Origin: Nitrospirota bacterium
GTDB lineage: Bacteria > Nitrospirota > UBA9217
NCBI GenBank assembly: GCA_963749655.1
Contig: CAVVOB010000018.1
Coordinates: 96,001-160,000, forward strand
Length of the DNA: 64,000 nt
Direction: 5' to 3'
A program made the position numbers and the translations under genes. The first letter of the stretch is position 1, and every line of letters begins with the position of its first letter. Under the pieces are notes generated by a model, which worked only from the letters and a program-made list of their open reading frames with translations, did not search any database and had not been told where the DNA came from. Below, in pieces: positions 1-64,000 of this stretch.

Positions 1-844
1 CTTAAACAGGTGCCCCACCATGTTCGAAAGGTCGTATACGCCCACATAGAAGGTAAAGGCAAGTTCGGAAACAATGGTTGCAGTGATGGACAGGAGTATG
101 AGCCGCAGCACTTTGCGGTCGAACATCGCTTTCTTGCGGAAAACCAGAAGTACCGGACGCAACAAGCACGGCGCTGATGACATATTCGCTGTTCTTCTTG
201 AACGGTGTGAGGCCTGTGCCTTCGCGGTAGCATTCGGGGAAAAAATTCGTGTACAAAATCGACCATAGCAGAAGGAAAGCCGCTGCTGCATAAGCGACCA
301 GAAGGGCGCGGTGGTTCACTCTGCGTCCTATGAAGTAGGGCGCCACGAACAGGGAAAACGCCTGGAGAGAGCGTGCAGCGATCCAGAGCTGCGTCGGATG
401 GTTGGCGTTAAAGGTCTTGAAGACGCCCATGCCTTTATAAGCAAGGGTGTGCACGAGATCGATACCGCCGACAACCAGATAGGCGATCCCGATAATGAGG
501 AGGAAGTTGTTTTCAAGAAAGGCCCGCGCGTTCCAGGATATCGCGAAAATGCTGAGGGCGATCACGATGCTGAACAGTTCGGCAAGGCTGTGAAAGAGCG
601 GATAACTGTAAAAACTGGTCAGATAAACGCCGGCGAGGAGCGCAAAGATGGTCAGACCGGACAAGCGTATATCCTGCTCGCCTGCTTTGGGAGGAAAATG
701 AAAGCCCCCTGCGGCAGCATGCAGGGCGCCTCGATATTCACGATCAGAACATGATTGTAGTTGTTCGCTTTCCGGGCGGTGAGCAGAAGGATCAGGGCTC
801 TTTCCAGAACTCACCTGCCCGTGCTTGTCACCTGCCGAGTGCAC
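1..844 (-). CDS. MASE3-domain membrane sensor protein (N-terminal part; runs off the window; internal frameshift near 150)
   Basis: Motifs 'LFHSLAELFSIVIA', 'DLVHTLAYKGM', 'TQLWIAARSLQA' and 'GLTPFKKNSEY' are typical of MASE3; the continuation 'SELAFTFY..VYDLSNMVGHLFK' is in another frame. Start uncertain. Confidence 0.8.
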
Positions 845-1099
845 AGTTGTCCTCCGGAAGTTTGCCGAACATCCCTGTTGATGATCACAGGAGCAGAGAT
901 CTCGTCATTTTGCTCCTGGCCAGAAGAGCATCGAAGTGCATTTAAATGCTCACGACTGTTTTGCGTCTGCACTATCCTCTAGTATAGCAAATCGGGCAGC
1001 AGGGAGAACGGTTGACACAGGGATGATGAGCGGTCACGAATGCACCGGCAGGCAGCGAGGCGAAGGGAGATGATGCGGGAAGAGAGCCGTCAGTTTCAG

Positions 1100-1138
1100 A
1101 AAAAAAAGAAGCCATAACTCGAAGAAGAGTTATGGCTT
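1100..1138 (-). terminator. Intrinsic terminator after tRNA-Pro
   Basis: 12-bp stem AAGCCATAACTC/GAGTTATGGCTT followed on the minus strand by a T run. Confidence 0.8.
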
Positions 1139-1143
1139 AATAT

Positions 1144-1220
1144 TGGTCGGGGCGAGCCGATTTGAACGGCCGACCACTCGCACCCCAAGCGAGTACGCTA
1201 CCAGGCTGCGCCACGCCCCG
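1144..1220 (-). tRNA. tRNA-Pro(GGG)
   Basis: Reverse complement CGGGGCGTGGCGCAGCCTGGTAGCGTACTCGCTTGGGGTGCGAGTGGTCGGCCGTTCAAATCGGCTCGCCCCGACCA: cloverleaf, anticodon GGG, TTCAAAT T-loop, encoded CCA. Confidence 0.96.
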
Positions 1221-1235
1221 ATTTTCTGATATTTG

Positions 1236-1574
1236 TTATTTCAAGAGCTCCAGAATCTCTCTCAACTCAAGCTTTGCAGTTTCGAGGGCCGCCGCAACCT
1301 TGTCCTCGTCTTCTTTTCCGTTCAGTTTTTTTCTGGCCCCGGCGATCGTGTAGCCGTCTTTGTACAACAGCTGCTTGATGCGAAGGATGTTGTCGAGGTC
1401 TTTTTTGGTGTAGAGGCGCTGACCCGTACGTCCCTTATCGGGCCGGATCTGGGAAAATTCCGTCTCCCAATAACGAAGCACATACTGTTCCAGCCCGGTG
1501 AGGCGGCTCACTTCACCGATACGGTAAAACAGCTTACTCGGTGCTTGCGGTGGTTGCAGGGGTTTCGATGACAT
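1236..1574 (-). CDS. MerR-family transcriptional regulator
   Basis: '[24 protein letters not shown]...R.Y' MerR HTH; conserved ihfA-merR-tRNA-Pro order. Confidence 0.92.
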
Positions 1575-1836
1575 GCTCTTTGAAAATCATGCTCGGTCTG
1601 AAACTGACAACCCTTCTCGGAGTAATCTCGATCTCCTGACCGGTCTTGGGGTTGCGGCCTTTCCGGGCATTCTTTTTCCGGACGACGAAGTTCCCGAAAC
1701 CGGAAAGCTTGACGGTTTCTCCTTCTTTGAGCGTCTGCTTGACCATGTCCAGAATCATCTCGACCAGCTCCTCAGCGTCCTGCTTCGGCAAGCCGACTTT
1801 GTCAAAAACCTCAGAGATGATGTCTGCTTTTGTCAT
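1534..1836 (-). CDS. ihfA: Integration host factor subunit alpha
   Basis: 'VKLSGFGNF...RKGRNPKTG.EI.ITPRRVVSFRPS'; SD GAGGAGG upstream. Confidence 0.92.
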   Translation of the reverse strand: MTKADIISEVFDKVGLPKQDAEELVEMILDMVKQTLKEGETVKLSGFGNFVVRKKNARKGRNPKTGQEIEITPRRVVSFRPSMIFKEHVIETPATTASTE

Positions 1837-1859
1837 AGCCCCCCTCCTCTACGGTGCAT

Positions 1860-1888
1860 ACTATAGAGCATAAGAGCTTCAAAGTCAA
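1860..1888 (-). promoter_or_regulatory. sigma70 promoter of ihfA
   Basis: TTGACT-17 nt-TATAGT on the minus strand. Confidence 0.7.
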
Positions 1889-2182
1889 GGCAAAATTGCT
1901 GCGCTTCAGCTCTGGTTCTCCCTTGTTGATGCGGCTCATAACGGTTCTCTTCCTTTTCTCTATAACGAACCCCGCTAAGCCGAATCCATAATCGCTTAGT
2001 ATCCGTCTTCTTTGTGCTACACTCGAACTATATTATGAAGCCCACGCACGATTTGGACACGCACATATTCTTTTTCATGGGGAGGCGAAATAATGGTTTC
2101 CTGCAGCATTAAGTGATATCGCTGTAAAAGAACGCTCCATAATGCAATCATCGTCAACATCATCACGATTAAGGAGGTCAAT

Positions 2183-3872
2183 ATGGCGAAAAAACTTTTT
2201 GCAGTTGTCGTATTGTTTTCCCTGCTGCTTTTTGCGGGCCTGTGGATGAAGAATGCGAATGCGCAGTACCAGGGTGCGGTCACAAAAAAAACAGCAGAAA
2301 AAGCCGTATCAGTCAATACCTGTTACTCGTGCCACGACCCGGTTAAACAGCTTCACACCATGGGCAAACACGCCAAAGTCAATTGTGTAAGCTGCCATGC
2401 AGGGCTCCAGAAACACCTGGCGAATCCAGGGCCGGAAACGCGGCCGATAACGAACACTTCGTGGGAAGCTTGCGGGCAATGCCACAAGGATGAATACGAC
2501 AGCTTCATGCAGGTCGCTTATCATCGGCCTGCGCGGGACGAAAAATCGCAGCTTACCAACCGCTCTCCCAACCCCTTCTGGGACAAGCTCATGGCAGGCC
2601 ATGGCTTCACCAAGGAGCACAACCTGACGCGGAGCCACGTGAACATGCTGCCCGATCACCTCGTGGTCGACCGCGCTTACGGCGGACGGTTCCAGCCCAG
2701 GAACGGCTGGACCTATGTGCTTGAGAAAGGCAAGTCATGGGACATTCTCGCTGACCGGGAGCCGGCGACTTCGGACCAGAAGATCTTCATGCCCCAAAGC
2801 GTCACAGCCGCGAACCCTGTCTGCCTGCAGTGCAAATCCCAGGATCAAATCCTCAAGTGGTCCTATATGGGTGAACCGGTCGAGGGCGCCCAATGGTCGC
2901 GGACGTCGAAACCCGTGGAGCTCGTCCGGGACCTCCAGCACGGCTTGAACTGTTTCTATTGCCACGATCCCCATGCGGCCAAGCCGCGCATCGTCCGTGA
3001 CGGCCTGATCCAGGCGCTGACGCGCCCCGAGGCGGACACGCTCTGGCACAAGGACCCGAATCACACGAACATCAAGGTGATCGACATGGGCGTGCGCGGG
3101 TTCACCAGGAAGATCGCGCTCCTTGAAAAATATGACACCCGCCTTTTGTGCGGCCAATGTCATGTAGAGTACAACTGCAATCCGGGATACGATCCGCGGA
3201 ACCAGGACACGTCGAAGTACAGCGTAACCATGGCCGACGTGCGCACGAATCATTTCCCGTATAAGGACGTGCTCGGCCTCTACGATCACTATGTGAAGCA
3301 GGTCAACTTCCTTGACTTCAAGCACACCCTGACCGGCGGGCTCCTGTGGAAGGCCCAGCATCCCGAATCGGAAACGTACTACAACTCCAAGCACGCGAAG
3401 GCCGGCGTGGGCTGCGCGGACTGCCATACCCCGAAGGTGAAGAACAAGAAGACCGGCAAGACCTGGACTTCGCATTTCGCCGTGACCCCGCGGGTCCAGC
3501 TCAAGGAGACCTGCCTCAAGTGTCATCCCCAGTGGACCGAGGAACAGGCGAAATACACGATCGATTCGATCAAGGCATACGGAAAAGGAAAGATGAGAAA
3601 GGCGGAGTTCTGGCTCATCGAGCCTGATCGACAAGATCGTGGAGGCCAGGAAGGCCGGACTCGATCCCGAAATCATCAAGCAGGCCCAGGACCAGCACCT
3701 CAGGGCGCACATTCTCTGGGAATACTGGACTGCCGAGAATTCCGACGGGTTCCACAATCCCGAGCTCGCCCGCGAGTCGCTCACGAGGTCCGTGGACGAA
3801 TCACAGAAAGGAATCAAGCTCATCAACGACGCCCTGTCTCCGAAGGCCGCGTCTTCCTCAGCAGCTCATTGA
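2183..3872 (+). CDS. Octaheme cytochrome c nitrite reductase (ammonia-forming, TvNiR/NrfA family); frameshift near 3620
   Basis: Signal peptide; 7 CxxCH plus catalytic CLQCK; 'CGQCHVEYNC'; 'KAQHPE'; C-terminal 'WEYWTAENSDGFHNP' in ORF 3639-3872; SD AAGGAGG. Confidence 0.92.
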
Positions 3873-3884
3873 ACCATCCTGCAT

Positions 3885-3921
3885 GAGCAGCGGGGCGCAA
3901 ATGCCCCGCTGTTCTCTTGTT
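3885..3921 (+). terminator. Intrinsic terminator after the nitrite reductase
   Basis: Hairpin GAGCAGCGGGGC-gcaaat-GCCCCGCTGTTC followed by TCTTGTT. Confidence 0.6.
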
Positions 3922-3937
3922 CATCGACGCTCCCTTC

Positions 3938-3965
3938 TTGACTTTCCCTCCCGCTATGTTATTCT
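3938..3965 (+). promoter_or_regulatory. sigma70 promoter of the nuo operon (possibly leaderless)
   Basis: TTGACT-16 nt-TATTCT with extended -10 TG; ATG 6 nt after the -10; no SD. Confidence 0.55.
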
Positions 3966-3971
3966 TTTAGC

Positions 3972-4391
3972 ATGCTTCCCAATGCTTTAGAAGATGTCGT
4001 TCTCTGGCCCCTGGGCGTCTACTTTGCCGCCGTCGTCGGTCTTGTTATCTTTATGATCACGTTCTCCTATCTTCTCGGAGAGCGCCACCGGGAAAAACAG
4101 ACAGCGGAACCCTATGAATCGGGCATCGTATCCACGGGGACGGCGCGCGTCCGCTTCGACATAAAATTCTATCTCGTCGCCATGTTTTTCGTCATCTTCG
4201 ACCTGGAGGCCGTATTCATTTTTTCCTGGGCCGTTTCCATCCGGGAGACGGGATGGACCGGGTACGGCGAAATGCTCATCTTCATCGCGGTGCTGACTGC
4301 GGCTCTCGTATATATATGGAAGCTCGGAGCGCTCGAATGGGGCTCCTTTGTAAAGCATAGTTCAAGGTTCAAAGTTCCAGGTTCAAAGTAA
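3972..4391 (+). CDS. nuoA: NADH-quinone oxidoreductase subunit A
   Basis: 'PYESG...KFYLVAMFFVIFDLEA'. Confidence 0.95.
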   Translation: MLPNALEDVVLWPLGVYFAAVVGLVIFMITFSYLLGERHREKQTAEPYESGIVSTGTARVRFDIKFYLVAMFFVIFDLEAVFIFSWAVSIRETGWTGYGEMLIFIAVLTAALVYIWKLGALEWGSFVKHSSRFKVPGSK

Positions 4392-4470
4392 AGGCATCAA
4401 CTCAAAACTAATAACTCAAAACTATAAACTCCGCGCTTTGGGAACTCTGAACTATGAACTATAAACTCAC
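4361..4470. repeat. Heptamer tandem/inverted repeat element spanning the nuoA end and nuoB start
   Basis: TTCAAGG-like x4 (4361-4388), AACTCAA-like x5 (4399-4433), AACTnnn x4 (4443-4470). Confidence 0.75.
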
Positions 4471-5068
4471 CAAGCCCGGCCTCGATTCCCTCGAGGACGC
4501 TGTCCGGAAAAGCCTTTTACTGACGCGGCTGCAGGACATGCTCGCCTGGGGACGGAAGAACTCCATCTGGCCCTTCAATTTCGGCCTTTCCTGCTGCTAC
4601 GTGGAAATGGCCACGAGCCTCACGAGCAAATACGATATCGCGCGGTTCGGCGCCGAAGTAATGCGCGGCACGCCCCGCGAAGCGGATATGATGATCATCG
4701 CCGGGACCGTCTTCATCAAGATGGCGCCGGTTATCAAGCGGCTCTACGAGCAGATGATGGAGCCCCGGTGGGTCATCTCCATGGGCTCGTGCGCCAATTC
4801 CGGCGGCATGTACGACATCTACAGCGTGGTGCAGGGCGTGGACAAATTCCTGCCGGTGGACGTCTACGTTCCCGGCTGTCCGCCGCGGCCGGACGCGTTC
4901 ATGGAAGGCCTTCTGATGCTGCGCGAAAAGGTCGGCAAGGAACGGCGGCCCTTGAGCTGGGTCGCCGGGCCGCAGAACGTGATACGGCCCGAAATGCCGT
5001 GCATGCGCGATCTGAAACGGGAGGAACGCAGAAAGGCGTCGTTCCTGAGGTCGCCGGATGAAGTGTAA
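4454..5068 (+). CDS. nuoB: NADH-quinone oxidoreductase subunit B
   Basis: '[10 protein letters not shown]', '[10 protein letters not shown]', 'VPGCPPRP'. Confidence 0.96.
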
Positions 5069-5073
5069 GACTG

Positions 5074-5154
5074 CAGTTTTTAGTTTTTAGTTCTTAGTTC
5101 TTAAGACGATACTGCACTTCCAACTTAAAACTCAAAACTAAAAACTCAAAACTG
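5074..5154. repeat. Inverted heptamer-repeat element (nuoB-nuoCD spacer)
   Basis: (TTTTTAG/TTCTTAG)n arm facing an (AACTCAA/AACTAAA)n arm. Confidence 0.8.
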
Positions 5155-5171
5155 AAACAACTCTTTCCCTT

Positions 5172-6911
5172 ATGGTTCCTATCACCGACAATCTGAAGAC
5201 GGCCTTCCCCGATGCACTCCTTGCCATCCAGGAAACCCGCGACGCCATTCCCACGTTCTGGGTGAAGCCGGAACGGGCAGCCGATGTTCTCCGCCATCTC
5301 AAGACCGGCATAACGAGCCCCTATCGCACCCTCTACGATCTCACCGCCATCGACGAACGGATGAGAAACAACCGGCCGGACCAGCCGGCGAGCGATTTCA
5401 CGGTCGTGTATCATCTTCTTTCCTATGACCGGAACGACGATGTCCGTATCAAAGTGCCGCTCAAGGGAACGGAGCCGTCGCTTCCCACGATCACGGGGCT
5501 CTGGCAGTCCGCTGACTGGTACGAACGGGAAGTCTGGGACATGTTCGGGATCAGGTTCGACGGCCACCCGCATCTGAAAAGGATCCTGATGCCGCCGACG
5601 TGGAAAGGTCATCCTTTGCGCAAGGACCATCCGGCGCGGGCAACCGAGATGGGCCAATTCCGTCTGCCTGATGAGAAGGAGGAAGCGGAACAGACGGCGC
5701 TCCTGTTCAAACCGGAAGATTGGGGTATGGAGCGGGAGTCCGAAGACACGGACTTCATGTTCCTGAACCTCGGACCGCAGCATCCCGGCACGCACGGTCT
5801 CATCCGCTTCGTATTGCAACTCGACGGAGAAACGATCAAGAATGCCGTACTGGATATCGGCTACCATCACCGGGGCGCGGAAAAGATGGCTGAGCGGCAG
5901 TCCTGGCACACGTACATCCCCTATACCGACCGCGTCGACTATCTCGGCGGGGTAATGAACAACATGGCCTACTGCCTTGCCGTTGAGAAGCTTGCAGGCA
6001 TCGAGGTCCCGGACCGCGCCAAGACCATCCGGGTCATGCTCGCCGAGCTCTTCCGCATCGCAAGCCACCTCGTCTGGTACGGCACCTTTGCACAGGATGT
6101 GGGCTCCCTCTCGCCCGTGTTCTACATGTTCACGGACCGCGAACGGGTCTTCGACATCATCGAGGCCGTGTGCGGCGGCCGCATGCATCCCGAATGGTTC
6201 CGGATCGGGGGCGTGGCCCAGGACCTGCCCAAGGGCTGGGACGACCTGGTCAGGAACTTCCTTAAATACCTGCCGCCGCGGCTCAAGGAATACGATTCCA
6301 TCGTGATGCGGAACAGCATCTTCAAGGCGCGCACCAAGGGCGTCGGCAAATACTCCCTTGACGATGCCATCGATTGGGGCGTGACCGGACCGGGCCTCCG
6401 CGCCTGCGGTTTTGAATGGGACTTCCGCAAGAAGCGCCCCTATTCAGGGTACGAAAACTTCGAATTCGACATCCCGACGGCAACAAACGGCGACTGCTAC
6501 GACCGCGGCGTGGTCCGTATCGAAGAGATCCGCCAGAGCCTGCGCATCGTCGAGCAGTGCATGAAAAACATGCCCGCGGGGCCGTACAAGTCCGATCATC
6601 CGCTCGCGACGCCGCCGCGCAAGGAACGCACCATGCACGATATCGAAACGCTCATCAACCATTTCCTGAGCGTAAGCTGGGGACCGGTCATCCCTGCCGG
6701 CGAAGCCTTCATGGGCATCGAAGCCACGAAGGGAAACAACGGCTATTACCTGATCAGCGACGGGAGCACGGTGTCGTACCGCACGCGGATACGCACGCCT
6801 TCCTTTGCGCACCTGCAGATGGTGCCGAAGATCAGCAGGGGCCTGATGATCGCCGACCTCCTGGCGATCCTGGGGAGCATTGATTTTATTTTGGCGGATC
6901 TGGACAGATAG
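5172..6911 (+). CDS. nuoCD: NADH-quinone oxidoreductase fused subunit C/D
   Basis: '[12 protein letters not shown]', 'GHPLRKD', '[12 protein letters not shown]', 'RVDYL', C-terminal 'DLDR'. Confidence 0.97.
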
Positions 6912-6914
6912 GGG

Positions 6915-6948
6915 CAGTTTTGAGTTCAGAGTTTTTAGTTTTGAGTTG
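6915..6948. repeat. Heptamer repeat arm (nuoCD-nuoE spacer)
   Basis: GTTTTGA/GTTCAGA/GTTTTTA/GTTTTGA units. Confidence 0.65.
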
Positions 6949-6979
6949 AAAGCACTGAGTTTACATTGCAGACTATTTC

Positions 6980-7444
6980 ATGCTATCGAAAGAAGAGATA
7001 AACAAGATTAACGCCGAGCTGGTCCATGCCGTCACCAAGGCCTCGGCATCCGTTGACGCGCTCAATATCCTCCAGCGCAGCCGCGGCTGGGTGTCCGACG
7101 ATGCAGTAAAGGACGTTGCCGCGCTCCTGGAGATGACTGCCGACGAAGTGGACGCGGTGGCCACGTTCTACAGCTTCATTTTTAGAAAGCCCGTCGGCAA
7201 ACACGTCATCCTCATCTGCGACAGCATCTCCTGCTGGGTCATGGGATACAATCCCCTGCTGGATCTGATGAAGAACAAACTCGGCATCGCATTCGGCGAG
7301 ACAACGGCAGACAAACGGTTCACCCTTCTCCCCATCTCCTGCCTTGGCGCTTGTGACCGTGCACCGGCAATGATGGTCGACGACGATCTCCACGGTCCGG
7401 TAACTCCAGAGATGATGGAAGGGCTACTGGAAAAGTACAAGTAA
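6980..7444 (+). CDS. nuoE: NADH-quinone oxidoreductase subunit E
   Basis: 'ATFY', 'CDSISC', 'CLGAC' 2Fe-2S ligands. Confidence 0.96.
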   Translation: MLSKEEINKINAELVHAVTKASASVDALNILQRSRGWVSDDAVKDVAALLEMTADEVDAVATFYSFIFRKPVGKHVILICDSISCWVMGYNPLLDLMKNKLGIAFGETTADKRFTLLPISCLGACDRAPAMMVDDDLHGPVTPEMMEGLLEKYK

Positions 7445-7451
7445 TAGCTTT

Positions 7452-7550
7452 GCCACGAATTATCACGAATTAACACGAATAAAACATTAGACTTGAGAAC
7501 AAAATTTTAAAATCTCTTTAAATTCGTGAAAATTCGTGTCAATTCGTGGC
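7452..7550. repeat. Palindromic element: 3x CACGAAT arm / 3x ATTCGTG arm (nuoE-nuoF)
   Basis: Decamer tandem units in inverted arms around an AT-rich core. Confidence 0.85.
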
Positions 7551-7562
7551 TGAAAAGGTTTT

Positions 7563-8834
7563 ATGGAACGACCTCTCACAAAAAACATACGCGCCGGCCA
7601 GGAGCCCCTTTCGCTTCAGGAATATGAGAAAGCCGGCGGCTACCAGGCCCTGCGCAAGGCCCTCACGATGACGCCCCAGCAGGTGCAGGACGTGGTCAAG
7701 ACTTCAAACCTCCGCGGCCGCGGGGGCGCTGGGTTCCCCACGGGGATGAAGTGGAGCTTTGTGCCCATGGGCGACAAAGCGCCCCGTCCCAAGTACTTCG
7801 TGGTCAATGCCGACGAAATGGAACCCGGCACGTTCAAGGACCGGCTCCTCCTCGAAGGCGATCCCCACCAGATCATCGAAGGAGTCATCATCAGCTCCTT
7901 TGCCATCGAGGCGGAGCAAGCCTTCATCTTTGTGAGGTGGGCTTATAAGCTTGCGGTAAAGCGGCTGGAGAAGGCCATTGCCGAAGCCTATGAGAAAGGC
8001 TATCTGGGAAAGAATATCCTCGGTTCCGGCTTCAGCCTCGAGCTTCGCATCCACGGGAGCGCGGGCCGCTATATTTGCGGCGAGGAAACAGCTCTCCTGA
8101 ACGCTCTTGAAGGAAAGCGCGCAACACCCCGGGCCAAGCCGCCGTTCCCGCAGGTCTGCGGTCTTTTCGGCAAGCCCACGATCGTGAACAATGCCGAGAC
8201 CGTTGCGAACATCCCCCATATCATCGGCAACGGGCCTGACTGGTTCAAGTCCTTGAGCACAAGCCCTGACGCGGGGACCAAGCTCTTCGGCGTCAGCGGC
8301 CGGGTCAAAAAACCCGCCATCTGGGAGCTGCCCATGGGAGTGACGGTGCGCGAGCTTCTGGAAGAGCACGCCGGCGGCATGCAGGACGGCTACTCCTTCC
8401 GCGGCGTGATCCCCGGCGGCGCATCGACCGACTTTCTCGTGCAAGAGCATCTCGATGTAAAAATGGACTTCGACTCGGTCATGAAAGCCGGCAGCCGTCT
8501 CGGTACAGGAACCATGATAGTGCTCGATGATAAGACCTGCCCCGTGGGCTTCGTGCATAATATGGAAGTCTTCTTTGCCCGCGAGTCCTGCGGCTGGTGC
8601 ACGCCCTGCCGCGAGGGCCTCCCGTGGATCGAGAAGATGCTCCGGGCCATCGAGAACGGGCAGGGAGAAATGGACGATATCGACATCCTTGCACAGCAAT
8701 GCAGGCTTCTCGGACCGGGAAACACCTACTGCGCACTGGCCCCCGGCGCGGTCGAGCCGCTCCAGAGCGCGATAAAGTACTTCCGGGAAGACTTTGAGAA
8801 GCATATTCATGGGAAGAAGTGCCCGTGGAAATGA
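7563..8834 (+). CDS. nuoF: NADH-quinone oxidoreductase subunit F
   Basis: 'GRGGAGFPTGMKW', 'NADEMEPGTFKDR', 'YICGEETAL', 'ESCGWCTPCREG'. Confidence 0.97.
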   Translation: MERPLTKNIRAGQEPLSLQEYEKAGGYQALRKALTMTPQQVQDVVKTSNLRGRGGAGFPTGMKWSFVPMGDKAPRPKYFVVNADEMEPGTFKDRLLLEGDPHQIIEGVIISSFAIEAEQAFIFVRWAYKLAVKRLEKAIAEAYEKGYLGKNILGSGFSLELRIHGSAGRYICGEETALLNALEGKRATPRAKPPFPQVCGLFGKPTIVNNAETVANIPHIIGNGPDWFKSLSTSPDAGTKLFGVSGRVKKPAIWELPMGVTVRELLEEHAGGMQDGYSFRGVIPGGASTDFLVQEHLDVKMDFDSVMKAGSRLGTGTMIVLDDKTCPVGFVHNMEVFFARESCGWCTPCREGLPWIEKMLRAIENGQGEMDDIDILAQQCRLLGPGNTYCALAPGAVEPLQSAIKYFREDFEKHIHGKKCPWK

Positions 8835-8869
8835 TCGCCACGAATAAGAGGAGTAAAAAAACCTTGCTA

Positions 8870-8960
8870 GCCACGAATTGACACGAATTTTCACGAATTT
8901 AAAAGACTTCCAGAAATCTCTTTCTAATTTTAATTCGTGTTAATTCGTGAAATTCGTGGC
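8870..8960. repeat. Second CACGAAT palindromic element (nuoF-nuoG)
   Basis: Same arm structure as 7452-7550; an extra unit at 8837-8845. Confidence 0.85.
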
Positions 8961-8971
8961 AAAAAAAGCTT

Positions 8972-11506
8972 ATGATTACGATTTTTATCGACAATAAGCA
9001 GTATCAAGTGAAGGAAGGCCGGAACCTCCTTCAAACCTGCTTGTCCCTGGGGTTCGACCTGCCCTACTTCTGCTGGCACCCTGCCATGCATTCCGTGGGC
9101 GCGTGCCGTCAGTGCGCGGTCAAGGTATTCAAGGACGAGAAGGACACCCGCGGCAGGATCATGATGTCCTGCATGACGCCGGCAACGGAGGGGATGCGTT
9201 TGTCTATCGATGATGCGGACGCAAAGGCCTTCCGCAGAAGCGTGGTCGAATGGCTTATGCTCAACCATCCCCATGACTGCCCGGTCTGCGACGAAGGCGG
9301 CGAGTGCCACCTCCAGGACATGACGGTCATGACCGGCCATACGTACCGCAGGACGCGGTTCAAGAAACGCACCCACCGCAACCAGGACCTGGGGCCTTTC
9401 ATCAATCATGAAATGAACCGCTGCATCCAGTGCTACCGCTGCGTCCGGTTCTACCGGGACTATGCGGGGGGAAAGGACTTTGACGTCTTTGCGGCCCACG
9501 ACAGCGTCTATTTCGGACGACACGAGGACGGCACGCTCGAAAACGAGTTCAGCGGCAACCTCGTCGAGGTCTGCCCCACCGGCGTATTTACGGACAAAAC
9601 GCTGAAACATCATTACACCCGCAAGTGGGACCTTCAGACAGCTCCGTCAATCTGCGTTCACTGCGGTCTCGGCTGCAACACCATCCCCGGTGAGCGCTAT
9701 GGAGCGCTCAGGAGAATATTGAATCGCTACAACCATGAGGTGAACGGATACTTTCTCTGCGACCGCGGCCGGTTCGGCTACGAGTTCGTGAACAGCGGGA
9801 AGAGGATCAGAAAGGCACTCTTCAATTCCCCCTCTCCCCGTGCGGGAGAGGGCCGGGGTGAGGGGGGACCGAAGCCTGCGGACAAGACAGAAGCGCTCAA
9901 ACAGATTGTCGATATACTCTCCACCAGCAACGGCATAATCGGCATCGGATCACCCCGCGCCTCCCTGGAATCGAACTTTGCGCTTCGAACGCTGGTCGGT
10001 CCCGAGAACTTTTACGCAGGGATGTCCACAGAGGATCAAAGGCTGGTCTCGCTCATCATTGACATTCTGAGGAACGGTCCGGCATATACGCCGTCGCTGC
10101 ATGACGTAGAAATGGCCGATGCAGTCCTTGTACTCGGAGAGGACGTGACGAACACGGCGCCCCTTCTCGACCTGGCTCTGCGCCGCTCGGTGCGTAATCA
10201 GCCGGTAGATGCAGTGGAAAAGAAGCGGATACCGCGATGGGACGATAACGCGGTCCGGAACATGATCCAGGACGAAAGAGGCCCGCTCTATATTGCCGCT
10301 GCAGGAGAGACCAGGCTGGACAATGCTGCTGCAAAGACCTATCACGCGGCACCTGACGCTCTGGCAAGACTCGGATTTGCTGTCGCACACGAGTTGAGTC
10401 CTGATGCACCTGCTGTTGAAGATCTTTCCGTTGACACAGCCTTTCTTGCGCGGGAGATTGCCCAGGCGCTTAAAAACGCCCAGCACCCGGTCGTCATCTC
10501 CGGTACCAGCCTCGGCAATGAGTCCTTGATAAAGGCTGCTGCAAATGTGGCCTGGGCTTTATGCCAAAGCGGGAAGCCGGCGGGGCTTTTCTATACCGTG
10601 CCCGAGTGCAACAGCTTGGGGATGGGGCTCATGGGCGGGAAGGGCCTCGATCAAGCGTTCAAGGCTGTCCACGAAGGCAAAGCAGCTACCGTAATTATTC
10701 TGGAGAATGACCTTTATCGCAGGGCCGATGAGAAGTCTGTTAATGATTTTCTGAGCACAGCGCGCTGCGTGATCGCTCTCGACCATCTGATAAATCCGAC
10801 CTCCTCGAAGGCGCAGATCACTCTCCCGGCAGCCACCTTTGCCGAGGCAGACGGCACGCTCGTGAACAACGAGGGAAGGGCCCAACGATTTTATCAAGTG
10901 TTTACGCCCAATCTTGACATCCAGGATAGCTGGAAATGGCTTCGTGATATACTCCCAGCATCGGACCGGAAAGAAGCCGGTGAGTGGTTGTCATTCGACG
11001 ATATCGGGAAAGACCTGGCGGCGTCGCTCGACATTTTCAAGCTCCTGCCGGACCTGGCTCCCCCTGCCGACTTCCGCGTTGCCGGGGCGAAGATCCCCCG
11101 ACAGCCCCATCGCTACAGCGGCAGAACAGCGATGCTCGCGAACATCAGCGTCCACGAACCCAAGCCCGTTGACGACCCGGACACGCCCCTTTCCTTCTCA
11201 ATGGAAGGCTACGAAGGGAAGCCTCCTGCAGCGCTTATCTCGCGCTACTGGTCGCCGCGATGGAACTCGGTCTCGGCGTTGAACAAGTTCCAGCAGGAAG
11301 TGGGCGGTCCGCTTAAAGGGGGAGATCCGGGAAAGAGATTGATAGAACCGATACGCGACGGGAAGCAGGCGTATTTTACCGACGTTCCATCGAAAGCGAT
11401 GCCGGGGCAACAGGAAGCTCCGCAATATGATATTTTCAGATCAGAGGAATTAAGCGCTCAGGCTCCGGCAATAATCGAGCGGGCGAGAACGAGAAAGCGA
11501 CAATAA
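8972..11506 (+). CDS. nuoG: NADH-quinone oxidoreductase subunit G
   Basis: 'FCWHP..ACRQC', 'NHPHDCPVCDEGGEC', 'CIQCYRC', N7-type 'CVHCGLGC'. Confidence 0.96.
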   Translation: MITIFIDNKQYQVKEGRNLLQTCLSLGFDLPYFCWHPAMHSVGACRQCAVKVFKDEKDTRGRIMMSCMTPATEGMRLSIDDADAKAFRRSVVEWLMLNHPHDCPVCDEGGECHLQDMTVMTGHTYRRTRFKKRTHRNQDLGPFINHEMNRCIQCYRCVRFYRDYAGGKDFDVFAAHDSVYFGRHEDGTLENEFSGNLVEVCPTGVFTDKTLKHHYTRKWDLQTAPSICVHCGLGCNTIPGERYGALRRILNRYNHEVNGYFLCDRGRFGYEFVNSGKRIRKALFNSPSPRAGEGRGEGGPKPADKTEALKQIVDILSTSNGIIGIGSPRASLESNFALRTLVGPENFYAGMSTEDQRLVSLIIDILRNGPAYTPSLHDVEMADAVLVLGEDVTNTAPLLDLALRRSVRNQPVDAVEKKRIPRWDDNAVRNMIQDERGPLYIAAAGETRLDNAAAKTYHAAPDALARLGFAVAHELSPDAPAVEDLSVDTAFLAREIAQALKNAQHPVVISGTSLGNESLIKAAANVAWALCQSGKPAGLFYTVPECNSLGMGLMGGKGLDQAFKAVHEGKAATVIILENDLYRRADEKSVNDFLSTARCVIALDHLINPTSSKAQITLPAATFAEADGTLVNNEGRAQRFYQVFTPNLDIQDSWKWLRDILPASDRKEAGEWLSFDDIGKDLAASLDIFKLLPDLAPPADFRVAGAKIPRQPHRYSGRTAMLANISVHEPKPVDDPDTPLSFSMEGYEGKPPAALISRYWSPRWNSVSALNKFQQEVGGPLKGGDPGKRLIEPIRDGKQAYFTDVPSKAMPGQQEAPQYDIFRSEELSAQAPAIIERARTRKRQ
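9826..9867. repeat. REP-like CCCTCTCCC/GGGAGAGGG palindrome inside nuoG (in frame)
   Basis: CCCTCTCCC-cgtgc-GGGAGAGGG followed by CCGGGGTGAGGGGGG; translated as SPSPRAGEGRGEGG. Confidence 0.7.
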
Positions 11507-11514
11507 ACGGGGTG

Positions 11515-11615
11515 CGTCATTCCTGCGAAAGCAGGAATCCAGGGTCTTCAGGAAGAGTCGCTGGATTCCCCCTGCCTCAAGCATGCAGGGGCAGGCTTGC
11601 AAGCCCGGAATGACG
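11515..11615. repeat. GTCATTCC...GGAATGAC palindromic element (nuoG-nuoH)
   Basis: Terminal IR CGTCATTCC/GGAATGACG with internal hairpins; left arm identical to the copy at 12695. Confidence 0.85.
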
Positions 11616-11697
11616 GCATTGGCTACGGCAGTTTGAACAGGTTAACTTTTTCGTATCATGGCGTCAACGTCTTAGCGGCAACAAATATAAATCATTA

Positions 11698-12663
11698 ATG
11701 ATAGACATGCCAGTCATTCAAAAACTTGCCATCCTCTTCGGCATTCTTTTCGTGGTGCTCACGATCGGCGGAATGCTGATCTGGCTCGAGCGTCGCCTGC
11801 TCGGCCTATGGCAGGACCGCTACGGACCGAACCGCGTCGGTCCCTTCGGCCTCCTGCAGGTGCTGGCGGATATGATCAAAGTGTTCACCAAGGAGGACTG
11901 GATCCCGCCTTTCGCAGACAAGGCGGTCTTCATCATCGCGCCTGCCGTGATCGTCGTGGTCGTGCTCATGTCCTTTGCCATCATCCCCTTCGCGCCGGGG
12001 ATCGAAATCGTGGACCTGAACATTGGGCTCCTATTCTTTCTTGCCATGTCTTCCCTGGGAGTATACAGTGTCGCCCTGGCAGGCTGGGCGTCGAGCAGCA
12101 AGTATTCGCTCCTCGGCGGGCTCCGCGCCTCGGCCCAGATGCTTGCATACGAGGTCTTCATGGGCCTGTCGCTCATGGGAGTGGTGATGCTCGCGGGGTC
12201 GTTCAATCTTCGCGAGATCGTCGAGGCCCAGCGCCATCTGTGGTTCGTCGTGCCCCAGTTCATCGGGTTCGTGATTTTCTTCATCGCCGGAATCGCTGAA
12301 ACCCACCGCCTCCCCTTTGACCTGCCCGAGGCGGAGAGCGAGCTCGTGGCCGGCTATCATTCGGAATACTCGGGCATGAAGTTCGGCATGTTCTTCGTGG
12401 GCGAGTATCTCGGGATCACGCTCATCTCGGCGCTCACGACGGCCCTGTTCTTCGGCGGGTGGCTGGGCCCCTGGCTTCCGCCCGTGGTCTGGTTTATGAT
12501 CAAGACGTTTTTTTTCATCTGCTTTTTCATCCTGCTCCGGGCTGCGCTCCCCCGGCCGCGGTATGATCAGCTCATGGCTTTTGGATGGAAAGTGATGCTG
12601 CCCTTGTCGCTGGCAAATCTGCTCGTGACGGGGGCGGTTGTTTTGATAAAAGCAAACCAATAA
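11698..12663 (+). CDS. nuoH: NADH-quinone oxidoreductase subunit H
   Basis: '[17 protein letters not shown]', '[20 protein letters not shown]', 'PRPRYDQL'. Confidence 0.97.
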
Positions 12664-12694
12664 ACCGGGGTCGGTACACGGGTTTTCACTATGG

Positions 12695-12782
12695 CGTCAT
12701 TCCTGCGAAAGCAGGAATCCAGGGATTTTCAGTTTGAAGAAAAGACTAAGCCGCTGGATTCCGGGTCAAGCCCGGAATGACG
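12695..12782. repeat. Second GTCATTCC...GGAATGAC element (nuoH-nuoI)
   Basis: CGTCATTCCTGCGAAAGCAGGAATCCAGGG ... CTGGATTCCGGGTCAAGCCCGGAATGACG. Confidence 0.85.
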
Positions 12783-12801
12783 AATAAAGGATAAAAATGT
12801 A

Positions 12802-13317
12802 ATGTTCAGCCTTCTTAAAACAATCTGGACGGTCTTCATGACCATGTTCCGCAAACGGGCGACGATCCTGTACCCCGAAGAGCGGCCCTACATCCCTCCC
12901 CGGTGGCGCGGCAGGATCATACTCTCGCGCGACCCCGATGGAGAGGAACGCTGCGTTGCCTGCTACCTCTGCGCCGTCGCCTGCCCCGTGGACTGTATTT
13001 CGCTCCAGGCGACCGAGGACGCGCACGGAAGGCGATCTCCCGAATTTTTCAGGATCAATTTTTCACGATGTATTTTCTGCGGCTATTGCGAAGAAGCATG
13101 CCCGACCTATGCGATCCAGTTGACGACTGATTTCGAAATGAGTGAATACAAACGGCAGAACCTTGTCTACGAAAAGGAAGACCTGCTCATCAGCGGGCCG
13201 GGCAAATACCATGACTACAATTTCTACCGCGAAGCGGGACTGTCGATCAAAGGCAAGGACAAGGGCGAAGCAAAGAACGAAGAAAAACCGGTGGACGTGA
13301 AGGACTTAATGCCATAA
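12802..13317 (+). CDS. nuoI: NADH-quinone oxidoreductase subunit I
   Basis: Two CxxCxxCxxxCP motifs; 'YPEE'. Confidence 0.97.
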
Positions 13318-13325
13318 ACAATTTT

Positions 13326-13387
13326 GACAGGATAACAGGATCGGCGGTAAGAAAATTTCACCCGATCTTTATCCCGTTATCCAATCC
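13326..13387. repeat. GACAGGAT-type palindromic element (nuoI-nuoJ)
   Basis: GACAGGATAACAGGAT ... ATCCCGTTATCC. Confidence 0.65.
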
Positions 13388-13396
13388 AAACTCTTT

Positions 13397-13891
13397 ATGA
13401 ATTTACTTTTTTATATATCAGCAGTTGTCGCCGCGGTCTCGACCTTCATGGTTATAACCAGAAAGAGCGCTGTCCATGCTCTTCTGTACCTGATCGTGTC
13501 GCTTCTTGCCGTGGCGCTCATATTCTTTGCCCTCGGCGCGCCCTTTGTTGCCGCCCTGGAGGTCATCATTTACGCAGGGGCCATCATGGTGCTTTTCGTA
13601 TTCGTGATCATGATGCTGAACCTCGGCTCGCAGGCTGCGGAGCAGGAATCGCTCTGGCTTTCGCCGGGAATCTGGAGCGGCCCGTCCCTGCTCGCCTCAG
13701 TTCTCGCCGGGGAGCTCCTGTACGCCTTCACAGCAGGACAGGCTAGGACTGTCACGGCCGGGCTGATCGGTCCCAAGCAGGTCGGCATTGCCCTCTTCGG
13801 CCCTTATGTAGTCGGCGTGGAGCTGGCGTCGATGCTGCTTTTGGCAGGTTTGATCGGGGCCTATCACCTCGGCAGGCCGCACAAGCACTGA
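13397..13891 (+). CDS. nuoJ: NADH-quinone oxidoreductase subunit J
   Basis: 'LEVIIYAGAIMVLFVFVIMMLN'. Confidence 0.96.
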   Translation: MNLLFYISAVVAAVSTFMVITRKSAVHALLYLIVSLLAVALIFFALGAPFVAALEVIIYAGAIMVLFVFVIMMLNLGSQAAEQESLWLSPGIWSGPSLLASVLAGELLYAFTAGQARTVTAGLIGPKQVGIALFGPYVVGVELASMLLLAGLIGAYHLGRPHKH

Positions 13892-13904
13892 AAGATATTT
13901 ATTC

Positions 13905-13968
13905 GACAGGATAACAGGAGCGACAGGATTTTAAAGATTCTATCAGATCCTTATCCCGTTATCCTGTC
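13905..13968. repeat. GACAGGAT-type palindromic element (nuoJ-nuoK)
   Basis: GACAGGATAACAGGAG.GACAGGAT ... ATCC.TATCCCGTTATCCTGTC. Confidence 0.75.
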
Positions 13969-13977
13969 CAAAAGGAG

Positions 13978-14295
13978 TTGCCTTTGATCTCAAACATCCC
14001 CATGGAACACGGCCTCATCCTCGCCGCCATTCTCTTCGCGCTCGGGCTTGTCGGCGTTCTTGTGCGGCGGAACATCGTCTTCATGCTCATGTCCATCGAG
14101 ATCATGCTGAACGCCGTGGGCCTGGCCTTCGTAGTCGCCGGAGCGCGGTGGGGCCAGGTTGACGGCCAGGTGATGTTCATTTTCATCCTCACGATGGCGG
14201 CTGCCGAGGTTTCCGTGGGGCTGGCTCTCGTTCTGCAGATGTATCACAGCTTCAAAACGCTCGATGCCGACGCAGCGAGCAGGATGAAAGGATAA
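13978..14295 (+). CDS. nuoK: NADH-quinone oxidoreductase subunit K
   Basis: '[15 protein letters not shown]', '[10 protein letters not shown]'; TTG start after AAGGAG, or downstream ATG at 14002. Confidence 0.95.
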
Positions 14296-14330
14296 CTTGG
14301 CCATCAACTCGAAACTCGAAATTTAGAACT

Positions 14331-16227
14331 ATGAACGCCTTTCTTTTTTTAATACCCGCTCTCCCCTTTGCCGGATTTATCATCCTGGCGCTCGCGGGCC
14401 GTCGCTTATCTAAACCCACGACGGCTGTCATCGGCGCAGGCTCCGTGGGGCTGTCCGCTCTTCTCGCGGTCCTGACCGCCATACAATTCGTGGTCTCGCC
14501 TCCGCAGGGCCGGGCTATCACCCAGACGCTCTGGACGTGGATGCAGTTCGACGGCTATGAACCGGCGATTGCCCTCGTGCTCGATCCGCTCTCGCTCATC
14601 ATGGTGCTCGTCGTGACTATCGTGGGCTTCCTGATCCACATCTATTCCGCGGAGCATATGGAACATGAGGAAGGCTACAGCCGTTTCTTTGCCTACATGA
14701 ATCTTTTCGTAGGCGCCATGCTGACGCTGGTGCTTGCCGACAATCTGTTGTTCCTCTATCTCGGGTGGGAAGGCGTCGGCCTCTGCAGCTACCTTCTGAT
14801 CGGTTTCTGGTACAAGGACCCGCTGAACGGACAGGCGGCGCGCAAAGCCTTCATCGTCACGCGCATCGGCGATACGGCCATGGCCCTCGGTCTTTTTCTG
14901 CTGTTTACGAGCTTCAACACGCTCAATATCCAGGAGCTTATGCAGGCTGTATCGAAGCAGTGGCCTGCGGGCTCATCGACTGCAATTCTCGCGGCAGCGC
15001 TCCTGCTCGGCGGCGCCGTGGGCAAGTCCGCCCAGCTTCCGCTTCAGACCTGGTTGCCTGATGCCATGGCGGGCCCCACGCCCGTGAGCGCACTGATCCA
15101 CGCGGCGACCATGGTAACCGCCGGCGTCTACCTCATCGCCCGGACCCACGTGCTCTTTGCCCTCGCCCCTGCAGTGCAGACCGCGGTGGCTGTTATCGGA
15201 GCGCTGACCCTGCTCCTGGCCGGGTTCAGCGCGCTCACGCAGAAGGATATCAAGCGCGTTCTCGCCTATTCGACGATCAGCCAGATCGGCTACATGTTCC
15301 TGGCCCTGGGCGTAGGCGCCTGGTCAGCGGCCCTGTTCCATTTCATGACCCATGCCTTCTTCAAGGCCCTCCTGTTCCTCGCCGCCGGCGTCGTGATCAT
15401 GGCCCAGCACGAGGAGCATGATATGTTCAAGATGGGAGGCCTCCGCACCAGGCTCCCGATCACGTTCTGGACTTTCCTGATCGGCGCCTGCTCGCTCTCG
15501 GCCCTGCCGCTCGTGACCGCGGGCTTTTACAGCAAGGACCTGATCCTCTGGCAGGCATGGTCCTCTCCCACCGGAGGCGCCTGGCTCTGGCTCGCCGGAC
15601 TCATAGGCGCTTTCATCACATCGATCTATACCTTCCGCATGGTATTTCTCACGTTCTTTGGTGAGGCGAAAATGGAGCTTAGCTGGAAACCCGGTGCACG
15701 AACTGTCGTTCCGCTCGCGATTCTCGCGTTCTTCTCGGTGATCGGCGGTTTCGTCGATCTGCCGGAGAATCTGGGAAACCTGCCGCTCCTCTCGGACTTC
15801 CTGCAGCCGGTCTTTCATGAGAGCCTTGCAGGATCGGGTACGAAAGGAAATGAAACCCTTTTTCAGGCAATCTCCGGGCTGGTATCGCTGGCGGGAATTT
15901 TTATCGCTTTTATGATTTACGTACGGAGACCGCATTATGCCGACGAAGTCGTTCGAAACTCTGCGGCATCGGCGCTCCACCGTTTCTGGTTCTCGGGCTG
16001 GGGTTTCGACCGTTTGTATGACGCGCTTTTCGTACGGCCTTTCCTCTGGCTGGCGCAGGTAAACAGGAACGATTTCATCGATTCGGTTTATACGGCGAAT
16101 CGCCGGGATCAACCGGGCGGCCAACAGGGTATTAAGCTTGTCACAGACAGGAAGCATCCGCTGGTATGCAATGGGCATGGGGATCGGAGCAGTGGTAATT
16201 TTGGGAATTATCGTGGCCTTTCGTTAG
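14331..16227 (+). CDS. nuoL: NADH-quinone oxidoreductase subunit L (frameshift near 16100)
   Basis: 'GWEGVGLCSYLLIGFW', 'GKSAQLPLQTWLPDAMAGPTPVSALIHAATMV'; the C-terminus 'QTGSIRWYA..VAFR*' is in a shifted frame ending TAG 16225-27. Confidence 0.93.
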
Positions 16228-16259
16228 GAAGTAGCACCTCCATTCGGGGGGAACTCAAG

Positions 16260-16322
16260 CGCACCCTAAAGGGTGCGGCTACCTTAAAAGGACCTTTTTG
16301 TAGCCGCAGGCTTTAGCCTGCG
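16260..16322. repeat. Pair of GTAG-type REP palindromes (REPIN-like) between nuoL and nuoM
   Basis: GTAGCCGCACCCTTTAGGGTGCG (minus, 16260-16282) and GTAGCCGCAGGCTTTAGCCTGCG (plus, 16300-16322). Confidence 0.8.
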
Positions 16323-16342
16323 CAAGCAGGAAATAATAAAAT

Positions 16343-17870
16343 ATGATCCTTCTTTGGTTCATCATCATACCGCTCCTCGGCGGACTGGGGGCCTGGGTTT
16401 TCGGCAGGAAGAGCGCTTTGGCAGCGCGCTGGATATCGCTCGCGGCCCTCGCCCTCGACAGCGTGCTGCTGGCCCTGTTCTGGTCCGGTTCCTCGTCTCG
16501 GATCGCGATCAGCTACGGCACCTGGCTCCTGGAGCTCCAGAGGCCCTGGATACCGCAGCTCGGCATCAGCCTCCATCTGGCCGTGGACGGCCTGAGCCTG
16601 CTGCTGGTCGCGCTCACCTTGTTTCTCGGCGTCATCTCCGTGGTCTGCTCCTGGACCGAGATCCGCGAGCGCGTGGGGTTCTTTCATTTCAATCTGATGG
16701 CGATCCTCGGCGGCATTCTGGGAGTGTTCCTGTCCCTGGACCTGTTCCTGTTTTATTTCTTCTGGGAGCTGATGCTCGTGCCCATGTATTTCCTGATCAG
16801 CATCTGGGGCCACGAGAACCGGACCTATGCCTCGCTCAAGTTCTTCATCTTCACCCAGGCAGGCGGCCTCCTCATGCTGCTTTCTATTCTCGGCCTGTAC
16901 TTCATCCACGGCCGGGCACACGGCTTCTACACCTTCGACTATGTCCTGCTTCTCGGAACACAGCTCGCGCCCGGGACTGCCCTCTGGCTCATGCTCGGGT
17001 TCTTCATCGCCTTTCTCGTAAAGCTGCCGGCCATGCCCTTCCACCCCTGGCTCCCGGACGCCCATACCGAAGCTCCCACCGCCGGAAGCGTTATTCTCGC
17101 GGGCCTGCTCTTGAAGACCGGTGCCTACGGTCTCCTGCGCTTCGTCCTGCCGCTCTTTCCCGATGCGGTCATGGCTGTCACTCCACTGGTCATGACCATG
17201 GCCGTCGCAGGCATTATCTACGGCGCTGTGCTCGCCTTTGCCCAGACCGACCTCAAGCGGCTCGTGGCCTACACCAGCGTGAGCCATATGGGCTTCGTGC
17301 TGCTCGGCATTTTCGCCTGGAACCAGACAGCGCAGCAGGGTGCGGTTATGCAGATGCTGGCCCACGGCGTGAGCACCGGCGCCCTGTTCATCGTCGTCGG
17401 CATGATCCAGGAGCGCATTCATACCCGCGATCTGGACCGCATGGGAGGTTTCTGGACCGCTGCCCCGCGCCTGAGCGGAGTCGCCCTCGTCTTCGGACTC
17501 GCATCGCTCGGTTTGCCTGGATTCGGAAATTTCGTGGCCGAGTTCATGGTGCTCCTCGGCACGTTCCGGGTAAACGTCTTTGCCGCTGTCTATCGCGGCC
17601 CTGGGGCTCGTATTCGCTGCTGTCTATTCCCTCTGGATGATCCAGCGCGCTTTTCACGGCGAGCAGAAGGGACCATCCGGCATGGCCGACCTTTCCCTCC
17701 GTGAAGCAGGTATGATGGCGGTGCTGATCATCGCGATCTTCTGGCTCGGTCTTTTCCCCAAGCCGATATTGAACACCTCCGGCCCTGTTTTGAACACGCT
17801 CCAGTGCTGCTCCCCGACATCGCATCAGTCAACGGATGCCGGGGAAAAGACATCGTTGCAGGTCCGATGA
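16343..17870 (+). CDS. nuoM: NADH-quinone oxidoreductase subunit M (frameshift near 17590)
   Basis: 'FYFFWELMLVPMY', 'PFHPWLPDAHTEAPTAGSVILAG.LLK.G', 'YTSVSHMG'; C-terminus in ORF 17580-17870. Confidence 0.93.
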
Positions 17871-17885
17871 GAGAGGAGGCGCAAA

Positions 17886-19351
17886 GTGACGAGCACGGAG
17901 CTCACTGCCATCCTTCCGCTTATCATCATTGCTGCTGCGTCAGTGGCGGTCATGGTTGTCATAGCCATTTACCGAAGCCACCTTCTCACGGTCCTGATCA
18001 CGCTCGCAGGGCTTGCGCTGGCAGCCGCATCGCTTCCGACAATATCGTTACTGGCGCCTCGTCCGGTCACCCAGCTTCTCATGATCGACTGGTATGCGCT
18101 CTTCTACATGGGCCTGATATTTCTCGCAGCCTTCGCTGTGGCTGCAATCTCCTACTCTTATTTGGAAAAGCATGCCGGCCATCGTGAAGAGTTCTACCTG
18201 CTCCTGCTCCTGGCTACACTGGGAACCGCCGTGCTCGTTGCGAGCACCCACTTTGCCGCGCTCTTCCTCGGGATCGAAACCCTGAGCGTGTCGCTCTATG
18301 CTTTGGCCGCCTATCTCAGGCACAGCGACCGCGGCATCGAGGCCGGCGTCAAGTACCTGATCCTTGCCGCCGTCTCCTCCGCCTTCATGCTCTTCGGCAT
18401 GGCACTCGTGTACGCGGAGACCGGAAGCATGGAATTTGGACAGATCGCCTCACGGCCGGCAGCGGGCGTCACCGGTCTGCCTTTCACGGTCGGGATGGGA
18501 CTGATCATCGTGGGGCTGGGTTTCAAACTCGCCGTAGTGCCTTTCCACCTCTGGACGCCTGATGTGTACGAAGGCGCGCCGGCGCCGGTCACGGCCTTTA
18601 TCGCCACGGTATCCAAGGGCGCCGTGTTCGCGCTCATCATGCGTTTCTTTTCCAGCATCGACATCCATGCCGACCAATCGCTCTTTATGATCTTCGCGCT
18701 CATAGCAGCGGCCTCCATGTTCACGGGCAATCTGCTGGCCCTGTTCCAGAACAACGTCAAACGCATTCTGGCCTACTCTTCGATATCCCATCTCGGCTAC
18801 CTGCTCGTCACCCTGCTGGCAGGCGGCCCTGTCGCCGCAGGCGCCGCGGCCTTTTATCTCGTTGCTTACTTCATCACGACCCTCGGCGCTTTCGGCGTCG
18901 TGACCGTGCTCTCCGGCAGCGAGCGCGACGCTGACCTCATGGAGGACTACGCGGGCCTGGCCTGGCGCAGTCCCTGGACTTGCAGGCGTGTTCACGCGCC
19001 ATGCTGTTCTCGCTGGCCGGCATCCCGCTGACCGCCGGATTCGTGGGGAAATTTTACGTCGTTGCCGCCGGCGCAGACTCAGCGCTCTGGCTTCTGCTCG
19101 TCGTCCTCGTGATCAACAGCGTCATCGGACTGTTCTACTATCTGCGCATCATCGTGACGCTCTTCGGCCGACCTGACCGGGAAACCCTTGCCGAACCCGC
19201 GCTCTCCCGGTCAGGCAGTGCGGTACTTGCCGCACTCACGCTTCTCCTTGTCTGGGTTGGCGTGTATCCGGGGCCGGTGATTCAATTGATACAGAAAATG
19301 GCGCACAGTCTGACATATAATCATCTCATCCGTAGCCGGAGGTCCTCATGA
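17886..19351 (+). CDS. nuoN: NADH-quinone oxidoreductase subunit N (frameshift near 18985)
   Basis: 'EAGVKY', 'FKLAVVPFHLWTPDVYEGAP', 'KRILAYSSISH', 'SLAGIPLTAGFVGK'. Confidence 0.93.
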
Positions 19352-21200
19352 ACAACCTTGAAAGCATTGCCAAAGCTCATCCGCTACTACAGCCTCGTCA
19401 TGTCGACCGAAGCCGGCTCGGGACATCCCACGTCCTCGCTGTCTGCAGCGGACCTGATGACCGGGCTCCTGTTCGGCGGCACGTTCAGGTTCGACCTGGA
19501 CAACCCACTCATGCCGAACAACGACCGCCTCATCTTTTCCAAAGGCCATGCGTCTCCGCTCTTTTATTCGATCTGGGCAGCTGCCGGAAAGGTCACGGAA
19601 AAGGAACTCCTGACCTTCAGAAAGTTCAACAGCCCCTTTGAAGGACATCCCACGCCGGCCTTCCGGTATACCGAGGCGGCAACAGGCTCGCTCGGGCCAG
19701 GGTCTCTCGATCGGACTGGGCATGGCGCTGAACGCGAAATATATCGACAAGCTGCCCTACCGCACCTATGTGCTGCTCGGCGACAGCGAGATGGCCGAGG
19801 GTTCGCAGTGGGAAGCCATGGAACTCGCCGCTTATTACAAGCTGGACAACCTCGTCGGCATCATGGACGTGAACCGGCTGGGCCAGCGCGGGGAGACCAT
19901 GTACGGCCATGATCTCTCGGTGTACAAGAACCGGGTGGCAGCCTTCGGATGGGAGCCCATCGTCATCGACGGCCATCATCTGCCGCAGATCCTTACGGCA
20001 TTCAAACAGGCAACAGAAGCCAAGGACAAACCGGTCATGATCATCGCGAAAACGCTGAAGGGCAAGGGGGTCTCCTTTATCGAGGACAAGAACGGCTGGC
20101 ACGGCAAACCGCTGAACAAAGAGGAACTTGTCCGCGCGCTCGCGGAGCTGGGTCCGGTTGACAGGACCGCTGATCGGGCAGATCGCAGCACCCGATGAGC
20201 TGACACCGGCGGTGCAAAAGTCCGGCAACGTACAGCCCCTGTCCTTACGCGCCGGACAAACCAGTTGCCACGAGACATGCCTATGGCACGGCGCTGGAAC
20301 GGATCTTCCCCCGAATTCCCCGACATGGTCGTACTCGATGCCGAAGTGAGCAACTCAACCTATGCGGAGCTGTTCAAGACAAAATACCCGGAGCGGTTCT
20401 TCGAGATGTTCATTGCGGAGCAGAACATGGTCGGCACGGCGCTCGGCCTGTCGCATCCGCGGCAAGATCCCTTTCGTATCCACCTTTGCCGCCTTCCTGA
20501 CCCGCGCCTTCGACCAGATACGCATGAGCCAGTATTCGCTCGCCAACATCAAGTTCTGCGGCTCCCATGCCGGAGTTTCCATCGGCGAGGACGGGTCGTC
20601 CCAGATGGGCCTTGAAGACATCGCGATGTTCAGAACGCTGCAAAACAGCGTGGTGCTCTATCCTTCCGATGCCGTGTCAACGGAAAAGCTCGTCGAAGAG
20701 ATGGCAGGCACACACAGGCATTGCCTATTTGCGCACCACGAGACAGGCCACGCCCGTTATCTACCGCAATGACGAAGCCTTCTGGATCGGCGGAAGCAAG
20801 ATATTGCGGTCGAACAAGAAGGATGTTGCCACCGTTGTCGCTGCGGGCATAACGCTTCACGAGGCGCTCAAGGCATATGAAGAACTTAAAGCAGGAAGGG
20901 ATCCTGGTGCGCGTCATCGACCTGTACAGCATCAAAACCGATCGATGCGGCAACCCTGGCGCGGGCCGCCGAAGAGACCGGGGCGATCATTACCGTCGAG
21001 GACCACTTCGCTGAAGGCGGGATCGGCGAAGCGGTCAGAAGCGCGCTTGCCGAACATCCGGTGACGGTCCATTCGCTGGCAGTACGAAAGATGCCGAAGA
21101 GCGGCAAACCCGAAGAATTGCTGAACTATGAGGAAATTTCGAAGAAGCTCGATAATCAGGAAAGGTGAAAGAGGTCGGAAAGCCGCTGAACAAGAAATAG
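19348..21200 (+). CDS. tkt: Transketolase (multiple frameshifts; end approximate)
   Basis: '[10 protein letters not shown]', 'SKGHASP', '[12 protein letters not shown]', 'IAEQNMVG', '[12 protein letters not shown]', 'TVEDH...GG' across successive ORF fragments; ATGA overlap with the nuoN stop. Confidence 0.85.
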
Positions 21201-21237
21201 TGACGGGAAAATCTGAAGTCACGAGCTGCGCGAAATG

Positions 21238-22749
21238 CTTATCGTTTGATCCGGGACACCTGTTCCTGCCCGCCTGTTTTGATGCATACATGGCGTCATC
21301 AGCGCGTTTTATGAAAGAGTCCAGGGTATCACTCCCCAGTTCAACACAGGCAACGCCGATGCTCACCGACAACCGCATGGGCTGACCGTTCCGGGACCGA
21401 AGGTCGGTGTCCCGTGCTGCGGAAAGCAGTTTGCCTGCCAGGCCTTCCGCCCCGCTCTCAGTTGTTTCCGGCAGAATGAGCATGAACTCATCGCCTCCAT
21501 ACCGGCCGACGATATCCGCGTTCCGCAGAATGGTCTTGAGCGTCGCGGCAATGCTCTGCAAGAGACCGATCGCCCGTGTCATGCCCCCAGGTATCGTTGA
21601 TCTCCTTGAAATTGTCGATATCGCAGAGGATGAGGGACAGCTCCGTAGCGTAGCGTTTTGCCCGGTCGAGCTCGTAGACAAGACTGTCGGTCAGCGCCCT
21701 TCTGTTCATCAGCCCGGTGAGTTCGTCCGTGCGGGACAGGTGCTCCAGTTTTTCGATCAGCCGCCGCTTGTCCTCCTCCGACTTTTTCCGGCCCGTAATG
21801 TCGCGGGTATACTCGATGACATGCGATACGCTGCCGTCTTCATCCAGAATGGGATAGGTATAGATCTCAAACCAGACCGCCTGACCATTCGGCATCGTGA
21901 CGAGTTTGTCCTTGGCGAAGGGGTCTGCCGACTGAAGCGATTTCTGCACAATGCAGCCTTCGCAGACCGTGGTCGCTGTCATACAGCACGTCGATAGCAT
22001 TTTTTGCCGAGCAGTTCATCTGAGCGGGCGGTGCTTCATCTGCGCATAGGCATCATTGATGCGGATGATCTGGTAATTCGCGGTCGACGATGCAGAAGGG
22101 ATCGCGGATGCTGTTGAAGATCGTGTTCAGAAACCGTTCCGAGCGCTGCAGCCGCGCCTCGCTCCGCTTGCGCCAGGAGATATCGCGGACGATGCAGATG
22201 CGGCCGTTGTCCTCGAGCATGGTGACCGATGCTTCCTGGACATAGGTGCTCCCGTTCTTTCTTGTGGCGACCAGTTCGCCGCGCCATTTTCTGCTTTTCA
22301 GGAGCGGACGGCATGCAGGTCTGGTCCATGCGTGCGCGCTCCCGCTCGCCATACATGAGGCGATAGGTCTTCCCGATGATCTCGGCGGGGCTGTCGTAGC
22401 CGTTGAGTTTGGCATAGGCTTCGTTGACGAAGACGTATTGATTGTCCGCTGTTGTAGATCGCTATCCCGTCCATGGAGGACTCGATGGCCGCTGCTTGCT
22501 TTCGGGCAGTCTCTTCCGCATCTGTTGCGCTTCGCAACGAGCCGGGCAGAGGACAAAGCCGAATACGAGGAAGACTCACGGTCAGAAAAACGACCGGAGA
22601 TAGATCTCGTGCGAACCGGTCAACAGTACGTGAGAAACAGGCCCTCATGCGATGAAGGGTCGTAGGCGGCATCGCCGTCCAGATGACAACGGCAATGACC
22701 GTAAACGAAGCACTTTTATTCGTTTATCCTGATCATGGCCGCCATCATG
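21238..22749 (-). CDS. PAS-PAS-GGDEF diguanylate cyclase (heavily frameshifted; ends approximate)
   Basis: Fragments 'DELTGLMNRR', 'DIDNFKEINDTWGH..GD', 'GRYGGDEF', 'RADDAMYASKQAGRN'; PAS-PAC fragments 'RKNGSTY..RDIS' and 'RDIT'. Confidence 0.8.
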
Positions 22750-22913
22750 AGCACCCACCGGGCAGCGACTTGACGTGAGGTCTAGTATAGCACAGGATAC
22801 CGAAACGCCGCGAATACAAGTATTTTTTTCATTCTAAACAAGTTTTTACTGTCTGCAGATCGACTTCTACTCTCGGCGACGCTGTGTTCCTTGAATGCTG
22901 CGAACGCGCCTGC

Positions 22914-24328
22914 TCAGACGTTCGTCTTGCTGCTCTCTTCCTGGATTCCCAGGACGCTCTCGACGATATCGGCAAGGTGCCGGTCATGATCGTGGTTCAG
23001 CGTGAACACCCGGCACTGGACCACACGGGCGGGGATGTAGTCGAAGAAATCCTTGAGCGGTTCCTTTTCCACTTTTCGGGTCGAGGGATTGAAAACGTAG
23101 ATCTGCCGTTCGCCCATCATGAGCGGGTTGATGGGCCGCGGGTCCTGGCTCGCCATGTCCACGGCGAACTGCAGGTCTTTCAAATGCGGGGGAAGGTTCT
23201 TTTTGATCCGTTTGACCAGTTCGGCCTTGTCGATGATGGTCTTTCCTTTTTCAAACGCGCGCATCGAGAGCGTCACATCGTAGGCCATCTTCCATTTGAC
23301 CTCGCGCGAGAGGATGGCGGCCCATTCCCGGCCCAGTGCGGACAGTGGGCCCCTGTTCGTCCTTGCCCCACTGTCTCACCGCTTCGAGCAGCGTCCAGTC
23401 CGTAAGCTCCAGGTACTCCGGAAGGTTCTCCACGGGATTGTAGGGGAAGAGCGCAGCCATGGTGTCCTTGAACAGTTCCTTCAGATGTTCGTCAATGGCC
23501 CTCGTGGTCCGGTGGTAATACACATTGGTGTACATGTACAGCCGCGCGTTCAGGAACATGTTGAGCGCCGTCAGGCCGGACTTGTGCAGCGTCAGGCCCT
23601 TTGTCGGTAAAAAAGGTATAGTACATGAGGCGGTCGATGTCCACGGCGCCGACGGCAACGCCGCACATGTAGGCATCGCGCAGCACATAATCGAGATTGT
23701 CCACCGTGTAGATGCCCGAGAGCAGCGGCTGGAGAAATACGAGCCATTTGGGCTGCTTGGCCGCGGGCGCAGTGGCGCCTTTGCCGATGAGGAACGCGAC
23801 CTGGTCGGGATTCAGGCTTTTCCCTTTTCGCAAAATCGCCTGAGGGCTGCGGCGGATCGACCTGATGATCTCGGCAAGTTCGGTCCTGATGATATGCTGG
23901 CCGAGTTTCTCATGGGTCAATCCGAACTGCTCGAGATAGTTGTCGTCGAAGAAATGGCCGAAGGGGCCGTGGCCGACATCGTGCAGCAGCGCGGTCACGC
24001 GAAGGAGCTCTTCTATATAGTTGGCCGACGGGCAGTCGGGGACCGCGGCCTTGAGCGAAGGATAGAGATGGCGGGCGAACCGGCCGGCCAGGTGCATGGC
24101 ACCCAGCGAATGCTGGAAGCGGCTGTGCTCCGCCGAGGGGTAGACCCAGCGGGCGCTCTGGAGCTGGTAGATCTGGCGCAGCCGCTGCATCCAGGGCGTG
24201 TCGATCAGGTCTTTTTCGGTCTTTTCTCCCGCTGTGCTCGGCGTGGTGAACGAAATGTAGCCGTGCACCGGATCGCCCAGCAGTGCCGTCCCGTCGTAAA
24301 AATCTTCGCCCTTCATGAGTTCGCGCAT
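22914..24328 (-). CDS. HD-domain phosphohydrolase (dNTP triphosphohydrolase-like/SAMHD1-like); two frameshifts
   Basis: 'DPVHGYI', 'QRLRQIYQL', 'YPSAEHSRFQHSLG', 'ALLHDVGHGPFGH', 'DNLDYVLRD', 'MYTNVYYH'. Confidence 0.88.
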
Positions 24329-24333
24329 GGCTC

Positions 24334-24361
24334 ATTATACCGTGAAATCACCGCGAGTCAA
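24334..24361 (-). promoter_or_regulatory. sigma70 promoter of the HD gene (possibly leaderless)
   Basis: TTGACT-16 nt-TATAAT; ATG 5 nt downstream of the -10. Confidence 0.65.
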
Positions 24362-24484
24362 ACCGAAAGTGCCTGCTGCGGAGCGTGCACCCTTCCGGCC
24401 CGGAACATGCCTGGAGAATGAGAAAAAGCAAGGTGAAATGGATTATAATATCAAAAAGAGCACAAACATCAGGGAGTGTGTGAT

Positions 24485-25321
24485 ATGCACGGGATCATCG
24501 CGTACCTGCAGCGATGGAAGAAATGGCAGATCTTTCTTTTCGCAATTGTTCTGGACATCCTGTTCGGACTTCTCGACTACCTCACGGGACCCGACCTGTC
24601 CCTCTTCATTTTATATCTTATCCCCGTCTTTCTCGGCACCTGGTTCATCGGGACGGGTACCGGGCTCCTGCTGTCCAGCCTCGGGGCGCTGGCATGGTCC
24701 CTTGCCGACCGGATCTACGGCAGCCTGATCATCCCGTACTGGAACCTGGCTGTTGAAGTGGGGACTTTTTTCATCATCACCTACATCATCGCCGCGCTGA
24801 AGCAAACACTCGAAACCGAAAAGCAGCTGGCGCGAATTGATCATCTGACGGGGGCCGTCAACCGGCGCCATTTCATCGAATTGGCCGAGGCGGAGATCCA
24901 CAGAACGCAGCGCTATGAGCACCCGTTCAGCGTGGCATTTCTGGACGTGGACGATTTCAAAATGATCAACGACTCGGGAGGACATCACGCGGGTGACGAC
25001 CTGCTGAAGACCGTCGTCAGGACGATCCGAAACGACACCCGCTCTTCGGACGTCATTGCTCGGCTCGGGGGCGATGAATTCATCGTATTGTTTCCGGAAA
25101 CGGGCTTCGCGACGGCACAGGCGGTCGTCGAAAAAATCAAGGTCCGGCTGGGTGATGCCATGGCCGCGCACCATTGGCCGGTCACCTTCAGCCTCGGCGT
25201 GATGACCTTCCACGAACCGCCGGCGTCGGTTGACCAGATGATCAAGCTGGTGGACGGCCTGATGTATGAAGTGAAGAAAAACGGCAAGAACAGCGTGCGG
25301 TGCAAGGTTTACAGCACGTAA
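24485..25321 (+). CDS. Membrane-anchored GGDEF diguanylate cyclase
   Basis: About 4 N-terminal TM segments; 'DHLTGAVNRR', 'DVDDFKMIND..GH..GD', I-site RSSD, 'GGDEF'. Confidence 0.92.
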   Translation: MHGIIAYLQRWKKWQIFLFAIVLDILFGLLDYLTGPDLSLFILYLIPVFLGTWFIGTGTGLLLSSLGALAWSLADRIYGSLIIPYWNLAVEVGTFFIITYIIAALKQTLETEKQLARIDHLTGAVNRRHFIELAEAEIHRTQRYEHPFSVAFLDVDDFKMINDSGGHHAGDDLLKTVVRTIRNDTRSSDVIARLGGDEFIVLFPETGFATAQAVVEKIKVRLGDAMAAHHWPVTFSLGVMTFHEPPASVDQMIKLVDGLMYEVKKNGKNSVRCKVYST

Positions 25322-25338
25322 CGAACGGGATGGATCGT

Positions 25339-25866
25339 CTACGGTTCGATGTAGGCCATCGATCCCGCCTCCAGGGCATAGAAGATCGACACCAGGTCCT
25401 TCTGGGGAATCGAAATAACCGGTGTTGCCTCCGCATCAGGGGGCGCTGCCGTCCGTTTCCCCTGCACGATCAGCGATTTTCCGAACACCAGGGTGTATCG
25501 GCCCCCCTTGCCTTCCGTTTTATTCGTCAGCACCAGCGGCCCCGGGCGGAAAGCATCTCCGCGGAACTTTCCTGCGGCCTTGAAGCGGACGTCCTTAAGT
25601 ACCCTGTTTTTATACTTAAGAAAAACCTGTTTCTTCTCCGTGCTGAAGACGAGATATTTTGAATCGGACCCGTACATCGCATTCTGGAACAGGAGATACT
25701 CCTGTTCGGCCCTGAAGGCACTGATGCGTTCATGAAGCTGCTGCTGCATATCGGTAAGCGCGGCCCGCTCGTCCAGCCCCCCGCCTTCCTCTTCGGCGCC
25801 CATGAGAAAGACGGCGAGTGCGATCATCAACCAGGCCGTTTTACCGCTTCCATTCCGCTCGGACAC
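25339..25866 (-). CDS. Exported coiled-coil protein with a degenerate (inactive) L,D-transpeptidase-like domain
   Basis: GTG start with GGAGG SD; signal peptide; aligns by eye to the neighbouring YkuD protein but lacks the catalytic His and Cys. Confidence 0.6.
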   Translation of the reverse strand: MSERNGSGKTAWLMIALAVFLMGAEEEGGGLDERAALTDMQQQLHERISAFRAEQEYLLFQNAMYGSDSKYLVFSTEKKQVFLKYKNRVLKDVRFKAAGKFRGDAFRPGPLVLTNKTEGKGGRYTLVFGKSLIVQGKRTAAPPDAEATPVISIPQKDLVSIFYALEAGSMAYIEP

Positions 25867-25917
25867 TTCGGATCCCCTCCATAAACGCTGATAAGTCTGA
25901 TAAGCTGAAAAAACGTT

Positions 25918-26006
25918 TGCCACAGAGGACAGAGAGAAAAACATCACAAGGTAAAATACTTATACTATTTTTTCTGTTCTCTGTGCACTCTGTGAACTCT
26001 GTGGCA
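25918..26006. repeat. CACAGAG/CTCTGTG palindromic intergenic element
   Basis: TGCCACAGAGGACAGAGAG ... CTCTGTGCACTCTGTGAACTCTGTGGCA. Confidence 0.75.
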
Positions 26007-26038
26007 GATATTTCTATTCTACGTAACTTTTTTCGATA

Positions 26039-26719
26039 CTAATAAATATAAACCTTCGTTCCGAGTACAGCCGCTTTGTACACGACCTCGAGATCGTCAT
26101 CTCCCAGGGAGATGCAGCCGTGGGTGAAGTGCGTTCCCAGCAGATTCGTGTACTTCGTTCCGTGGATCTTGTATCCGTTCCCGAGGAGCAGGGCATACTT
26201 TCCCATGACGCCCCGTACGAACCGGTCGGGGTCGTTCGGCGCCGGTATAGGCATGTTCTCCTCCACGTAGGACCAGTCCGGCCTTATCCAGACCGGGTTC
26301 CGTTCCTTCCCCAGGACGCTCAAAGACCCAAGGGGCGATTCGAAAAACCATGAACCTCCCGTTTCCGACTCGACGAATTCGCGGCTGCCGGTCCCGCACA
26401 CGGCCGTGTGAAGGACGGCGTCCCCCTGCCGTAGGGTCAAACGGTTGTTTTCCGTGTCCACGACAATATACAGCTCGCCATCGTCCTGCCCTTCCAGGAT
26501 CTTGCGCAGGCCGCTGTTCTCCTCTTGCAGGCGCGTCACCTCCTGCTGCAATGCCTGCACGCTGCTGCGGAGTTCCTCGATGGAAGGCTCGGCAGATGCC
26601 GTTTCCGCCCGCGATGTCGAGGAAAACAGAAGAAAGCAGGCAAGAACCAGCACGAAGGCCGCAACACCTGAGTGATAGCGCATTTTTTCCGCATTCCGCA
26701 TTCCGCATTTCGCATTCAT
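26039..26719 (-). CDS. L,D-transpeptidase (YkuD family) with signal peptide and coiled coil
   Basis: 'IHGTK...THGCISL' catalytic motif; 'NPVW'; start may be 26683. Confidence 0.9.
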   Translation of the reverse strand: MNAKCGMRNAEKMRYHSGVAAFVLVLACFLLFSSTSRAETASAEPSIEELRSSVQALQQEVTRLQEENSGLRKILEGQDDGELYIVVDTENNRLTLRQGDAVLHTAVCGTGSREFVESETGGSWFFESPLGSLSVLGKERNPVWIRPDWSYVEENMPIPAPNDPDRFVRGVMGKYALLLGNGYKIHGTKYTNLLGTHFTHGCISLGDDDLEVVYKAAVLGTKVYIY

Positions 26720-26770
26720 ATAAAGCGTCCTCTGAGCCTGTTTTCTGGTTCGATGGAGCCCTGTCCCGAC

Positions 26771-28162
26771 CTACTCGGGAGTTCGGGATTCAGCATTCAA
26801 AAATATCTTCCCCGGGTTGAGGATGTTGTTGGGATCAAGGGCCTTTTTGATGCTGATCATGGCATTGATAGCGCCGGCGCCGAGCTCCATCGGAAGATAG
26901 GCCGCCTTGGACAGGCCGATGCCGTGCTCTCCCGAGATGCTGCCTCCCATCCTGAGCGTTGCGCTGAAGATCTCCCTGACCGCCTTCTCGGCGCGCGGCA
27001 GGTCCTCATCATCGATCAGGATGTTCGTGTGGATGTTGCCGTCGCCGGCATGGCCGAAATTCACGATCAAGAGGCCGTGCCGTTCGGCGATTCCGCTGAT
27101 CTCGCGAAGGATGTCGGCTATCCTGCTCCGCGGGACCACGATGTCTTCGTTCACTTTTTTCGGCTTGATGGTGTACAGGGCGGGAGAGATCGAACGCCGC
27201 GCTTTCCAGAGCTGGTCGCGCTCCGCAGGCTCGTCGGCGCGCGTTACCCGGAGCGCACCCCCGCGGGTCATGACCTCGGCGATCCGGTCGCTCTCGCGCG
27301 CGGTCGTTTCAGCCGGGCCGTCGGTTTCCACGATCAGCATGGCCCCGGCTCCGCCCGACAGGTCGCTCTTGAGGTAGGATTCCACGGCGCGAAGCGCCGC
27401 GGCGTCGACGAGTTCCAGCGCCCGCGGCAGGATGCGGGAGGCCAGGATCTGCGATGCGGCCCGCGCCGCGTCGTCAACAGTGCCGAAATATGCCGCCAGG
27501 GTCCGCACGGTCTCGGGCAGCGGAAGGAGCTTGAGCGTGATCTTCGTGACGACGCCGAGGGTGCCTTCGGAACCGATGACGAGCCGCGTGAGGTCGTAGC
27601 CCGCCACGCTCTTGACCGTTCTCGCGCCGGTCGAGATGAGCGCTCCCGTCGGAAGGACCAGTTCGAGGCCGAGCACGTAATCCCGGGTGACGCCGTACTT
27701 TACGGCCCGGAGTCCTCCGGCGCACTCTGCCACATTCCCTCCCAGGGTGCAGAACCGATTGCTCGCCGGGTCGGGCGGATAGAACAGCCCCCGCTCCTCC
27801 ACGGCGCGCTGGAGGTCGTTCGTGACGACCCCCGGCTCGACCACGGCGAGAAAATCCTCGTCGTTGATCTCGATGATCCTGTTCATGCGTTCCAGCGACA
27901 GGACGACGCCCCCCGCTACGGGCACGGAACCGCCGGACATCCCCGTACCTGCGCCCCGCGGCACGACGGGGATGCGCTCGGCATTGGCGAGCAGGAGGAT
28001 CTCCGACACCTCCGCTGCCGCTGCAGGCCGCACCACGGCCCAGGGCAGCGCCTCGCGCCGTGTCGCATCATAGGAATAGGCAACAAGCTCTTCGGGAGAT
28101 GCGGCCACATGCGCGGCGCCGACGATTGCGTTCAGTTTTTTTATAACGGACGGCTTCAGCAT
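26771..28162 (-). CDS. glcD: FAD-linked oxidase, glycolate oxidase GlcD / D-lactate dehydrogenase-like
   Basis: 'PRGAGTGMSGG', 'YPPDPAS', 'GSEGTLG', 'GHAGDGNIH', 'GEHGIG'. Confidence 0.85.
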   Translation of the reverse strand: MLKPSVIKKLNAIVGAAHVAASPEELVAYSYDATRREALPWAVVRPAAAAEVSEILLLANAERIPVVPRGAGTGMSGGSVPVAGGVVLSLERMNRIIEINDEDFLAVVEPGVVTNDLQRAVEERGLFYPPDPASNRFCTLGGNVAECAGGLRAVKYGVTRDYVLGLELVLPTGALISTGARTVKSVAGYDLTRLVIGSEGTLGVVTKITLKLLPLPETVRTLAAYFGTVDDAARAASQILASRILPRALELVDAAALRAVESYLKSDLSGGAGAMLIVETDGPAETTARESDRIAEVMTRGGALRVTRADEPAERDQLWKARRSISPALYTIKPKKVNEDIVVPRSRIADILREISGIAERHGLLIVNFGHAGDGNIHTNILIDDEDLPRAEKAVREIFSATLRMGGSISGEHGIGLSKAAYLPMELGAGAINAMISIKKALDPNNILNPGKIFLNAESRTPE

Positions 28163-28188
28163 GATGGATACGACGCGAGCAAGACGCG

Positions 28189-29902
28189 TCAGGCTGGTCT
28201 TTTTTCCCGGTCCCCCGCTTCCGCATCGGCGAGTCCTTCGGGGATCGCTGCAGCATACACCCGGTAATCTATCCCGGGGAACAGGTTGTCACGCCATTCT
28301 ATATCGTTCAGCCAGGATTCGTCAAGAACGTTCGTCTTGATGCTCTCGTACAGCCGGGTGAATCTCACGATATGCTCCTTCGTCCTGCGGACCGCGTACT
28401 CCGCATGGCTGCCGGCCTTCATCATGAATGCCCAGTCGGAGCTCTGGGCCAGCAGAAGCTCACGCGCTGCCTGGTTCAGTGCCCTGCGCAGCAGACCGTC
28501 CGACCGGGGAAAGGTCTTAGCAAGCTCGACCATACGGTCAGCAGCCTCGTGCAGATGAGGGTAGATCCAGTCATTGGCGCCGTCGAGCCAGACCTCGGCA
28601 AATCCTTTCAATACCCCAGCTGGAAGGCGATGGCTCGGCCACCTGGCACCGCGGGTTCTCGGCCAGGTACTCCGTGGGCGTGATCATGCGAATCGTGTCA
28701 TGCTCAAGGGCGGTCTTCCGGATCACCAGGTTGAGCCAGTCCGGGCCCTCGAACCACCAATGGCCGAACAGCTCCGCGTCATAGGGTGCGACGATGATCG
28801 GCTTGCGGTCCTGGAACATGCTTCCGAGCCATTCGACCTGCTTCTCCCGGTTGGTGATGTAATTGTCCGCGTGGTCGGCGGCTCGTTCGAGCGCCCGCTG
28901 CGGAATATAAGGCTCCTTCTGGTTCGACGATCCCGTGATCCGGTGATATTTAATGCCCAGGTTCACGCGCATTCCGTCAGGGTGGAGATAGGGCTTGATA
29001 TAGTCGTAATCGAGGTCGAACCCCGCATCGCGATAGAAGTCGCGGTAGTTGTAATCACCCGGATACCCCTCGACGGAGCTCCAGACCTGTTTAGAAGACT
29101 CGACGTCCCTGCCGAAGGCGGCCACGCCCGAGCGGCAGTAAATCGGCGCGTACACGCCGTATTTCGGACGGGGCGTTGCATGAAACAGGCCGTGGGAATC
29201 CGTAAAAAAATAACGTATGCCCGCTTGTTTTACGATCTCGTCAAGGCCGGGATAATACCCGCATTCGGGCAGCCAGATTCCTTTCGGGGACCTCCCGAAA
29301 TGCGATTCGTAGTGCTCCACGGCGATCAGCACCTGGGCGAGAACGGCCCGATTGTTCTCCAGAAGAGGAAGAAAACCATGGGTCGCTGCGCAGGTGATGA
29401 TCTCGAGCTTGCCCAGATCCTGGAATTTCCGAAATGCGGCGACGAGGTCTCCCCGGTATGTTCCTTCGAACTCGGCGCGGGCCTTCGTGAACATCTTCCA
29501 GTACATGTGCGCGAGGGGATTGAACCGGGGATCGTTTCGCGTCCGGTCGATTTCCTTGCCGGCGAGCTCGATCAGCCTGGTAATATGGAGAAGGTAGCGC
29601 TGCTGCAGCAGAGGGTCGGACAGCATGGAGACCAAGGTCGGCGTGAGGCTCATGGTGAGCCGGAAGTCAACGCCGTCTTTCACGAGGCCTTCAAACATCG
29701 TGATCAGGGGAAGATAGGTTTCGGTGATCGCCTCGTACAGCCAGTCTTCTTCGAGAAAGCGATCATGCTCCGGATGGCGCACAAAGGGGAGATGACCGTG
29801 CAGCACCAGCGCGAGATAGCCTTTATCCGTTCCGCTTCCCGCAGCCTTCACCAATGCTTTCCCGTTACCGCGGCCGACCTGAGTCGTTTTTCCTTTTTTC
29901 AT
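28189..29902 (-). CDS. GH57 1,4-alpha-glucan branching enzyme (DUF1957); frameshift near 28610
   Basis: 'LVLHGHLPFV', 'WLPECGY', 'YDAELFGHWWFEG', 'SSWG', 'RELLLAQSSDWAF'. Confidence 0.92.
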
Positions 29903-30016
29903 CCCCGAAACCTTGTGATGAGATGCAAAACAAAAGTCCATCCCTGAACGGATGGACTTTGACGTGAAGAACAAACATCACTCTGCCGCCGGACCGAGAA
30001 ACCGGGGCATCGGATG

Positions 30017-31000
30017 CTATTTCCGTTTCGCCTTTGCCCGCTCGCGCGGGAACATGCCCGGCGACGTAATGTCCTGCATGCGCCGCCGGCGCATCATCTC
30101 CAGGAGCTCGGGCGAGGACACGCCGCCCCTGAATCCCTCCGGATAGCCATACAACTTCCAGAACTCCTCGTCCACGAGCATCCACTCTTCGTCGATCACG
30201 TCGGCTACTCCGTCGCGGGGCGTGGTCACAAAGTTCGACCGCGCCAGCGTCAGGAAGCGTCCCTCCGGCGAGAGCAGTCCGAGGTCCGCGCAGAATGAAT
30301 GGCTCGGCCTGCCGAGGTCGAAATACCAGTTCCCGGCCCGCTCGAACACTTCCTGGTCGAAATACCCGAGGGCGTTCCGCCCGTCGAACTGTATGCCCGT
30401 AATGTCGTAGATCCGGACGCAGAGCTTGCTGCCCCAGCCGAACCACGCTTTCTCCCGCTCCAGCCGGCCGGGTGTCGCTTCCCAGTAGGCATGGACAACG
30501 AAGGGATCGCGCGTCATCAGTACGATGCGGTCATGACCGTACTCACGGGCAAGTTCGCCGTGCTCGGCCACGGTCATCTGCGGCGCCGACCCGGTATAGT
30601 ATTTGGACTCCGAAATGCGCTCCTGCGCCAGGAGCGGCTCCTCTACCTTGGGCGGGTTCTTCCAGTCATGGACCGGCGGAACGACCGCACCGCGGACCTT
30701 CTGCATTCCCGCCCGGTCGGCGGCCGGCTTGCGGGCCGCTCCGGGATTGGCGGAACCAGCGGTTGCTTTTTCCGCCAGCGGCGCACGCTTCACGGCGGAT
30801 TTCGCTCCTGCCGGTCGTTTCCCGGCAGGTGCAGTTTTTTTCACCGCGGCCGCAGCCGGCTTTTTTGTGCTCTTTTCCGCAGCCATCAGCGCGGCGACGA
30901 TGTCACTCTTTTTATCTTGTGCAGACAGGGACACTTTCTTCTTCTTGGCCAGGGCTTTGAGTTCAGCCACAGTCATTGCTGTCAATTCGGTTCTTTTCAT
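30017..31000 (-). CDS. DUF4912 protein with Rho-N-like N-terminus and K/A-rich linker
   Basis: 'L..MTVAELKALAK', 'YG.DRIVLMTRDPF..HAYWE', 'RIYDITG', 'ARSN.VTTP'; usual neighbour of GH57. Confidence 0.85.
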   Translation of the reverse strand: MKRTELTAMTVAELKALAKKKKVSLSAQDKKSDIVAALMAAEKSTKKPAAAAVKKTAPAGKRPAGAKSAVKRAPLAEKATAGSANPGAARKPAADRAGMQKVRGAVVPPVHDWKNPPKVEEPLLAQERISESKYYTGSAPQMTVAEHGELAREYGHDRIVLMTRDPFVVHAYWEATPGRLEREKAWFGWGSKLCVRIYDITGIQFDGRNALGYFDQEVFERAGNWYFDLGRPSHSFCADLGLLSPEGRFLTLARSNFVTTPRDGVADVIDEEWMLVDEEFWKLYGYPEGFRGGVSSPELLEMMRRRRMQDITSPGMFPRERAKAKRK

Positions 31001-31045
31001 CTCAAATCCCCCTTCCTGAATAATTGAGTGCCTGCGTACTTCTCA

Positions 31046-31131
31046 ACTATAGCACAATTGCCTCTGTTGTCAAACTGAATTCGTCCTGTTTTCAAAGGAC
31101 TTTTGACAAAAAACCCAAAAGACCTTATACT
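31046..31131. promoter_or_regulatory. Divergent sigma70 promoters (DUF4912 operon and fabF)
   Basis: Minus strand: TTGACA-16-TATAGT (31046-31073). Plus strand: TTGACA-17-TATACT (31103-31131), 7 nt before the fabF ATG. Confidence 0.75.
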
Positions 31132-31138
31132 GCGACGC

Positions 31139-32380
31139 ATGAAACCGCGCGTCGTTATAACGGGCATCGGCATGGTCACGCCCCTGGGCAATTCCGCTGA
31201 AGAAACCTGGCGCGGCCTGGCCAGGGGCGCCTCGGGCTCAGGAACTATCTCGAAATTCGACGCATCGGCATATTCAAGCCGCATTTCCTGCGAACTCAAG
31301 GGCTTCGATGCCGCCCGGTTTCTGACTCCCAAGGAAACGCACCGGACAGACCCTTTCATCCAGTACGCCGTAGCTGCGGCGTCCATGGCCCTGGAGAATG
31401 CCCGCTTCGCTCCTGCTTCGGACTCCCGGCTCAGAACCGGCGTCCTCATAGGATCGGGCCGGGGCGGAGTGACCACCGTGGAAAAGAACATGGCCAGCCT
31501 CGCTGCCCGGGGGCCGAAAGCTGTTTCCCCTTTTTTCACCCCCCTGTCGCTGCCGAACATGGCAGCGGCCTTCGTTGCCATAAAGTTTGGCGCACAGGGA
31601 CCGTGCCTCGACGTCTCGACGGCCTGCTCCACCGGGACCCATGCCCTGGGCGAAGCAATGAAGATCATCCAGCGCGGGGACGCTGACGTCATGATCGCCG
31701 GCGGAAGCGAGGCGCCGATCACTCCGCTCATTCTCGCCGGCTTCTGCCAGGCAAAAGCCTTGTCCCGCCGCAACAGCGAGCCGGAGCGGGCAAGCAGACC
31801 CTTTGACCTGCACCGCGACGGGTTTGTCCTGTCCGAAGGAGCCGCTGTTCTCGTCCTGGAGACGCTGCATCATGCAGAGCGGCGAGGCGCCCCGATTCTT
31901 GCGGAAATGGCGGGATACGGCCTTTCGTCGGATGCATACCACCTTACCCGGCCCGATCCGGAAGGAGAAGGCTCCTCCCGCGCCATGTCGCTGGCCCTCT
32001 CCGATGCCGGCCTCGTTGCCGCAGAAGTGGATTATGTAAATGCTCACGGAACATCAACACAGCCGAACGACAGGATCGAGACGCTGGCGCTGAAGAGGAC
32101 CTTTGGAGATCATGCACGAAAGCTCGTTCTGTCCTCGACCAAATCCATGCTCGGTCACGCCCTCGGCGCCGCCGGCGCCATTGAAGCCGCGGTCACGGTC
32201 CTGGCGATCCGCGACGGAATCGTCCCGCCCACGATCAATCTCGACCACCCCGATCCCGAATGCGACCTCGACTATGTTCCCAACAGTGCCCGGCCGCTGC
32301 GGATCGGGACAGCCCTTTCAAACTCCCTCGGTTTCGGCGGGATGAACGCCGCCCTTGTACTGAAAAAATTTTCCGGCTGA
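31139..32380 (+). CDS. fabF: Beta-ketoacyl-ACP synthase II
   Basis: 'RVVITGIG', catalytic 'TACST', 'NAHGTST', 'KSMLGH', 'SNSLGFGG.N'. Confidence 0.93.
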   Translation: MKPRVVITGIGMVTPLGNSAEETWRGLARGASGSGTISKFDASAYSSRISCELKGFDAARFLTPKETHRTDPFIQYAVAAASMALENARFAPASDSRLRTGVLIGSGRGGVTTVEKNMASLAARGPKAVSPFFTPLSLPNMAAAFVAIKFGAQGPCLDVSTACSTGTHALGEAMKIIQRGDADVMIAGGSEAPITPLILAGFCQAKALSRRNSEPERASRPFDLHRDGFVLSEGAAVLVLETLHHAERRGAPILAEMAGYGLSSDAYHLTRPDPEGEGSSRAMSLALSDAGLVAAEVDYVNAHGTSTQPNDRIETLALKRTFGDHARKLVLSSTKSMLGHALGAAGAIEAAVTVLAIRDGIVPPTINLDHPDPECDLDYVPNSARPLRIGTALSNSLGFGGMNAALVLKKFSG

Positions 32381-32695
32381 CGACTTCGTCCCTCGGCTAT
32401 TTTGCATGTGCCGACGCGGCGGGATATGAATCGTACTTCATCCGCGTCCGGAACAACAACCTCGCAATCCCGCGCCTTGGCATCCCCCGGCTCCTGCCGG
32501 AGGGGGCTCCACTTGCCGCCCAGAAGCTCTCCTGGCGCCCCTTTCCCGGCACAGGCAAGCCCTCCGGAACAGCGAAAAAAACAACCCGATGCAAAAAATT
32601 AATGATAGAGCGTCTCAATAAATCCGGCATCGACAAAAAGTAATTTAGTTTGGCAATAAATAACAGTCGCCGCAATGGCTGACATAAATCTGCTA

Positions 32696-32725
32696 TTGAC
32701 TACGCATACCAAAGTATGTAATAAT
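32696..32725 (+). promoter_or_regulatory. Probable promoter of the dodecaheme cytochrome with a small operator palindrome
   Basis: TTGACT-18-AATAAT with extended TG; CATAC-caaa-GTATG inverted repeat in the spacer. Confidence 0.45.
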
Positions 32726-32782
32726 CGCGACCGCAAAAATCAATATTCATCATTTTAAATACCAGAATCGTAAGGAGGAGCA

Positions 32783-33646
32783 ATGAAACGGAACACCTGT
32801 CGTAAAATGCTGCTGTGGTTGCTGTCTATCGTGATTTTGTCTCTCTCACTCGCTGCACTGGCGAACGCCGATGAGCCCAAAAAGCCCAACGGCTTGAGCT
32901 CGAACGATTGTTCGAAGTGCCATGCCAGCCAACCGGCCGATATTGATGCAAACGGCGGGAAACACAAGTCGAAGATATCCTGCCAGGACTGCCATGCAGG
33001 CCATCGTCCGACATCAAAAAACAACATTCCTGTTTGCAGCCAGTGCCATCAGGGGAAGCCGCATTTCGACAGCCTCAAGGGGAAATGCCTGACATGCCAC
33101 ACCAATCCGCATACGCCCTTGAAGATAACCTTCACGCAACCCCAGACCGACGCCTGCCTCACCTGCCATACCGCGCAGATCAAGCAGCTGCGTGAAAACA
33201 AGAGCAAACACTCCACCCAGAACTGTACGAACTGCCACGGCGTTCACCGCGTGAAGCCGGCGTGCACGCAGTGCCACAAGCCGCACTCGTCCGACATCAC
33301 GGCGGCTGACTGCACGAAGTGCCATAAGGCCCACATGCCCAAGGTCGTGGCCTACGCTTCCGACACCGATTCGAAGTTCTGCGCTGCCTGCCACCGGAAC
33401 CAGTATAATATGCTGGTCGCTTCCAAGGTCAAGCACAGCACATTCAACTGCGCCTTCTGTCATCAGGACAAGCACAAGATGATCCCCAAGTGCCAGGACT
33501 GCCACGGCGCCAAGCATCCGGCTTCCATTATGGCCAAGTTCACAAGGTGCGGAGACTGCCATAAGATCGCCCACGACCTCAACAACTGGACGTCGGCGCC
33601 TGCTGCGGCAACCGGCGCTCCGAAAGCAAAAAAGAAGACACGTTAG
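32783..33646 (+). CDS. Periplasmic dodecaheme cytochrome c (3 tandem tetraheme repeats)
   Basis: Signal peptide; 12 CxxCH and 12 additional His; SD AAGGAGG. Confidence 0.93.
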   Translation: MKRNTCRKMLLWLLSIVILSLSLAALANADEPKKPNGLSSNDCSKCHASQPADIDANGGKHKSKISCQDCHAGHRPTSKNNIPVCSQCHQGKPHFDSLKGKCLTCHTNPHTPLKITFTQPQTDACLTCHTAQIKQLRENKSKHSTQNCTNCHGVHRVKPACTQCHKPHSSDITAADCTKCHKAHMPKVVAYASDTDSKFCAACHRNQYNMLVASKVKHSTFNCAFCHQDKHKMIPKCQDCHGAKHPASIMAKFTRCGDCHKIAHDLNNWTSAPAAATGAPKAKKKTR

Positions 33647-33674
33647 TACTGAACAGCCATAGATTTTGACCTCG

Positions 33675-33717
33675 AAAGCAGAAGGGGCCTCAAGCCCCTT
33701 CTGCTTTTTTCTTTTTT
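33675..33717 (+). terminator. Intrinsic terminator
   Basis: AAAGCAGAAGGGGC-ctcaa-GCCCCTTCTGCTTT followed by T tracts. Confidence 0.9.
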
Positions 33718-33921
33718 CAGGACCTACAGGAGAAAAACGATAAGCCGGGAGGGGTGGGCAGCTGAAGCCCCGGTGCAGAGGGTCGCTCCCGCATACGTCC
33801 CCTGTTGATATTAAAGCTCTATTTATCAATGAGTAACCTGTTCCGATTCGAAATATCCCTCTTCAGGTACGATCTTTTATAATTTAGCAACTTGTAAATA
33901 GCTCAAATTAAATAAAATTGC

Positions 33922-33950
33922 TTGACATATAAAATTATAGCTACTACACT
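33922..33950 (+). promoter_or_regulatory. Near-consensus sigma70 promoter
   Basis: TTGACA-17-TACACT with an AT-rich UP-like region. Confidence 0.7.
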
Positions 33951-34009
33951 ACATGAACCTGCGATTAACGATCACCCGGGCATTGATAAAACCAAGAGGA
34001 GGCAAGACC

Positions 34010-34189
34010 GTGAAAACGACTACTCCGACTCCCGAATCCCTATCGTCAGCATCAGCCAGACAGCCTGTTTTATCAGCCCAACTTTCCAGCCAGAAAATAG
34101 TCGCCAAAGCGGCAGCCGCCCTTAATCATCTCACTCAGCAATTCCAGCTGAAAAAGGCCCGCAGCCCGAAAAAGACAGGTCATGCCTAA
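34010..34189 (+). CDS. Putative 59-aa basic small protein
   Basis: GTG start 7 nt after AGAGGAGG, downstream of a strong promoter; no recognisable family. Confidence 0.45.
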   Translation: MKTTTPTPESLSSASARQPVLSAQLSSQKIVAKAAAALNHLTQQFQLKKARSPKKTGHA

Positions 34190-34803
34190 CAAATTATAGG
34201 CATTCCCTTGTGTGACCCAGACCCCGGTTGTCAGACCTGTGCCGGATCAATCGGGCCGCATCCATACTCCTTCGACCAGCCTGAAAAGCATCTCGTTTCT
34301 TCGTATCGCAGCAGATCAATGCGTTCGTCCTGACAATTATTCACACCATGATGTTTCCTGCATTTCCTTCATTTTAAACCTCCGTTTTCTCTGCTGAGTA
34401 AAAGGACGGAGTACTCTGAAATATCCTTGCGCTGTATTTCGGAATACCGCTGGTTCGGAGGATCGACTGAAGATTCCCTTGCATCTCTTGGTAGAATCGG
34501 TCGCTCCTTGAGGAAAACCGGGCGTTTGGATATGTCATCCGGCGTGTTCATTTATAAAAATCACGAGGTCAATTTAAAAAAACCGGAGACAGGTTCCTGA
34601 TGTAGCGGCGTACGTCTGGTTCGGTGATCGGCTGTGTGGGATTCTGCATAGTGCCCTCTTGGAACGGACAGGTTTTTCTTATCGGCACAAGGGGGGAAAC
34701 TTTAGGACGGATAAAGACCCGGCAACGATCCTTTTTGTAGTGGTTCAGGAATGCAAGCCCTTCAGAGGGGAAACAGAAGCGGATACCTCTTCCAGACGGC
34801 CTC

Positions 34804-37422
34804 TCATCGGCCCGTCACTTCTGCCGCGTCTGCAAGTTCGTACTTACCCTCGAGAAACGACCGGACGTAGCGCTCCACGGCCCTGTCGTCGTTCAGTACG
34901 GCGTCCAGCTGCCGGGTGTAGGAAAAGAGCCGGCCGAGCTGGTCGAGGACCTTTACGGCGTCCTCCTGCTGAATGTTCGCAAGCCGGGCAAGGATGAGGT
35001 CCCCTTTGGTTTTGATGTTGAATCCGTACTCCTCCAGGATCGCGGCGATGAGCTGCAGCCGCCGCGAGCGCTTGGTCATGTCGGTTGCGCCGCCGGCGAA
35101 GCGGAAATAGATGTGGTTGTTCCTTGCCTGTTCGCTGCAGAAGCAGTCCATGACTATGAAGTGATATCCGAACTTGAGACTGATATTGGCATATTCCCGG
35201 GAGATGACCGCCATGTTCTGCTCCACACGGCCTGCCGGGCCCGCTGTAATGTCCGGCACGCGGAGCATACTCGTCATGAAATCGTTCATCCCGAGGGGAA
35301 CTGCGTCGGAACGCCAGAGCCCCGGGAGCGTCATGCCGTTGATAACGGCACGGAGCGGAATGGAGGAGATCTGCCCGGCGGTTACCTGGTCGTGGTTTTC
35401 AGGATTGTCAACCCCTCCGCCGATGTCGATCAGCATGATGCCTGCGGGGACGGACAGGTCGAGTCTGACGGCTCCGGACCGGACGCCCCGGCGCGCCCCG
35501 TCGATCAGCGCCGCTACGGACTTTTCGTGGATGAAGCGAAGGACGTCGTGCAGAGTCCTGCAGGCCTTGGGTGTAAATTCATCCCGCAGGGGATCGACAA
35601 GGTTCAGCGGCGTGATGGAGCGAAGCAGATACCGCTTCCTGCGGAACTCGTAGACGTTTTCCATCCTGCGCGCGTTCCGGTCGGCCCGGGCGACCAGGTC
35701 GGGGACGATCCCGCCGTAGATCGCCGACCTGTTGTCGTCTCCGGCAACAACGGTGACGGGCTGCCCGTGCTTCAGGCTCTCGGTGGCCCCGGACAGACCC
35801 ACGATGGTCGGGATTCTCAGCTCCCGGCACAGCGCGGCCATGTGGCTTGTCTGCGACCCCCGCTCGGTGATGATGGCCGAAACGTAGGGCATGGTGGATG
35901 CAAAGAGGGATGAGTCGCTGGGCGCCACGAGGACGACGCCTTTGGGCAGGTTCAGGATGTCCGCCGGCTTTCTGACAATGAAGACCTTGCCTGCCCCGGT
36001 GCCGCGCTGCACCACGGTACCGCGGTCCTGCAGGAGGACGGGATGGGCGCCGGCTGGATCGAGGTTCGCGGTCCCATTGGCTGACGCAGGCGGGTCGCTT
36101 CTGTCTTGCACGGCCAGCGGCCGCGCCTGGAGTACGAAGAACTTCCCCCTGGAGTCAATGGCCCATTCGATGTCGCGCGCCGATCCAAAATACCGCTCGA
36201 TTGCCATGGCATGGCGGGCGACGGCCGCCGCCGTTTCCGGGGACAGACAGGTCCGGTCCCGGAGCTCCTCGGGAGTCCTGATCTCCTCCGTCTCCCCCTT
36301 CCCGGCCATGCGTATCATGGATTCCTTCCTGCCGGGGGTCACCCACTTGAGCACCGGTTCCTTCCTCTTGCTCACGACATAGAGGTCCGCTTCCGCCCGG
36401 CCCTCGACAACGGCCTCGCCCAGTCCCCAGACAGCATTGATGATCAGGGTGTTCGCATCGCCCTCCGGTGTCGTCGTATAGATGACGCCGCTCGATGCGG
36501 CATCGACCATGACCATGCAGGCCACTGCCATTCTCATGTCCCGGATGCCGTAGCCCAGGCGCGCCTGATAGGCCGCCGCCGGTTCCGAAAAAAGACTGGC
36601 GATCACTTTGCGGTAAGCCTTTTCGATCTCGCCGGGATCGAGGGGAACGTTCAGGACGGTCTCGAACTGTCCGGCAAAGGAGAAGTCTCCATCCTCTTCC
36701 CCGGCGCTGCTCCTGACGGCAAGGGAGCAGCCCTCGCCGCAGCGAGCACGAAGCTTCTTCACGGTCTTCTCGATGGCGCGGCTGACCGGGGCGGGCATCG
36801 TTCCGTGCAGCATCAGCTCGCGGATCTCGTGCAGTACGGACGGGAGGATCGGAGCGCCGGGCCCGGGAAGCGCGATCTTTTCGAAAATGCGGTTCTCCTG
36901 CAGAAAGGCATCGAAAGCGGCCGTGGTAACGGCAAAGGCATCGGGAACCGCGAGACCGATCGCATTGCGGACCTCTGCCAGGCTCGCGTTTTTCCCCCCG
37001 ACAACGCGCGTCATGTCGGCGGTTATCCTGTCGTAGGTCAAGATAAAGGGTTCTGAAGCCGAGGGGGTCTCGTCAATGACCGTCCGGATCCTTTCATCGA
37101 TCTCCCGAAACCGGCCCTCCAGGCCGCTGAAGCGGCGGCCGGTCAGGTCGGCGAAGAGCCGGAGCGAATTCTCCATCTCCGCCCGGAGACGGGAATAGGA
37201 GCCGTTGACATAGACAATGTCGAACAGGTAGTCACCGCCCAGTTTCTCGCCCATGTCCGTGATGGTTTCGAGCGCCCTGTTGTTGCTGTCGAGTACGCTC
37301 CGGAAGCGGTCGAAGAGGGCCCGGAACTCGGCCGGATCCGCCGACGCCTTCCCGCGGAAGAGCGTCCGGGACAGTGACGAGTAGAGTGTCTGTATGATCA
37401 TCGAATGTTTCATGGCACTCAT
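34804..37422 (-). CDS. PEP-synthase/PPDK-like dikinase (ATP-grasp plus His swivel) with a non-canonical C-terminal domain
   Basis: 'VGGKNASL', 'AVRSSAGEED..SFAGQF', 'DIEWA', 'LQARP', 'TERGSQTSHMAALCRE'; no pyruvate-binding barrel motifs. Confidence 0.85.
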   Translation of the reverse strand: MSAMKHSMIIQTLYSSLSRTLFRGKASADPAEFRALFDRFRSVLDSNNRALETITDMGEKLGGDYLFDIVYVNGSYSRLRAEMENSLRLFADLTGRRFSGLEGRFREIDERIRTVIDETPSASEPFILTYDRITADMTRVVGGKNASLAEVRNAIGLAVPDAFAVTTAAFDAFLQENRIFEKIALPGPGAPILPSVLHEIRELMLHGTMPAPVSRAIEKTVKKLRARCGEGCSLAVRSSAGEEDGDFSFAGQFETVLNVPLDPGEIEKAYRKVIASLFSEPAAAYQARLGYGIRDMRMAVACMVMVDAASSGVIYTTTPEGDANTLIINAVWGLGEAVVEGRAEADLYVVSKRKEPVLKWVTPGRKESMIRMAGKGETEEIRTPEELRDRTCLSPETAAAVARHAMAIERYFGSARDIEWAIDSRGKFFVLQARPLAVQDRSDPPASANGTANLDPAGAHPVLLQDRGTVVQRGTGAGKVFIVRKPADILNLPKGVVLVAPSDSSLFASTMPYVSAIITERGSQTSHMAALCRELRIPTIVGLSGATESLKHGQPVTVVAGDDNRSAIYGGIVPDLVARADRNARRMENVYEFRRKRYLLRSITPLNLVDPLRDEFTPKACRTLHDVLRFIHEKSVAALIDGARRGVRSGAVRLDLSVPAGIMLIDIGGGVDNPENHDQVTAGQISSIPLRAVINGMTLPGLWRSDAVPLGMNDFMTSMLRVPDITAGPAGRVEQNMAVISREYANISLKFGYHFIVMDCFCSEQARNNHIYFRFAGGATDMTKRSRRLQLIAAILEEYGFNIKTKGDLILARLANIQQEDAVKVLDQLGRLFSYTRQLDAVLNDDRAVERYVRSFLEGKYELADAAEVTGR

Positions 37423-37565
37423 AACTCAAAAGTTAGAATTCAGAAGTCAGAAACCAGAATGCACATCGCAAAACCGAGAACTCGAAGCTGATTATTTTCC
37501 TCAGCCCTCTGCCCGGGGCCCCATGCTTCTCAACTCAAAACTCGAAACTAAAAACTCAAAACTGC
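37421..37565. repeat. Heptamer repeat arrays (RR-dikinase spacer)
   Basis: AAGTTAG/AATTCAG/AAGTCAG/AAACCAG and AACTCAA/AACTCGA/AACTAAA/AACTCAA arrays. Confidence 0.7.
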
Positions 37566-37567
37566 CG

Positions 37568-37933
37568 TTATTTCGCCAGCGCCCGCTTGATTGATTCTTT
37601 CAATTCCTTGATCCTGACGGGTTTTGGGAAAAAATCATGCACGTCGCCGCGCAGCGCCTCGATGGCCGCGTCGAGGTTCGCAAAGGCGGTGATCATGATC
37701 ACCGTCGTCCCCGGGTATTCCCGTTTGACGGTCCGGAGAACCTCCATGCCGTCGATGCCTTTCATCTTGTAGTCGGTGACCACGACCTGAAATTTTTTTT
37801 CCTTCAGCCTGGCCAGGGCCGGTTCGGCGTTCAGGAAGGTCTCGACATCGTACCCTTCCTGTTCGAGCGACAGCTTCGCCATGTCGCCCACGATCTTTTC
37901 GTCGTCAATGACCATGATGCTGTATTTATCCAT
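37568..37933 (-). CDS. Single-domain response regulator (receiver)
   Basis: 'VIDDE', 'VVTDYKM..IDG', 'MITAF', 'PKP'; start overlaps the kinase stop. Confidence 0.9.
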   Translation of the reverse strand: MDKYSIMVIDDEKIVGDMAKLSLEQEGYDVETFLNAEPALARLKEKKFQVVVTDYKMKGIDGMEVLRTVKREYPGTTVIMITAFANLDAAIEALRGDVHDFFPKPVRIKELKESIKRALAK

Positions 37934-39338
37934 CATTCCTCTCCTCGTGGTGATATTTCGGCAGCTCGACGGTAAAGGTCGTGCCGACGCCCACCTTGCT
38001 CTCCACCCTGATCTCTCCTTTATGATTCTTAATGATACCATAGCTGACCGACAGCCCCAGACCCGTTCCGCCCTCGCCCTTGGTGCTGAAGAAAGGATCG
38101 AAAATGTGGGGCAAATACTCCGGTGGGATGCCCTTGCCCGTATCCTTGACCGTGACCTCGACGGTTTCGCCGCTCTTCCCCGGCCGCGACGCAATATAAA
38201 GCCTTCCGCCTGCGTTCATGGCCTGGACGGCGTTGGTGATGAGATTGACGAAGACCTGCTGGATCTGGTGTTCGTCGAGGGAGAGATGGGGCAGACCCTC
38301 TTCGAGATTCACCGTCGTCTCGATGTTCTGCACGTCGATCATGTTCTGGACCAGCGTGAGGGTCTTCTGGATGACGGCGTTGATATCCGCCTCCCTCGGA
38401 TTCGCGTCCTTGGGTTTGGAAAAATCCAGGAGGTTCTTGACGATCTTGCGGATCCTTTCCGTTTCAGCGTCGACCTTCAGCATGAACCCGCGCCGGTCCG
38501 TTTCGTCCAGGTTCCCGTACAGCTCGTCGTAGGTCTGCGCGATCATGGAGATGTTGTTCAGGGGATTTGTGATCTCATGCGCAACGCCCGCCGTAAGAAT
38601 GCCGAGGGAGGCCAGCTTCTTGGACTGGATGATCTCCTCTTCGCGGTGGGCAAGCTCCTCGGACATGGAATTGACGGCCGTGATGACCGAACCGAGCTCG
38701 TCGTTCGACCGGAACCCTTCGATGTGGTGGAAATTTCCTTCCGAAATGGACCGCGTCATCCGCTCGATCTCCCGCAGGGACCGCACGATCTTCTGCGAGA
38801 TGAAATGGCTGATCAGGAGCGCGGAAGCCAGGATCGCCCAGAAGGAAAAAATAAGGATGCGCTTCGAACTCAGGATGATGTCGTTCACGCGCCGCCGTTC
38901 GAGCTGGGTGATCGAGTCAGAATATTCTTTCAGCTTCCTGCCGTCAAGGCGGATCCTTGCCTCGAGATCCAGGCCCGGAGCATTTCCCCTCCCCGTTGCC
39001 CTGACGGCGTCCGCATAGGACCGGAGCAGGGCTTCCAGCTTCCGGAGGTCCGTTTCTCCGATCGCCGGGATGATGTCCCCTTTCGCCGATTCAAGGGTAG
39101 CCTGGGCTGAGGCGATTTTCCCCTGGATCTCCGCGAGCGCCTTTCTGTCGTGGTAGAGAAAATAGTTCTTTTCCGACAGGCGCATCTCGAGGAACGACGC
39201 GTTCAGATCGTCGGCGATCTCCACGAACCGCAGCTTCGTCAGGACCAGGTTCATGTTCTGAAAGGCGAAAAAGCCGATCAGGATGATGAAGGCCCCGTTG
39301 ATGACATTCGAGAGGATAAGCTTGTTTTCGATCTTCAT
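37926..39338 (-). CDS. Sensor histidine kinase (2 TM, helical sensor, HAMP, HisKA, HATPase)
   Basis: 'LEMRLSEKNYFL', 'AHEITNPL', 'NLITNAVQA', 'DTGKGI', 'GTGLGL'. Confidence 0.93.
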   Translation of the reverse strand: MKIENKLILSNVINGAFIILIGFFAFQNMNLVLTKLRFVEIADDLNASFLEMRLSEKNYFLYHDRKALAEIQGKIASAQATLESAKGDIIPAIGETDLRKLEALLRSYADAVRATGRGNAPGLDLEARIRLDGRKLKEYSDSITQLERRRVNDIILSSKRILIFSFWAILASALLISHFISQKIVRSLREIERMTRSISEGNFHHIEGFRSNDELGSVITAVNSMSEELAHREEEIIQSKKLASLGILTAGVAHEITNPLNNISMIAQTYDELYGNLDETDRRGFMLKVDAETERIRKIVKNLLDFSKPKDANPREADINAVIQKTLTLVQNMIDVQNIETTVNLEEGLPHLSLDEHQIQQVFVNLITNAVQAMNAGGRLYIASRPGKSGETVEVTVKDTGKGIPPEYLPHIFDPFFSTKGEGGTGLGLSVSYGIIKNHKGEIRVESKVGVGTTFTVELPKYHHEERNDG

Positions 39339-39354
39339 GAACAATTTAGCATAG

Positions 39355-39465
39355 TGCACGGCGCATGGTAACTTCCGCAAAGAGCATAGGGCATGGCGCA
39401 TGAAGAGAGGTATCCCTCTGCCCTCTGCCCTAACTCAAAACTAAAAACTAAGAACCAGAAACTGC
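39355..39465. repeat. Heptamer repeat arrays
   Basis: GCATAGG/GCATGGC-type and AACTCAA/AACTAAA/AACTAAG units. Confidence 0.6.
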
Positions 39466-39467
39466 TT

Positions 39468-40703
39468 TTATTCCGGGTACGCGATCCCCCGCGGGATCTC
39501 GGCCTGCTCCTTGCGCACGGGCCAGTACCAGAACATGCCGTCCGCCAGCATCAGGACCCCGGCCGCCATGAGCCATAAGTTGAAGGACGTGAGCAGTCCA
39601 AACCCGAAATAGCTGATGATGCCGATGCCGATGCTCAGGAAAGAAATGCCGGTCCGGATGAATGCGAGTCCGGTCCGTGCCCGGGAGTAAATCGTGCGGT
39701 AACAGGCTGCGATCGTACGCTGGGCCGCCAGAACGTTTCGCTCCCGCGCGAACATGGTCCGCGTCTTGCTGGACGGCGTCGGATTCAAATACGTGCTGTA
39801 GTCCGCCAGCAGGTCTCCCATCCGGGCAAGCATGGTTCCCTGGATCCGCCGTTCAAGCGCCGTATCTTCCGGCGAATGGTAATTCTCGAGAAACTGGATC
39901 GTGGCCGCGGTCACCTCCGCAAGAGTCTGGTTGCCCGGCGGCGTCATCCGGGATTTTCGCACATTGAGATAACCGGGAAGACCGTACAGGGCGATGATGA
40001 TGCCGATCGCAAGAACTGAAAAATAGAGATAGGGATTCGTGCTCGTGTTCTTTGACTGCAGCAAAGCATTCGAAAGGGCGATCGTACCCAGGCCCCACCG
40101 AAGAAAAGCGAGCCCGGTCCTGGCCTTCGCCAGATCGGTCCGGTAGCAGGCCATTCTCGTGCGCCATTGGGCCATGGTGTTTCTCCAGAATGCAAGGCCC
40201 GTCCGCTCGGTCCCGATCAGAAGACCCGGCCGTGCATGGAGATAGTCCTGGATGTACCCTTGAATGTCCGAATCGAGGGCGACACGAAACTCATAGCGTT
40301 CCGCCTTGATGAACTTTCTTACGTCCTCCCGCATCGCCGGGCTCTCGGGATTGCGCGCCGCGATCGTAACCAGACCCGACCGGTCCCTCATGACGGGCAT
40401 CCACTGGTACGACGAAAGGGAGTCCTGGCTGACGGCGGAGAGCAGTTCCGGAGGGATCGGCAGCCGTTCGTCGTACTCGATGGAGGCGCAGTGATAGTAC
40501 TCGGCAAGCGCCTCGAGCAGGTCCTGCTTGAACACGCCGAACTCCCGAATCAGCACCTTCTCGAGTTCTACTCCACGGGCCTGTGCCATTCCCCCCGCGT
40601 CTTCCAGTTCCGCCCGGCTCAGAATACCCCGGTCAACCAGAAGCGAGAACTCCGACTGCGGTCGGACGGGAGTGTTGACCACGTTTTCGATATCATTCTT
40701 CAT
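39468..40703 (-). CDS. GspE/PilB N-terminal-like domain plus 2 DUF202-like membrane units
   Basis: N-terminal 'LLVDRGIL...LLEALAEYY..IEYD..WMPV..VTIAARNP'; two 'RT(G)LAF.R.G' plus TM-hairpin units. Confidence 0.75.
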   Translation of the reverse strand: MKNDIENVVNTPVRPQSEFSLLVDRGILSRAELEDAGGMAQARGVELEKVLIREFGVFKQDLLEALAEYYHCASIEYDERLPIPPELLSAVSQDSLSSYQWMPVMRDRSGLVTIAARNPESPAMREDVRKFIKAERYEFRVALDSDIQGYIQDYLHARPGLLIGTERTGLAFWRNTMAQWRTRMACYRTDLAKARTGLAFLRWGLGTIALSNALLQSKNTSTNPYLYFSVLAIGIIIALYGLPGYLNVRKSRMTPPGNQTLAEVTAATIQFLENYHSPEDTALERRIQGTMLARMGDLLADYSTYLNPTPSSKTRTMFARERNVLAAQRTIAACYRTIYSRARTGLAFIRTGISFLSIGIGIISYFGFGLLTSFNLWLMAAGVLMLADGMFWYWPVRKEQAEIPRGIAYPE

Positions 40704-42336
40704 TGTGATTAAAAATAATCGTCCCCCAGGACAGGGCAGGCCTGCCGTAGTCCGGGACGGTTATCTCCATGTCTCCGTAGCAATAGGGGTACTCTTTTCT
40801 CATACGCTCGACCGGCACCATCCAGCGGTATCCGTCGACGATGAGAACAAGCCCGCCGACGATCAGCAGACCGTTGAAAATGGTCCAGCCCACGGAGGCC
40901 ACGCCGAAATAAACCAGGAGGCCCGCTCCCACCGACGTAATGCTCATGCCCGTCCTGATGTAGGCCAGTCCCGTCCGAGCAACGGCCATGATCGTGCGAA
41001 GCCTGGCCATGACGCCCCGGCGGTCGGCCAGCACGGTCCGCTCCAGTGCAACACCCGTCGTGCCCCAGATGCCGGGCATCTGGCTTGCAGTGACCGGCGG
41101 TCCGGCCTTGTCTTTCTTTGAACCCAAGCGTTTGTGGCCGGGAGGGAATACAAGATCCCAGATGGTCTCCTTGTTGAGCACGTCAAGAACGGACCGGTAG
41201 CCTTCAAGGCCTGCCTTGCGGCCCCCAAAGTACCAGTGGAACCCCTCCGCGGACATGAGAATGCCGGCGATGATCAGGGAAACGTCGAAGAACGTCCACC
41301 CGCTCGCTGAAAACTGTCTCAGGAGCCCGATGCCGAGGCCGGTGAAGGCAATGCCGGTCCTGGTAAAGGCCAGTCCCGTCCTGGCCCGGGCGAGCTTTGT
41401 CCGGTGGCCGGCAAGGGACGTCCGTTCCTCCGCCATATCGGTCCGGTCGCTGGCCAGAAATCTCCTTCTCATGACCGGGGAAAGGTTCTCCCATCCCGCC
41501 CTGAGTTCCGTTGCGCCCTCCATCTCTCCCGTGCGGCTGAAGGACGGATGTCCATTGATCAGATCATCGCGGAGAACGCAGCTGCCCCAGGTGGGATTCG
41601 TCCGCGCGCCGTCGATCGGTTTGCCGGCTATTCTTCTCGCAGGCAGGTACCACTTGATCCCGTCATAGACCATGATGATCCCCGCTACGAGGAGCGGCGC
41701 TTCCAGGGCCGCGTACCATCCCGCGCCGAGCACGCGCAGGAACAGGAGGGCGATCACGATGAACGAGACGCCGGTCCGGATAAAGGCGAGCCCGGTCCTG
41801 CCCTTCGCGAACAGGGTGCGGTAATGGGCATAGGTCGAGCGGCGGTAGGCAAAGAGCGTCCGCACGCGCGCAAGCGGCGTCCGTCCGCCGGAAATGCAGA
41901 AGTTGGGGTTTACGTCGAAATTGTGCTCTATGATGCGGATGAGGTCCGAGGGAAGAGCTACGCGGAAATCGATCTGTTCAACGCCGAGTGTCCGCTTGAT
42001 GTCTTCAGCCACACGAGGGTCATCAGGACGACAGGCGACGACTTCGGCCCGCCTCTCCCTGACCGAAAGAGGGAACCACAGGGCTTTCTTTTGATGTTCC
42101 AGGTCGAGCCTCAGAACGATAAAATAGGACGCGACGACGCCTTCGTCGAATTCAACGAAGGGAAGGCCGTAGTAGGCCGCCAGGCTTAAGAGGATCTCGT
42201 GCTTTGGTATGCCCTTGTTCACGAGGAGCTCTTCGATCGCTGCGCCGGACCCCTTCGCATCCTGCTCCAGCTTTGTCAGGTCCTCAAGCGGGAGCAATCC
42301 CCGCTTAACCAGCCTATGATATCTCATCACTTTCAT
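40693..42336 (-). CDS. GspE/PilB N-terminal-like domain plus 3 DUF202-like membrane units
   Basis: N-terminal 'LVKRGLL...LAAYYGLPFVEF..WFPL..VVACRP'; three 'RTGLA(F/Y).RTG' plus TM-hairpin units; overlaps the next gene by 11 nt. Confidence 0.75.
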   Translation of the reverse strand: MKVMRYHRLVKRGLLPLEDLTKLEQDAKGSGAAIEELLVNKGIPKHEILLSLAAYYGLPFVEFDEGVVASYFIVLRLDLEHQKKALWFPLSVRERRAEVVACRPDDPRVAEDIKRTLGVEQIDFRVALPSDLIRIIEHNFDVNPNFCISGGRTPLARVRTLFAYRRSTYAHYRTLFAKGRTGLAFIRTGVSFIVIALLFLRVLGAGWYAALEAPLLVAGIIMVYDGIKWYLPARRIAGKPIDGARTNPTWGSCVLRDDLINGHPSFSRTGEMEGATELRAGWENLSPVMRRRFLASDRTDMAEERTSLAGHRTKLARARTGLAFTRTGIAFTGLGIGLLRQFSASGWTFFDVSLIIAGILMSAEGFHWYFGGRKAGLEGYRSVLDVLNKETIWDLVFPPGHKRLGSKKDKAGPPVTASQMPGIWGTTGVALERTVLADRRGVMARLRTIMAVARTGLAYIRTGMSITSVGAGLLVYFGVASVGWTIFNGLLIVGGLVLIVDGYRWMVPVERMRKEYPYCYGDMEITVPDYGRPALSWGTIIFNHNEE

Positions 42337-42404
42337 CTTTTTCAGGATCGAATGATCACGCAACTGAGTGGGGGCAGGGCCTCGCTTCGGCCGGTCGGCA
42401 ACGG

Positions 42405-42490
42405 TCGGAAAGAATGGGAAGAGGCGCAAAGGCCTCTTCCCCATGCACATAACGGGGGATGTCTGCTGCCCGTACTCGGCAGCCGTGCAA
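42405..42490 (-). promoter_or_regulatory. Structured leader / terminator-like hairpins upstream of the DUF202 genes
   Basis: Stems ATGGG(G)AAGAGGC/GCCTCTTCCCAT followed by TCTTT; GCTGCC/GGCAGC; TGCAC/GTGCA. Confidence 0.45.
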
Positions 42491-42575
42491 AGAACAAAAC
42501 CTCGTATTATTCCAGTCGAGAAACCGGAACAGTCCGGGTCACACCTTCTTCGTTGTCGCGGTCCGAGCGAGCACC

Positions 42576-42767
42576 TCAGGCCTGTTTGCCGTCCTTGCGC
42601 TCGCTTGCCGACGGTCCGTCCTGGCCGTCCTTCATGGCCTTTTTGAATTCCCTGATGCCCCTGCCAAGGCCCTCTCCGAGCTCGGGGAGCTTTCCCGGAC
42701 CGAATATGATCAGTACGATAAAAAGGATCAGCAGCAGATGCATCGGTTGAAACATTCCTTCAAACAT
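42576..42767 (-). CDS. tatA: Twin-arginine translocase TatA/E subunit
   Basis: '[35 protein letters not shown]'. Confidence 0.93.
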
Positions 42768-42853
42768 GATTCATACCCGCTTTTCTTCGCTGCAGAACGG
42801 CGCGCGGCCGGACTGCGGCGATCGATGGTGAACGGAAACCCTGTTCCCGCCCG

Positions 42854-43276
42854 CTACACTCCCACAACAAACACGGGGCACGTTGCCCGGTCGATGACCT
42901 TCTCCACCACATGGTCCCCGAAGAGGCGGCTCAGAATGCCCTTTTTCTTCTTGGAGCCCATGATGATGAGGTCGCACCGCTCTTCCCGGGCGACTTCCAC
43001 GATCCGGTCCGGGACATCGCCGGTCTCCAGGCGTGTTTTTACCATGGCGTTCTCGGCGGCAGCAATCTCGCTGATGTCCGCAACGGCCTTGGCTGCACCG
43101 TCGTCCAGGACGTCGTGCAGGTTCTTGATGCCCGTAAGATTGAGCTCGCCGTCAAAGGGCCGGAGCACCTTGACGACGGTGATCCATGTTCTTTCGTCTT
43201 TTGCGAGCTTGATGCCCTGCTTCAGGACCTCCCGGGAGCCGTTCAAAGCGATCAATACTTTTCTATAGCCTTTCAT
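42854..43276 (-). CDS. Universal stress protein (single domain)
   Basis: 'YRKVLIALNGS', 'DLIIMGS', 'FGDHVVEKVI..ATCPVFVV'. Confidence 0.9.
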   Translation of the reverse strand: MKGYRKVLIALNGSREVLKQGIKLAKDERTWITVVKVLRPFDGELNLTGIKNLHDVLDDGAAKAVADISEIAAAENAMVKTRLETGDVPDRIVEVAREERCDLIIMGSKKKKGILSRLFGDHVVEKVIDRATCPVFVVGV

Positions 43277-43289
43277 GTTCTAACTCCTC

Positions 43290-43474
43290 TGGAGCATAGT
43301 GCATGAGAACACTAGCCTGCATAGAGCATGGTGCATGGAGCATTAAAATACAGTTTTTAGTCGTGAGTCGTGAGTTTTTAGTTATTCCCGCTGTTATCTT
43401 CCGACTCGAAACTAAAAACTACAAACTCAAAACTAAGCACTCATAACTGCCCTTGGTCTCTCTGCTCTCTGCCC
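43290..43474. repeat. Composite heptamer inverted-repeat element between USP genes
   Basis: GCATAGA/GCATGGT units; GTTTTTA/GTCGTGA arm opposite an AACTAAA/AACTACA/AACTCAA arm. Confidence 0.7.
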
Positions 43475-44338
43475 TCACTTCACGATCAATATCGGACAGG
43501 AGGCATGAGCAATGACCCGCTCCGCCGTACTGCCCATGAGCGCCTTGTTGACCCCGCGCCAGCCGTGCGTTCCGACGACGATCAGGTCGTGATCCTTTGT
43601 CTCGGCCGCTTCGACGATCTTGTCTCCCGAGTGGCCTTCCATGACCGAGGTCGTTACCTCGACGCCCAGCCCCGAGGCGATGCCCCGGGCGACGGCGACG
43701 ATCTTATCCGCTTCCTGCATCAGGCTTTTCCTGACAGCGTCGGTCTTGAAAAAGTCCATCATCTCTTCGTAGCGAGGGATCACATAGAGGACCGATACTT
43801 TTGCTCCGTCCACCTTTGACAGGGCACAGGCCCGGGTCAGCGCTTTCCTGCTCGATTCCGAGCCGTCGAAGGGCACGAGCAGGGAGCGGTAGTTGCCGCT
43901 GCATTTCGAGCAGGGCCGCTTCACTACGAGCACGTCGCAGGGCGCGCTGAGGATGACCTGCGAGGTCACGCTGCCCATGAGCAGCCGCTTCAGGCCCTTC
44001 CTGCCGTAGGTGCCGAGGGCGATCAGGTCCGCATGATTCGTCTCCGCTGTTTCCACGAGCACCTGGGGAGGCTCTCCCTGGCAGACGAACGAATCGACAT
44101 TGCCGTTCAAACCGAATTCATCATGGATCCCGGTTTTTGCCCGCCGGCAGATCTGCGTGCCGATCTCGAAGCGTTGTTCCATCTGAGAGGGCAGGATTGC
44201 GAACTCCTCCTGGTCGAAATAGACCGCATGGACCAGGAAAAGCTTCCCTCCGTGTTGTTTTATCCAGAGCGACGATTCTTTGACCGCCGCTTTGCTCGAT
44301 TCCGACTCGTCGAATCCGACCACGATGGTGTTATACAT
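43475..44338 (-). CDS. Universal stress protein (tandem domains, CxxC linker)
   Basis: Two USP domains 'G.YGRKG..LMGSV' and 'GTHGWRG..LMGSTA'; linker 'PCSKCSG'. Confidence 0.93.
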   Translation of the reverse strand: MYNTIVVGFDESESSKAAVKESSLWIKQHGGKLFLVHAVYFDQEEFAILPSQMEQRFEIGTQICRRAKTGIHDEFGLNGNVDSFVCQGEPPQVLVETAETNHADLIALGTYGRKGLKRLLMGSVTSQVILSAPCDVLVVKRPCSKCSGNYRSLLVPFDGSESSRKALTRACALSKVDGAKVSVLYVIPRYEEMMDFFKTDAVRKSLMQEADKIVAVARGIASGLGVEVTTSVMEGHSGDKIVEAAETKDHDLIVVGTHGWRGVNKALMGSTAERVIAHASCPILIVK

Positions 44339-45137
44339 CAGTGAGAACCTCCGCCTTTCCTGAACACCAGCCCCACGCCGAAACCTGCTACCAGGGCGAT
44401 GCCGATGGAGAGGACACCGTAGAGAGCCGCGCTGTTCTTGGCCATGTTCGCCAGGGCCTTGACCATGCCGACCTGCTCCACATTCACCTTGGACTCGGCC
44501 TGCTCGATGACCTTGCCGTTCTTGACCGCGTAGACCGTGACAAGGTAATCGCCGGGCGCGGCCTGGTAGGGCCAGTCGGTCACGATGGAATACTCCTGCC
44601 TGCCTTTGTCGTTCCGGTCGTCGTGATCTTGCCGTAGGACGTGACGTAGACCTTCGAGTCCTCCTTGAACTTCACGAACTCGTTGAACCACGTCGCTTTG
44701 TCCGCTTCGTTCGAAAGCGGATTGATCTCGACATGCTTCTGGAGAGAAGGATACCCGATCACGAATCTGTCCCTCTCTTCAGGGCTGAGGATATCCTCCA
44801 CCTTCTTAGTGCTGAAGACTTCGTAAAAATTCGGCGTGTTCTCGAACTTCAGCTGCCCCACGTTCATCCAGAGCGCACCCGCCACCTTGCCCTTCTGTTT
44901 CAGAACCTGGTGCCCCTCGGGCGATGCGATCTTGATGACCAGGTCCATGTTGGGGTCCGATTCTCCCCTGACGGACACGGTGCTGCCGTGATAGAAGAAG
45001 TCGACGGTGATGTGGTCATGGTTCGCCTTGGCCGTCAGCATGGCCGAAGCAGTGTTCGCCATTCCAAAAGTAATGATAAGCGCCAATACGGCGATCATCA
45101 TAATTCCGCATTCCGCATTCCGAATTCCGAATTTCAT
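44338..45137 (-). CDS. TIGR02186-like exported protein with C-terminal anchor (TSUP partner); frameshift near 44610
   Basis: 'HITVDFFYHGS', 'KGKVAGALWMN', 'WPYQAAPGDY.V', C-terminal TM ending 'FRKGGGSH'; TGATG coupling at both ends. Confidence 0.8.
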
Positions 45138-46066
45138 CAGTGTCCTCCTACCTGTGAGAGAAGTAATGACGGTGTCAGCGTCAGTTCGAACACGATCTTT
45201 ACGGTCACCACGAGAACGATGACGGCGAGGAGGATCTTGAGCTGCTCGCCCTTCAGCTTCCTGCCCAGCACGGTGCCGACCTGCGCGCCGAACGTCGAGC
45301 CCACGAGAAGCAGCACGGCAAGCGTGAAGTCCACGCTGTGGTTCGTGTAGGCCTGGAGGAAGGTCACTTCAATGCAGGTGAAAAGGATCTGGAACAGGCT
45401 GGTCCCCACCACCACGTGCATGGGCATCCGGAGCATGTAGACCATGACCGGGACCATCAGGAAGCCGCCTCCCACGCCCATGATCGCCGCCAGAATGCCG
45501 ACGAAGGTGCCCAGGACGATCGGTACCAGGGCCGAATGGGTCACGCCGGATTTCTCGAAGCGGGTCTGGAGCGGAAGGGACTTGAGGAAACGGCCCACGC
45601 CGGACTCCTTTTCCGCTTTGTCCGTGTTGTCCTGCACCGCGGTCTTGCTCTTCCGCATGCTCTGCAGGCTCTCAATGAACATGTAGATGCCCACGATCCC
45701 GAGCATCAGCACGTAGGTCATCTTGATGACGAAATCGGCGTTGCCCATGGCGTGCAGGACCTTGATGGCCTGGACGCCGACGATGCCGCCGAGAAATCCG
45801 CCCACGAGGAGATAGAGACCCATCTTGAAGTCCACGTTGCCCACCTTCCAGTGAGCATAGGTGCCCGAGGTGGACGCAGCCACGATCTGGTTGGAATCTG
45901 TTGCCGCGGCAACGGTCGACGGAATGCCGAACATGATGAGAAGAGGCGTCAGCAGGAAGCCGCCGCCCACGCCGAACAGGCCGGACAGCAGCCCCACTAC
46001 CAGCCCGAGCCCCACGGGGATCAGGATGTTGATGCTTGTCAATGCTACGGGTAGGTACAGGTACAT
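45137..46066 (-). CDS. TSUP (TauE/SafE) family transporter
   Basis: 'GLFGVGGGFLLTP', 'AIMGVGGGFLMVP', 'VVGTSLFQI'; SD AAGGAG. Confidence 0.93.
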   Translation of the reverse strand: MYLYLPVALTSINILIPVGLGLVVGLLSGLFGVGGGFLLTPLLIMFGIPSTVAAATDSNQIVAASTSGTYAHWKVGNVDFKMGLYLLVGGFLGGIVGVQAIKVLHAMGNADFVIKMTYVLMLGIVGIYMFIESLQSMRKSKTAVQDNTDKAEKESGVGRFLKSLPLQTRFEKSGVTHSALVPIVLGTFVGILAAIMGVGGGFLMVPVMVYMLRMPMHVVVGTSLFQILFTCIEVTFLQAYTNHSVDFTLAVLLLVGSTFGAQVGTVLGRKLKGEQLKILLAVIVLVVTVKIVFELTLTPSLLLSQVGGH

Positions 46067-46146
46067 TCTCCACTCCTTATAGATGAGATTAAATGCTGTA
46101 ATGCTTGCTGCGCTTGGTTTGCACTGTTTCGGTTCATGCGCCCGCT

Positions 46147-46623
46147 TTACGCCACGGCGTCGGCATGTTTGACCATGGTGACGATCGGCCGCGATGCGGT
46201 CTTGACCAGCCGCTTGAGCTCTTTCGACGAGATGTCGCCGTTCTCGGTGATGCTCGGGCTCAGGAGCACCATGTCGATGGAGTTGTTCTGCTTCAAAAAC
46301 TCCTTCAGGGACGATACGGCGTCGTGGACTGCCGTATACACAGCTGTGGCCATTCCCGACTGTCGGCACTTCTCCTCCAGCATGCGGGGCAGGTCGTCCT
46401 CCGCTTCCGATGCCTCCATGATCTGCCGCGCCGTGTCCTGTTCTCCGGCTTCGGCAAAGGTCACAGCGGTCATAATGTTCTCGAACTTGTCGGCAAGCCG
46501 TTTCTTGTTGACCAGCAAGATGGCCATGCCTTTGTCGGTCATTTTCGCCAGGTCAAGAGCATAGGACAGGTCCTGGCCAAAATCACCATCACGATAGGTC
46601 ACAAATAAGAGATTCCGTTTCAT
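46147..46623 (-). CDS. Degenerate USP-like protein
   Basis: 'LLFVTY..YALDLAK', 'AVTFAEAGEQDTARQIM', 'IDMVLLSP', 'LVKTASRPIVTM'; paralog of 52410-53015. Confidence 0.7.
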   Translation of the reverse strand: MKRNLLFVTYRDGDFGQDLSYALDLAKMTDKGMAILLVNKKRLADKFENIMTAVTFAEAGEQDTARQIMEASEAEDDLPRMLEEKCRQSGMATAVYTAVHDAVSSLKEFLKQNNSIDMVLLSPSITENGDISSKELKRLVKTASRPIVTMVKHADAVA

Positions 46624-46658
46624 CGCACCCTCCTGCAAAGTTATTTGATATAGTAGAG

Positions 46659-46867
46659 AGCACGAATGATGCCTGAATGTAATTATTTGATTTATAAGGA
46701 TTTATCAGACAGAGGGAGCAGGCGTGTTTAGAATATGAACATATCCTTTTGTAGGATATAGTTGGAGGAGTCTGCTGATGCTGTTATTAAGTTATTGTTA
46801 TAAGAAGAGAAATGCTTTATGCGGAATGACTGTGCGGAAAAAAAACATGACGTTTATAATATGAACA
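46659..46867 (-). promoter_or_regulatory. sigma54 promoter with IHF site and two palindromic enhancer sites
   Basis: AGGCATCATTCGTGCT (46659-74, GG-N10-GC); IHF consensus AATCAA-ATAA-TTA (46680-92); GTTT-N7-GAAC at 46725-41 and 46851-67. Confidence 0.75.
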
Positions 46868-46877
46868 CGGTGAACAA

Positions 46878-48209
46878 TTAATCCTCCTTAAGCAGTTTCC
46901 AGAGGCTGGTTCTGGAAATTCCGAGCATCTCGGCAGCCTTTGATCTGTTTCCATTGACCATCTTCACGACCTTTTCCGCGTAGTCCTTGATGAGCTCGTC
47001 CACGGTCTGAATGCGTCCGGGATCAAAGGTCTCGATCTGAAGCACCCGGATTCCCTGCGGCAGACTCTCGGGCGTGATGAGAGGACTTTTTTCGATGATG
47101 ATGGCGCGTTCGATGATATTTTCCAGCTCCCGCACATTGCCCGGGAAACTGTAGTGCTGCAGGATGTCCATTGCATCGTCGGAAAAACCGGTAATCTTCT
47201 TGCGGGACTTGGGCAGATGCTTCTGGAGAAAGTAGTCGCTCAGGGGCTTGATGTCGTCCTGCCGGTCGCGCAGCGGCGAAATGAACATTTCGATGATGTT
47301 CATGCGGTAGTAGAGGTCCTCGCGGAACCTGTTCTCCGCAATGAGGCTCTTCACGTTCTGGTTCGTGGCCGCAATGAACCGCACGTCTACGGACTGCTGC
47401 TTTGTACCCCCCACGCGGTAGAACTCCCCTTCTTCGACGACCTTGAGCAGCTTAGCCTGGAGGTTCGGCGACAGCTCCGCTATCTCGTCAAGGAACAGCG
47501 TTCCGGTGTCGGCAATCTCGACCAGCCCCTGCTTGGTGGAAACGGCGCCGGTGAATGCGCCCTTCTCATGGCCGAACAGTTCGCTGGCAAGCAGGTCCTC
47601 TGTCAGCGTCGCGCAGTTGATCGAAAGAAAAGGCATGTTCTTCCGCCTGCTCGTAAAATGGATGATCTTGGCCACGAGGCTCTTGCCGACGCCCGTCTCT
47701 CCGGTCAGGAAGAGGTTGACGTCCGAGTCCTTGATCCCTTCGATCGTGTCCAGGATGTGTTTCATCTTCGCGCTCTTGGCAATTATGCGGACCTCCTTGT
47801 CCATGCCGTAGTAGGTCCGGAGCGCGATGTTCTCTCGACGAAGGATCTTCTGGTCGTGGATCTTCTTCACCCGGAGCGCCAGCTCATCGAGGTCAAAGGG
47901 TTTGGTGATATAATCGATCGCGCCCTTCCGCATGGCGTCAACGGCGGAGCCGATGCTGCCGAAACCCGTAATGATGATCACGTCCGTGGAAGGGCTTTTT
48001 TCCTTCATCGTGTCAAGCAGCTCGATGCCGCCGAGGCCCGGCATCTTGATGTCCGTGATCAGGACCTCGAACTGCTCCTTTTCAAGCCGCTGGACCGCCT
48101 CGATGCCGTTCCGCACTCCGGCAACGGCATACCCCTCGTCCCTGAGGGTTTCCACGAGATTGTTCAGGGTGATCTCTTCGTCTTCCGCTATGAGGACTTT
48201 AAAGGCCAT
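46878..48209 (-). CDS. sigma54-dependent NtrC-family response regulator
   Basis: Receiver; 'GETGVGKS', 'GAFTGA', 'LFLDEI', 'FPGNVREL'; Fis-type HTH. Confidence 0.96.
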   Translation of the reverse strand: MAFKVLIAEDEEITLNNLVETLRDEGYAVAGVRNGIEAVQRLEKEQFEVLITDIKMPGLGGIELLDTMKEKSPSTDVIIITGFGSIGSAVDAMRKGAIDYITKPFDLDELALRVKKIHDQKILRRENIALRTYYGMDKEVRIIAKSAKMKHILDTIEGIKDSDVNLFLTGETGVGKSLVAKIIHFTSRRKNMPFLSINCATLTEDLLASELFGHEKGAFTGAVSTKQGLVEIADTGTLFLDEIAELSPNLQAKLLKVVEEGEFYRVGGTKQQSVDVRFIAATNQNVKSLIAENRFREDLYYRMNIIEMFISPLRDRQDDIKPLSDYFLQKHLPKSRKKITGFSDDAMDILQHYSFPGNVRELENIIERAIIIEKSPLITPESLPQGIRVLQIETFDPGRIQTVDELIKDYAEKVVKMVNGNRSKAAEMLGISRTSLWKLLKED

Positions 48210-48242
48210 ACAGTGTTTCCCCAAAAAATCGAGTATCAGATA

Positions 48243-48354
48243 ACCGCAGAGGCGCTGAGGCGCGGAGAACGACTTACATCATATCGTGATCCCTCGCGAG
48301 AACGGACTCTCACGCCTGCAGATTTTTTTCTCTGCGTCTCGGCGCCTCCGCGGT
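48243..48354. repeat. CGCAGAG/CTCTGCG palindromic element (HK-RR spacer)
   Basis: ACCGCAGAGGCGCTGAGGCGCGGAGA ... TCTCTGCGTCTCGGCGCCTCCGCGGT. Confidence 0.8.
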
Positions 48355-48378
48355 AAGACTTCGGATGTCATGCATTCA

Positions 48379-49944
48379 TCAGATTTTATCCTGATCCGAT
48401 TTCGGCAGCGTGATCGTAAACTTCGTCCCCCTGCCTTCTTCGCTTTCGACCTCGATCTTGCCGTGGTGCTTCTGGACGATGTTGAACACGATGGCGAGGC
48501 CGAGCCCCGTGCCCCTGTTCTTGGTCGTATAGAACGGCTCGAACACCTTGTCCAGGGTCTCGCGAGACATGCCCGCGCCGGTATCGGCCACGGTGATCCG
48601 CACCTGGTGGTCCTCTTCCAGGGCGATGACGCTCAGGTCGCCCTTCCCGGGGATGGCATCCACGGCGTTCGTAAAAAGGTTGATGAACACCTGCTCCAGC
48701 TGTTCCTGGTCTGCGGAGAAGACGATCTCTTCAGGACGAAGCTCTACGAGGAACCGGACGCGGCCGGTGTCCACTTGGTCGCCGAGGTGCTTGTACACGC
48801 CGGCCACGAGGCTGCGCAGTTCCACCGGCCTCAGGTGCGGCTCCCGTCCCCGGGCAAACTCGAGAAGGTCGCCGACGATCCGTTTGACCCGGATGGCCTG
48901 GCCCAGGATGTCGTCCAGCCCTTTTATGATGAAAGGCGGAGCGTCGCCGCCGGTCTTCTTCGTCATCCGCTGGGCGGTGGTGTAGATATTGTTCAGCGGG
49001 TTGTTGAGCTCGTGCGCGACGCCCGCGGCGAGCGTCCCGATCGCCGCAAGCTTTTTGCTCTGGAGCAGCTCCTTCTCCCGCTGGACCAAGTGTTCTTCCA
49101 TGATGTTGAACTTCCGGATCAGCGTTTCCACTTCGTCGTGGCCGGCCCAGGCCCCCGGAAAGACCGGGATGGTGGAGAACGTGCCCTCCCCGGTCCGCTC
49201 CACGACGTCGGTCAGGCGCTGCAGGCGCCGCACGACGTTGCCGATGATGAAAAGAAACGTTCCGAAGCCGACGATCAGAAAGAGCGGGAAGAAGATGAGA
49301 ATGGCGTTCCGGGACCGGTGATTGAAGCTGTCGACCTTTTCCCGCGCCGTCCTGTCGAGCTCCTTGGACACAACCAGAATGTTCTCGCCCGTTTTCCTGA
49401 GCGAGGTTATTTCCGATTCGAGCCGCGTCAGCGACACGATGAACGGATGGTTCGCTCCAAGCGCAAAATTGTCCTGGAGATACTTCACATCCTCAAGAGG
49501 TTTGTCGAGAAAATTCGCCTCGACCAGCCGGCTGACCTTTTGATAGGCCGGCGACCGCTTCGTGAGTTTTTCCGATTCCTGTGATACGGCGTGGACGAGT
49601 TCCTCGATGGCATTGAACTGCACGCGATACTCCCGGATAAGCTGCTGCATCGCCGTGGTCCGGTTCGATGTCCTGAGCTGCGCGTCCGCCAGGGTGTTGT
49701 CCAGATCGTCGAGGTAGACGAAGATCGACTTCGTTTCCCCGCCCCCTTCCTGGGGGGCGTAGAGAAAGTAGTTCTTTTCGTGCCGCCTGAGCTGGAGGGA
49801 TTTGCTCCTGATCGTATCGGTCAGTTCGAGGAAGACGGTCTCGTTCCGTATCTCGACGAAATTGAGATACAGGAAGACCGAGAGCAGCCCGATGATGCTC
49901 GCGCTCAGAACGAAGCTGAGGATGATTTTTTTCTGTAACGACAT
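48379..49944 (-). CDS. Sensor histidine kinase
   Basis: 'LQLRRHEKNYFLY', 'AHELNNPL', 'NLFTNAVDA', 'GTGLGL'; paralog of 55130-56704. Confidence 0.94.
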   Translation of the reverse strand: MSLQKKIILSFVLSASIIGLLSVFLYLNFVEIRNETVFLELTDTIRSKSLQLRRHEKNYFLYAPQEGGGETKSIFVYLDDLDNTLADAQLRTSNRTTAMQQLIREYRVQFNAIEELVHAVSQESEKLTKRSPAYQKVSRLVEANFLDKPLEDVKYLQDNFALGANHPFIVSLTRLESEITSLRKTGENILVVSKELDRTAREKVDSFNHRSRNAILIFFPLFLIVGFGTFLFIIGNVVRRLQRLTDVVERTGEGTFSTIPVFPGAWAGHDEVETLIRKFNIMEEHLVQREKELLQSKKLAAIGTLAAGVAHELNNPLNNIYTTAQRMTKKTGGDAPPFIIKGLDDILGQAIRVKRIVGDLLEFARGREPHLRPVELRSLVAGVYKHLGDQVDTGRVRFLVELRPEEIVFSADQEQLEQVFINLFTNAVDAIPGKGDLSVIALEEDHQVRITVADTGAGMSRETLDKVFEPFYTTKNRGTGLGLAIVFNIVQKHHGKIEVESEEGRGTKFTITLPKSDQDKI

Positions 49945-49995
49945 GGCCGGACCCGCTCACTCACTGTATCACAGTCCAACCTTGCCGCGCAACCG

Positions 49996-50040
49996 AAAAT
50001 AAAAACGGCTGAAAGCGCAGCAGCGGCGCCTTCAGCCGTT
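49996..50040 (-). terminator. Intrinsic terminator after USP
   Basis: AACGGCTGAAGGCGC...GCGCTTTCAGCCGTT followed by TTTATTTT. Confidence 0.75.
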
Positions 50041-50057
50041 CGTCGGACAATGAATAC

Positions 50058-50913
50058 TCAGGTTTTCACCACCAGAACAGGGCAGGGTGCGTAGCCGATG
50101 ACCCTCTCCGCAACACTGCCCATGAGCAGTCTGCGAAGCCCTGTCCGGCCGTGCGAGCCGATCACGATCAGGTCCGCATTCTGGTCTTTCGCAAGGGTGA
50201 TGACGGCCTCGTGGGCTTCGGCCTCTCCGACAAAGGTCTCAGCCTCAACACCGGCCGACGCGGCCTTCGTCTTCACTTCGGCCACATATTCCCTGGCTTT
50301 GCGCACAAGATCTTCCACCGCCTGAGGGGCCTCGGCATAGAACTCGGGCGGCACATCCGCCGCGGAAAGGACTTTCAGCGCGCCGCCATAGGATTGTGCA
50401 AAGGCAATGGCGCGATCCGCAGCCGCAGCGCTGTACCGCGAGCCGTCCGTCGCGACCACGATCGTTTTCCACCCCAGCGAGGTGCCTTCGGGAACGACCA
50501 GCACATCGCGCTGGGAATGGCCGATGACGCGGGCAGCCACACTGCCCACCAGCGATCGCTCGATGAACCGCTGGCCGCGCCTTCCCATGACCGTCACGTC
50601 GCAGTTCTCCGCATCGGCCAGGTCGACGATGCGCATATAGATCTCGCCTTCGATGCAGACCGTCTTGACGAGCATCCGTTCGGCGTCAGCGGCCTTTTGC
50701 GCGGCGGCGAGGGCGTCCTCGCAGGGCTTCCTGAGCGCCGCGCGGATGTCCTTGATCCCCACGGTCTCGATCTCGCCGTCATAGGCCGGCACAACCGACG
50801 TGACTGTTATCCAGCATTTTTCCTGGTTCGCCAGCCTGAACGCCTGGTGAAGGGCGTTCAGGCTGGATTCCGAACCGTCAACAGCAACAAGGGATCTTTT
50901 TATACTTTCCCAT
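50058..50913 (-). CDS. Universal stress protein (tandem domains); frameshift near 50892
   Basis: True start MGKYKKI at 50913, continuing 'LVAVDGSES' after a 1-nt shift in a GGG run; two USP domains. Confidence 0.88.
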
Positions 50914-51982
50914 GCTCCAGGGCTCCGGAGGCCTGCTGCAGTCTCTCGGCCTGGCGTCCCTGCCACATGGCACGAAGAACGATGAAAGCACCGAGCAGCA
51001 ATGCGAAGATCATTATAGCAAAGCTGCCGTTTTTCAGCAACGTGACCGTCGTGTCGCCCATTTTGTCGATGAGGCCGAGCTGGGCAAGATACACGGGGAC
51101 CATGAGGCCGCGGCTGAAGAGCACGATCACCATGATCACGCCCATTACGACCTTGATCATGAAGGGCTTTACATAGGTCGTCCCGATGGCGCCGAGCTGG
51201 ATGCCGAACAGCGATCCTCCGAGGATGATCATGGCCAGCCGGATGTCGACCATTCCGTGCATCGCGTACTTGAACGATCCGCCGAGGCCCATCACGAAGG
51301 CAATCACCAGCTCCGTGGCGGAAGCCATGAGGCTCGGCGCGCCGAGCACGTAGATCATGGCGGGAACGCCGACGAAACCGCCCACTGCAATCGTGGCCGC
51401 CATCATGCCCGTTGCAAAACCAAGGGGGATGGTGAAGAGGATGGAAACGCGGGCATTGATGCTTTTGAAATAGACCATGGTTCCGGGGATATTGATGGAC
51501 TGGACCCATTTCGCCAGCTTGCCGGTCTTTTCCTCTGCCTGGGAATTTCCGGACCGGTAGGTTTTCCAGGCATCATAGAGGACGAAGCCGCCGACTGTGG
51601 CGAGAATCACCACGAAGGCCACGCTGACGTAGAGGTTCGAACCCGCATCGCCGAAAGCAGCTTTGATCCGCTCCTGGATCGTAGCGCCGTAGAGGACGCC
51701 CGCTTCGGCCGAGACGCCGAGGATCACGCCCAGCTTGACGTCGACCTGACCGTACTTGAAACGCTTCATCGCGCCTACGAGCGCCTTGGGGAACTTGTGG
51801 CACATATTGCTTGCCACGGCCATGAGACCGGGGACGCCCAGGCTCATCATGCCCGGCGTAAGAACGAATGCGCCGCCTGAGCCGATGAATCCGCTGACGA
51901 GACCGCCGACAAAACCAACTCCAAAAAGGTACAGCACCGTGATGGCATCGAGATTGATGAAACCCGTCGCAATATCGTGCAT
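50900..51982 (-). CDS. TSUP (TauE/SafE) family transporter
   Basis: 'GFIGSGGAFVLTPG', 'AVGGFVGVPAMIY'; multi-TM. Confidence 0.9.
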   Translation of the reverse strand: MHDIATGFINLDAITVLYLFGVGFVGGLVSGFIGSGGAFVLTPGMMSLGVPGLMAVASNMCHKFPKALVGAMKRFKYGQVDVKLGVILGVSAEAGVLYGATIQERIKAAFGDAGSNLYVSVAFVVILATVGGFVLYDAWKTYRSGNSQAEEKTGKLAKWVQSINIPGTMVYFKSINARVSILFTIPLGFATGMMAATIAVGGFVGVPAMIYVLGAPSLMASATELVIAFVMGLGGSFKYAMHGMVDIRLAMIILGGSLFGIQLGAIGTTYVKPFMIKVVMGVIMVIVLFSRGLMVPVYLAQLGLIDKMGDTTVTLLKNGSFAIMIFALLLGAFIVLRAMWQGRQAERLQQASGALEHGKV

Positions 51983-51983
51983 G

Positions 51984-52235
51984 TTATTTTACCTCCGTTT
52001 TCTTTTTCGAAGCCTCGACGCCGAGCACGGTCCAGAAATGACCGGTGAATGATCCATGAAAAAATGAAAAAACAAATGCCGTTATGATCGGCAGGAATGC
52101 AAACCATCCTCCCTTTGCAAAACTGCCGTTCACCATGTCCTGGTTGGACATGAGGTACACGTACAGGCCGACTGAGATGATTCCCATTGCCACCATTTTC
52201 CCTACGGGCTTCTTCTTGGTGATGCTTTGTGCCAT
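51984..52235 (-). CDS. Small 2-TM membrane protein (TSUP-associated)
   Basis: 83 aa, 'PI.TAFVFSFFHGSFTG.FW.VLG'; SD AAGGAGG; coupled to the TSUP gene. Confidence 0.75.
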   Translation of the reverse strand: MAQSITKKKPVGKMVAMGIISVGLYVYLMSNQDMVNGSFAKGGWFAFLPIITAFVFSFFHGSFTGHFWTVLGVEASKKKTEVK

Positions 52236-52409
52236 TTGATTCCTCCTTGAAAATGAAATATGGTTCTCCTGTTCACGATCAACCGGTTGGGAACCGGTGA
52301 CGCTTATGAGTGCTGCAGTCCGTCATCGATCCCGCATTGTGCCTGCGCGGCTCGAAGGCAGAAGGAACCGGCGTGCATGCTGAAGGTAACGCCGGATGCT
52401 GCCTGCTGC

Positions 52410-53015
52410 TTACGCTGCACAGCAGGCCTGCCGGGTCATGGTAACGATCGGCCGGGAAGCGGTGCGGACGAGCGAATTCAGCTCCTTGGCGGAAACATAG
52501 CCGTCGCTCGTCACCGCCGGGCTGAGCACGACCTTGTCGATGCCCGTATGGGTCTTGAGGAACGTCTTGATCCCCGCAACGGCGTCGAGCTTCGAGTCCT
52601 CGACCTTTACGTCGATCCCTTCTTTTCTGCACAGGGTCGTAAGATCTGCCAGCTTTTCTTCGAAGCTCTTGCGGAGATCAGTGGAACTCTGCCCCACAAT
52701 ACCGCGCGCGGTGTCGAACTCCCCTTCCTCGGCATAGGCCGCGGCGGTCAGGATGTTCTCGACCGCGTTGACCTCGAAGTTCTCGCGCACTGCGCCCTGC
52801 ATCATGATCTCCCGCGCCGTGTCCTGCTCTCCCTCTTCGGCAAAAGACGCTGCGGCCATCATATTGCCGAGCCTGTTGATGACACTGCCCTTCTTCTGGA
52901 CCAGCAAAAGCGTGATGTCTTCGTACATGGCTTTTGCCAGCTCGATGGCATAGGCGCCGCCCTCTTCGATGTTCTCGTCCCGGTAGGTGACGAATAGAAG
53001 TTGTCTTTTTCCCAT
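52410..53015 (-). CDS. Degenerate USP-like protein with a duplicated (F/Y)AEEGExDTAR motif
   Basis: Paralog of 46147-46623 with an internal duplication; SD AAGGAGG. Confidence 0.75.
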   Translation of the reverse strand: MGKRQLLFVTYRDENIEEGGAYAIELAKAMYEDITLLLVQKKGSVINRLGNMMAAASFAEEGEQDTAREIMMQGAVRENFEVNAVENILTAAAYAEEGEFDTARGIVGQSSTDLRKSFEEKLADLTTLCRKEGIDVKVEDSKLDAVAGIKTFLKTHTGIDKVVLSPAVTSDGYVSAKELNSLVRTASRPIVTMTRQACCAA

Positions 53016-53075
53016 GGTAGTATCCTCCTTACGGTTAATTTGTCTGCGCTCTACAGCGTTTTCACTTATGTATAT

Positions 53076-53302
53076 TGCACCACACGTGCCAAAACCTAAT
53101 TGATTGTTTTTGCGCGATAAAATAGAAATACGGATAAAGTCTATCGTTTCATATTTAAACGGTGCTGAACGGTGGTGACAGCGGAGTCAAGGGATGGATA
53201 TGTATTCTTTCCTTATAATAGGGGCTAAAAACGATGTTTTGCAGGTGAGCAGGACAGACCGGATGGAGCTCTGAGGGGAAATTATTGTTTCGATTTGGAA
53301 CA
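53076..53302 (-). promoter_or_regulatory. sigma54 promoter with two palindromic enhancer sites
   Basis: TGGCACGTGTGGTGCA (53076-91); partial IHF AATCAA; GTTT-N7-(A/G)AAC at 53145-61 and 53286-302. Confidence 0.8.
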
Positions 53303-53356
53303 CCTGGCTTGAGGGGTCCTTCAGTTCAAGAGGAAAGGTAGCCGAGGACTTCTCTC

Positions 53357-53603
53357 TCGCGCTAAGCCGCCAAGACGCTAAAAAACGATGGAGCCACAGA
53401 TCAACACAGATTGCCACAGATGATTCGCATGAGTCTGCTTCAACTCAGCTTGAGGAAAGAAGAGGGCGCGATGCAGGATGCACAGTATGATGAGGAGTTT
53501 TAGAAGGATGTATAAAAGAATCGTATATCAAATAACGTATTGATTTCACGATGAGCAGTTCAGAAAGACTTACTTTACTTTGCGCCTTTGCGTCTTTGCG
53601 CGA
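53357..53603. repeat. Composite palindromic element
   Basis: TCGCGCTAAGCCGCCAAGACGC arm opposite CTTTGCGCCTTTGCGTCTTTGCGCGA; internal CACAGAT x3. Confidence 0.65.
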
Positions 53604-53629
53604 AACAGTCTTTTTTTATAAAAATTAAT

Positions 53630-54979
53630 CTAGCTCTCCCCTGCATCGCCGTCCTCTTTCAATATTCTCCAGAGGCTGGTGCGGGATATGCCGAGCACTT
53701 CGGAAGCGCGGGTCCGGTTCCCGCCGTACATTTCGAGGACCTTTTCCGCGTACTCCCTGTTCAATTCGTCGATGGTCTTGATCTTGTCGGGCTCGATGGT
53801 CTCGATCTGGAACATCTTGATCGTCTGGGGCAGGCTGTCGGCCGAGATGACCGGCCCCTTTTCAAGAATGATGGCCCGCTCGATGATGTTCTCCAGCTCA
53901 CGGACGTTGCCGGGGAAGCTGTAGTGTTTGAACACGGCCATCGCTTCCTTCGTGAATCCGGTTATCTTCTTGCGCGACTTCGGCAGGTGCTTTTCGAGAA
54001 AATAGGCGGAAAGCGGCTGGATGTCCTCGCGCCGGTCGCGCAGGGGGGCGATGAAGATCTCCATGATGTTCAGGCGGTAGTAGAGGTCTTCGCGGAACCT
54101 GCCCTCGGCAATGACCGCGCGCACGTTTTGGTTGGTCGCAGCGATGAACCGCACGTCGACCTTGATGGGCCGGGTGCCGCCGACGCGGTAGAACTCGCCT
54201 TCCTCAATCACCTTGAGCAGTTTGGCCTGGAGGTTCGGCGTCATTTCCGCGATCTCGTCGAGGAACAGCGTGCCCGTGTCGGCGATCTCCACGAGGCCCT
54301 GCTTGGTCTTGACCGCGCCGGTGAAGGCCCCCTTTTCATGCCCGAAGAGCTCGCTGGCGAGGAGCTCCTCGGTGAGGGTGGCGCAGTTGATGGACAGGAA
54401 CGGCATGGTCTGGCGCCTGCCGGTGTAATGGATGATCTTGGCCAGGAGGCTCTTGCCCACACCGGTCTCGCCCGTGAGGAGCACGTTGCAGTCGGAGTCC
54501 TTCATCCCCTCGATGATGCCGAGGATGTTGAGCATGCTTTCGCTCTTCGCGATGATGGAGACCTTCTTGTCCGAGCTTGCAAAGGCCCTGAGCGCGACGT
54601 TCTCGCGTTTGAGGCTGGCCTGTTCGCTGATTTTTTTCACCTTGTGCAGGAGTTCGTCGAGGTCGAAGGGCTTGGTCACGTAGTCGTTGGCGCCCTTTTT
54701 CATGGCGTCGACGACGGAGCTGATGCTGCCGAACCCGGTGACGATGATCACCTCGGTCTCGATCTGCTTCTCACGGACCATCTCGAGGAGCTCGATCCCC
54801 GTATGGCCCGGCATCTTGATGTCTGCTATCAGCAGGTCGAAATGATCCGACTCGAGCTTGTGCATCGCATCCAGCCCGTTCGGCACGCCGGTGACGAGAT
54901 AGGATTCCTTGCTCAGAGCGTTGACCAGGTGCTTCAAGGTGATCTCTTCGTCTTCTGCTACCAGTATTTTAAATGCCAT
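53630..54979 (-). CDS. sigma54-dependent NtrC-family response regulator
   Basis: 'GETGVGKS', 'GAFTGA', HTH 'GISRTSLW'; close paralog of 46878-48209. Confidence 0.96.
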   Translation of the reverse strand: MAFKILVAEDEEITLKHLVNALSKESYLVTGVPNGLDAMHKLESDHFDLLIADIKMPGHTGIELLEMVREKQIETEVIIVTGFGSISSVVDAMKKGANDYVTKPFDLDELLHKVKKISEQASLKRENVALRAFASSDKKVSIIAKSESMLNILGIIEGMKDSDCNVLLTGETGVGKSLLAKIIHYTGRRQTMPFLSINCATLTEELLASELFGHEKGAFTGAVKTKQGLVEIADTGTLFLDEIAEMTPNLQAKLLKVIEEGEFYRVGGTRPIKVDVRFIAATNQNVRAVIAEGRFREDLYYRLNIMEIFIAPLRDRREDIQPLSAYFLEKHLPKSRKKITGFTKEAMAVFKHYSFPGNVRELENIIERAIILEKGPVISADSLPQTIKMFQIETIEPDKIKTIDELNREYAEKVLEMYGGNRTRASEVLGISRTSLWRILKEDGDAGES

Positions 54980-55026
54980 GAAATTCCCTGTCCGTCAATG
55001 TGGATAAATTCGTAAAAAGGCTTTTC

Positions 55027-55107
55027 ACCGAAGAGAACGCCGGGGTCGCAGAGAAATTTAGTCGGAATCTATAAGGATTTCCTCTGCGTTCTCTGCGCGC
55101 TCTCGGT
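55027..55107. repeat. CGCAGAG/CTCTGCG palindromic element (HK-RR spacer)
   Basis: ACCGAAGAGAACGC..CGCAGAG ... CTCTGCGTTCTCTGCGCGCTCTCGGT. Confidence 0.7.
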
Positions 55108-55129
55108 AAAATTTGCTTTTACGATTTCA

Positions 55130-56704
55130 TCAATGTTGCTTCAGGGGAAGGGCGATCGTGAAAGTCGTACCCCGCCCCTCCTCGCTCTCGGCGACGATTT
55201 CGCCGTTGTGTTTCTTGACGATATTATACACGATCGCGAGTCCCAGGCCGGTTCCCTTGTCCCTGGTCGTAAAAAAAGGTTCGAAGACCTTGTCCAGGTT
55301 GTCCCGCGGGATGCCCTTTCCCGTATCGGCGACGACGACAACGGCCGATTCCTCGGTCTTCCTGATCGTGACTGCAATGCTGCCGGTTCCTTCGACTGCG
55401 TCCGCAGCGTTTGCGAACAGATTGGTGAATACCTGCTCGAGCTGCCCCCGGTCCGCGGGCACAGAGATCTGCGGGGGTATGGAATCGAGGGTGAAGCTGA
55501 TAGTGACCATGTCGCGGGCGCCGGCCAGATGGCGGTAAGAACCCGTGATCAGGTCCGCCAGCTCCACGTCCTGGTACCGGGGCTCCCTGCCGCGGGCGAA
55601 CTCAAGAAGGTCTCCCACAATCCGCTTGACGCGGGCCGTCTGGCCCACGATGTCGGTGACCGCCTCCTTGATCGCCGGCGGGCACTGGTCCCCCGCCTCC
55701 CGCGACAGCACCTGGGCGCTCAGGTAAATGTTGTTCAGGGGGTTGTTCAGCTCATGCGCCACGCCCGAGGCCAGGGTGCCGATGGCGGCGAGCTTCTTTG
55801 CCTGCATCAGCTCCTTGTTCTTGCGCTCGAGCTCGGACTCGTGCGCCGCAAGCTGGTCCTCCATCTCGTTGAACTTTCCGATCAGCACCCCCACCTCGTC
55901 GAGGGCCCCGCTCCGGGGGGGCGGCACTGAAAGCTGCGGATAGGAACCGCTGCCCGTTTTTTCGACGACCCTGATCAGCAGAATGAGCCGTTTAACCACG
56001 CTGGTGCTGATGAAAAAAAGCGTCCCGATGCCCACGGCGAAGAAGAGGGGAAAGAAGATCAGGATGGCGACCTGGGAGACGCGGATCACGGTCTCCACCT
56101 TCTCCCGAGCGACCTTGTCCAGGTCCTTGGAAACGACGACGATGGATTCGCCCGTTTTCCTGAGCGCCGTGATCTCGGAGGACAGTTCCTTGAGCCTTTT
56201 GATCAGGGGGTGCTGCGGAGGCAGGTGAAAGGCCTCCCTGAGTGACGCAGCAGACCGCAGGGGCTGTTCCAGGAACGTCGCCTCCACGAGGGGCAGGTAC
56301 CGGGCGGAACCGCCGAGCGACCTTCTGGTCATTTCGAATTCGTGGATCAGCCGCCTCGACGATGACTCAATTGAGAGAAACAGGCGCTCGTATTCCGAAA
56401 TGCTGTCCCGGAAACTCTGGGTGTCCTGCCGCTCCATGTCCGGGCTGTCGAGGAGCTCCCGGAGCTGATCGATATACTGATGGACTGCGGACGACTCTTC
56501 CTCCGCCTGTTGAGGGCTGTACAGGAAATAGTTCTTCTCGTGCCTGCGGAGCTGGAGTGACTTGCGGCTGATCGTGTCCGTGACCTCGAGATACCGTATC
56601 TGCTGCTTGATCTCGATGAAGTTGATGTACTCGAAGGCCGCGAGAATCGCGATAATAAAGGCGCTGATGAAGAAGCTGAGGGCTATTTTTTTCTTGAGTG
56701 ACAT
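55130..56704 (-). CDS. Sensor histidine kinase
   Basis: 'LQLRRHEKNYFLY', 'AHELNNPL', 'DTGKGI', 'GTGLGL'. Confidence 0.94.
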   Translation of the reverse strand: MSLKKKIALSFFISAFIIAILAAFEYINFIEIKQQIRYLEVTDTISRKSLQLRRHEKNYFLYSPQQAEEESSAVHQYIDQLRELLDSPDMERQDTQSFRDSISEYERLFLSIESSSRRLIHEFEMTRRSLGGSARYLPLVEATFLEQPLRSAASLREAFHLPPQHPLIKRLKELSSEITALRKTGESIVVVSKDLDKVAREKVETVIRVSQVAILIFFPLFFAVGIGTLFFISTSVVKRLILLIRVVEKTGSGSYPQLSVPPPRSGALDEVGVLIGKFNEMEDQLAAHESELERKNKELMQAKKLAAIGTLASGVAHELNNPLNNIYLSAQVLSREAGDQCPPAIKEAVTDIVGQTARVKRIVGDLLEFARGREPRYQDVELADLITGSYRHLAGARDMVTISFTLDSIPPQISVPADRGQLEQVFTNLFANAADAVEGTGSIAVTIRKTEESAVVVVADTGKGIPRDNLDKVFEPFFTTRDKGTGLGLAIVYNIVKKHNGEIVAESEEGRGTTFTIALPLKQH

Positions 56705-56796
56705 GGTCTCCTGGCAAGGACTGTATCATATTCCCCGTGCCCCTGGCAATCTGAAAAAACGGCCGGGCCGGCGCACGCCCGCAGTCAATCTAATTG

Positions 56797-56825
56797 TTGA
56801 ACAAAACAACCGGGTGTTGTACAAT
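56797..56825 (+). promoter_or_regulatory. sigma70 promoter of the divergent HK-RR pair
   Basis: TTGAAC-17-TACAAT. Confidence 0.6.
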
Positions 56826-56915
56826 GCAACACGAACAGAAAAGGACGGACCAGAGGGCTCCGCCCGCGAGGTCGTTTCCTCAATTCCGAGAGGATCCCCG
56901 GAACAAACCGCACCG

Positions 56916-58591
<1,676 letters not shown>

Positions 58592-58686
58592 GAAATGCTT
58601 TTCTTCGTTTATTTTGACTGATATCCCGTTCGTGCAGAGCCGCAGCATGAACGGATACAAAGTATGATTTCATAAGGAGCAGGGAA

Positions 58687-60048
58687 ATGCAGGCCACAGC
58701 TAAAATACTCATTGTCGACGACGAGCGGGTCGCGCTCAGAAACCTCGAATACGTCACGAAAAAAGCGGGCTACGACGTGACCGGAACGCAGAGCGGATCG
58801 AACGCGCTGAGACTGCTGCAGGAAAACAGCTACGACGTCGTTCTCACGGATCTGCGCATGGAAAAAGTCGACGGCATGCAGATCCTGAAGAAGACCCGCG
58901 AGCTCCACCCGGACGCCGAGGTCATCATGATTACCGGATACGCGACGCTCGACTCCGCCGTCGAAACCATGAAGCACGGGGCGTTCTACTACATCGCCAA
59001 GCCCTATAAGCTGGAGGAAGTGCGCAAGGTGGTCAAGGAAGCTGCCGACAAGGTCCGTCTCAAGGTCGAGAACCGGCAGCTGCGCGACCAGCTGGAAAGC
59101 TACCAGGGAAAGATCAATATCCTGACCGAGGACATCGGCATGCAGAAGCTCCTCGAGACCGCGCGCCAGATAGCGCTCACGGACTGCAATGTGCTCATCT
59201 CGGCCGAGCGCGGCACCGGCAAGGAGCTCCTTGCGCGGTACATTCACCTGAACAGCACCCGCGCCGAGGGCGCGTTCTCCACGCTCAGCTGCGGTGCTTT
59301 GACGGAGGAGCTGCTTTCCTACGAGCTCTTTGGACACGAAAAGGGAGCGTTCAAGGGCGCGGCTTCCGTGAAAAAAGGGGTCGTAGAGGCGACGTCGGGA
59401 GGCACGCTGTTCCTTGACGAGATCACCGAGCTGCCGCCGTCGATCCAGGTGAAGCTCCTTCATGTGATCCAGGAAAAGGAAAGCATTCGTTACGGGGGCA
59501 CGGAACCGATCCCCGTCGACGTGCGGTTTGTGGCCGCTACGGACCGGGACATCAACGCCTCGATCCAGAACGGCTCGTTCCGCCAGGACCTCTACTTCCG
59601 GCTGAACGTTGTCTCGCTCCGCATCCCGCCGCTCGTGGACCGCAAGGACGACATCCCCCTGCTGTCGTTCCATTTCCTGAAGAAATATGCCGCCCTTATG
59701 AAAAAAGGAGTGACCGAGATTTCTCCGGACGTGCTCAGCCTGCTCCTCAACTATGACTTCCCGGGAAACGTGCGGGAGCTCGAAAACGTCATCGAACGCG
59801 GCGTTGCACTTGCGAACGACAGGATGATCGAGGCGGCCCACCTGCCGGAGCATCTTCGGGAGCTCAGCATCAAGACGTTCAGGAAAAAGGAGGGCAAAAT
59901 CCCCTCTCTGGACGACCAGGAAATGGTCTACATCAAGTGGGTGCTGAACGAAGTCGGAGGCAACAAAACCCTTGCCTCGCAGATCCTCGGCATCGACCGC
60001 GTCTCGCTCTGGAGAAAACTGAAAAAGTACGGCCTGGAGAGCGACTGA
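58687..60048 (+). CDS. NtrC-family response regulator with degenerate sigma54-interaction loop
   Basis: Receiver, AAA+ and HTH, but 'SAERGTGKE' and 'GAFKGA'. Confidence 0.92.
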   Translation: MQATAKILIVDDERVALRNLEYVTKKAGYDVTGTQSGSNALRLLQENSYDVVLTDLRMEKVDGMQILKKTRELHPDAEVIMITGYATLDSAVETMKHGAFYYIAKPYKLEEVRKVVKEAADKVRLKVENRQLRDQLESYQGKINILTEDIGMQKLLETARQIALTDCNVLISAERGTGKELLARYIHLNSTRAEGAFSTLSCGALTEELLSYELFGHEKGAFKGAASVKKGVVEATSGGTLFLDEITELPPSIQVKLLHVIQEKESIRYGGTEPIPVDVRFVAATDRDINASIQNGSFRQDLYFRLNVVSLRIPPLVDRKDDIPLLSFHFLKKYAALMKKGVTEISPDVLSLLLNYDFPGNVRELENVIERGVALANDRMIEAAHLPEHLRELSIKTFRKKEGKIPSLDDQEMVYIKWVLNEVGGNKTLASQILGIDRVSLWRKLKKYGLESD

Positions 60049-60071
60049 CTGATGCGGGCCGGTCTCATGCC

Positions 60072-60254
60072 ATGAATATTTCCAAAACAGCATTGATCAT
60101 AGGCCTCGTCATCGTCGCCCTGCTGTCGCTCAAGGTGCTCAAGCAGTTCATCAAGCTGGCCTTTACACTCCTGTCTCTGAAAATCGTATGGCTGGGGCTG
60201 ATCGTCCTTTTTCTCCTTGTGTGGGCAAAAAAATTCACGCAGCCGCCTTCATAG
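60072..60254 (+). CDS. Small hydrophobic membrane protein (60 aa)
   Basis: ATG at 60072; two hydrophobic segments flanked by Lys. Confidence 0.55.
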   Translation: MNISKTALIIGLVIVALLSLKVLKQFIKLAFTLLSLKIVWLGLIVLFLLVWAKKFTQPPS

Positions 60255-60280
60255 ACAGACAATCACTGCAAAAGACTGTT

Positions 60281-60376
60281 CTCGCGCAAAGCCGCAAAGA
60301 GCGCAAAGGAAAGCAGGACGGGGGCTGGAGCATGCCATTCCGGCTATTCTTTCCCCGCGCCTCCGCATCTCTGCGC
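60281..60376. repeat. CGCAAAG-type palindromic element
   Basis: CGCGCAAAGCCGCAAAGAGCGCAAAG arm with a degenerate reverse arm. Confidence 0.55.
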
Positions 60377-60417
60377 AAAGCAGAATTTAATCATGAAAAG
60401 GACGTGATCTTTTTTTC

Positions 60418-61061
60418 ATGAACGACAAGATGCAGTCGCAACGCGAACAGACGAAAAGGCTTTTAAAAAACTATGCTCTATTCCTCGGCATTATCGGAGA
60501 ACTATTCAGGTCAGCGACGAAAAAGAACAGAGCCGGCTGCATGCGGGGTGTTATGGGTGTTGCTCGGGATTTTTCAGCATATCGATGCTCGATGCGCTGC
60601 ATCTCAGGGCGAGTATCAAAAAGACTCCTGCCGCGATCAGAAAGCGAGTCATCGGGCAGGCGATGGAACGGCTTGAACTTCTCGAAGAACAGGGCATCTT
60701 CTCGCTCATCGACCCGATTCTCAAATCTGCTTCCGCAATCGACACCCTCGCCCGGAAATCATCAGGCATGCGCTGTCCTGCCCTTGATGACAAGAACCGT
60801 TGCATGATCTACGAGCACCGGCCCCTGCTCTGCCGGATCTTCGGACCCACGATCCGGGGCAACCGAAGGTCGATCGTGATCAAAGGCTGCGGTCACTTTT
60901 CCAGGGACATTCCCGAAACGGACTTTCCCATACTGAGCATCTACAAGGACGAAGATGTGCTTCTCAAGGCCCTCTTCAAGCAGCTCGGCATCGACCCGCG
61001 CCGGAAAATCGAGACCATCATTCCCGCGGCCATGGTCCTGGACCTGGAAAAGTTCCTGTAA
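60418..61061 (+). CDS. YkgJ-family (CxxCxxCC) cysteine-cluster protein; frameshift at about 60547
   Basis: Restoring one G in GGGG gives 'CMRGCYGCC'; then 'CPALD..CMIYEHRPLLCR'. Confidence 0.82.
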
Positions 61062-61220
61062 CAACTGCGCGTACATCTAATTTTCAACAGCCAGTCGTAT
61101 ATACCCCAAAAATACCCTTTCGAGTCTCTTGCAATCTCCAATAAAAAATAGTATCGTACTTTCGTTTGACCCTCCCAGCTCGCACACCATTCTGCAACTT
61201 TCCGTCATAAGGAGCCCGTC

Positions 61221-64000
61221 ATGTATCTTCGTCGAAGGGTAGCAGTACTTCTTGTTCTCTGCACTGCCATGCTAGTCTCCTGCGGTACCAATCCCAGCAC
61301 GAATAAATCCGGAGCCCCGCTCACCAGCATCGAGGTAATGCCCACAACACCTTCCATAGCCAAGGGCACGACCCAGACATTCACAGCAACCGGCCGGTAC
61401 TCAGACAATACCAGCGCGGACATAACCGGCAAGGTCCAATGGAATTCGTCCGATACTACCGTCGCCGCCGTCGACAGCAACGGCACTGCGCTGGGATCGA
61501 ATCCCGGCGCTGCAAGCATCCAGGCGCAGGTCGGGGAGATCACCGGAACCACGGTCCTGACCGTGACGGATGCGGCGCTCCGGTCCATTGAGGTAACGCC
61601 GACCAACCCGAGCATTGTAGCAGGAACCACCCGGCAATTTACTGCATCCGGAGTGTTCTCGGATAATTCCACCCAGGATGTGACAGCATCAGTGACCTGG
61701 AGTTCTTCGTCACGGTCAATCGCGACAATCAGCAATACGGCTGGATCGAATGGCATGGCAACATCGCTTGATTCAGGGACAACGATGGTAACGGCCAACT
61801 CAGGAAATATTTCAGGCTCTACCACGTTGACAGTAACATCAGCAGCACTCGTTTCAGTGGCAGTCGCGCCGACAAATCCCAGCATTGTCGCGGGGACCGA
61901 TCAGCAGTTCAGCGCTACCGGCACCTTTTCCAACAATGCGACCCAGGACCTGACCTCAGCAGCATCCTGGGAATCGTCGGCCACGTCGATAGCCACCATC
62001 GGCAATAGTGCAGGATCAAAGGGCAAGGCATCCGCTCTTGCTGCAGGCACAGCATCGATAACGGCCGTCTTCAGCGCGATATCGGGTTCTACTACCTTGA
62101 CCGTCACTCCCGCGACACTCGAATCTATAGAAATAACGCCGAAGGGTCCCGATATCGCCATAGGTACGACCCAGCAATTCACGGCAAAAGGGCGTTATTC
62201 CGACAACACGACCCAGGACCTTACCGCACCAGTGGTCTGGGATTCATCAGACTCCCTTGTCGCTACGATCAGCAATGCCGATGGAACGAAAGGCAAGGCC
62301 TATTCCGTCACTACGGGGACGACAATGATTACGGCAATATCGGGTACGGTTTCCGACTCAACAACCCTGACCATCTCTCCAGTAAGGCTTTCTTCGATCG
62401 ACATTGCGCCTGCTGATCCTAGCATTGCCCTGGGAACGACTCAGCAGTTCACTGCAACCGGCACCTACACCAATGCCTCGACGCAAGACCTAACTACGTC
62501 CGTCACCTGGAGTTCTTCGTCCATGACTGTTGCAGCCATCAGCAATGCCGCCGGTTCACGAGGTCTGGCAACCCCTATTGGTACCGGCACAACGACCATA
62601 ACGGCAATATCCGACATCGTATCCCGCTCCACGACATTAACGGTAACGCCTGCAACGCTGATATCAATCGACATCTCTCCGGCCGACACGACCATTGCCC
62701 CGGGAAAGACCCGGCAGTTTATTGCTACCGGAACATATTCAAATGCAACAGCTCAGGATATTTCATCACTGGTAACCTGGAGTTCTTCCGCTTCTGCGAT
62801 CGCTACTATCAGCAATGCAGATGGCTCGCGAGGCCTTGCAACACCTGTTTCCGCCGGGACAACGACGATTTCGGCTATATCAGGAGGCATATCAAAATCG
62901 ACCACGCTGACCGTTCTTCACTTAATAGGAGGGTCACTGCAAGGCAACGATCTGAGCCTTACCGGGGAGGTCACTACAGTTGCGGGAATAAGACAATGGG
63001 CGGACGGCCTTGGCTCTGCCGCGATTTTCAATCATCCTGTTGGGATCACCTCCGACGGCACATATCTCTATGTTGCCGATACCAACAACAGCGCAATCCG
63101 GAAGGTCTACATTACCACAGGAAATGTTACGACGCTCGCGGGCAATGCTGGGATCAGCGGTTCTACTGACGGCACCGGAACTGCCGCGACATTCAGATAT
63201 CCCCGCGGAATCACAACAGACGGGACCTATCTGTACGTTGCCGACACAGAAGCGTTGACCATACGCAAAATAGCAATTACAACAGGCGCTGTCACAAAAA
63301 TTGCTGGAATGCCGGGCACAATAGCTCCATTTTTCCGGCCCGGCAGTGTCACTCTAACCGGCGGATATCTCTATGTTGCCGACACGAATAACAACGTCAT
63401 CCGGAAGCTGGACACGTCCGGCGGTTATTATCCTACCTTGGACGGCCTATTTGCCGGAGCAACACTCATGGCTGGATTGTCTGATGGGACTGCGGCTGAT
63501 GCACGGTTCAACGGACCGTCAGGCATTACTACTGATGGCACGTATCTCTTCGCCTCAGATACGGGCAACAATACAATCCGCAAAATCAGGATTGACACAG
63601 GAGATGTCACCACCATCGCCGGTACTGCAGGCAGCTCCGGATCAATCGATGCAACAGGTTCTGCAGCGCGATTCAACGGACCGACAGGTATTGCTACCGA
63701 CGGCACTAATCTCTATGTCACGGATACGGGCAACAACATCATCCGAAAAATCGTAATAGCTACCGGGGCTGTTACAACGATCGCCGGTACCACAGGCTCA
63801 TCAGGTTCAACAGATGCCTCCGGAGTTGATGCCAGGTTCACCGCGCAGGCAGTCCGGGACTCTCCGGTTCGCTTGACGGTACAGGATCCGCAGCCCGATT
63901 CAACGGTCCACGGGGCATTACAACGGACGGTGTGAACATCTATGTATCCGATATGGGCAACTATACTGTCCGTAAAATCGTCATTTCCACAGGAGAGGTA
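61221..64000 (+). CDS. Lipoprotein with 6 Ig-like (Big_2) repeats and an NHL beta-propeller (runs off the window; frame break near 63845)
   Basis: Lipobox 'MLVSC'; six 'SI.I.P....I..G.TQQFTATG.YS....D.T..V.W.SS' repeats; repeated 'P.GI.TDGT.LYV.D..N..IRKI'. Confidence 0.9.

Follow-up and report, generated by a model that had tools for sequence, protein, structure and literature searches.

Gene content of the locus

We analyzed a conserved gene neighborhood of uncultured sulfur-cycle Nitrospirota. Within the window, meaning the whole 64,000-nt stretch of DNA under analysis, genes were called from open reading frames (ORFs), Pfam and NCBIfam, and all genes listed in a preliminary description of this DNA were found, with strands and positions as it had them (Table 1). 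The reading frames of DUFA and DUFB overlap by 11 nt.

Table 1. Genes and sequence features of the neighborhood; positions refer to the window.
Feature	Position	Strand	Basis or remark
HK1, sensor histidine kinase	55130-56704	-	Pfam
NtrC-type sigma-54 activator 1	53630-54979	-	Pfam
Sigma-54 promoter motif TGGCACGTGTGGTGCA (-24/-12)	53076-53091	-	begins 76 nt upstream of start codon
Conserved cytoplasmic protein, unnamed family, gene 1	52410-53015	-	no Pfam match
83-aa two-TM membrane protein, precedes TSUP1	51984-52235	-	ORF, TM scan
TSUP1, TauE/SafE family permease	50900-51982	-	TauE E 5.8e-33
Tandem universal stress protein (USP), module 1	50058-~50930 (start approximate)	-	Usp E 1.8e-59
Terminator-like hairpin after module 1	50003-50041	-	16-bp stem, then T-run
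HK2, sensor histidine kinase	48379-49944	-	Pfam
NtrC-type sigma-54 activator 2	46878-48224	-	Sigma54_activat E 5.6e-66, Response_reg, HTH_8
Sigma-54 -24/-12-like motif AGGCATCATTCGTGCT	46659-46674	-	begins 51 nt upstream of start codon
Conserved cytoplasmic protein, unnamed family, gene 2	46147-46623	-	no Pfam match
TSUP2, TauE/SafE family permease	45137-46066	-	TauE E 4.6e-51
Alph_Pro_TM (TIGR02186) protein, TSUP partner	44338-45137; two frames: 44580-45137, 44338-44691	-	PF09608
Tandem universal stress protein, module 2	43475-44338	-	Usp E 1.8e-61, two stretches
Single-domain universal stress protein	42854-43276	-	Usp E 1.8e-20
TatA/E-family protein, 63 aa	42576-42767	-	TIGR01411 E 1.2e-20
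Terminator-like hairpin between TatA and DUFA	42416-42441	-	10-bp stem, 7 GC; weak T-run after
DUFA, MshEN-like domain + 3 DUF202 hairpin units	40693-42336	-	Pfam, 3 DUF202 stretches
DUFB, MshEN-like domain + 2 DUF202 hairpin units	39468-40703	-	Pfam, alignment
HK3, HAMP sensor histidine kinase	37926-39401	-	Pfam, TM scan
Stand-alone receiver (RR), CheY-like, ~120 aa	37568-37930 (start approximate)	-	Response_reg E 3.6e-26
Dikinase-like enzyme (DIK), 872 aa	34804-37422	-	Pfam, NCBIfam, PDB match
HK4, divergent sensor histidine kinase	56562-58397 (start uncertain)	+	HAMP, HisKA, HATPase_c
NtrC-type activator 4, divergent	58687-60048	+	Pfam

The first gene of each transporter module had been described as USP-like. 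Neither copy has a Pfam match, even at E ≤ 10, and profile comparison (hhalign) with the neighboring USP gave a probability of 0.25%; the USP identity was rejected, and the genes are treated here as a conserved unnamed family. The partner attributed to the TSUP permease is present in module 2 only, as the Alph_Pro_TM protein, and not in module 1, where the 83-aa membrane protein ahead of TSUP1 is syntenic in G036, G015, G062 and L101. In this assembly the reading frame of Alph_Pro_TM is broken by 2 additional nt that its ortholog in L031 lacks, and PF09608 positions 2-147 and 149-227 are matched on two separate ORFs; orthologs form a single ORF of 265-268 aa in two cleanly read regions of three checked. 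Within the literature library searched, no paper naming TIGR02186, PF09608 or Alph_Pro_TM was found. TSUP2 is itself 73-93% identical in relatives. The genome encodes four further copies of TatA, making five paralogs in all, and of the 60 loci that could be assessed 17 have TatA upstream of DUFA.

Sensor kinases and sigma-54 promoters

The sensors of HK1 and HK2 are 49% identical, and the start of the HK3 sensor is 31% identical to them (E about 5e-10). HK3 comprises two TM segments, a periplasmic helical sensor, HAMP, HisKA and HATPase_c (Pfam, TM scan). Homologs of NtrC activator 4 adjoin the module of the 83-aa protein, TSUP1 and USP in G036 and G062.

A plain search of the window for the sigma-54 consensus showed no enrichment (20 matches, 27.9 expected). 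The weight of the two sites in Table 1 comes from where they lie and from their conservation: in 31 of 36 related loci the homologous unnamed-family gene is preceded, at a distance of 36-76 nt, by a -24/-12 motif, compared with 4.8% of random 260-nt windows carrying one. Sigma-54 control, as proposed earlier, is supported by motif for the two transporter operons only; this support does not extend to the DUF202 pair, upstream of which no motif was found here or in 70 related loci. Since a 239-nt gap with a terminator-like hairpin separates TatA from DUFA and this motif is missing there, the parts may be regulated separately.

The components co-occur and remain linked across Nitrospirota

We profiled 401 genomes of the phylum (Nitrospirota) and found DUFA in 60 and a DIK ortholog in 61, the DUF202 pair and the DIK ortholog occurring together in 54, apart in 13 and neither in 334. 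Alph_Pro_TM is present in 56 of the 60 DUFA genomes and 57 of the 61 DIK genomes, and in 47 genomes without the pair. All three are found in 51 of the 401 genomes, compared with 60, 61 and 103 singly; the carrier genomes are close kin, and these counts therefore overstate independent support. The preliminary description had named a lack of co-occurrence across genomes as a finding that would speak against it; the pair, the DIK ortholog and the TSUP partner do co-occur, mostly in synteny, with links kept in rearranged loci.

The order unnamed gene-TSUP2-Alph_Pro_TM-USP-USP-(TatA)-DUFA-DUFB-HK3-RR-DIK recurs in 8 of the 9 relatives fetched, among which G014 ends at the contig end after DUFB. One order-keeping relative comes from another family, with ~50-60% identity for most proteins, and between carriers gene order is kept at identities down to about 45-60%. 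Among 78 loci found with the DUFA profile, DUFB follows DUFA in 76, the two misses lying at contig ends. In assessable loci, DIK, HK3 and RR lie downstream of DUFA in 46, 47 and 48 of 55, respectively, and TSUP2 and Alph_Pro_TM upstream in 39 of 60. Rearranged loci preserve parts of this arrangement. G167 (99% complete, no DUFA) carries a second TSUP exactly where the pair normally sits, between USP and HK3-RR-DIK; in G053, G062 and G106 one locus holds TSUP-Alph_Pro_TM-...-HK3-DIK, and DUFA-DUFB-RR was fetched from a separate locus in G053 and G062.

Mere neighbors co-inherited in one lineage, with the transporter operons, the pair and the kinase-receiver-dikinase unit functionally unrelated, would fit the confinement of carriers to one phylum (save a few bins labelled otherwise), the likely separate promoters, the hairpin before DUFA, and the surroundings of the pair in 6 of the 45 loci with both flanks assessable, where it stands among housekeeping genes of no evident relation and both TSUP and DIK are absent nearby. 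Those 6 loci and the genomes with Alph_Pro_TM but no pair indicate that no part strictly needs the others. However, we consider this reading quite unlikely, given that the links outlive rearrangement in different combinations, that order persists at such low identity, that all three components so often share a genome, and that paralogous dikinases independently adjoin TauE and USP genes.

The DUF202 pair is predicted to close a five-membered ring

DUFA and DUFB together carry 3+2 DUF202 hairpins. Five invariant Arg at 7-residue spacing are found in 65 of 65 aligned units, 63 of which match Pfam DUF202. In the AF2 model of DUFA (pLDDT 80.1) the units are two-helix hairpins, with a helix of ~50 residues bearing five or six Arg-Thr heptads. 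In three runs, prediction of the DUFA-DUFB complex gave an ipSAE of 0.71, compared with 0.00 for the highest-scoring of 3 controls; this is above a mark that is reached by 116 of 157 solved pairs and 2 of 215 mismatched ones and is a rough guide here, where our own alignments were used. At least 72% of contacts are shared between runs, with partner pLDDT of at least 59; DUFA unit 1 is set against DUFB unit 2 and DUFA unit 3 against DUFB unit 1, DUFA unit 2 touching neither. In this prediction the units of DUFA and DUFB come together as a closed ring of five; a comparable complex, the VTC pentamer, has been solved, and the score may partly reflect it.

The pair had been called VTC-like. Passages of PMC12388464 give DUF202 as the family common to VTC membrane domains, in an SPX-VTC-DUF202 architecture, and PMC9911596 describes VTC as a pentamer of 3:1:1 composition, its pore lined by TM1 helices that carry K/R every 7 residues. 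The Arg ladders found here are longer. The likeness stands for the family and the module count, with a predicted closed ring, but not for the units, which have two helices rather than three, nor for any TTM polymerase or SPX domain, and no similarity of the pair to solved VTC chains was detected by sequence or fold. For these reasons of build, in spite of the shared family, the predicted ring and the ladders, we consider it very unlikely that the locus is a bacterial VTC analogue, in which the dikinase would build a polyanion such as polyphosphate via a phosphohistidine and the DUF202 channel would export it. Polyphosphate kinase 1 also uses a phosphohistidine, and PPK1 and PPK2 occur in 2 and 3 of 41 related genomes, respectively, and neither in G000 (86.6% complete); yet PPK genes are equally scarce in relatives without the pair, and there is therefore no complementarity. 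The dikinase family is, moreover, widespread without DUF202 (143 of 401 genomes versus 60), the pair occurs without the dikinase in 6 genomes and 9 of 55 loci, and in G167 a small-anion permease replaces the pair.

The N-terminal domain of DUFA has an MshEN fold (Z 14.2, rmsd 3.2, 138 residues aligned to MshE with c-di-GMP, 5htl), and Foldseek matched the MshEN-like domain to c-di-GMP-bound PilF GSPIIB (E 7e-5). The window also contains GGDEF genes (20932-21681 and 24476-25321), and GGDEF adjoins the pair in L063. A c-di-GMP-gated channel with the MshEN domains as nucleotide sensor is nonetheless extremely unlikely, as the relaxed 24-residue binding motif, taken from the pertinent part of PMC5013675, occurs in 0 of 18 DUFA and 0 of 31 DUFB homologs, and the RLG triplet is missing in both halves of the domain.

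DIK belongs to a large family with a distinct C-terminal domain

DIK combines a PPDK_N ATP-grasp domain (residues 140-443) and a swivel His domain (492-558) with a conserved TSH motif, flanked by ~123 N-terminal aa without assignment and a C-terminal domain of ~300 aa outside named families; the PEP-binding TIM barrel is absent. Against the NCBIfam PEP synthase model it scores 309.6 bits (cut-off 598) over model positions 4-475 of 798, and it matches PDB 2ols (E 1e-58) only over residues 126-574. The C-terminal domain is the most conserved part of the protein. It had no Pfam, PDB or Atlas match, and by fold it resembled no more than a generic alpha+beta type, with a Z of 7.5 at best, which does not indicate the acceptor. 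The dikinase had been considered an orphan, a status it loses here, since this domain defines a family that counts 1377 or more cluster representatives at E ≤ 0.001. Family genes adjoin TSUP and USP genes in sulfate-reducer-type Nitrospirota, in agreement with the earlier statement that such clusters occur in sulfate reducers.

Members recur beside TSUP/DASS transporters and two-component systems, and are sometimes fused to a receiver (behind the DIK-type C-terminal domain in 3 of 13 members scanned). Paralog loci were hand-picked rather than random, many of them sharing ancestry. Of 21 short-type loci, 17 had a TauE/DASS/CitMHS transporter within 5 kb and 11 a stand-alone receiver; for comparison, ~1.3% of positions in G000 are this near to a panel transporter. 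Of 19 long-type loci, 9 had a gene for a PP2C, LMW-PTP or dual-specificity phosphatase no more than 5 kb away. The stand-alone receiver is more strongly conserved than any other protein in the cluster, with 75-94% identity in relatives.

A metabolic "X, water dikinase" might phosphorylate a transported small molecule, either trapping it upon uptake or turning a toxic oxyanion into an ester that can be exported, with TSUP and the DUF202 ring moving substrate and product. Rifampicin phosphotransferase and the prodigiosin ligase PigC, relatives with other acceptor domains among the NCBIfam matches, act on small molecules; DIK paralogs adjoin DASS, CitMHS, TauE and ChrA transporters and GntR/UTRA regulators; and TSUP takes the place of the pair in G167. 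We regard a metabolic role as unlikely, however, because the partner receiver has no DNA-binding domain and is sometimes fused to the enzyme, as is typical of signaling outputs, the phosphatase genes near long-type paralogs suggest a protein target, and catabolic genes for a phosphorylated product were not found nearby.

Proposed working of the locus

We give about an even chance to the reading that the locus is one functionally linked neighborhood for the homeostasis of a putative anion, its three parts shuffled yet kept together by evolution. The pathway of sensing, transport and phosphorylation proposed in the preliminary description finds partial support in co-occurrence, synteny and the 3+2 DUF202 units, and gives way on sigma-54 control of the pair, VTC detail and orphan status. 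As to substrate and mechanism, we infer that two paralogous sensor-kinase/NtrC pairs would activate the TSUP permease operons through sigma-54 promoters, the accessories being the unnamed cytoplasmic protein, Alph_Pro_TM or the 83-aa membrane protein, and universal stress proteins. In the putative five-membered ring of the DUFA-DUFB heterodimer, the long N-terminal helices of the hairpins with their invariant Arg ladders could form a positively charged conduit for anionic cargo, and the cytoplasmic MshEN-like domains may dock or gate without sensing c-di-GMP. HK3 and the stand-alone receiver would constitute a post-translational two-component switch with the PEP-synthase-like dikinase as its enzymatic output. 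DIK may pass phosphate from ATP to the swivel histidine and on to whatever target its unique C-terminal domain binds, and the receiver probably acts on the channel as well.

Comparison with known systems

The membrane domain of the eukaryotic polyphosphate polymerase/translocase VTC (Vtc1 x3, Vtc3 or Vtc2, Vtc4) resembles the pair in Pfam DUF202, in five modules around a pore (here predicted) and in basic residues at 7-residue spacing; here, however, the modules are spread over two chains (3+2), the units are two-helix hairpins instead of three-helix domains, and MshEN-like domains stand in for SPX and the TTM polymerase. These domains share their fold and their N-terminal place in a larger protein with the MshEN/T2SSE_N domains of MshE, PilF, PilB and NfrB, but have lost the c-di-GMP motif and are fused to a membrane domain, not an ATPase or glycosyltransferase. 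DIK shares with the PEP synthase PpsA (pyruvate, water dikinase; 2ols, 8a8e) the ATP-grasp nucleotide and swivel phosphohistidine domains with the TSH motif, whereas it carries the conserved 300-aa domain in place of the PEP/pyruvate TIM barrel, has the extra 123-aa N-terminal region and scores far below NCBIfam cut-offs. The regulators are like AtoSC/ZraSR-type NtrC two-component systems in their HisKA/HATPase kinases, receiver-AAA+-Fis activators and -24/-12 promoters, and differ in their sensors, unassigned helical periplasmic domains with a common R..EKNYFLY stretch. Finally, the locus shares with known TauE/SafE (TSUP) permeases that have a TIGR02186/Alph_Pro_TM partner both family membership and the adjacent TSUP-Alph_Pro_TM pair, which here, unlike in those cases, lies within sigma-54/NtrC control, with USPs, the DUF202 pair and the dikinase coming after it.

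Gene content of the locus

ORF listing, together with Pfam and NCBIfam scans, recovered every gene of the preliminary description in its place. Two tandem modules, each comprising a sensor kinase (HK), an NtrC-type sigma-54 activator, a promoter motif, an unnamed first gene, a TauE/SafE permease (TSUP) and universal stress protein (USP) genes, precede two proteins that combine MshEN with three (DUFA) or two (DUFB) DUF202 units, and a PEP-synthase-like dikinase (DIK). Pfam PF01925 matched the whole permease in both TSUPs (174.2 and 115 bits; cut-off, 32.6). The first gene of each module had been called USP-like, a name that we withdraw: it gave no Pfam match at E ≤ 10, hhalign against the neighbouring USP family returned a probability of 0.25%, and no relative was found in the PDB (best E 0.014). 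The partner proposed for TSUP is present in module 2 and belongs to Alph_Pro_TM (TIGR02186, PF09608), but here a 2-nt insertion, seen against an ortholog, splits it over two frames, and the orthologs checked are single ORFs. This break may mark a genuine pseudogene or stem from an error of assembly; the assembly of G000, the genome that holds the window (G000:C18:96001-160000), is 86.6% complete. G000 has four further TatA/E-like genes, and the TatA of the cluster is therefore not its sole copy. An Rfam scan of the window found nothing but one tRNA. In the literature searched, neither TIGR02186, PF09608 or Alph_Pro_TM nor a TSUP/Alph_Pro_TM pair was mentioned, and a search joining TSUP, sulfate-reducing, USP and sigma-54 returned unrelated papers only.

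Features of the cluster, its surroundings and related loci (positions count within the window unless a contig or genome is named; modules in transcription order)
Feature	Position	Strand	Remarks
Module 1		minus	HK1, NtrC1, sigma-54 motif, unnamed gene, 83-aa membrane protein, TSUP1, tandem USP, strong hairpin
Module 2		minus	HK2, NtrC2, sigma-54-like motif, paralog of the unnamed gene, TSUP2, Alph_Pro_TM, tandem USP, single USP, TatA
Beyond module 2		minus	Weaker hairpin, DUFA, DUFB (11-nt overlap), HK3, stand-alone receiver, DIK
Fourth HK/NtrC pair		plus	Divergent
PF00582 (USP) matches	42854-43276; 43475-44338; 50058-50930		Pfam
Alph_Pro_TM frame overlap	44580-44691		2-nt insertion relative to the ortholog at L031
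MASE3 sensor fragment	2-844
tRNA	1147-1220		Rfam
nuo (complex I) operon	3972-19031		Complete
GGDEF diguanylate cyclase genes	20932-21681; 24476-25321		Upstream, past the nuo operon
GH57 glycoside hydrolase gene and DUF4912 gene	28571-31000		Adjacent to each other
Multihaem cytochrome c gene	32783-33646		Adjoins the dikinase end of the cluster; past a ketoacyl synthase gene from GH57/DUF4912
904-aa protein	61221-63935		Six Big_2 domains and NHL/LVIVD repeats; after the divergent NtrC gene
Further TatA/E-like genes of G000	C18:11912-12034; C19:115041-115199; C38:64274-64813
Second dikinase of G000	L117 (G000:C15:146000-165999), at 6448-10457		PPDK_N split over two ORFs; PP2C phosphatase gene directly after
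Broken cluster in G009	L029/L030 (G009:C26:241000-281000)		TSUP2 to DIK; many frame breaks and stops
Cluster lacking DUFA in G167	L109 (G167:C2:36000-55999)		Order given in the text

Conservation and co-occurrence of the components

We fetched 40 kb around the DUFA homolog from nine related genomes and mapped the window proteins onto them by tblastn. The full gene order was kept in eight of the nine relatives, among them G036, a single-contig genome from another family, in which most proteins are about 50-60% identical. One fetched locus (G014) reaches a contig edge. In G009, which belongs to the same genus as G000, the cluster is broken and DUFA contains, for example, three TGA codons and one TAA; this may reflect decay of the locus or poor assembly. 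The named homologs were all assigned to Nitrospirota, Thermodesulfovibrionales, Dissulfurispiraceae or Candidatus Sulfobium.

A DUFA profile built from 18 of 120 listed homologs then retrieved 154 relatives from a species-representative collection, and 78 loci were retained. The pair is also present in some bins that bear the label Desulfocapsaceae. DUFB follows DUFA in 76 of the 78. Where at least 5 kb lay downstream of DUFA, HK3 was present in 47, the receiver in 48 and DIK in 46 of 55 loci. Where at least 4 kb lay upstream (60 loci), TSUP2 and Alph_Pro_TM each occurred in 39, the tandem USP and the unnamed gene each in 36, the single USP in 35 and TatA in 17. Forty-five loci could be assessed on both sides: 28 carried TSUP2 and DIK, nine DIK only, two TSUP2 only and six neither. 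The exception loci had unrelated housekeeping neighbours in a Pfam scan that covered 44 of the 99 ORFs at six of the eight such loci listed.

Across 401 genomes drawn from the phylum, cut-offs were placed at clear gaps in E-value: 1e-85 or better against 1e-27 or worse for DUFA, where the weaker group matches the MshEN part only, and 1e-135 or better against 1e-91 or worse for the C-terminal domain of DIK. DUFA was found in 60 genomes and a DIK ortholog in 61; the two occurred together in 54, DUFA alone in six, DIK alone in seven and neither in 334, figures that overstate independence because the profiled genomes are kin. Five of the six genomes with DUFA alone were fragmented or had the match at a contig end. 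Alph_Pro_TM, present in 103 of the 401 genomes, occurred in 56 of the 60 with DUFA and 57 of the 61 with DIK, and all three were found in 51.

Rearranged loci are more telling than these counts. G167, which is 99% complete and lacks DUFA, has the order HK-NtrC-unnamed gene-TSUP2-Alph_Pro_TM-USP-USP, a second TSUP and then HK3-receiver-DIK. The second TSUP is 67% identical to TSUP2 and fills the DUFA/DUFB position between the USP genes and HK3-receiver-DIK, so that a small-anion permease takes the slot of the pair. In G053, G062 and G106, HK3-DIK stays behind the TSUP-Alph_Pro_TM module, and in the first two of these DUFA-DUFB-receiver forms a separate locus; G307 has TSUP2, Alph_Pro_TM, receiver, DIK and a DIK paralog in succession. 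Thus the dikinase can stay with the TSUP module in the absence of the pair, and the pair with the receiver in the absence of the dikinase; all usually occur together. The components proposed as one system in the preliminary description therefore do co-occur across genomes, both in the 401-genome profile and in the rearranged loci. That they are unrelated neighbours is, in our judgement, improbable.

The dikinase and its family

Residues 124-580 of DIK match PEP synthase (2ols, E 1e-58), with a PPDK_N nucleotide domain (Pfam, E 1.1e-74) and a phosphohistidine swivel domain (E 1.3e-18) whose TSH motif is kept by 90% or more of 46 sequences. The PEP/pyruvate-binding TIM barrel (PF02896) was missing from DIK, both in the whole protein at E ≤ 0.001 and in the C-terminal piece at E ≤ 10, and the score against the NCBIfam PEP synthase equivalog was 309.6, compared with a cut-off of 598. 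The best-conserved part of DIK is its C-terminal 300 residues. This domain, searched against Pfam at E ≤ 10, gave nothing meaningful; folded alone (37 alignment rows, pLDDT 72.6), it had no Foldseek match at E ≤ 0.001 and no usable match in the Atlas. The best VIA-align hit (1s12, Z 7.5, rmsd 3.8, 80 residues aligned) reflects a common ferredoxin/ACT-like arrangement and was rejected as an identification of the fold. A reading of DIK as a small-molecule dikinase seems to us unlikely.

Among 1.84 billion proteins, a profile of the C-terminal domain matched at least 1377 representatives at E ≤ 0.001, of which 690 reached E ≤ 1e-30. The domain nearly always follows a dikinase part of ~550 residues, and in three of the 13 members scanned (P0279, P0273 and P0297) a receiver is fused behind it. 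Of the 401 genomes from the phylum, 143 have the domain, often as several paralogs, and G000 itself has a second dikinase.

We examined the surroundings of five, later 40, paralogs, hand-picked from more than 150 listed rows for contig room and family spread rather than at random. For the 40, every ORF of at least 100 aa lying within 5 kb, 369 in total, was scanned. Among the 21 loci of the short type (about 840-960 aa), 17 had a TauE, DASS or CitMHS transporter within 5 kb, against a rough control in which a ten-protein transporter panel matches four G000 genes and ~1.3% of G000 positions lie that close to one; 11 had a stand-alone receiver, and loci with these neighbours came from eight of nine taxonomic families. 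One recurrent order is a dCache-PAS HK, receiver, DIK, GntR/UTRA, CBS, DASS, LCIB-type beta-carbonic anhydrase and CitMHS, often with TauE and USP; this neighbourhood was seen at L118, L133, L134, L138, L144, L148, L150, L152, L154 and L160. Of 19 long-type loci (about 1060-1180 aa), five had ChrA, four of them together with ChrB, and two more had ChrB only; a gene for an LMW-PTP, PP2C/SpoIIE or dual-specificity phosphatase was present in nine. The long-type loci with chromate genes (L120, L121, L132, L136, L140, L153 and L155; ChrB in all except L121 and L153) also have LMW-PTP or PP2C phosphatases and DUF2148, MFS and HD genes. Judged by the neighbourhoods of its paralogs, the dikinase of the window thus belongs to a family set among genes for oxyanion or organic-anion transport and two-component signalling.

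Regulation of the cluster

The sigma-54 control originally proposed for the locus is supported by motif for both transporter operons, each with an NtrC-type activator and a -24/-12 promoter, and is not so supported for the pair, HK3, the receiver or the dikinase. A plain consensus search of the window was not enriched (20 sites found, 27.9 expected). The -24/-12 promoter fits at only two sites in the window, both ahead of the unnamed genes, and these are backed by position and conservation, with sites in 31 of 36 related loci against a background of 4.8%. The motif was absent from the window's intergenic regions ahead of DUFA, HK3, the receiver and DIK; upstream of DUFA in 70 relatives, a loose GG-N-TGC pattern matched once in each of six regions, without a consistent position. 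A sigma-70 scan of the window was uninformative, with seven sites against 6.5 expected.

Module 1 ends in a hairpin with a 16-bp stem and a T-run, and the hairpin after TatA has a 10-bp stem and a weak T-run. The genes running from DUFA to DIK are spaced by -11, 66-130, about 0 and 145 nt, which is compatible with a single transcript. At its start, the HK3 sensor is 31% identical to the sensors of the HK1/HK2 type (E about 5e-10), and HK1 and HK2 are themselves 49% identical as sensors; the ligands of the three kinases may therefore be related.

The DUF202 pair and its predicted ring

Pfam and hydropathy scans of the sequence count three DUF202 units in DUFA and two in DUFB; Pfam DUF202 (PF02656) scored over its cut-off at three stretches of DUFA and one of DUFB. 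In an alignment of 65 single units, five from each of 13 genomes, 63 matched Pfam DUF202 at E ≤ 0.01, and all 65 had five invariant Arg residues at 7-residue (heptad) spacing. The AlphaFold2 model of DUFA (49-row alignment, pLDDT 80.1) showed an N-terminal MshEN fold followed by three hairpins, each of one helix of ~50-55 residues and one of 29-40. Among the papers mentioning DUF202 in the literature searched, none concerned the bacterial pair.

Predictions of the DUFA-DUFB complex, made with the membrane parts, gave ipSAE values of 0.70, 0.71 and 0.71 (best of three controls, 0.00); these pass the mark of the tool, which 116 of 157 solved and 2 of 215 mismatched pairs reach and which is rough here, as our own alignments were used, and the pass may partly reflect likeness because a similar complex (VTC) has been solved. 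The runs had at least 72% of contacts in common, with a partner pLDDT of at least 59, and the predicted interface is periodic along the long helices. DUFA unit 1 is predicted to contact DUFB unit 2, and DUFA unit 3 to contact DUFB unit 1; DUFA unit 2 contacts neither. In the model, this pattern is that of a closed ring, A1-A2-A3-B1-B2.

The MshEN domains raised the alternative that cyclic di-GMP gates the pair. Pfam MshEN matched with E-values of 1.6e-12 and 3.6e-10, and the modelled fold aligned to MshE bound to c-di-GMP (5htl_B; VIA-align Z 14.2, rmsd 3.2, 138 residues). The binding motif of PMC5013675 is a tandem 24-residue RLGxx(L/V/I)2xxG(L/V/I)2xxxxLxxxLxxQ that also has a relaxed form; the relaxed form was absent from all 18 DUFA and 31 DUFB homologs searched, and we consider such gating very improbable.

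A proposed anion-homeostasis neighbourhood

We propose, with moderate confidence, that the locus is a linked anion-homeostasis neighbourhood of sigma-54-induced TSUP operons, a DUFA/DUFB conduit and an HK3-receiver switch with a dikinase output. Transcription of the TSUP operons would be induced via sigma-54, and the DUFA/DUFB ring, positively charged, would serve as a conduit. A post-translational switch would be formed by HK3 and the receiver, with the dikinase as its output, and this switch would probably also act on the channel.

All parts of the locus belong to recognisable families, the key ones having no studied member. Among bacterial relatives of the VTC pore, the 3+2 arginine-ladder pair would be the first whose architecture can be tested. 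In Nitrospirota that reduce sulfate or disproportionate sulfur, the dikinase family, linked there to TSUP, DASS and chromate-type oxyanion transporters, would add a new kind of enzymatic output to two-component signalling. The identity of the cargo could explain how these sulfur-cycle bacteria, abundant in the environment, sense an oxyanion and deal with it. The predicted heterodimer interface, the catalytic histidine, the receiver fusions and the conserved sigma-54 promoters offer concrete handles.

Comparison with the VTC complex

In an alternative reading, the locus would be a bacterial counterpart of VTC in lineages that have neither of the known polyphosphate kinases (PPK1 and PPK2): the phosphohistidine dikinase would make a polyanion (polyphosphate or another phosphorylated polymer), which would be threaded across the cytoplasmic membrane through the five-hairpin Arg ring under HK and receiver control. 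PPK1 was found in two and PPK2 in three of the 41 related genomes searched, many of them 95-100% complete, as this reading would have it, but both were equally scarce where the pair is absent, so we draw no inference on complementarity. We regard the counterpart as a distinctly remote prospect.

Neither the whole-protein nor the single-unit profile of the pair matched a VTC chain, and none was among the 50 matches listed by Foldseek or VIA-align for the DUFA model. Those matches were limited to MshEN domains and to helical repeats of a generic kind or designed toroids (best 7rdr, Z 10.3).

According to PMC9911596, VTC is a 3:1:1 pentamer of solved structure whose pore is formed by TM1 helices with K/R residues seven apart, and mutating these residues abolishes vacuolar polyphosphate; PMC12388464 states that VTC proteins carry DUF202. 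Each unit of the pair has two helices (AlphaFold2 model and hydropathy scan), whereas VTC has three, and the TTM polymerase and SPX sensor domains of VTC are absent here (Pfam, 21 proteins scanned). The likeness to the VTC pentamer therefore lies in the DUF202 family, the number of modules, five in both, and the stripe of basic residues along the pore helix.

Follow-up and report, generated by a model that had tools for sequence, protein, structure and literature searches.

Two overlapping genes of a Nitrospirota bacterium of the sulfate-reducer type, members of a widespread and so far unstudied family, encode proteins with an N-terminal GSPII/MshEN-fold domain followed by three (gene 1) and two (gene 2) membrane hairpin units of the DUF202 type, each opened by a ladder of regularly spaced arginines. 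The explanation that we favour, if only tentatively, is that both proteins form an obligate hetero-complex, which would act as an arginine-lined anion conduit similar to the pore of the yeast VTC complex and would be under phosphorelay control. The pair was analysed in a window of 64,000 nucleotides (GCA_963749655.1, CAVVOB010000018.1:96001-160000), and no published account of it was found in the literature.

ORF calling resulted in two minus-strand frames, 40693..42450 (585 aa) and 39468..40703 (411 aa). The first one is open upstream as far as 42450; since most of the gene 1 homologues listed are 545-552 aa long, its likely start is position 42336, Met39 of the 585-aa frame, as was already proposed by an earlier, sequence-only reading of this DNA. 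The overlap of 11 nt described there is found at 40693-40703 (ATGAAGAATGA). The same reading assigned the hairpin units to DUF202, and both proteins do score over Pfam's own cut-off for this family (PF02656, 23.4 bits): gene 1 with 55.6 bits in three stretches and gene 2 with 27.8 bits in two, spanning profile positions 1-63 and 1-67 of 68 in genes 1 and 2. The MshEN matches reach 40.1 bits in gene 1 (cut-off 23.1) and 47.6 bits in gene 2. The window's genome has no DUF202 gene besides this pair.

Table 1. Features of the gene pair and its neighbours (window positions; residues in 547-aa numbering for gene 1 and 411-aa numbering for gene 2).
Feature	Position	Strand	Description
Gene 1	40693..42336	-	547 aa; MshEN/GSPII-like domain and three DUF202 hairpin units
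Gene 1 GSPII/MshEN-fold domain	41914..42324	-	about residues 5-141; Pfam, Foldseek
Unit 1	41623..41895	-	gene 1 residues 148-238; ladder R152-R187 (6 Arg), TM1, TM2
Unit 2	41206..41478	-	gene 1 residues 287-377; ladder R291-R326 (6 Arg), TM1, TM2
Unit 3	40789..41061	-	gene 1 residues 426-516; ladder R433-R461 (5 Arg), TM1, TM2
Gene 2	39468..40703	-	411 aa; MshEN/GSPII-like domain and two DUF202 hairpin units
Gene 2 GSPII/MshEN-fold domain	40233..40655	-	about residues 17-157; Pfam, VIA-align
Unit 4	39948..40217	-	gene 2 residues 163-252; ladder R167-R202 (6 Arg)
Unit 5	39504..39773	-	gene 2 residues 311-400; ladder R315-R350 (6 Arg)
Membrane histidine kinase	37926..39401	-	HAMP, HisKA, HATPase_c; Pfam; directly downstream of gene 2
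Receiver-only response regulator	37568..37942	-	124 aa; Pfam
PEP-synthase-like dikinase-type enzyme	34804..37422	-	PPDK_N ATP-grasp, mobile His domain
Upstream Usp, double Usp, Alph_Pro_TM, TauE/SafE-family anion permease	42854..46369	-	Pfam

The five ladders add up to 29 arginines at a spacing of 7 residues. All the heptad strings quoted in the sequence-only reading are present, and the ladder extents stand as listed there, except for the second one, which begins one heptad earlier, at R291. Chains of at least five Arg at this spacing, of which gene 1 has three and gene 2 two, turned up in 51 (gene 1) and 23 (gene 2) of 20000 residue shuffles. The repeat on the cytoplasmic 35 residues is R-T-x-(L/M/F)-A-x-x, with R at position 1, T at position 2 (75-81%), L, M or F at position 4 (~90%), and A at position 5 (69-95%). 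All five units carry RTGLAF(I/T/L)R(T/W)G leading into the first membrane helix, where RWG replaces RTG in unit 4, the most divergent one; in the unit alignment, R35, T36, G37, L38, A39, and R42 are invariant. The ladder arginines themselves are invariant or nearly so among 62 gene-1-type and 61 gene-2-type sequences, down to 34-40% identity. On the ladder face of TM1, position +7 is a small residue in the five units (V, G, S, A, S), and at position +14 units 1 and 2 carry R once more (59/62 and 60/62). Helix conservation moments, calculated at 100 degrees per residue, were uninformative (0.01-0.09).

In the AlphaFold2 models, each ladder and its TM1 form one continuous predicted helix: H152-203, H287-341, and H428-477 in gene 1 (pLDDT 81.9, pTM 0.75), and H163-217 and H314-366 in gene 2 (pLDDT 77.9, pTM 0.59). 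According to DSSP, these helices are 50-55 residues long and each is followed by one more, therefore giving two membrane helices per unit, as had been read from the sequence, and not the three per module of YidH- and Vtc1-type proteins. Fold searches with the two models (Foldseek for gene 1, VIA-align for gene 2) returned, for the membrane part of the first, only unrelated transporters with E above 0.03 and, for the helices of the second, only generic bundle matches, such as syntaxin (Z 10.5) and Mrs2 (Z 8.4), whose Z scores lie within the range that VIA-align calls common for helical bundles. A profile of the five units, compared with the PDB sequences, matched nothing significant and no VTC chain. 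The N-terminal domains gave clearer results. Foldseek placed that of gene 1 next to PilF GSPII-B (the best match), MshE, and XpsE-N, with E from 6e-5 to 1e-3 and TM scores on the target of 0.63-0.73, whereas VIA-align aligned that of gene 2 with MshE (5htl_B, Z 14.9, rmsd 3.6 over 138 residues).

Related loci, searched with a four-sequence alignment as the seed, show how firmly this layout is kept. Three ladders are present in 78/82 gene-1-type frames and two in 75/77 gene-2-type frames, an arrangement that is constant across Nitrospirota and Desulfobacterota; gene 2 directly follows gene 1 in the 74 loci with room for it, all of them, and a scan of the phylum found it beside gene 1 in every strong match checked. 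Thus, neither a free variation of unit counts nor genes occurring singly, both named in the sequence-only reading as observations that would speak against it, was seen. That reading also suggested a search for fusions: among the best 150 of 1742 profile matches (1.84 billion representatives), where a fused five-unit protein would be expected because it would outscore the others, none has more than three full units. In a tree of the units, each of the five positions forms one clade (support 99/97, 100/98, 100/99, 100/100, and 90/45), and they are therefore five distinct, anciently fixed positions. Three genomes have two gene-1 copies and one gene 2, and thus eight units in the locus, which would require alternative subunits to fit a pentamer. 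The pair is also dispensable: a search of 14 genomes of the same genus did not recover it from two, of which one is 97% complete.

The carriers belong to the Thermodesulfovibrionales, Desulfovibrionaceae, Syntrophobacteraceae, Desulfobulbales (including cable bacteria), and Dissulfuribacterales, and include a cultured strain that is not a pathogen, Solidesulfovibrio alcoholivorans DSM 5433. All those observed are sulfur-cycling anaerobes, which points to a role in the handling of sulfur or phosphorus anions. A search of the ESM Atlas with the gene 1 homologue P0017 returned only clusters of its own family; as for sequencing runs, no RNA run is listed for the organism and the DNA shares are small.

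The closest neighbours of the pair are signalling genes, in both phyla: the histidine kinase comes after gene 2 in 64/67 loci with room, and the receiver after the kinase in 63/63. The dikinase-like enzyme is a looser member of the operon, lying beside the regulator in 33/52 loci with room and absent from most Desulfobacterota loci. No PEP-utilizers_C barrel was recognised in it, its ~290 C-terminal residues match no family, and this C-terminal domain occurs in 1-6 copies in each of five Desulfobacterota carrier genomes. Upstream of gene 1, the Usp, double Usp, Alph_Pro_TM, and TauE order is repeated in many Nitrospirota loci, with the Alph_Pro_TM gene frameshifted in the window; in loci L031, L032, and L037, these neighbours lie close to the pair but are arranged differently. 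The TauE/SafE-family anion permease recurs near the pair in differing gene orders. A scan for the sigma-54 consensus gave 2 matches, against a chance mean of 4.3, neither of them near the operon.

According to the model that we tentatively favour, the products of genes 1 and 2 would be obligate partners in a single DUF202-superfamily complex of the inner membrane, contributing together five non-equivalent hairpin units, each with a helix of ~52 residues that continues as TM1 and is followed by TM2. In a bundle resembling those of VTC and CorA, the five long helices may make up the inner ring, where the Arg/Ala/Thr stripe would face the axis and build five or six stacked Arg rings, at steps of ~1 nm; these would lead to a membrane passage rich in glycine and serine. 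The outcome would be an anion-selective conduit or binding tunnel, whose candidate cargoes are oxyanions of sulfur or phosphorus and linear polyanions. It would be controlled through the cognate HAMP histidine kinase, which would phosphorylate the receiver-only regulator; the latter may then open or shut the passage, either by way of the two GSPII-fold domains or at the cytoplasmic barrel. We favour such a conduit because of the DUF202 membership, the parallel with the VTC pore, the invariant ladder arginines, the continuity of the modelled helices, the heptad composition, and the small residues and further Arg on the ladder face of TM1, together with the obligate pairing, the lack of a fused form, the five clades, the kinase and receiver, and the nearby TauE/SafE permease. 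As to the heptads, the single-unit relatives described below have mostly polar residues at the other three positions, which leaves the R/T/L/A face as the sole candidate for burial and would put R at the core ('a') position. Other observations run against it: leucines at position 'd' would lie between successive Arg rings and might seal the lumen of five helices if it is narrow; there are two helices per unit, versus three in Vtc1, the unit profile finds no VTC chain, and the fold matches of their helices are generic; and there are eight-unit loci, as well as genomes of the same genus that do without the pair.

The ladders could also be read as a signalling or structural stalk, a rather unlikely explanation, though by no means a far-fetched one, in which the Arg-Leu heptads would pack into a closed coiled-coil bundle, to whose stability bound anions or contacts with anionic lipid head groups may contribute, and the pair would serve either as a co-sensor anchored in the membrane or as the target on which the kinase and receiver act, relaying conformational signals instead of solute. 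In its favour are the single-unit DUF202 relatives (e.g., P0262, P0267, P0269, and P0273), which share with the pair the R, T, L, and A heptad positions and the RTG motif before the hairpin, and which form one group next to unit 2 in the unit tree. Contrary to the pair, with its tandem units and 5-6 Arg per ladder, they have one unit per protein, RTxLAxx arrays of 8-20 heptads, no GSPII-fold domain, and a net charge per heptad of +0.54, instead of about +1.17; presumably, they are homo-oligomers. As read from their sequences, 33/38 of the long-array representatives run into a hairpin. Arrays of this size would measure 12-30 nm, beyond any pore's need, and the relatives with 12-20 heptads resemble stalks more than pores. 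One of these relatives, P0273, has a receiver domain fused to the hairpin (Response_reg 96.7 bits, DUF202 27.3 bits), the tightest conserved partners of the pair are likewise the signalling kinase and receiver, pilus ATPases use their GSPII domains as regulatory modules that bind proteins or ligands, and the helices of the gene 2 model are as similar to long soluble helical bundles as to channels. However, a stalk gives no account of exactly five non-equivalent units kept in two proteins over two phyla, nor of an Arg face that continues through TM1 with small residues and Arg at +14; the sole characterised DUF202 assembly is a pore, and the net charge of the pair's ladders, +1.16 to +1.18 per heptad, would be hard to bury without counter-ions. 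A further signalling reading, that of a membrane effector whose membrane part would be switched by c-di-GMP bound to its MshEN domains, seems highly improbable. The Pfam matches over the cut-off and the likeness to c-di-GMP-bound MshE and PilF GSPII-B agree with it, as does a weak match of gene 2 to the NCBIfam c-di-GMP_motif (E 0.0017), which at 18.1 bits is below the cut-off of 38. The MshEN receptor is described in PMC5013675 as having two tandem 24-residue motifs, RLGxx(L/V/I)(L/V/I)xxG(L/V/I)(L/V/I)xxxxLxxxLxxQ, along with a relaxed form; neither the strict nor the relaxed motif is present in any of the 62 gene-1-type or 61 gene-2-type sequences. Moreover, little is left of the N-terminal helical half, which bears the motif, in divergent members of the Desulfovibrionaceae type, such as P0250, whose Pfam match begins at profile position 10. 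The GspE-N-like domains of the sequence-only reading are thus upheld as a fold, and come without even the relaxed c-di-GMP motif.

Returning to the anion conduit, a special case of it would be a polyphosphate translocase, the bacterial counterpart of the VTC channel, moving across the inner membrane a chain that might come from the co-operonic dikinase-like enzyme. DUF202 homology and a number of units matching the 3:1:1 pentamer of VTC are in line with this, Arg rings ~1 nm apart would fit a linear polyanion, a dikinase-like phosphoryl-transfer enzyme follows the operon in the 33 loci mentioned, and two carriers, one Candidatus Electronema and one Desulfobulbus, have both PPK1 and PPK2. Even so, we regard it as improbable: PPK1 and PPK2 were not found in 9/11 carrier genomes (five of these nine 98-100% complete, and one a complete chromosome), the dikinase-like enzyme is missing from most Desulfobacterota loci, its C-terminal domain family is multi-copy in that phylum, and the VTC polymerase domain (Pfam VTC, PF09359), whose absence from the window had been noted before, is found neither in the operon nor in the window's genome (86.6% complete). 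PPK1 is also missing from 63/64 genomes of the window's family, whether the pair is present or not, which makes this a trait of the lineage with no sign of replacement; the pair as a substitute for PPK was therefore rejected. More elaborate, and very doubtful, is the idea of a pseudo-pentameric, receiver-gated tunnel of 29 Arg threading a linear inorganic polyanion made by the dikinase-like enzyme across the inner membrane, which, if true, would amount to a PPK-independent bacterial synthase-translocase of polyphosphate (or polythionate/polysulfide), analogous to VTC, in lineages lacking PPK1 and PPK2. Overall, the earlier interpretation of the pair as a pseudo-pentameric polyanion channel is partly supported, with DUF202 membership, fixed counts, pairing, and unit clades on its side, and polyphosphate as the cargo weakened.

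To our knowledge, DUF202/YidH is a large bacterial family of unknown function, whose sole characterised relative is the eukaryotic VTC pore. The gene pair offers a handle on this function, with a fixed count of five units on two chains, an invariant and exaggerated ladder marking the presumed lumen, and a kinase and receiver of its own that suggest how it is switched, and the cultured host S. alcoholivorans makes the question testable. If the pair is a channel, it would represent a new class of conduit for anions or polyanions in bacteria, and the VTC pore architecture would be older than eukaryotes; if it is a stalk, its coiled coil would be unusual in having arginine at a core position.

Among known systems, the N-terminal domains are closest to the MshEN/GSPII domains of MshE, PilF, and XpsE/GspE, with which they share the two-subdomain fold (Z 12-15) and the Pfam family; in those proteins the domain sits on a secretion ATPase, whereas in the pair it comes with neither the ATPase nor the c-di-GMP motif. 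For the membrane part, the comparison, already made in the sequence-only reading, is with the channel of VTC, the yeast polyphosphate polymerase/translocase. Its pore is lined by five TM1 helices, whose basic residues form rings at a spacing of 7 residues (K24/R31 of Vtc1) (PMC9911596; bioRxiv 10.1101/2023.01.27.525886). VTC subunits have three membrane helices (PMC9911596), and TM3 is part of every subunit interface and bears the Arg of an inter-subunit 'ionic lock' (bioRxiv 10.1101/2023.01.27.525886), so that the packing of two-helix units must differ from that of VTC. Both systems have five modules of the DUF202 type, which in VTC belong to five chains (three Vtc1, one Vtc3 or Vtc2, and one Vtc4) and in the pair to two; in both, TM1 opens with basic residues 7 apart, forming rings at the cytoplasmic mouth in VTC, and VTC is likewise heteromeric, with non-equivalent subunits and alternative paralogues. 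Contrary to the two-ring basic motif of VTC, the pair has 5-6 ladder Arg on a cytoplasmic helix of ~35 residues, and in place of the TTM polymerase and SPX domains, it has the GSPII-fold domains and the two-component pair in the regulatory position.

YidH-type DUF202 proteins belong to the same Pfam family as the pair and likewise open TM1 with an RTxLAxxRT motif, but they are single short units with three membrane helices, whereas here the units are tandem, two-helix, extended by ladders, fused to a GSPII-fold domain, and part of an obligate pair. CorA and Mrs2, which are pentameric, resemble the pair by analogy only: no sequence relationship to it is apparent, its loops show no GMN motif in their sequence, and the matches of this type (8ts1_A, Z 8.4; 3rkg_A, Z 7.2) are in the generic range for helical bundles. 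Their subunits have a long cytoplasmic stalk helix that continues as the pore-lining TM1, followed by a short loop on the outer side and another TM helix, a plan to which that of the units can be likened, with the difference that the basic lining proposed here would select anions, not cations.

The ATG of gene 2 lies within the final codons of gene 1, so the two genes overlap by 11 nt; read from the start at 42336, the gene 1 product has the length of most of its homologues. Both products match the Pfam families MshEN (40.1 bits for gene 1 and 47.6 for gene 2, cut-off 23.1) and DUF202 (55.6 bits in three stretches and 27.8 in two, cut-off 23.4), and no further DUF202 genes were found in this genome. 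Arginines at exact seven-residue spacing occupy residues 152-187, 291-326 and 433-461 of gene 1 and residues 167-202 and 315-350 of gene 2, adding up to 29; at least one chain of five arginines arose by chance in 51 (gene 1) and 23 (gene 2) per 20000 shuffles of each protein. This agrees with the pair and ladders as described by the sequence-only reading, except that the second ladder starts one heptad earlier than it had listed. Aligned, the five units share the invariant residues R14, R21, R28, T29, R35, T36, G37, L38, A39, R42 and G44. In the AlphaFold2 models (pLDDT 81.9 and pTM 0.75 for gene 1; 77.9 and 0.59 for gene 2), every ladder runs without a break into the first membrane helix, the whole helix spanning 50-55 residues, and a short loop then leads to a second helix.

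Coordinates of the gene pair, its neighbours in the window, and related loci with tandem gene-1 copies
Feature	Sequence	Position	Strand	Remarks
Gene 1 (open reading frame)	window	40693..42450	-	547 aa from start 42336
Gene 2	window	39468..40703	-	411 aa
PEP-synthase-like (dikinase-like) enzyme	window	34804-37422	-	ATP-grasp and mobile-His domains of PEP synthase
TatA/E gene	window	42576-42767	-	63 aa; between Usp gene and gene 1
Alph_Pro_TM gene	window	44338-45137	-	split over two reading frames, junction about 44613-44625
GH57 glycoside hydrolase with DUF4912 protein; multihaem cytochrome c (c3/c7-type motifs)	window	28571-31000 and 32783-33646		upstream of the operon
Two three-unit genes before one gene 2	locus L005 (L005/L083 genome)	9937-13387
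Tandem gene-1 copies before one gene 2	locus L006	8640-12170
Tandem gene-1 copies before one gene 2	locus L102	7258-10703

Word-indexed searches returned 997 relatives of gene 1 and 1432 of gene 2, the best 120 of which are 60-100% and 63-100% identical, respectively, have the same lengths and carry only the names 'DUF202', 'YidH' or 'type II secretion protein'. Within the phylum, gene 1 was matched at E up to 1e-5 in 151 of 401 sampled genomes, 57 of them (by our own row count) at E up to 1e-100. The weak matches, including those at about 1e-10 in 72 of the 76 genomes of one family (f9), are taken to be MshEN domains of pilus ATPases, and every strong match checked has a gene-2-type match directly downstream. 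A divergent-alignment scan, with one genome per species, gave 80 loci from Nitrospirota (Thermodesulfovibrionales, Dissulfurispiraceae) and Desulfobacterota (Solidesulfovibrio alcoholivorans DSM 5433, a complete Solidesulfovibrio chromosome, Candidatus Electronema, Desulfobulbus, Syntrophobacteraceae, Desulfobacterales and Dissulfuribacterales); these are partly the same places as 20 loci taken from the phylum scan, so the two sets are not independent. Throughout the 80 loci, gene 2 adjoins gene 1 wherever there is room (74/74), three ladders are present in 78 of 82 gene-1-type frames (6,6,5 arginines in 61, 6,7,5 in 11, 7,6,5 in four and 6,8,5 in two), and two in 75 of 77 gene-2-type frames. 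Thus, the unit number does not vary freely and the genes are not found singly, the two outcomes that the sequence-only reading had named as refuting it; this favours the 3 + 2 layout on which that reading had based a putative pseudo-pentameric channel, predicted to be a five-helix barrel with inward Arg rings.

The same layout emerges when a five-unit profile is compared with 1.84 billion representatives: of the 1742 proteins that it retrieved (E up to 1e-3), 11 with three units and 10 with two make up the top of the list, and the best 150 include no fused five-unit form, for which the highest score would be expected. In a maximum-likelihood tree of units from 16 of 62 gene-1-type members, 15 of 61 gene-2-type members and 10 single-unit relatives, the units group by position, with one clade for each of the five (support 99/97, 100/98, 100/99, 100/100 and 90/45). 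The five positions had therefore diverged from one another before the family came to occupy two phyla, and each has been kept since.

The tandem gene-1 copies of three genomes are 54-57% identical to the window's gene 1 and may represent alternative subunits, by analogy with Vtc2/Vtc3 in yeast; another genome has two separate gene-1/gene-2 pairs (L007, L008). Among 14 genomes of the window's genus, two have no match, and a genome of the same genus (G245) has a copy with stop codons. The metagenomic gene-1-type protein P0252 (399 aa), in which the unit 1 ladder runs straight into the unit 2 hairpin with one unit missing, is a single case that may have arisen by recombination or through misassembly. 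Loci L025 and L026, the two ends of one 24.8-kb contig with the same gene-1/gene-2 match in opposite orientation, look like a palindromic assembly artefact.

The pair is normally followed by a HAMP histidine kinase (64/67 loci with room in the 80-locus set) and then by a receiver-only regulator (63/63 with room). The dikinase-like enzyme, which follows in 33/52 with room, is linked more loosely than these two. It has no PEP-utilizers_C barrel; its last ~290 residues match no family and recur in one to six copies per genome in the five Desulfobacterota carriers tested, and mark a sizeable dikinase-type family. Other recurring neighbours of the pair, in varying orders, are Usp proteins and a TauE/SafE-family permease together with its Alph_Pro_TM partner. 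The Alph_Pro_TM counterpart is a single 283-aa open frame in locus L024, and both parts share one frame in L010; the split in the window comes from a frameshift or from misassembly. No counterpart of the TatA/E gene turned up by tblastn in either set of related loci (20 and 80), and its placement therefore seems particular to this genome or close kin.

The GspE-N-like nature proposed for the N-terminal domains was borne out as a GSPII/MshEN fold, by Foldseek for gene 1 (PilF GSPII-B, MshE and XpsE-N at E 6e-5 to 1e-3) and by VIA-align for gene 2 (MshE 5htl_B, Z 14.9, rmsd 3.6 over 138 residues). MshEN domains can bind c-di-GMP through a 24-residue motif, for which the excerpted text of Wang et al. 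(PMC5013675) also gives a relaxed pattern, and gating of the pair by this nucleotide might be envisaged. However, neither form, as excerpted, occurs in any of the 62 gene-1-type or 61 gene-2-type sequences, making such gating very improbable. The NCBIfam c-di-GMP_motif model gave 18.1 bits against a cut-off of 38, and in divergent members the helical half where the motif would sit is largely missing. A role as protein-interaction modules is the better reading of these domains.

The profile search also found 38 single-hairpin representatives in which 8-20 RTxLAxx heptads come before the hairpin, leaving out P0346 and P0357, unrelated ERExLxx repeat proteins without hairpin. By our own reading, RTG and the hairpin follow the heptads in 33 of them, and one (P0273) has an additional C-terminal receiver domain. 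All groups have R at heptad position 1, T at 2, L/M/F at 4 and A or S at 5; the remaining three are polar in the long single-unit arrays (net charge +0.54 per heptad) and often aromatic or aliphatic in genes 1 and 2 (+1.16 to +1.18). Since only the R/T/L/A face can be buried in solvent-exposed long arrays, the heptad composition suggests a coiled coil with R at 'a', L at 'd' and the small A beside them. The greasy outer face of genes 1 and 2 would be as expected if a second helix layer packed round an inner bundle, a layer that long TM2 extensions and conserved linkers could provide. Where the ladder face continues into TM1, units 1 to 5 have V, G, S, A and S, respectively, at position +7, and units 1 and 2 carry a further Arg at +14.

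We tentatively regard the pair as a putative Arg-lined, phosphorelay-controlled anion conduit, a reading we place somewhat short of an even chance. Alternatively, the pair could be a non-conducting stalk or signalling module, which we consider less likely. Within the conduit reading, polyphosphate specifically takes only a minor share and is not favoured as cargo. Neither PPK1 nor PPK2 turned up in the window's genome, five carriers 98-100% complete, two Solidesulfovibrio genomes and one Syntrophobacteraceae genome; the Electronema and Desulfobulbus carriers have both. In all, nine of 11 carriers lack both. The window's family seems to comprise lineages without the usual polyphosphate kinases: PPK1 (PF02503) is missing from 63 of its 64 genomes, and PPK2 from the six tested. 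As gene 1 is matched in 40 of 63 genomes of the family and unmatched in 23, the absence is a lineage trait with no sign of replacement of PPK by the pair. All carriers in the 80-locus set are sulfur-cycling anaerobes; together with the recurring TauE/SafE permease and Usp neighbours, this would make a sulfur or phosphorus oxyanion at least as likely a cargo as a polymer.

Among the papers listed by our literature search, none combines DUF202 (PF02656) with MshEN, GSPII or T2SSE_N; for DUF202, YidH and VTC only the domain name turned up, in eukaryotic SPX/VTC contexts. CorA/Mrs2 offers a useful analogy in which a long stalk helix runs on into a pore helix, with structural matches (Z 8.4 and 7.2) in the generic range. 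VTC, in the published extracts used here (PMC9911596; bioRxiv 10.1101/2023.01.27.525886), is a 3:1:1 pentamer with three membrane helices per subunit and a pore lined by five TM1 helices, whose cytoplasmic mouth carries two basic rings made up of Vtc1 K24 and R31 and the matching residues of the remaining subunits; TM3 is part of each interface and bears the Arg of an inter-subunit salt bridge. Compared with this description, the pair has two helices per module rather than three, five or six putative rings rather than two, and two chains rather than five, and lacks the polymerase and SPX domain; PF09359 had no match in the window's genome (86.6% complete). The five-unit profile does not reach the VTC chains by sequence, which leaves membership of one Pfam family as the basis of the link. 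Common to VTC, as described in those extracts, and the pair are this Pfam module, basic residues seven apart at the start of TM1, and a total of five non-equivalent modules.
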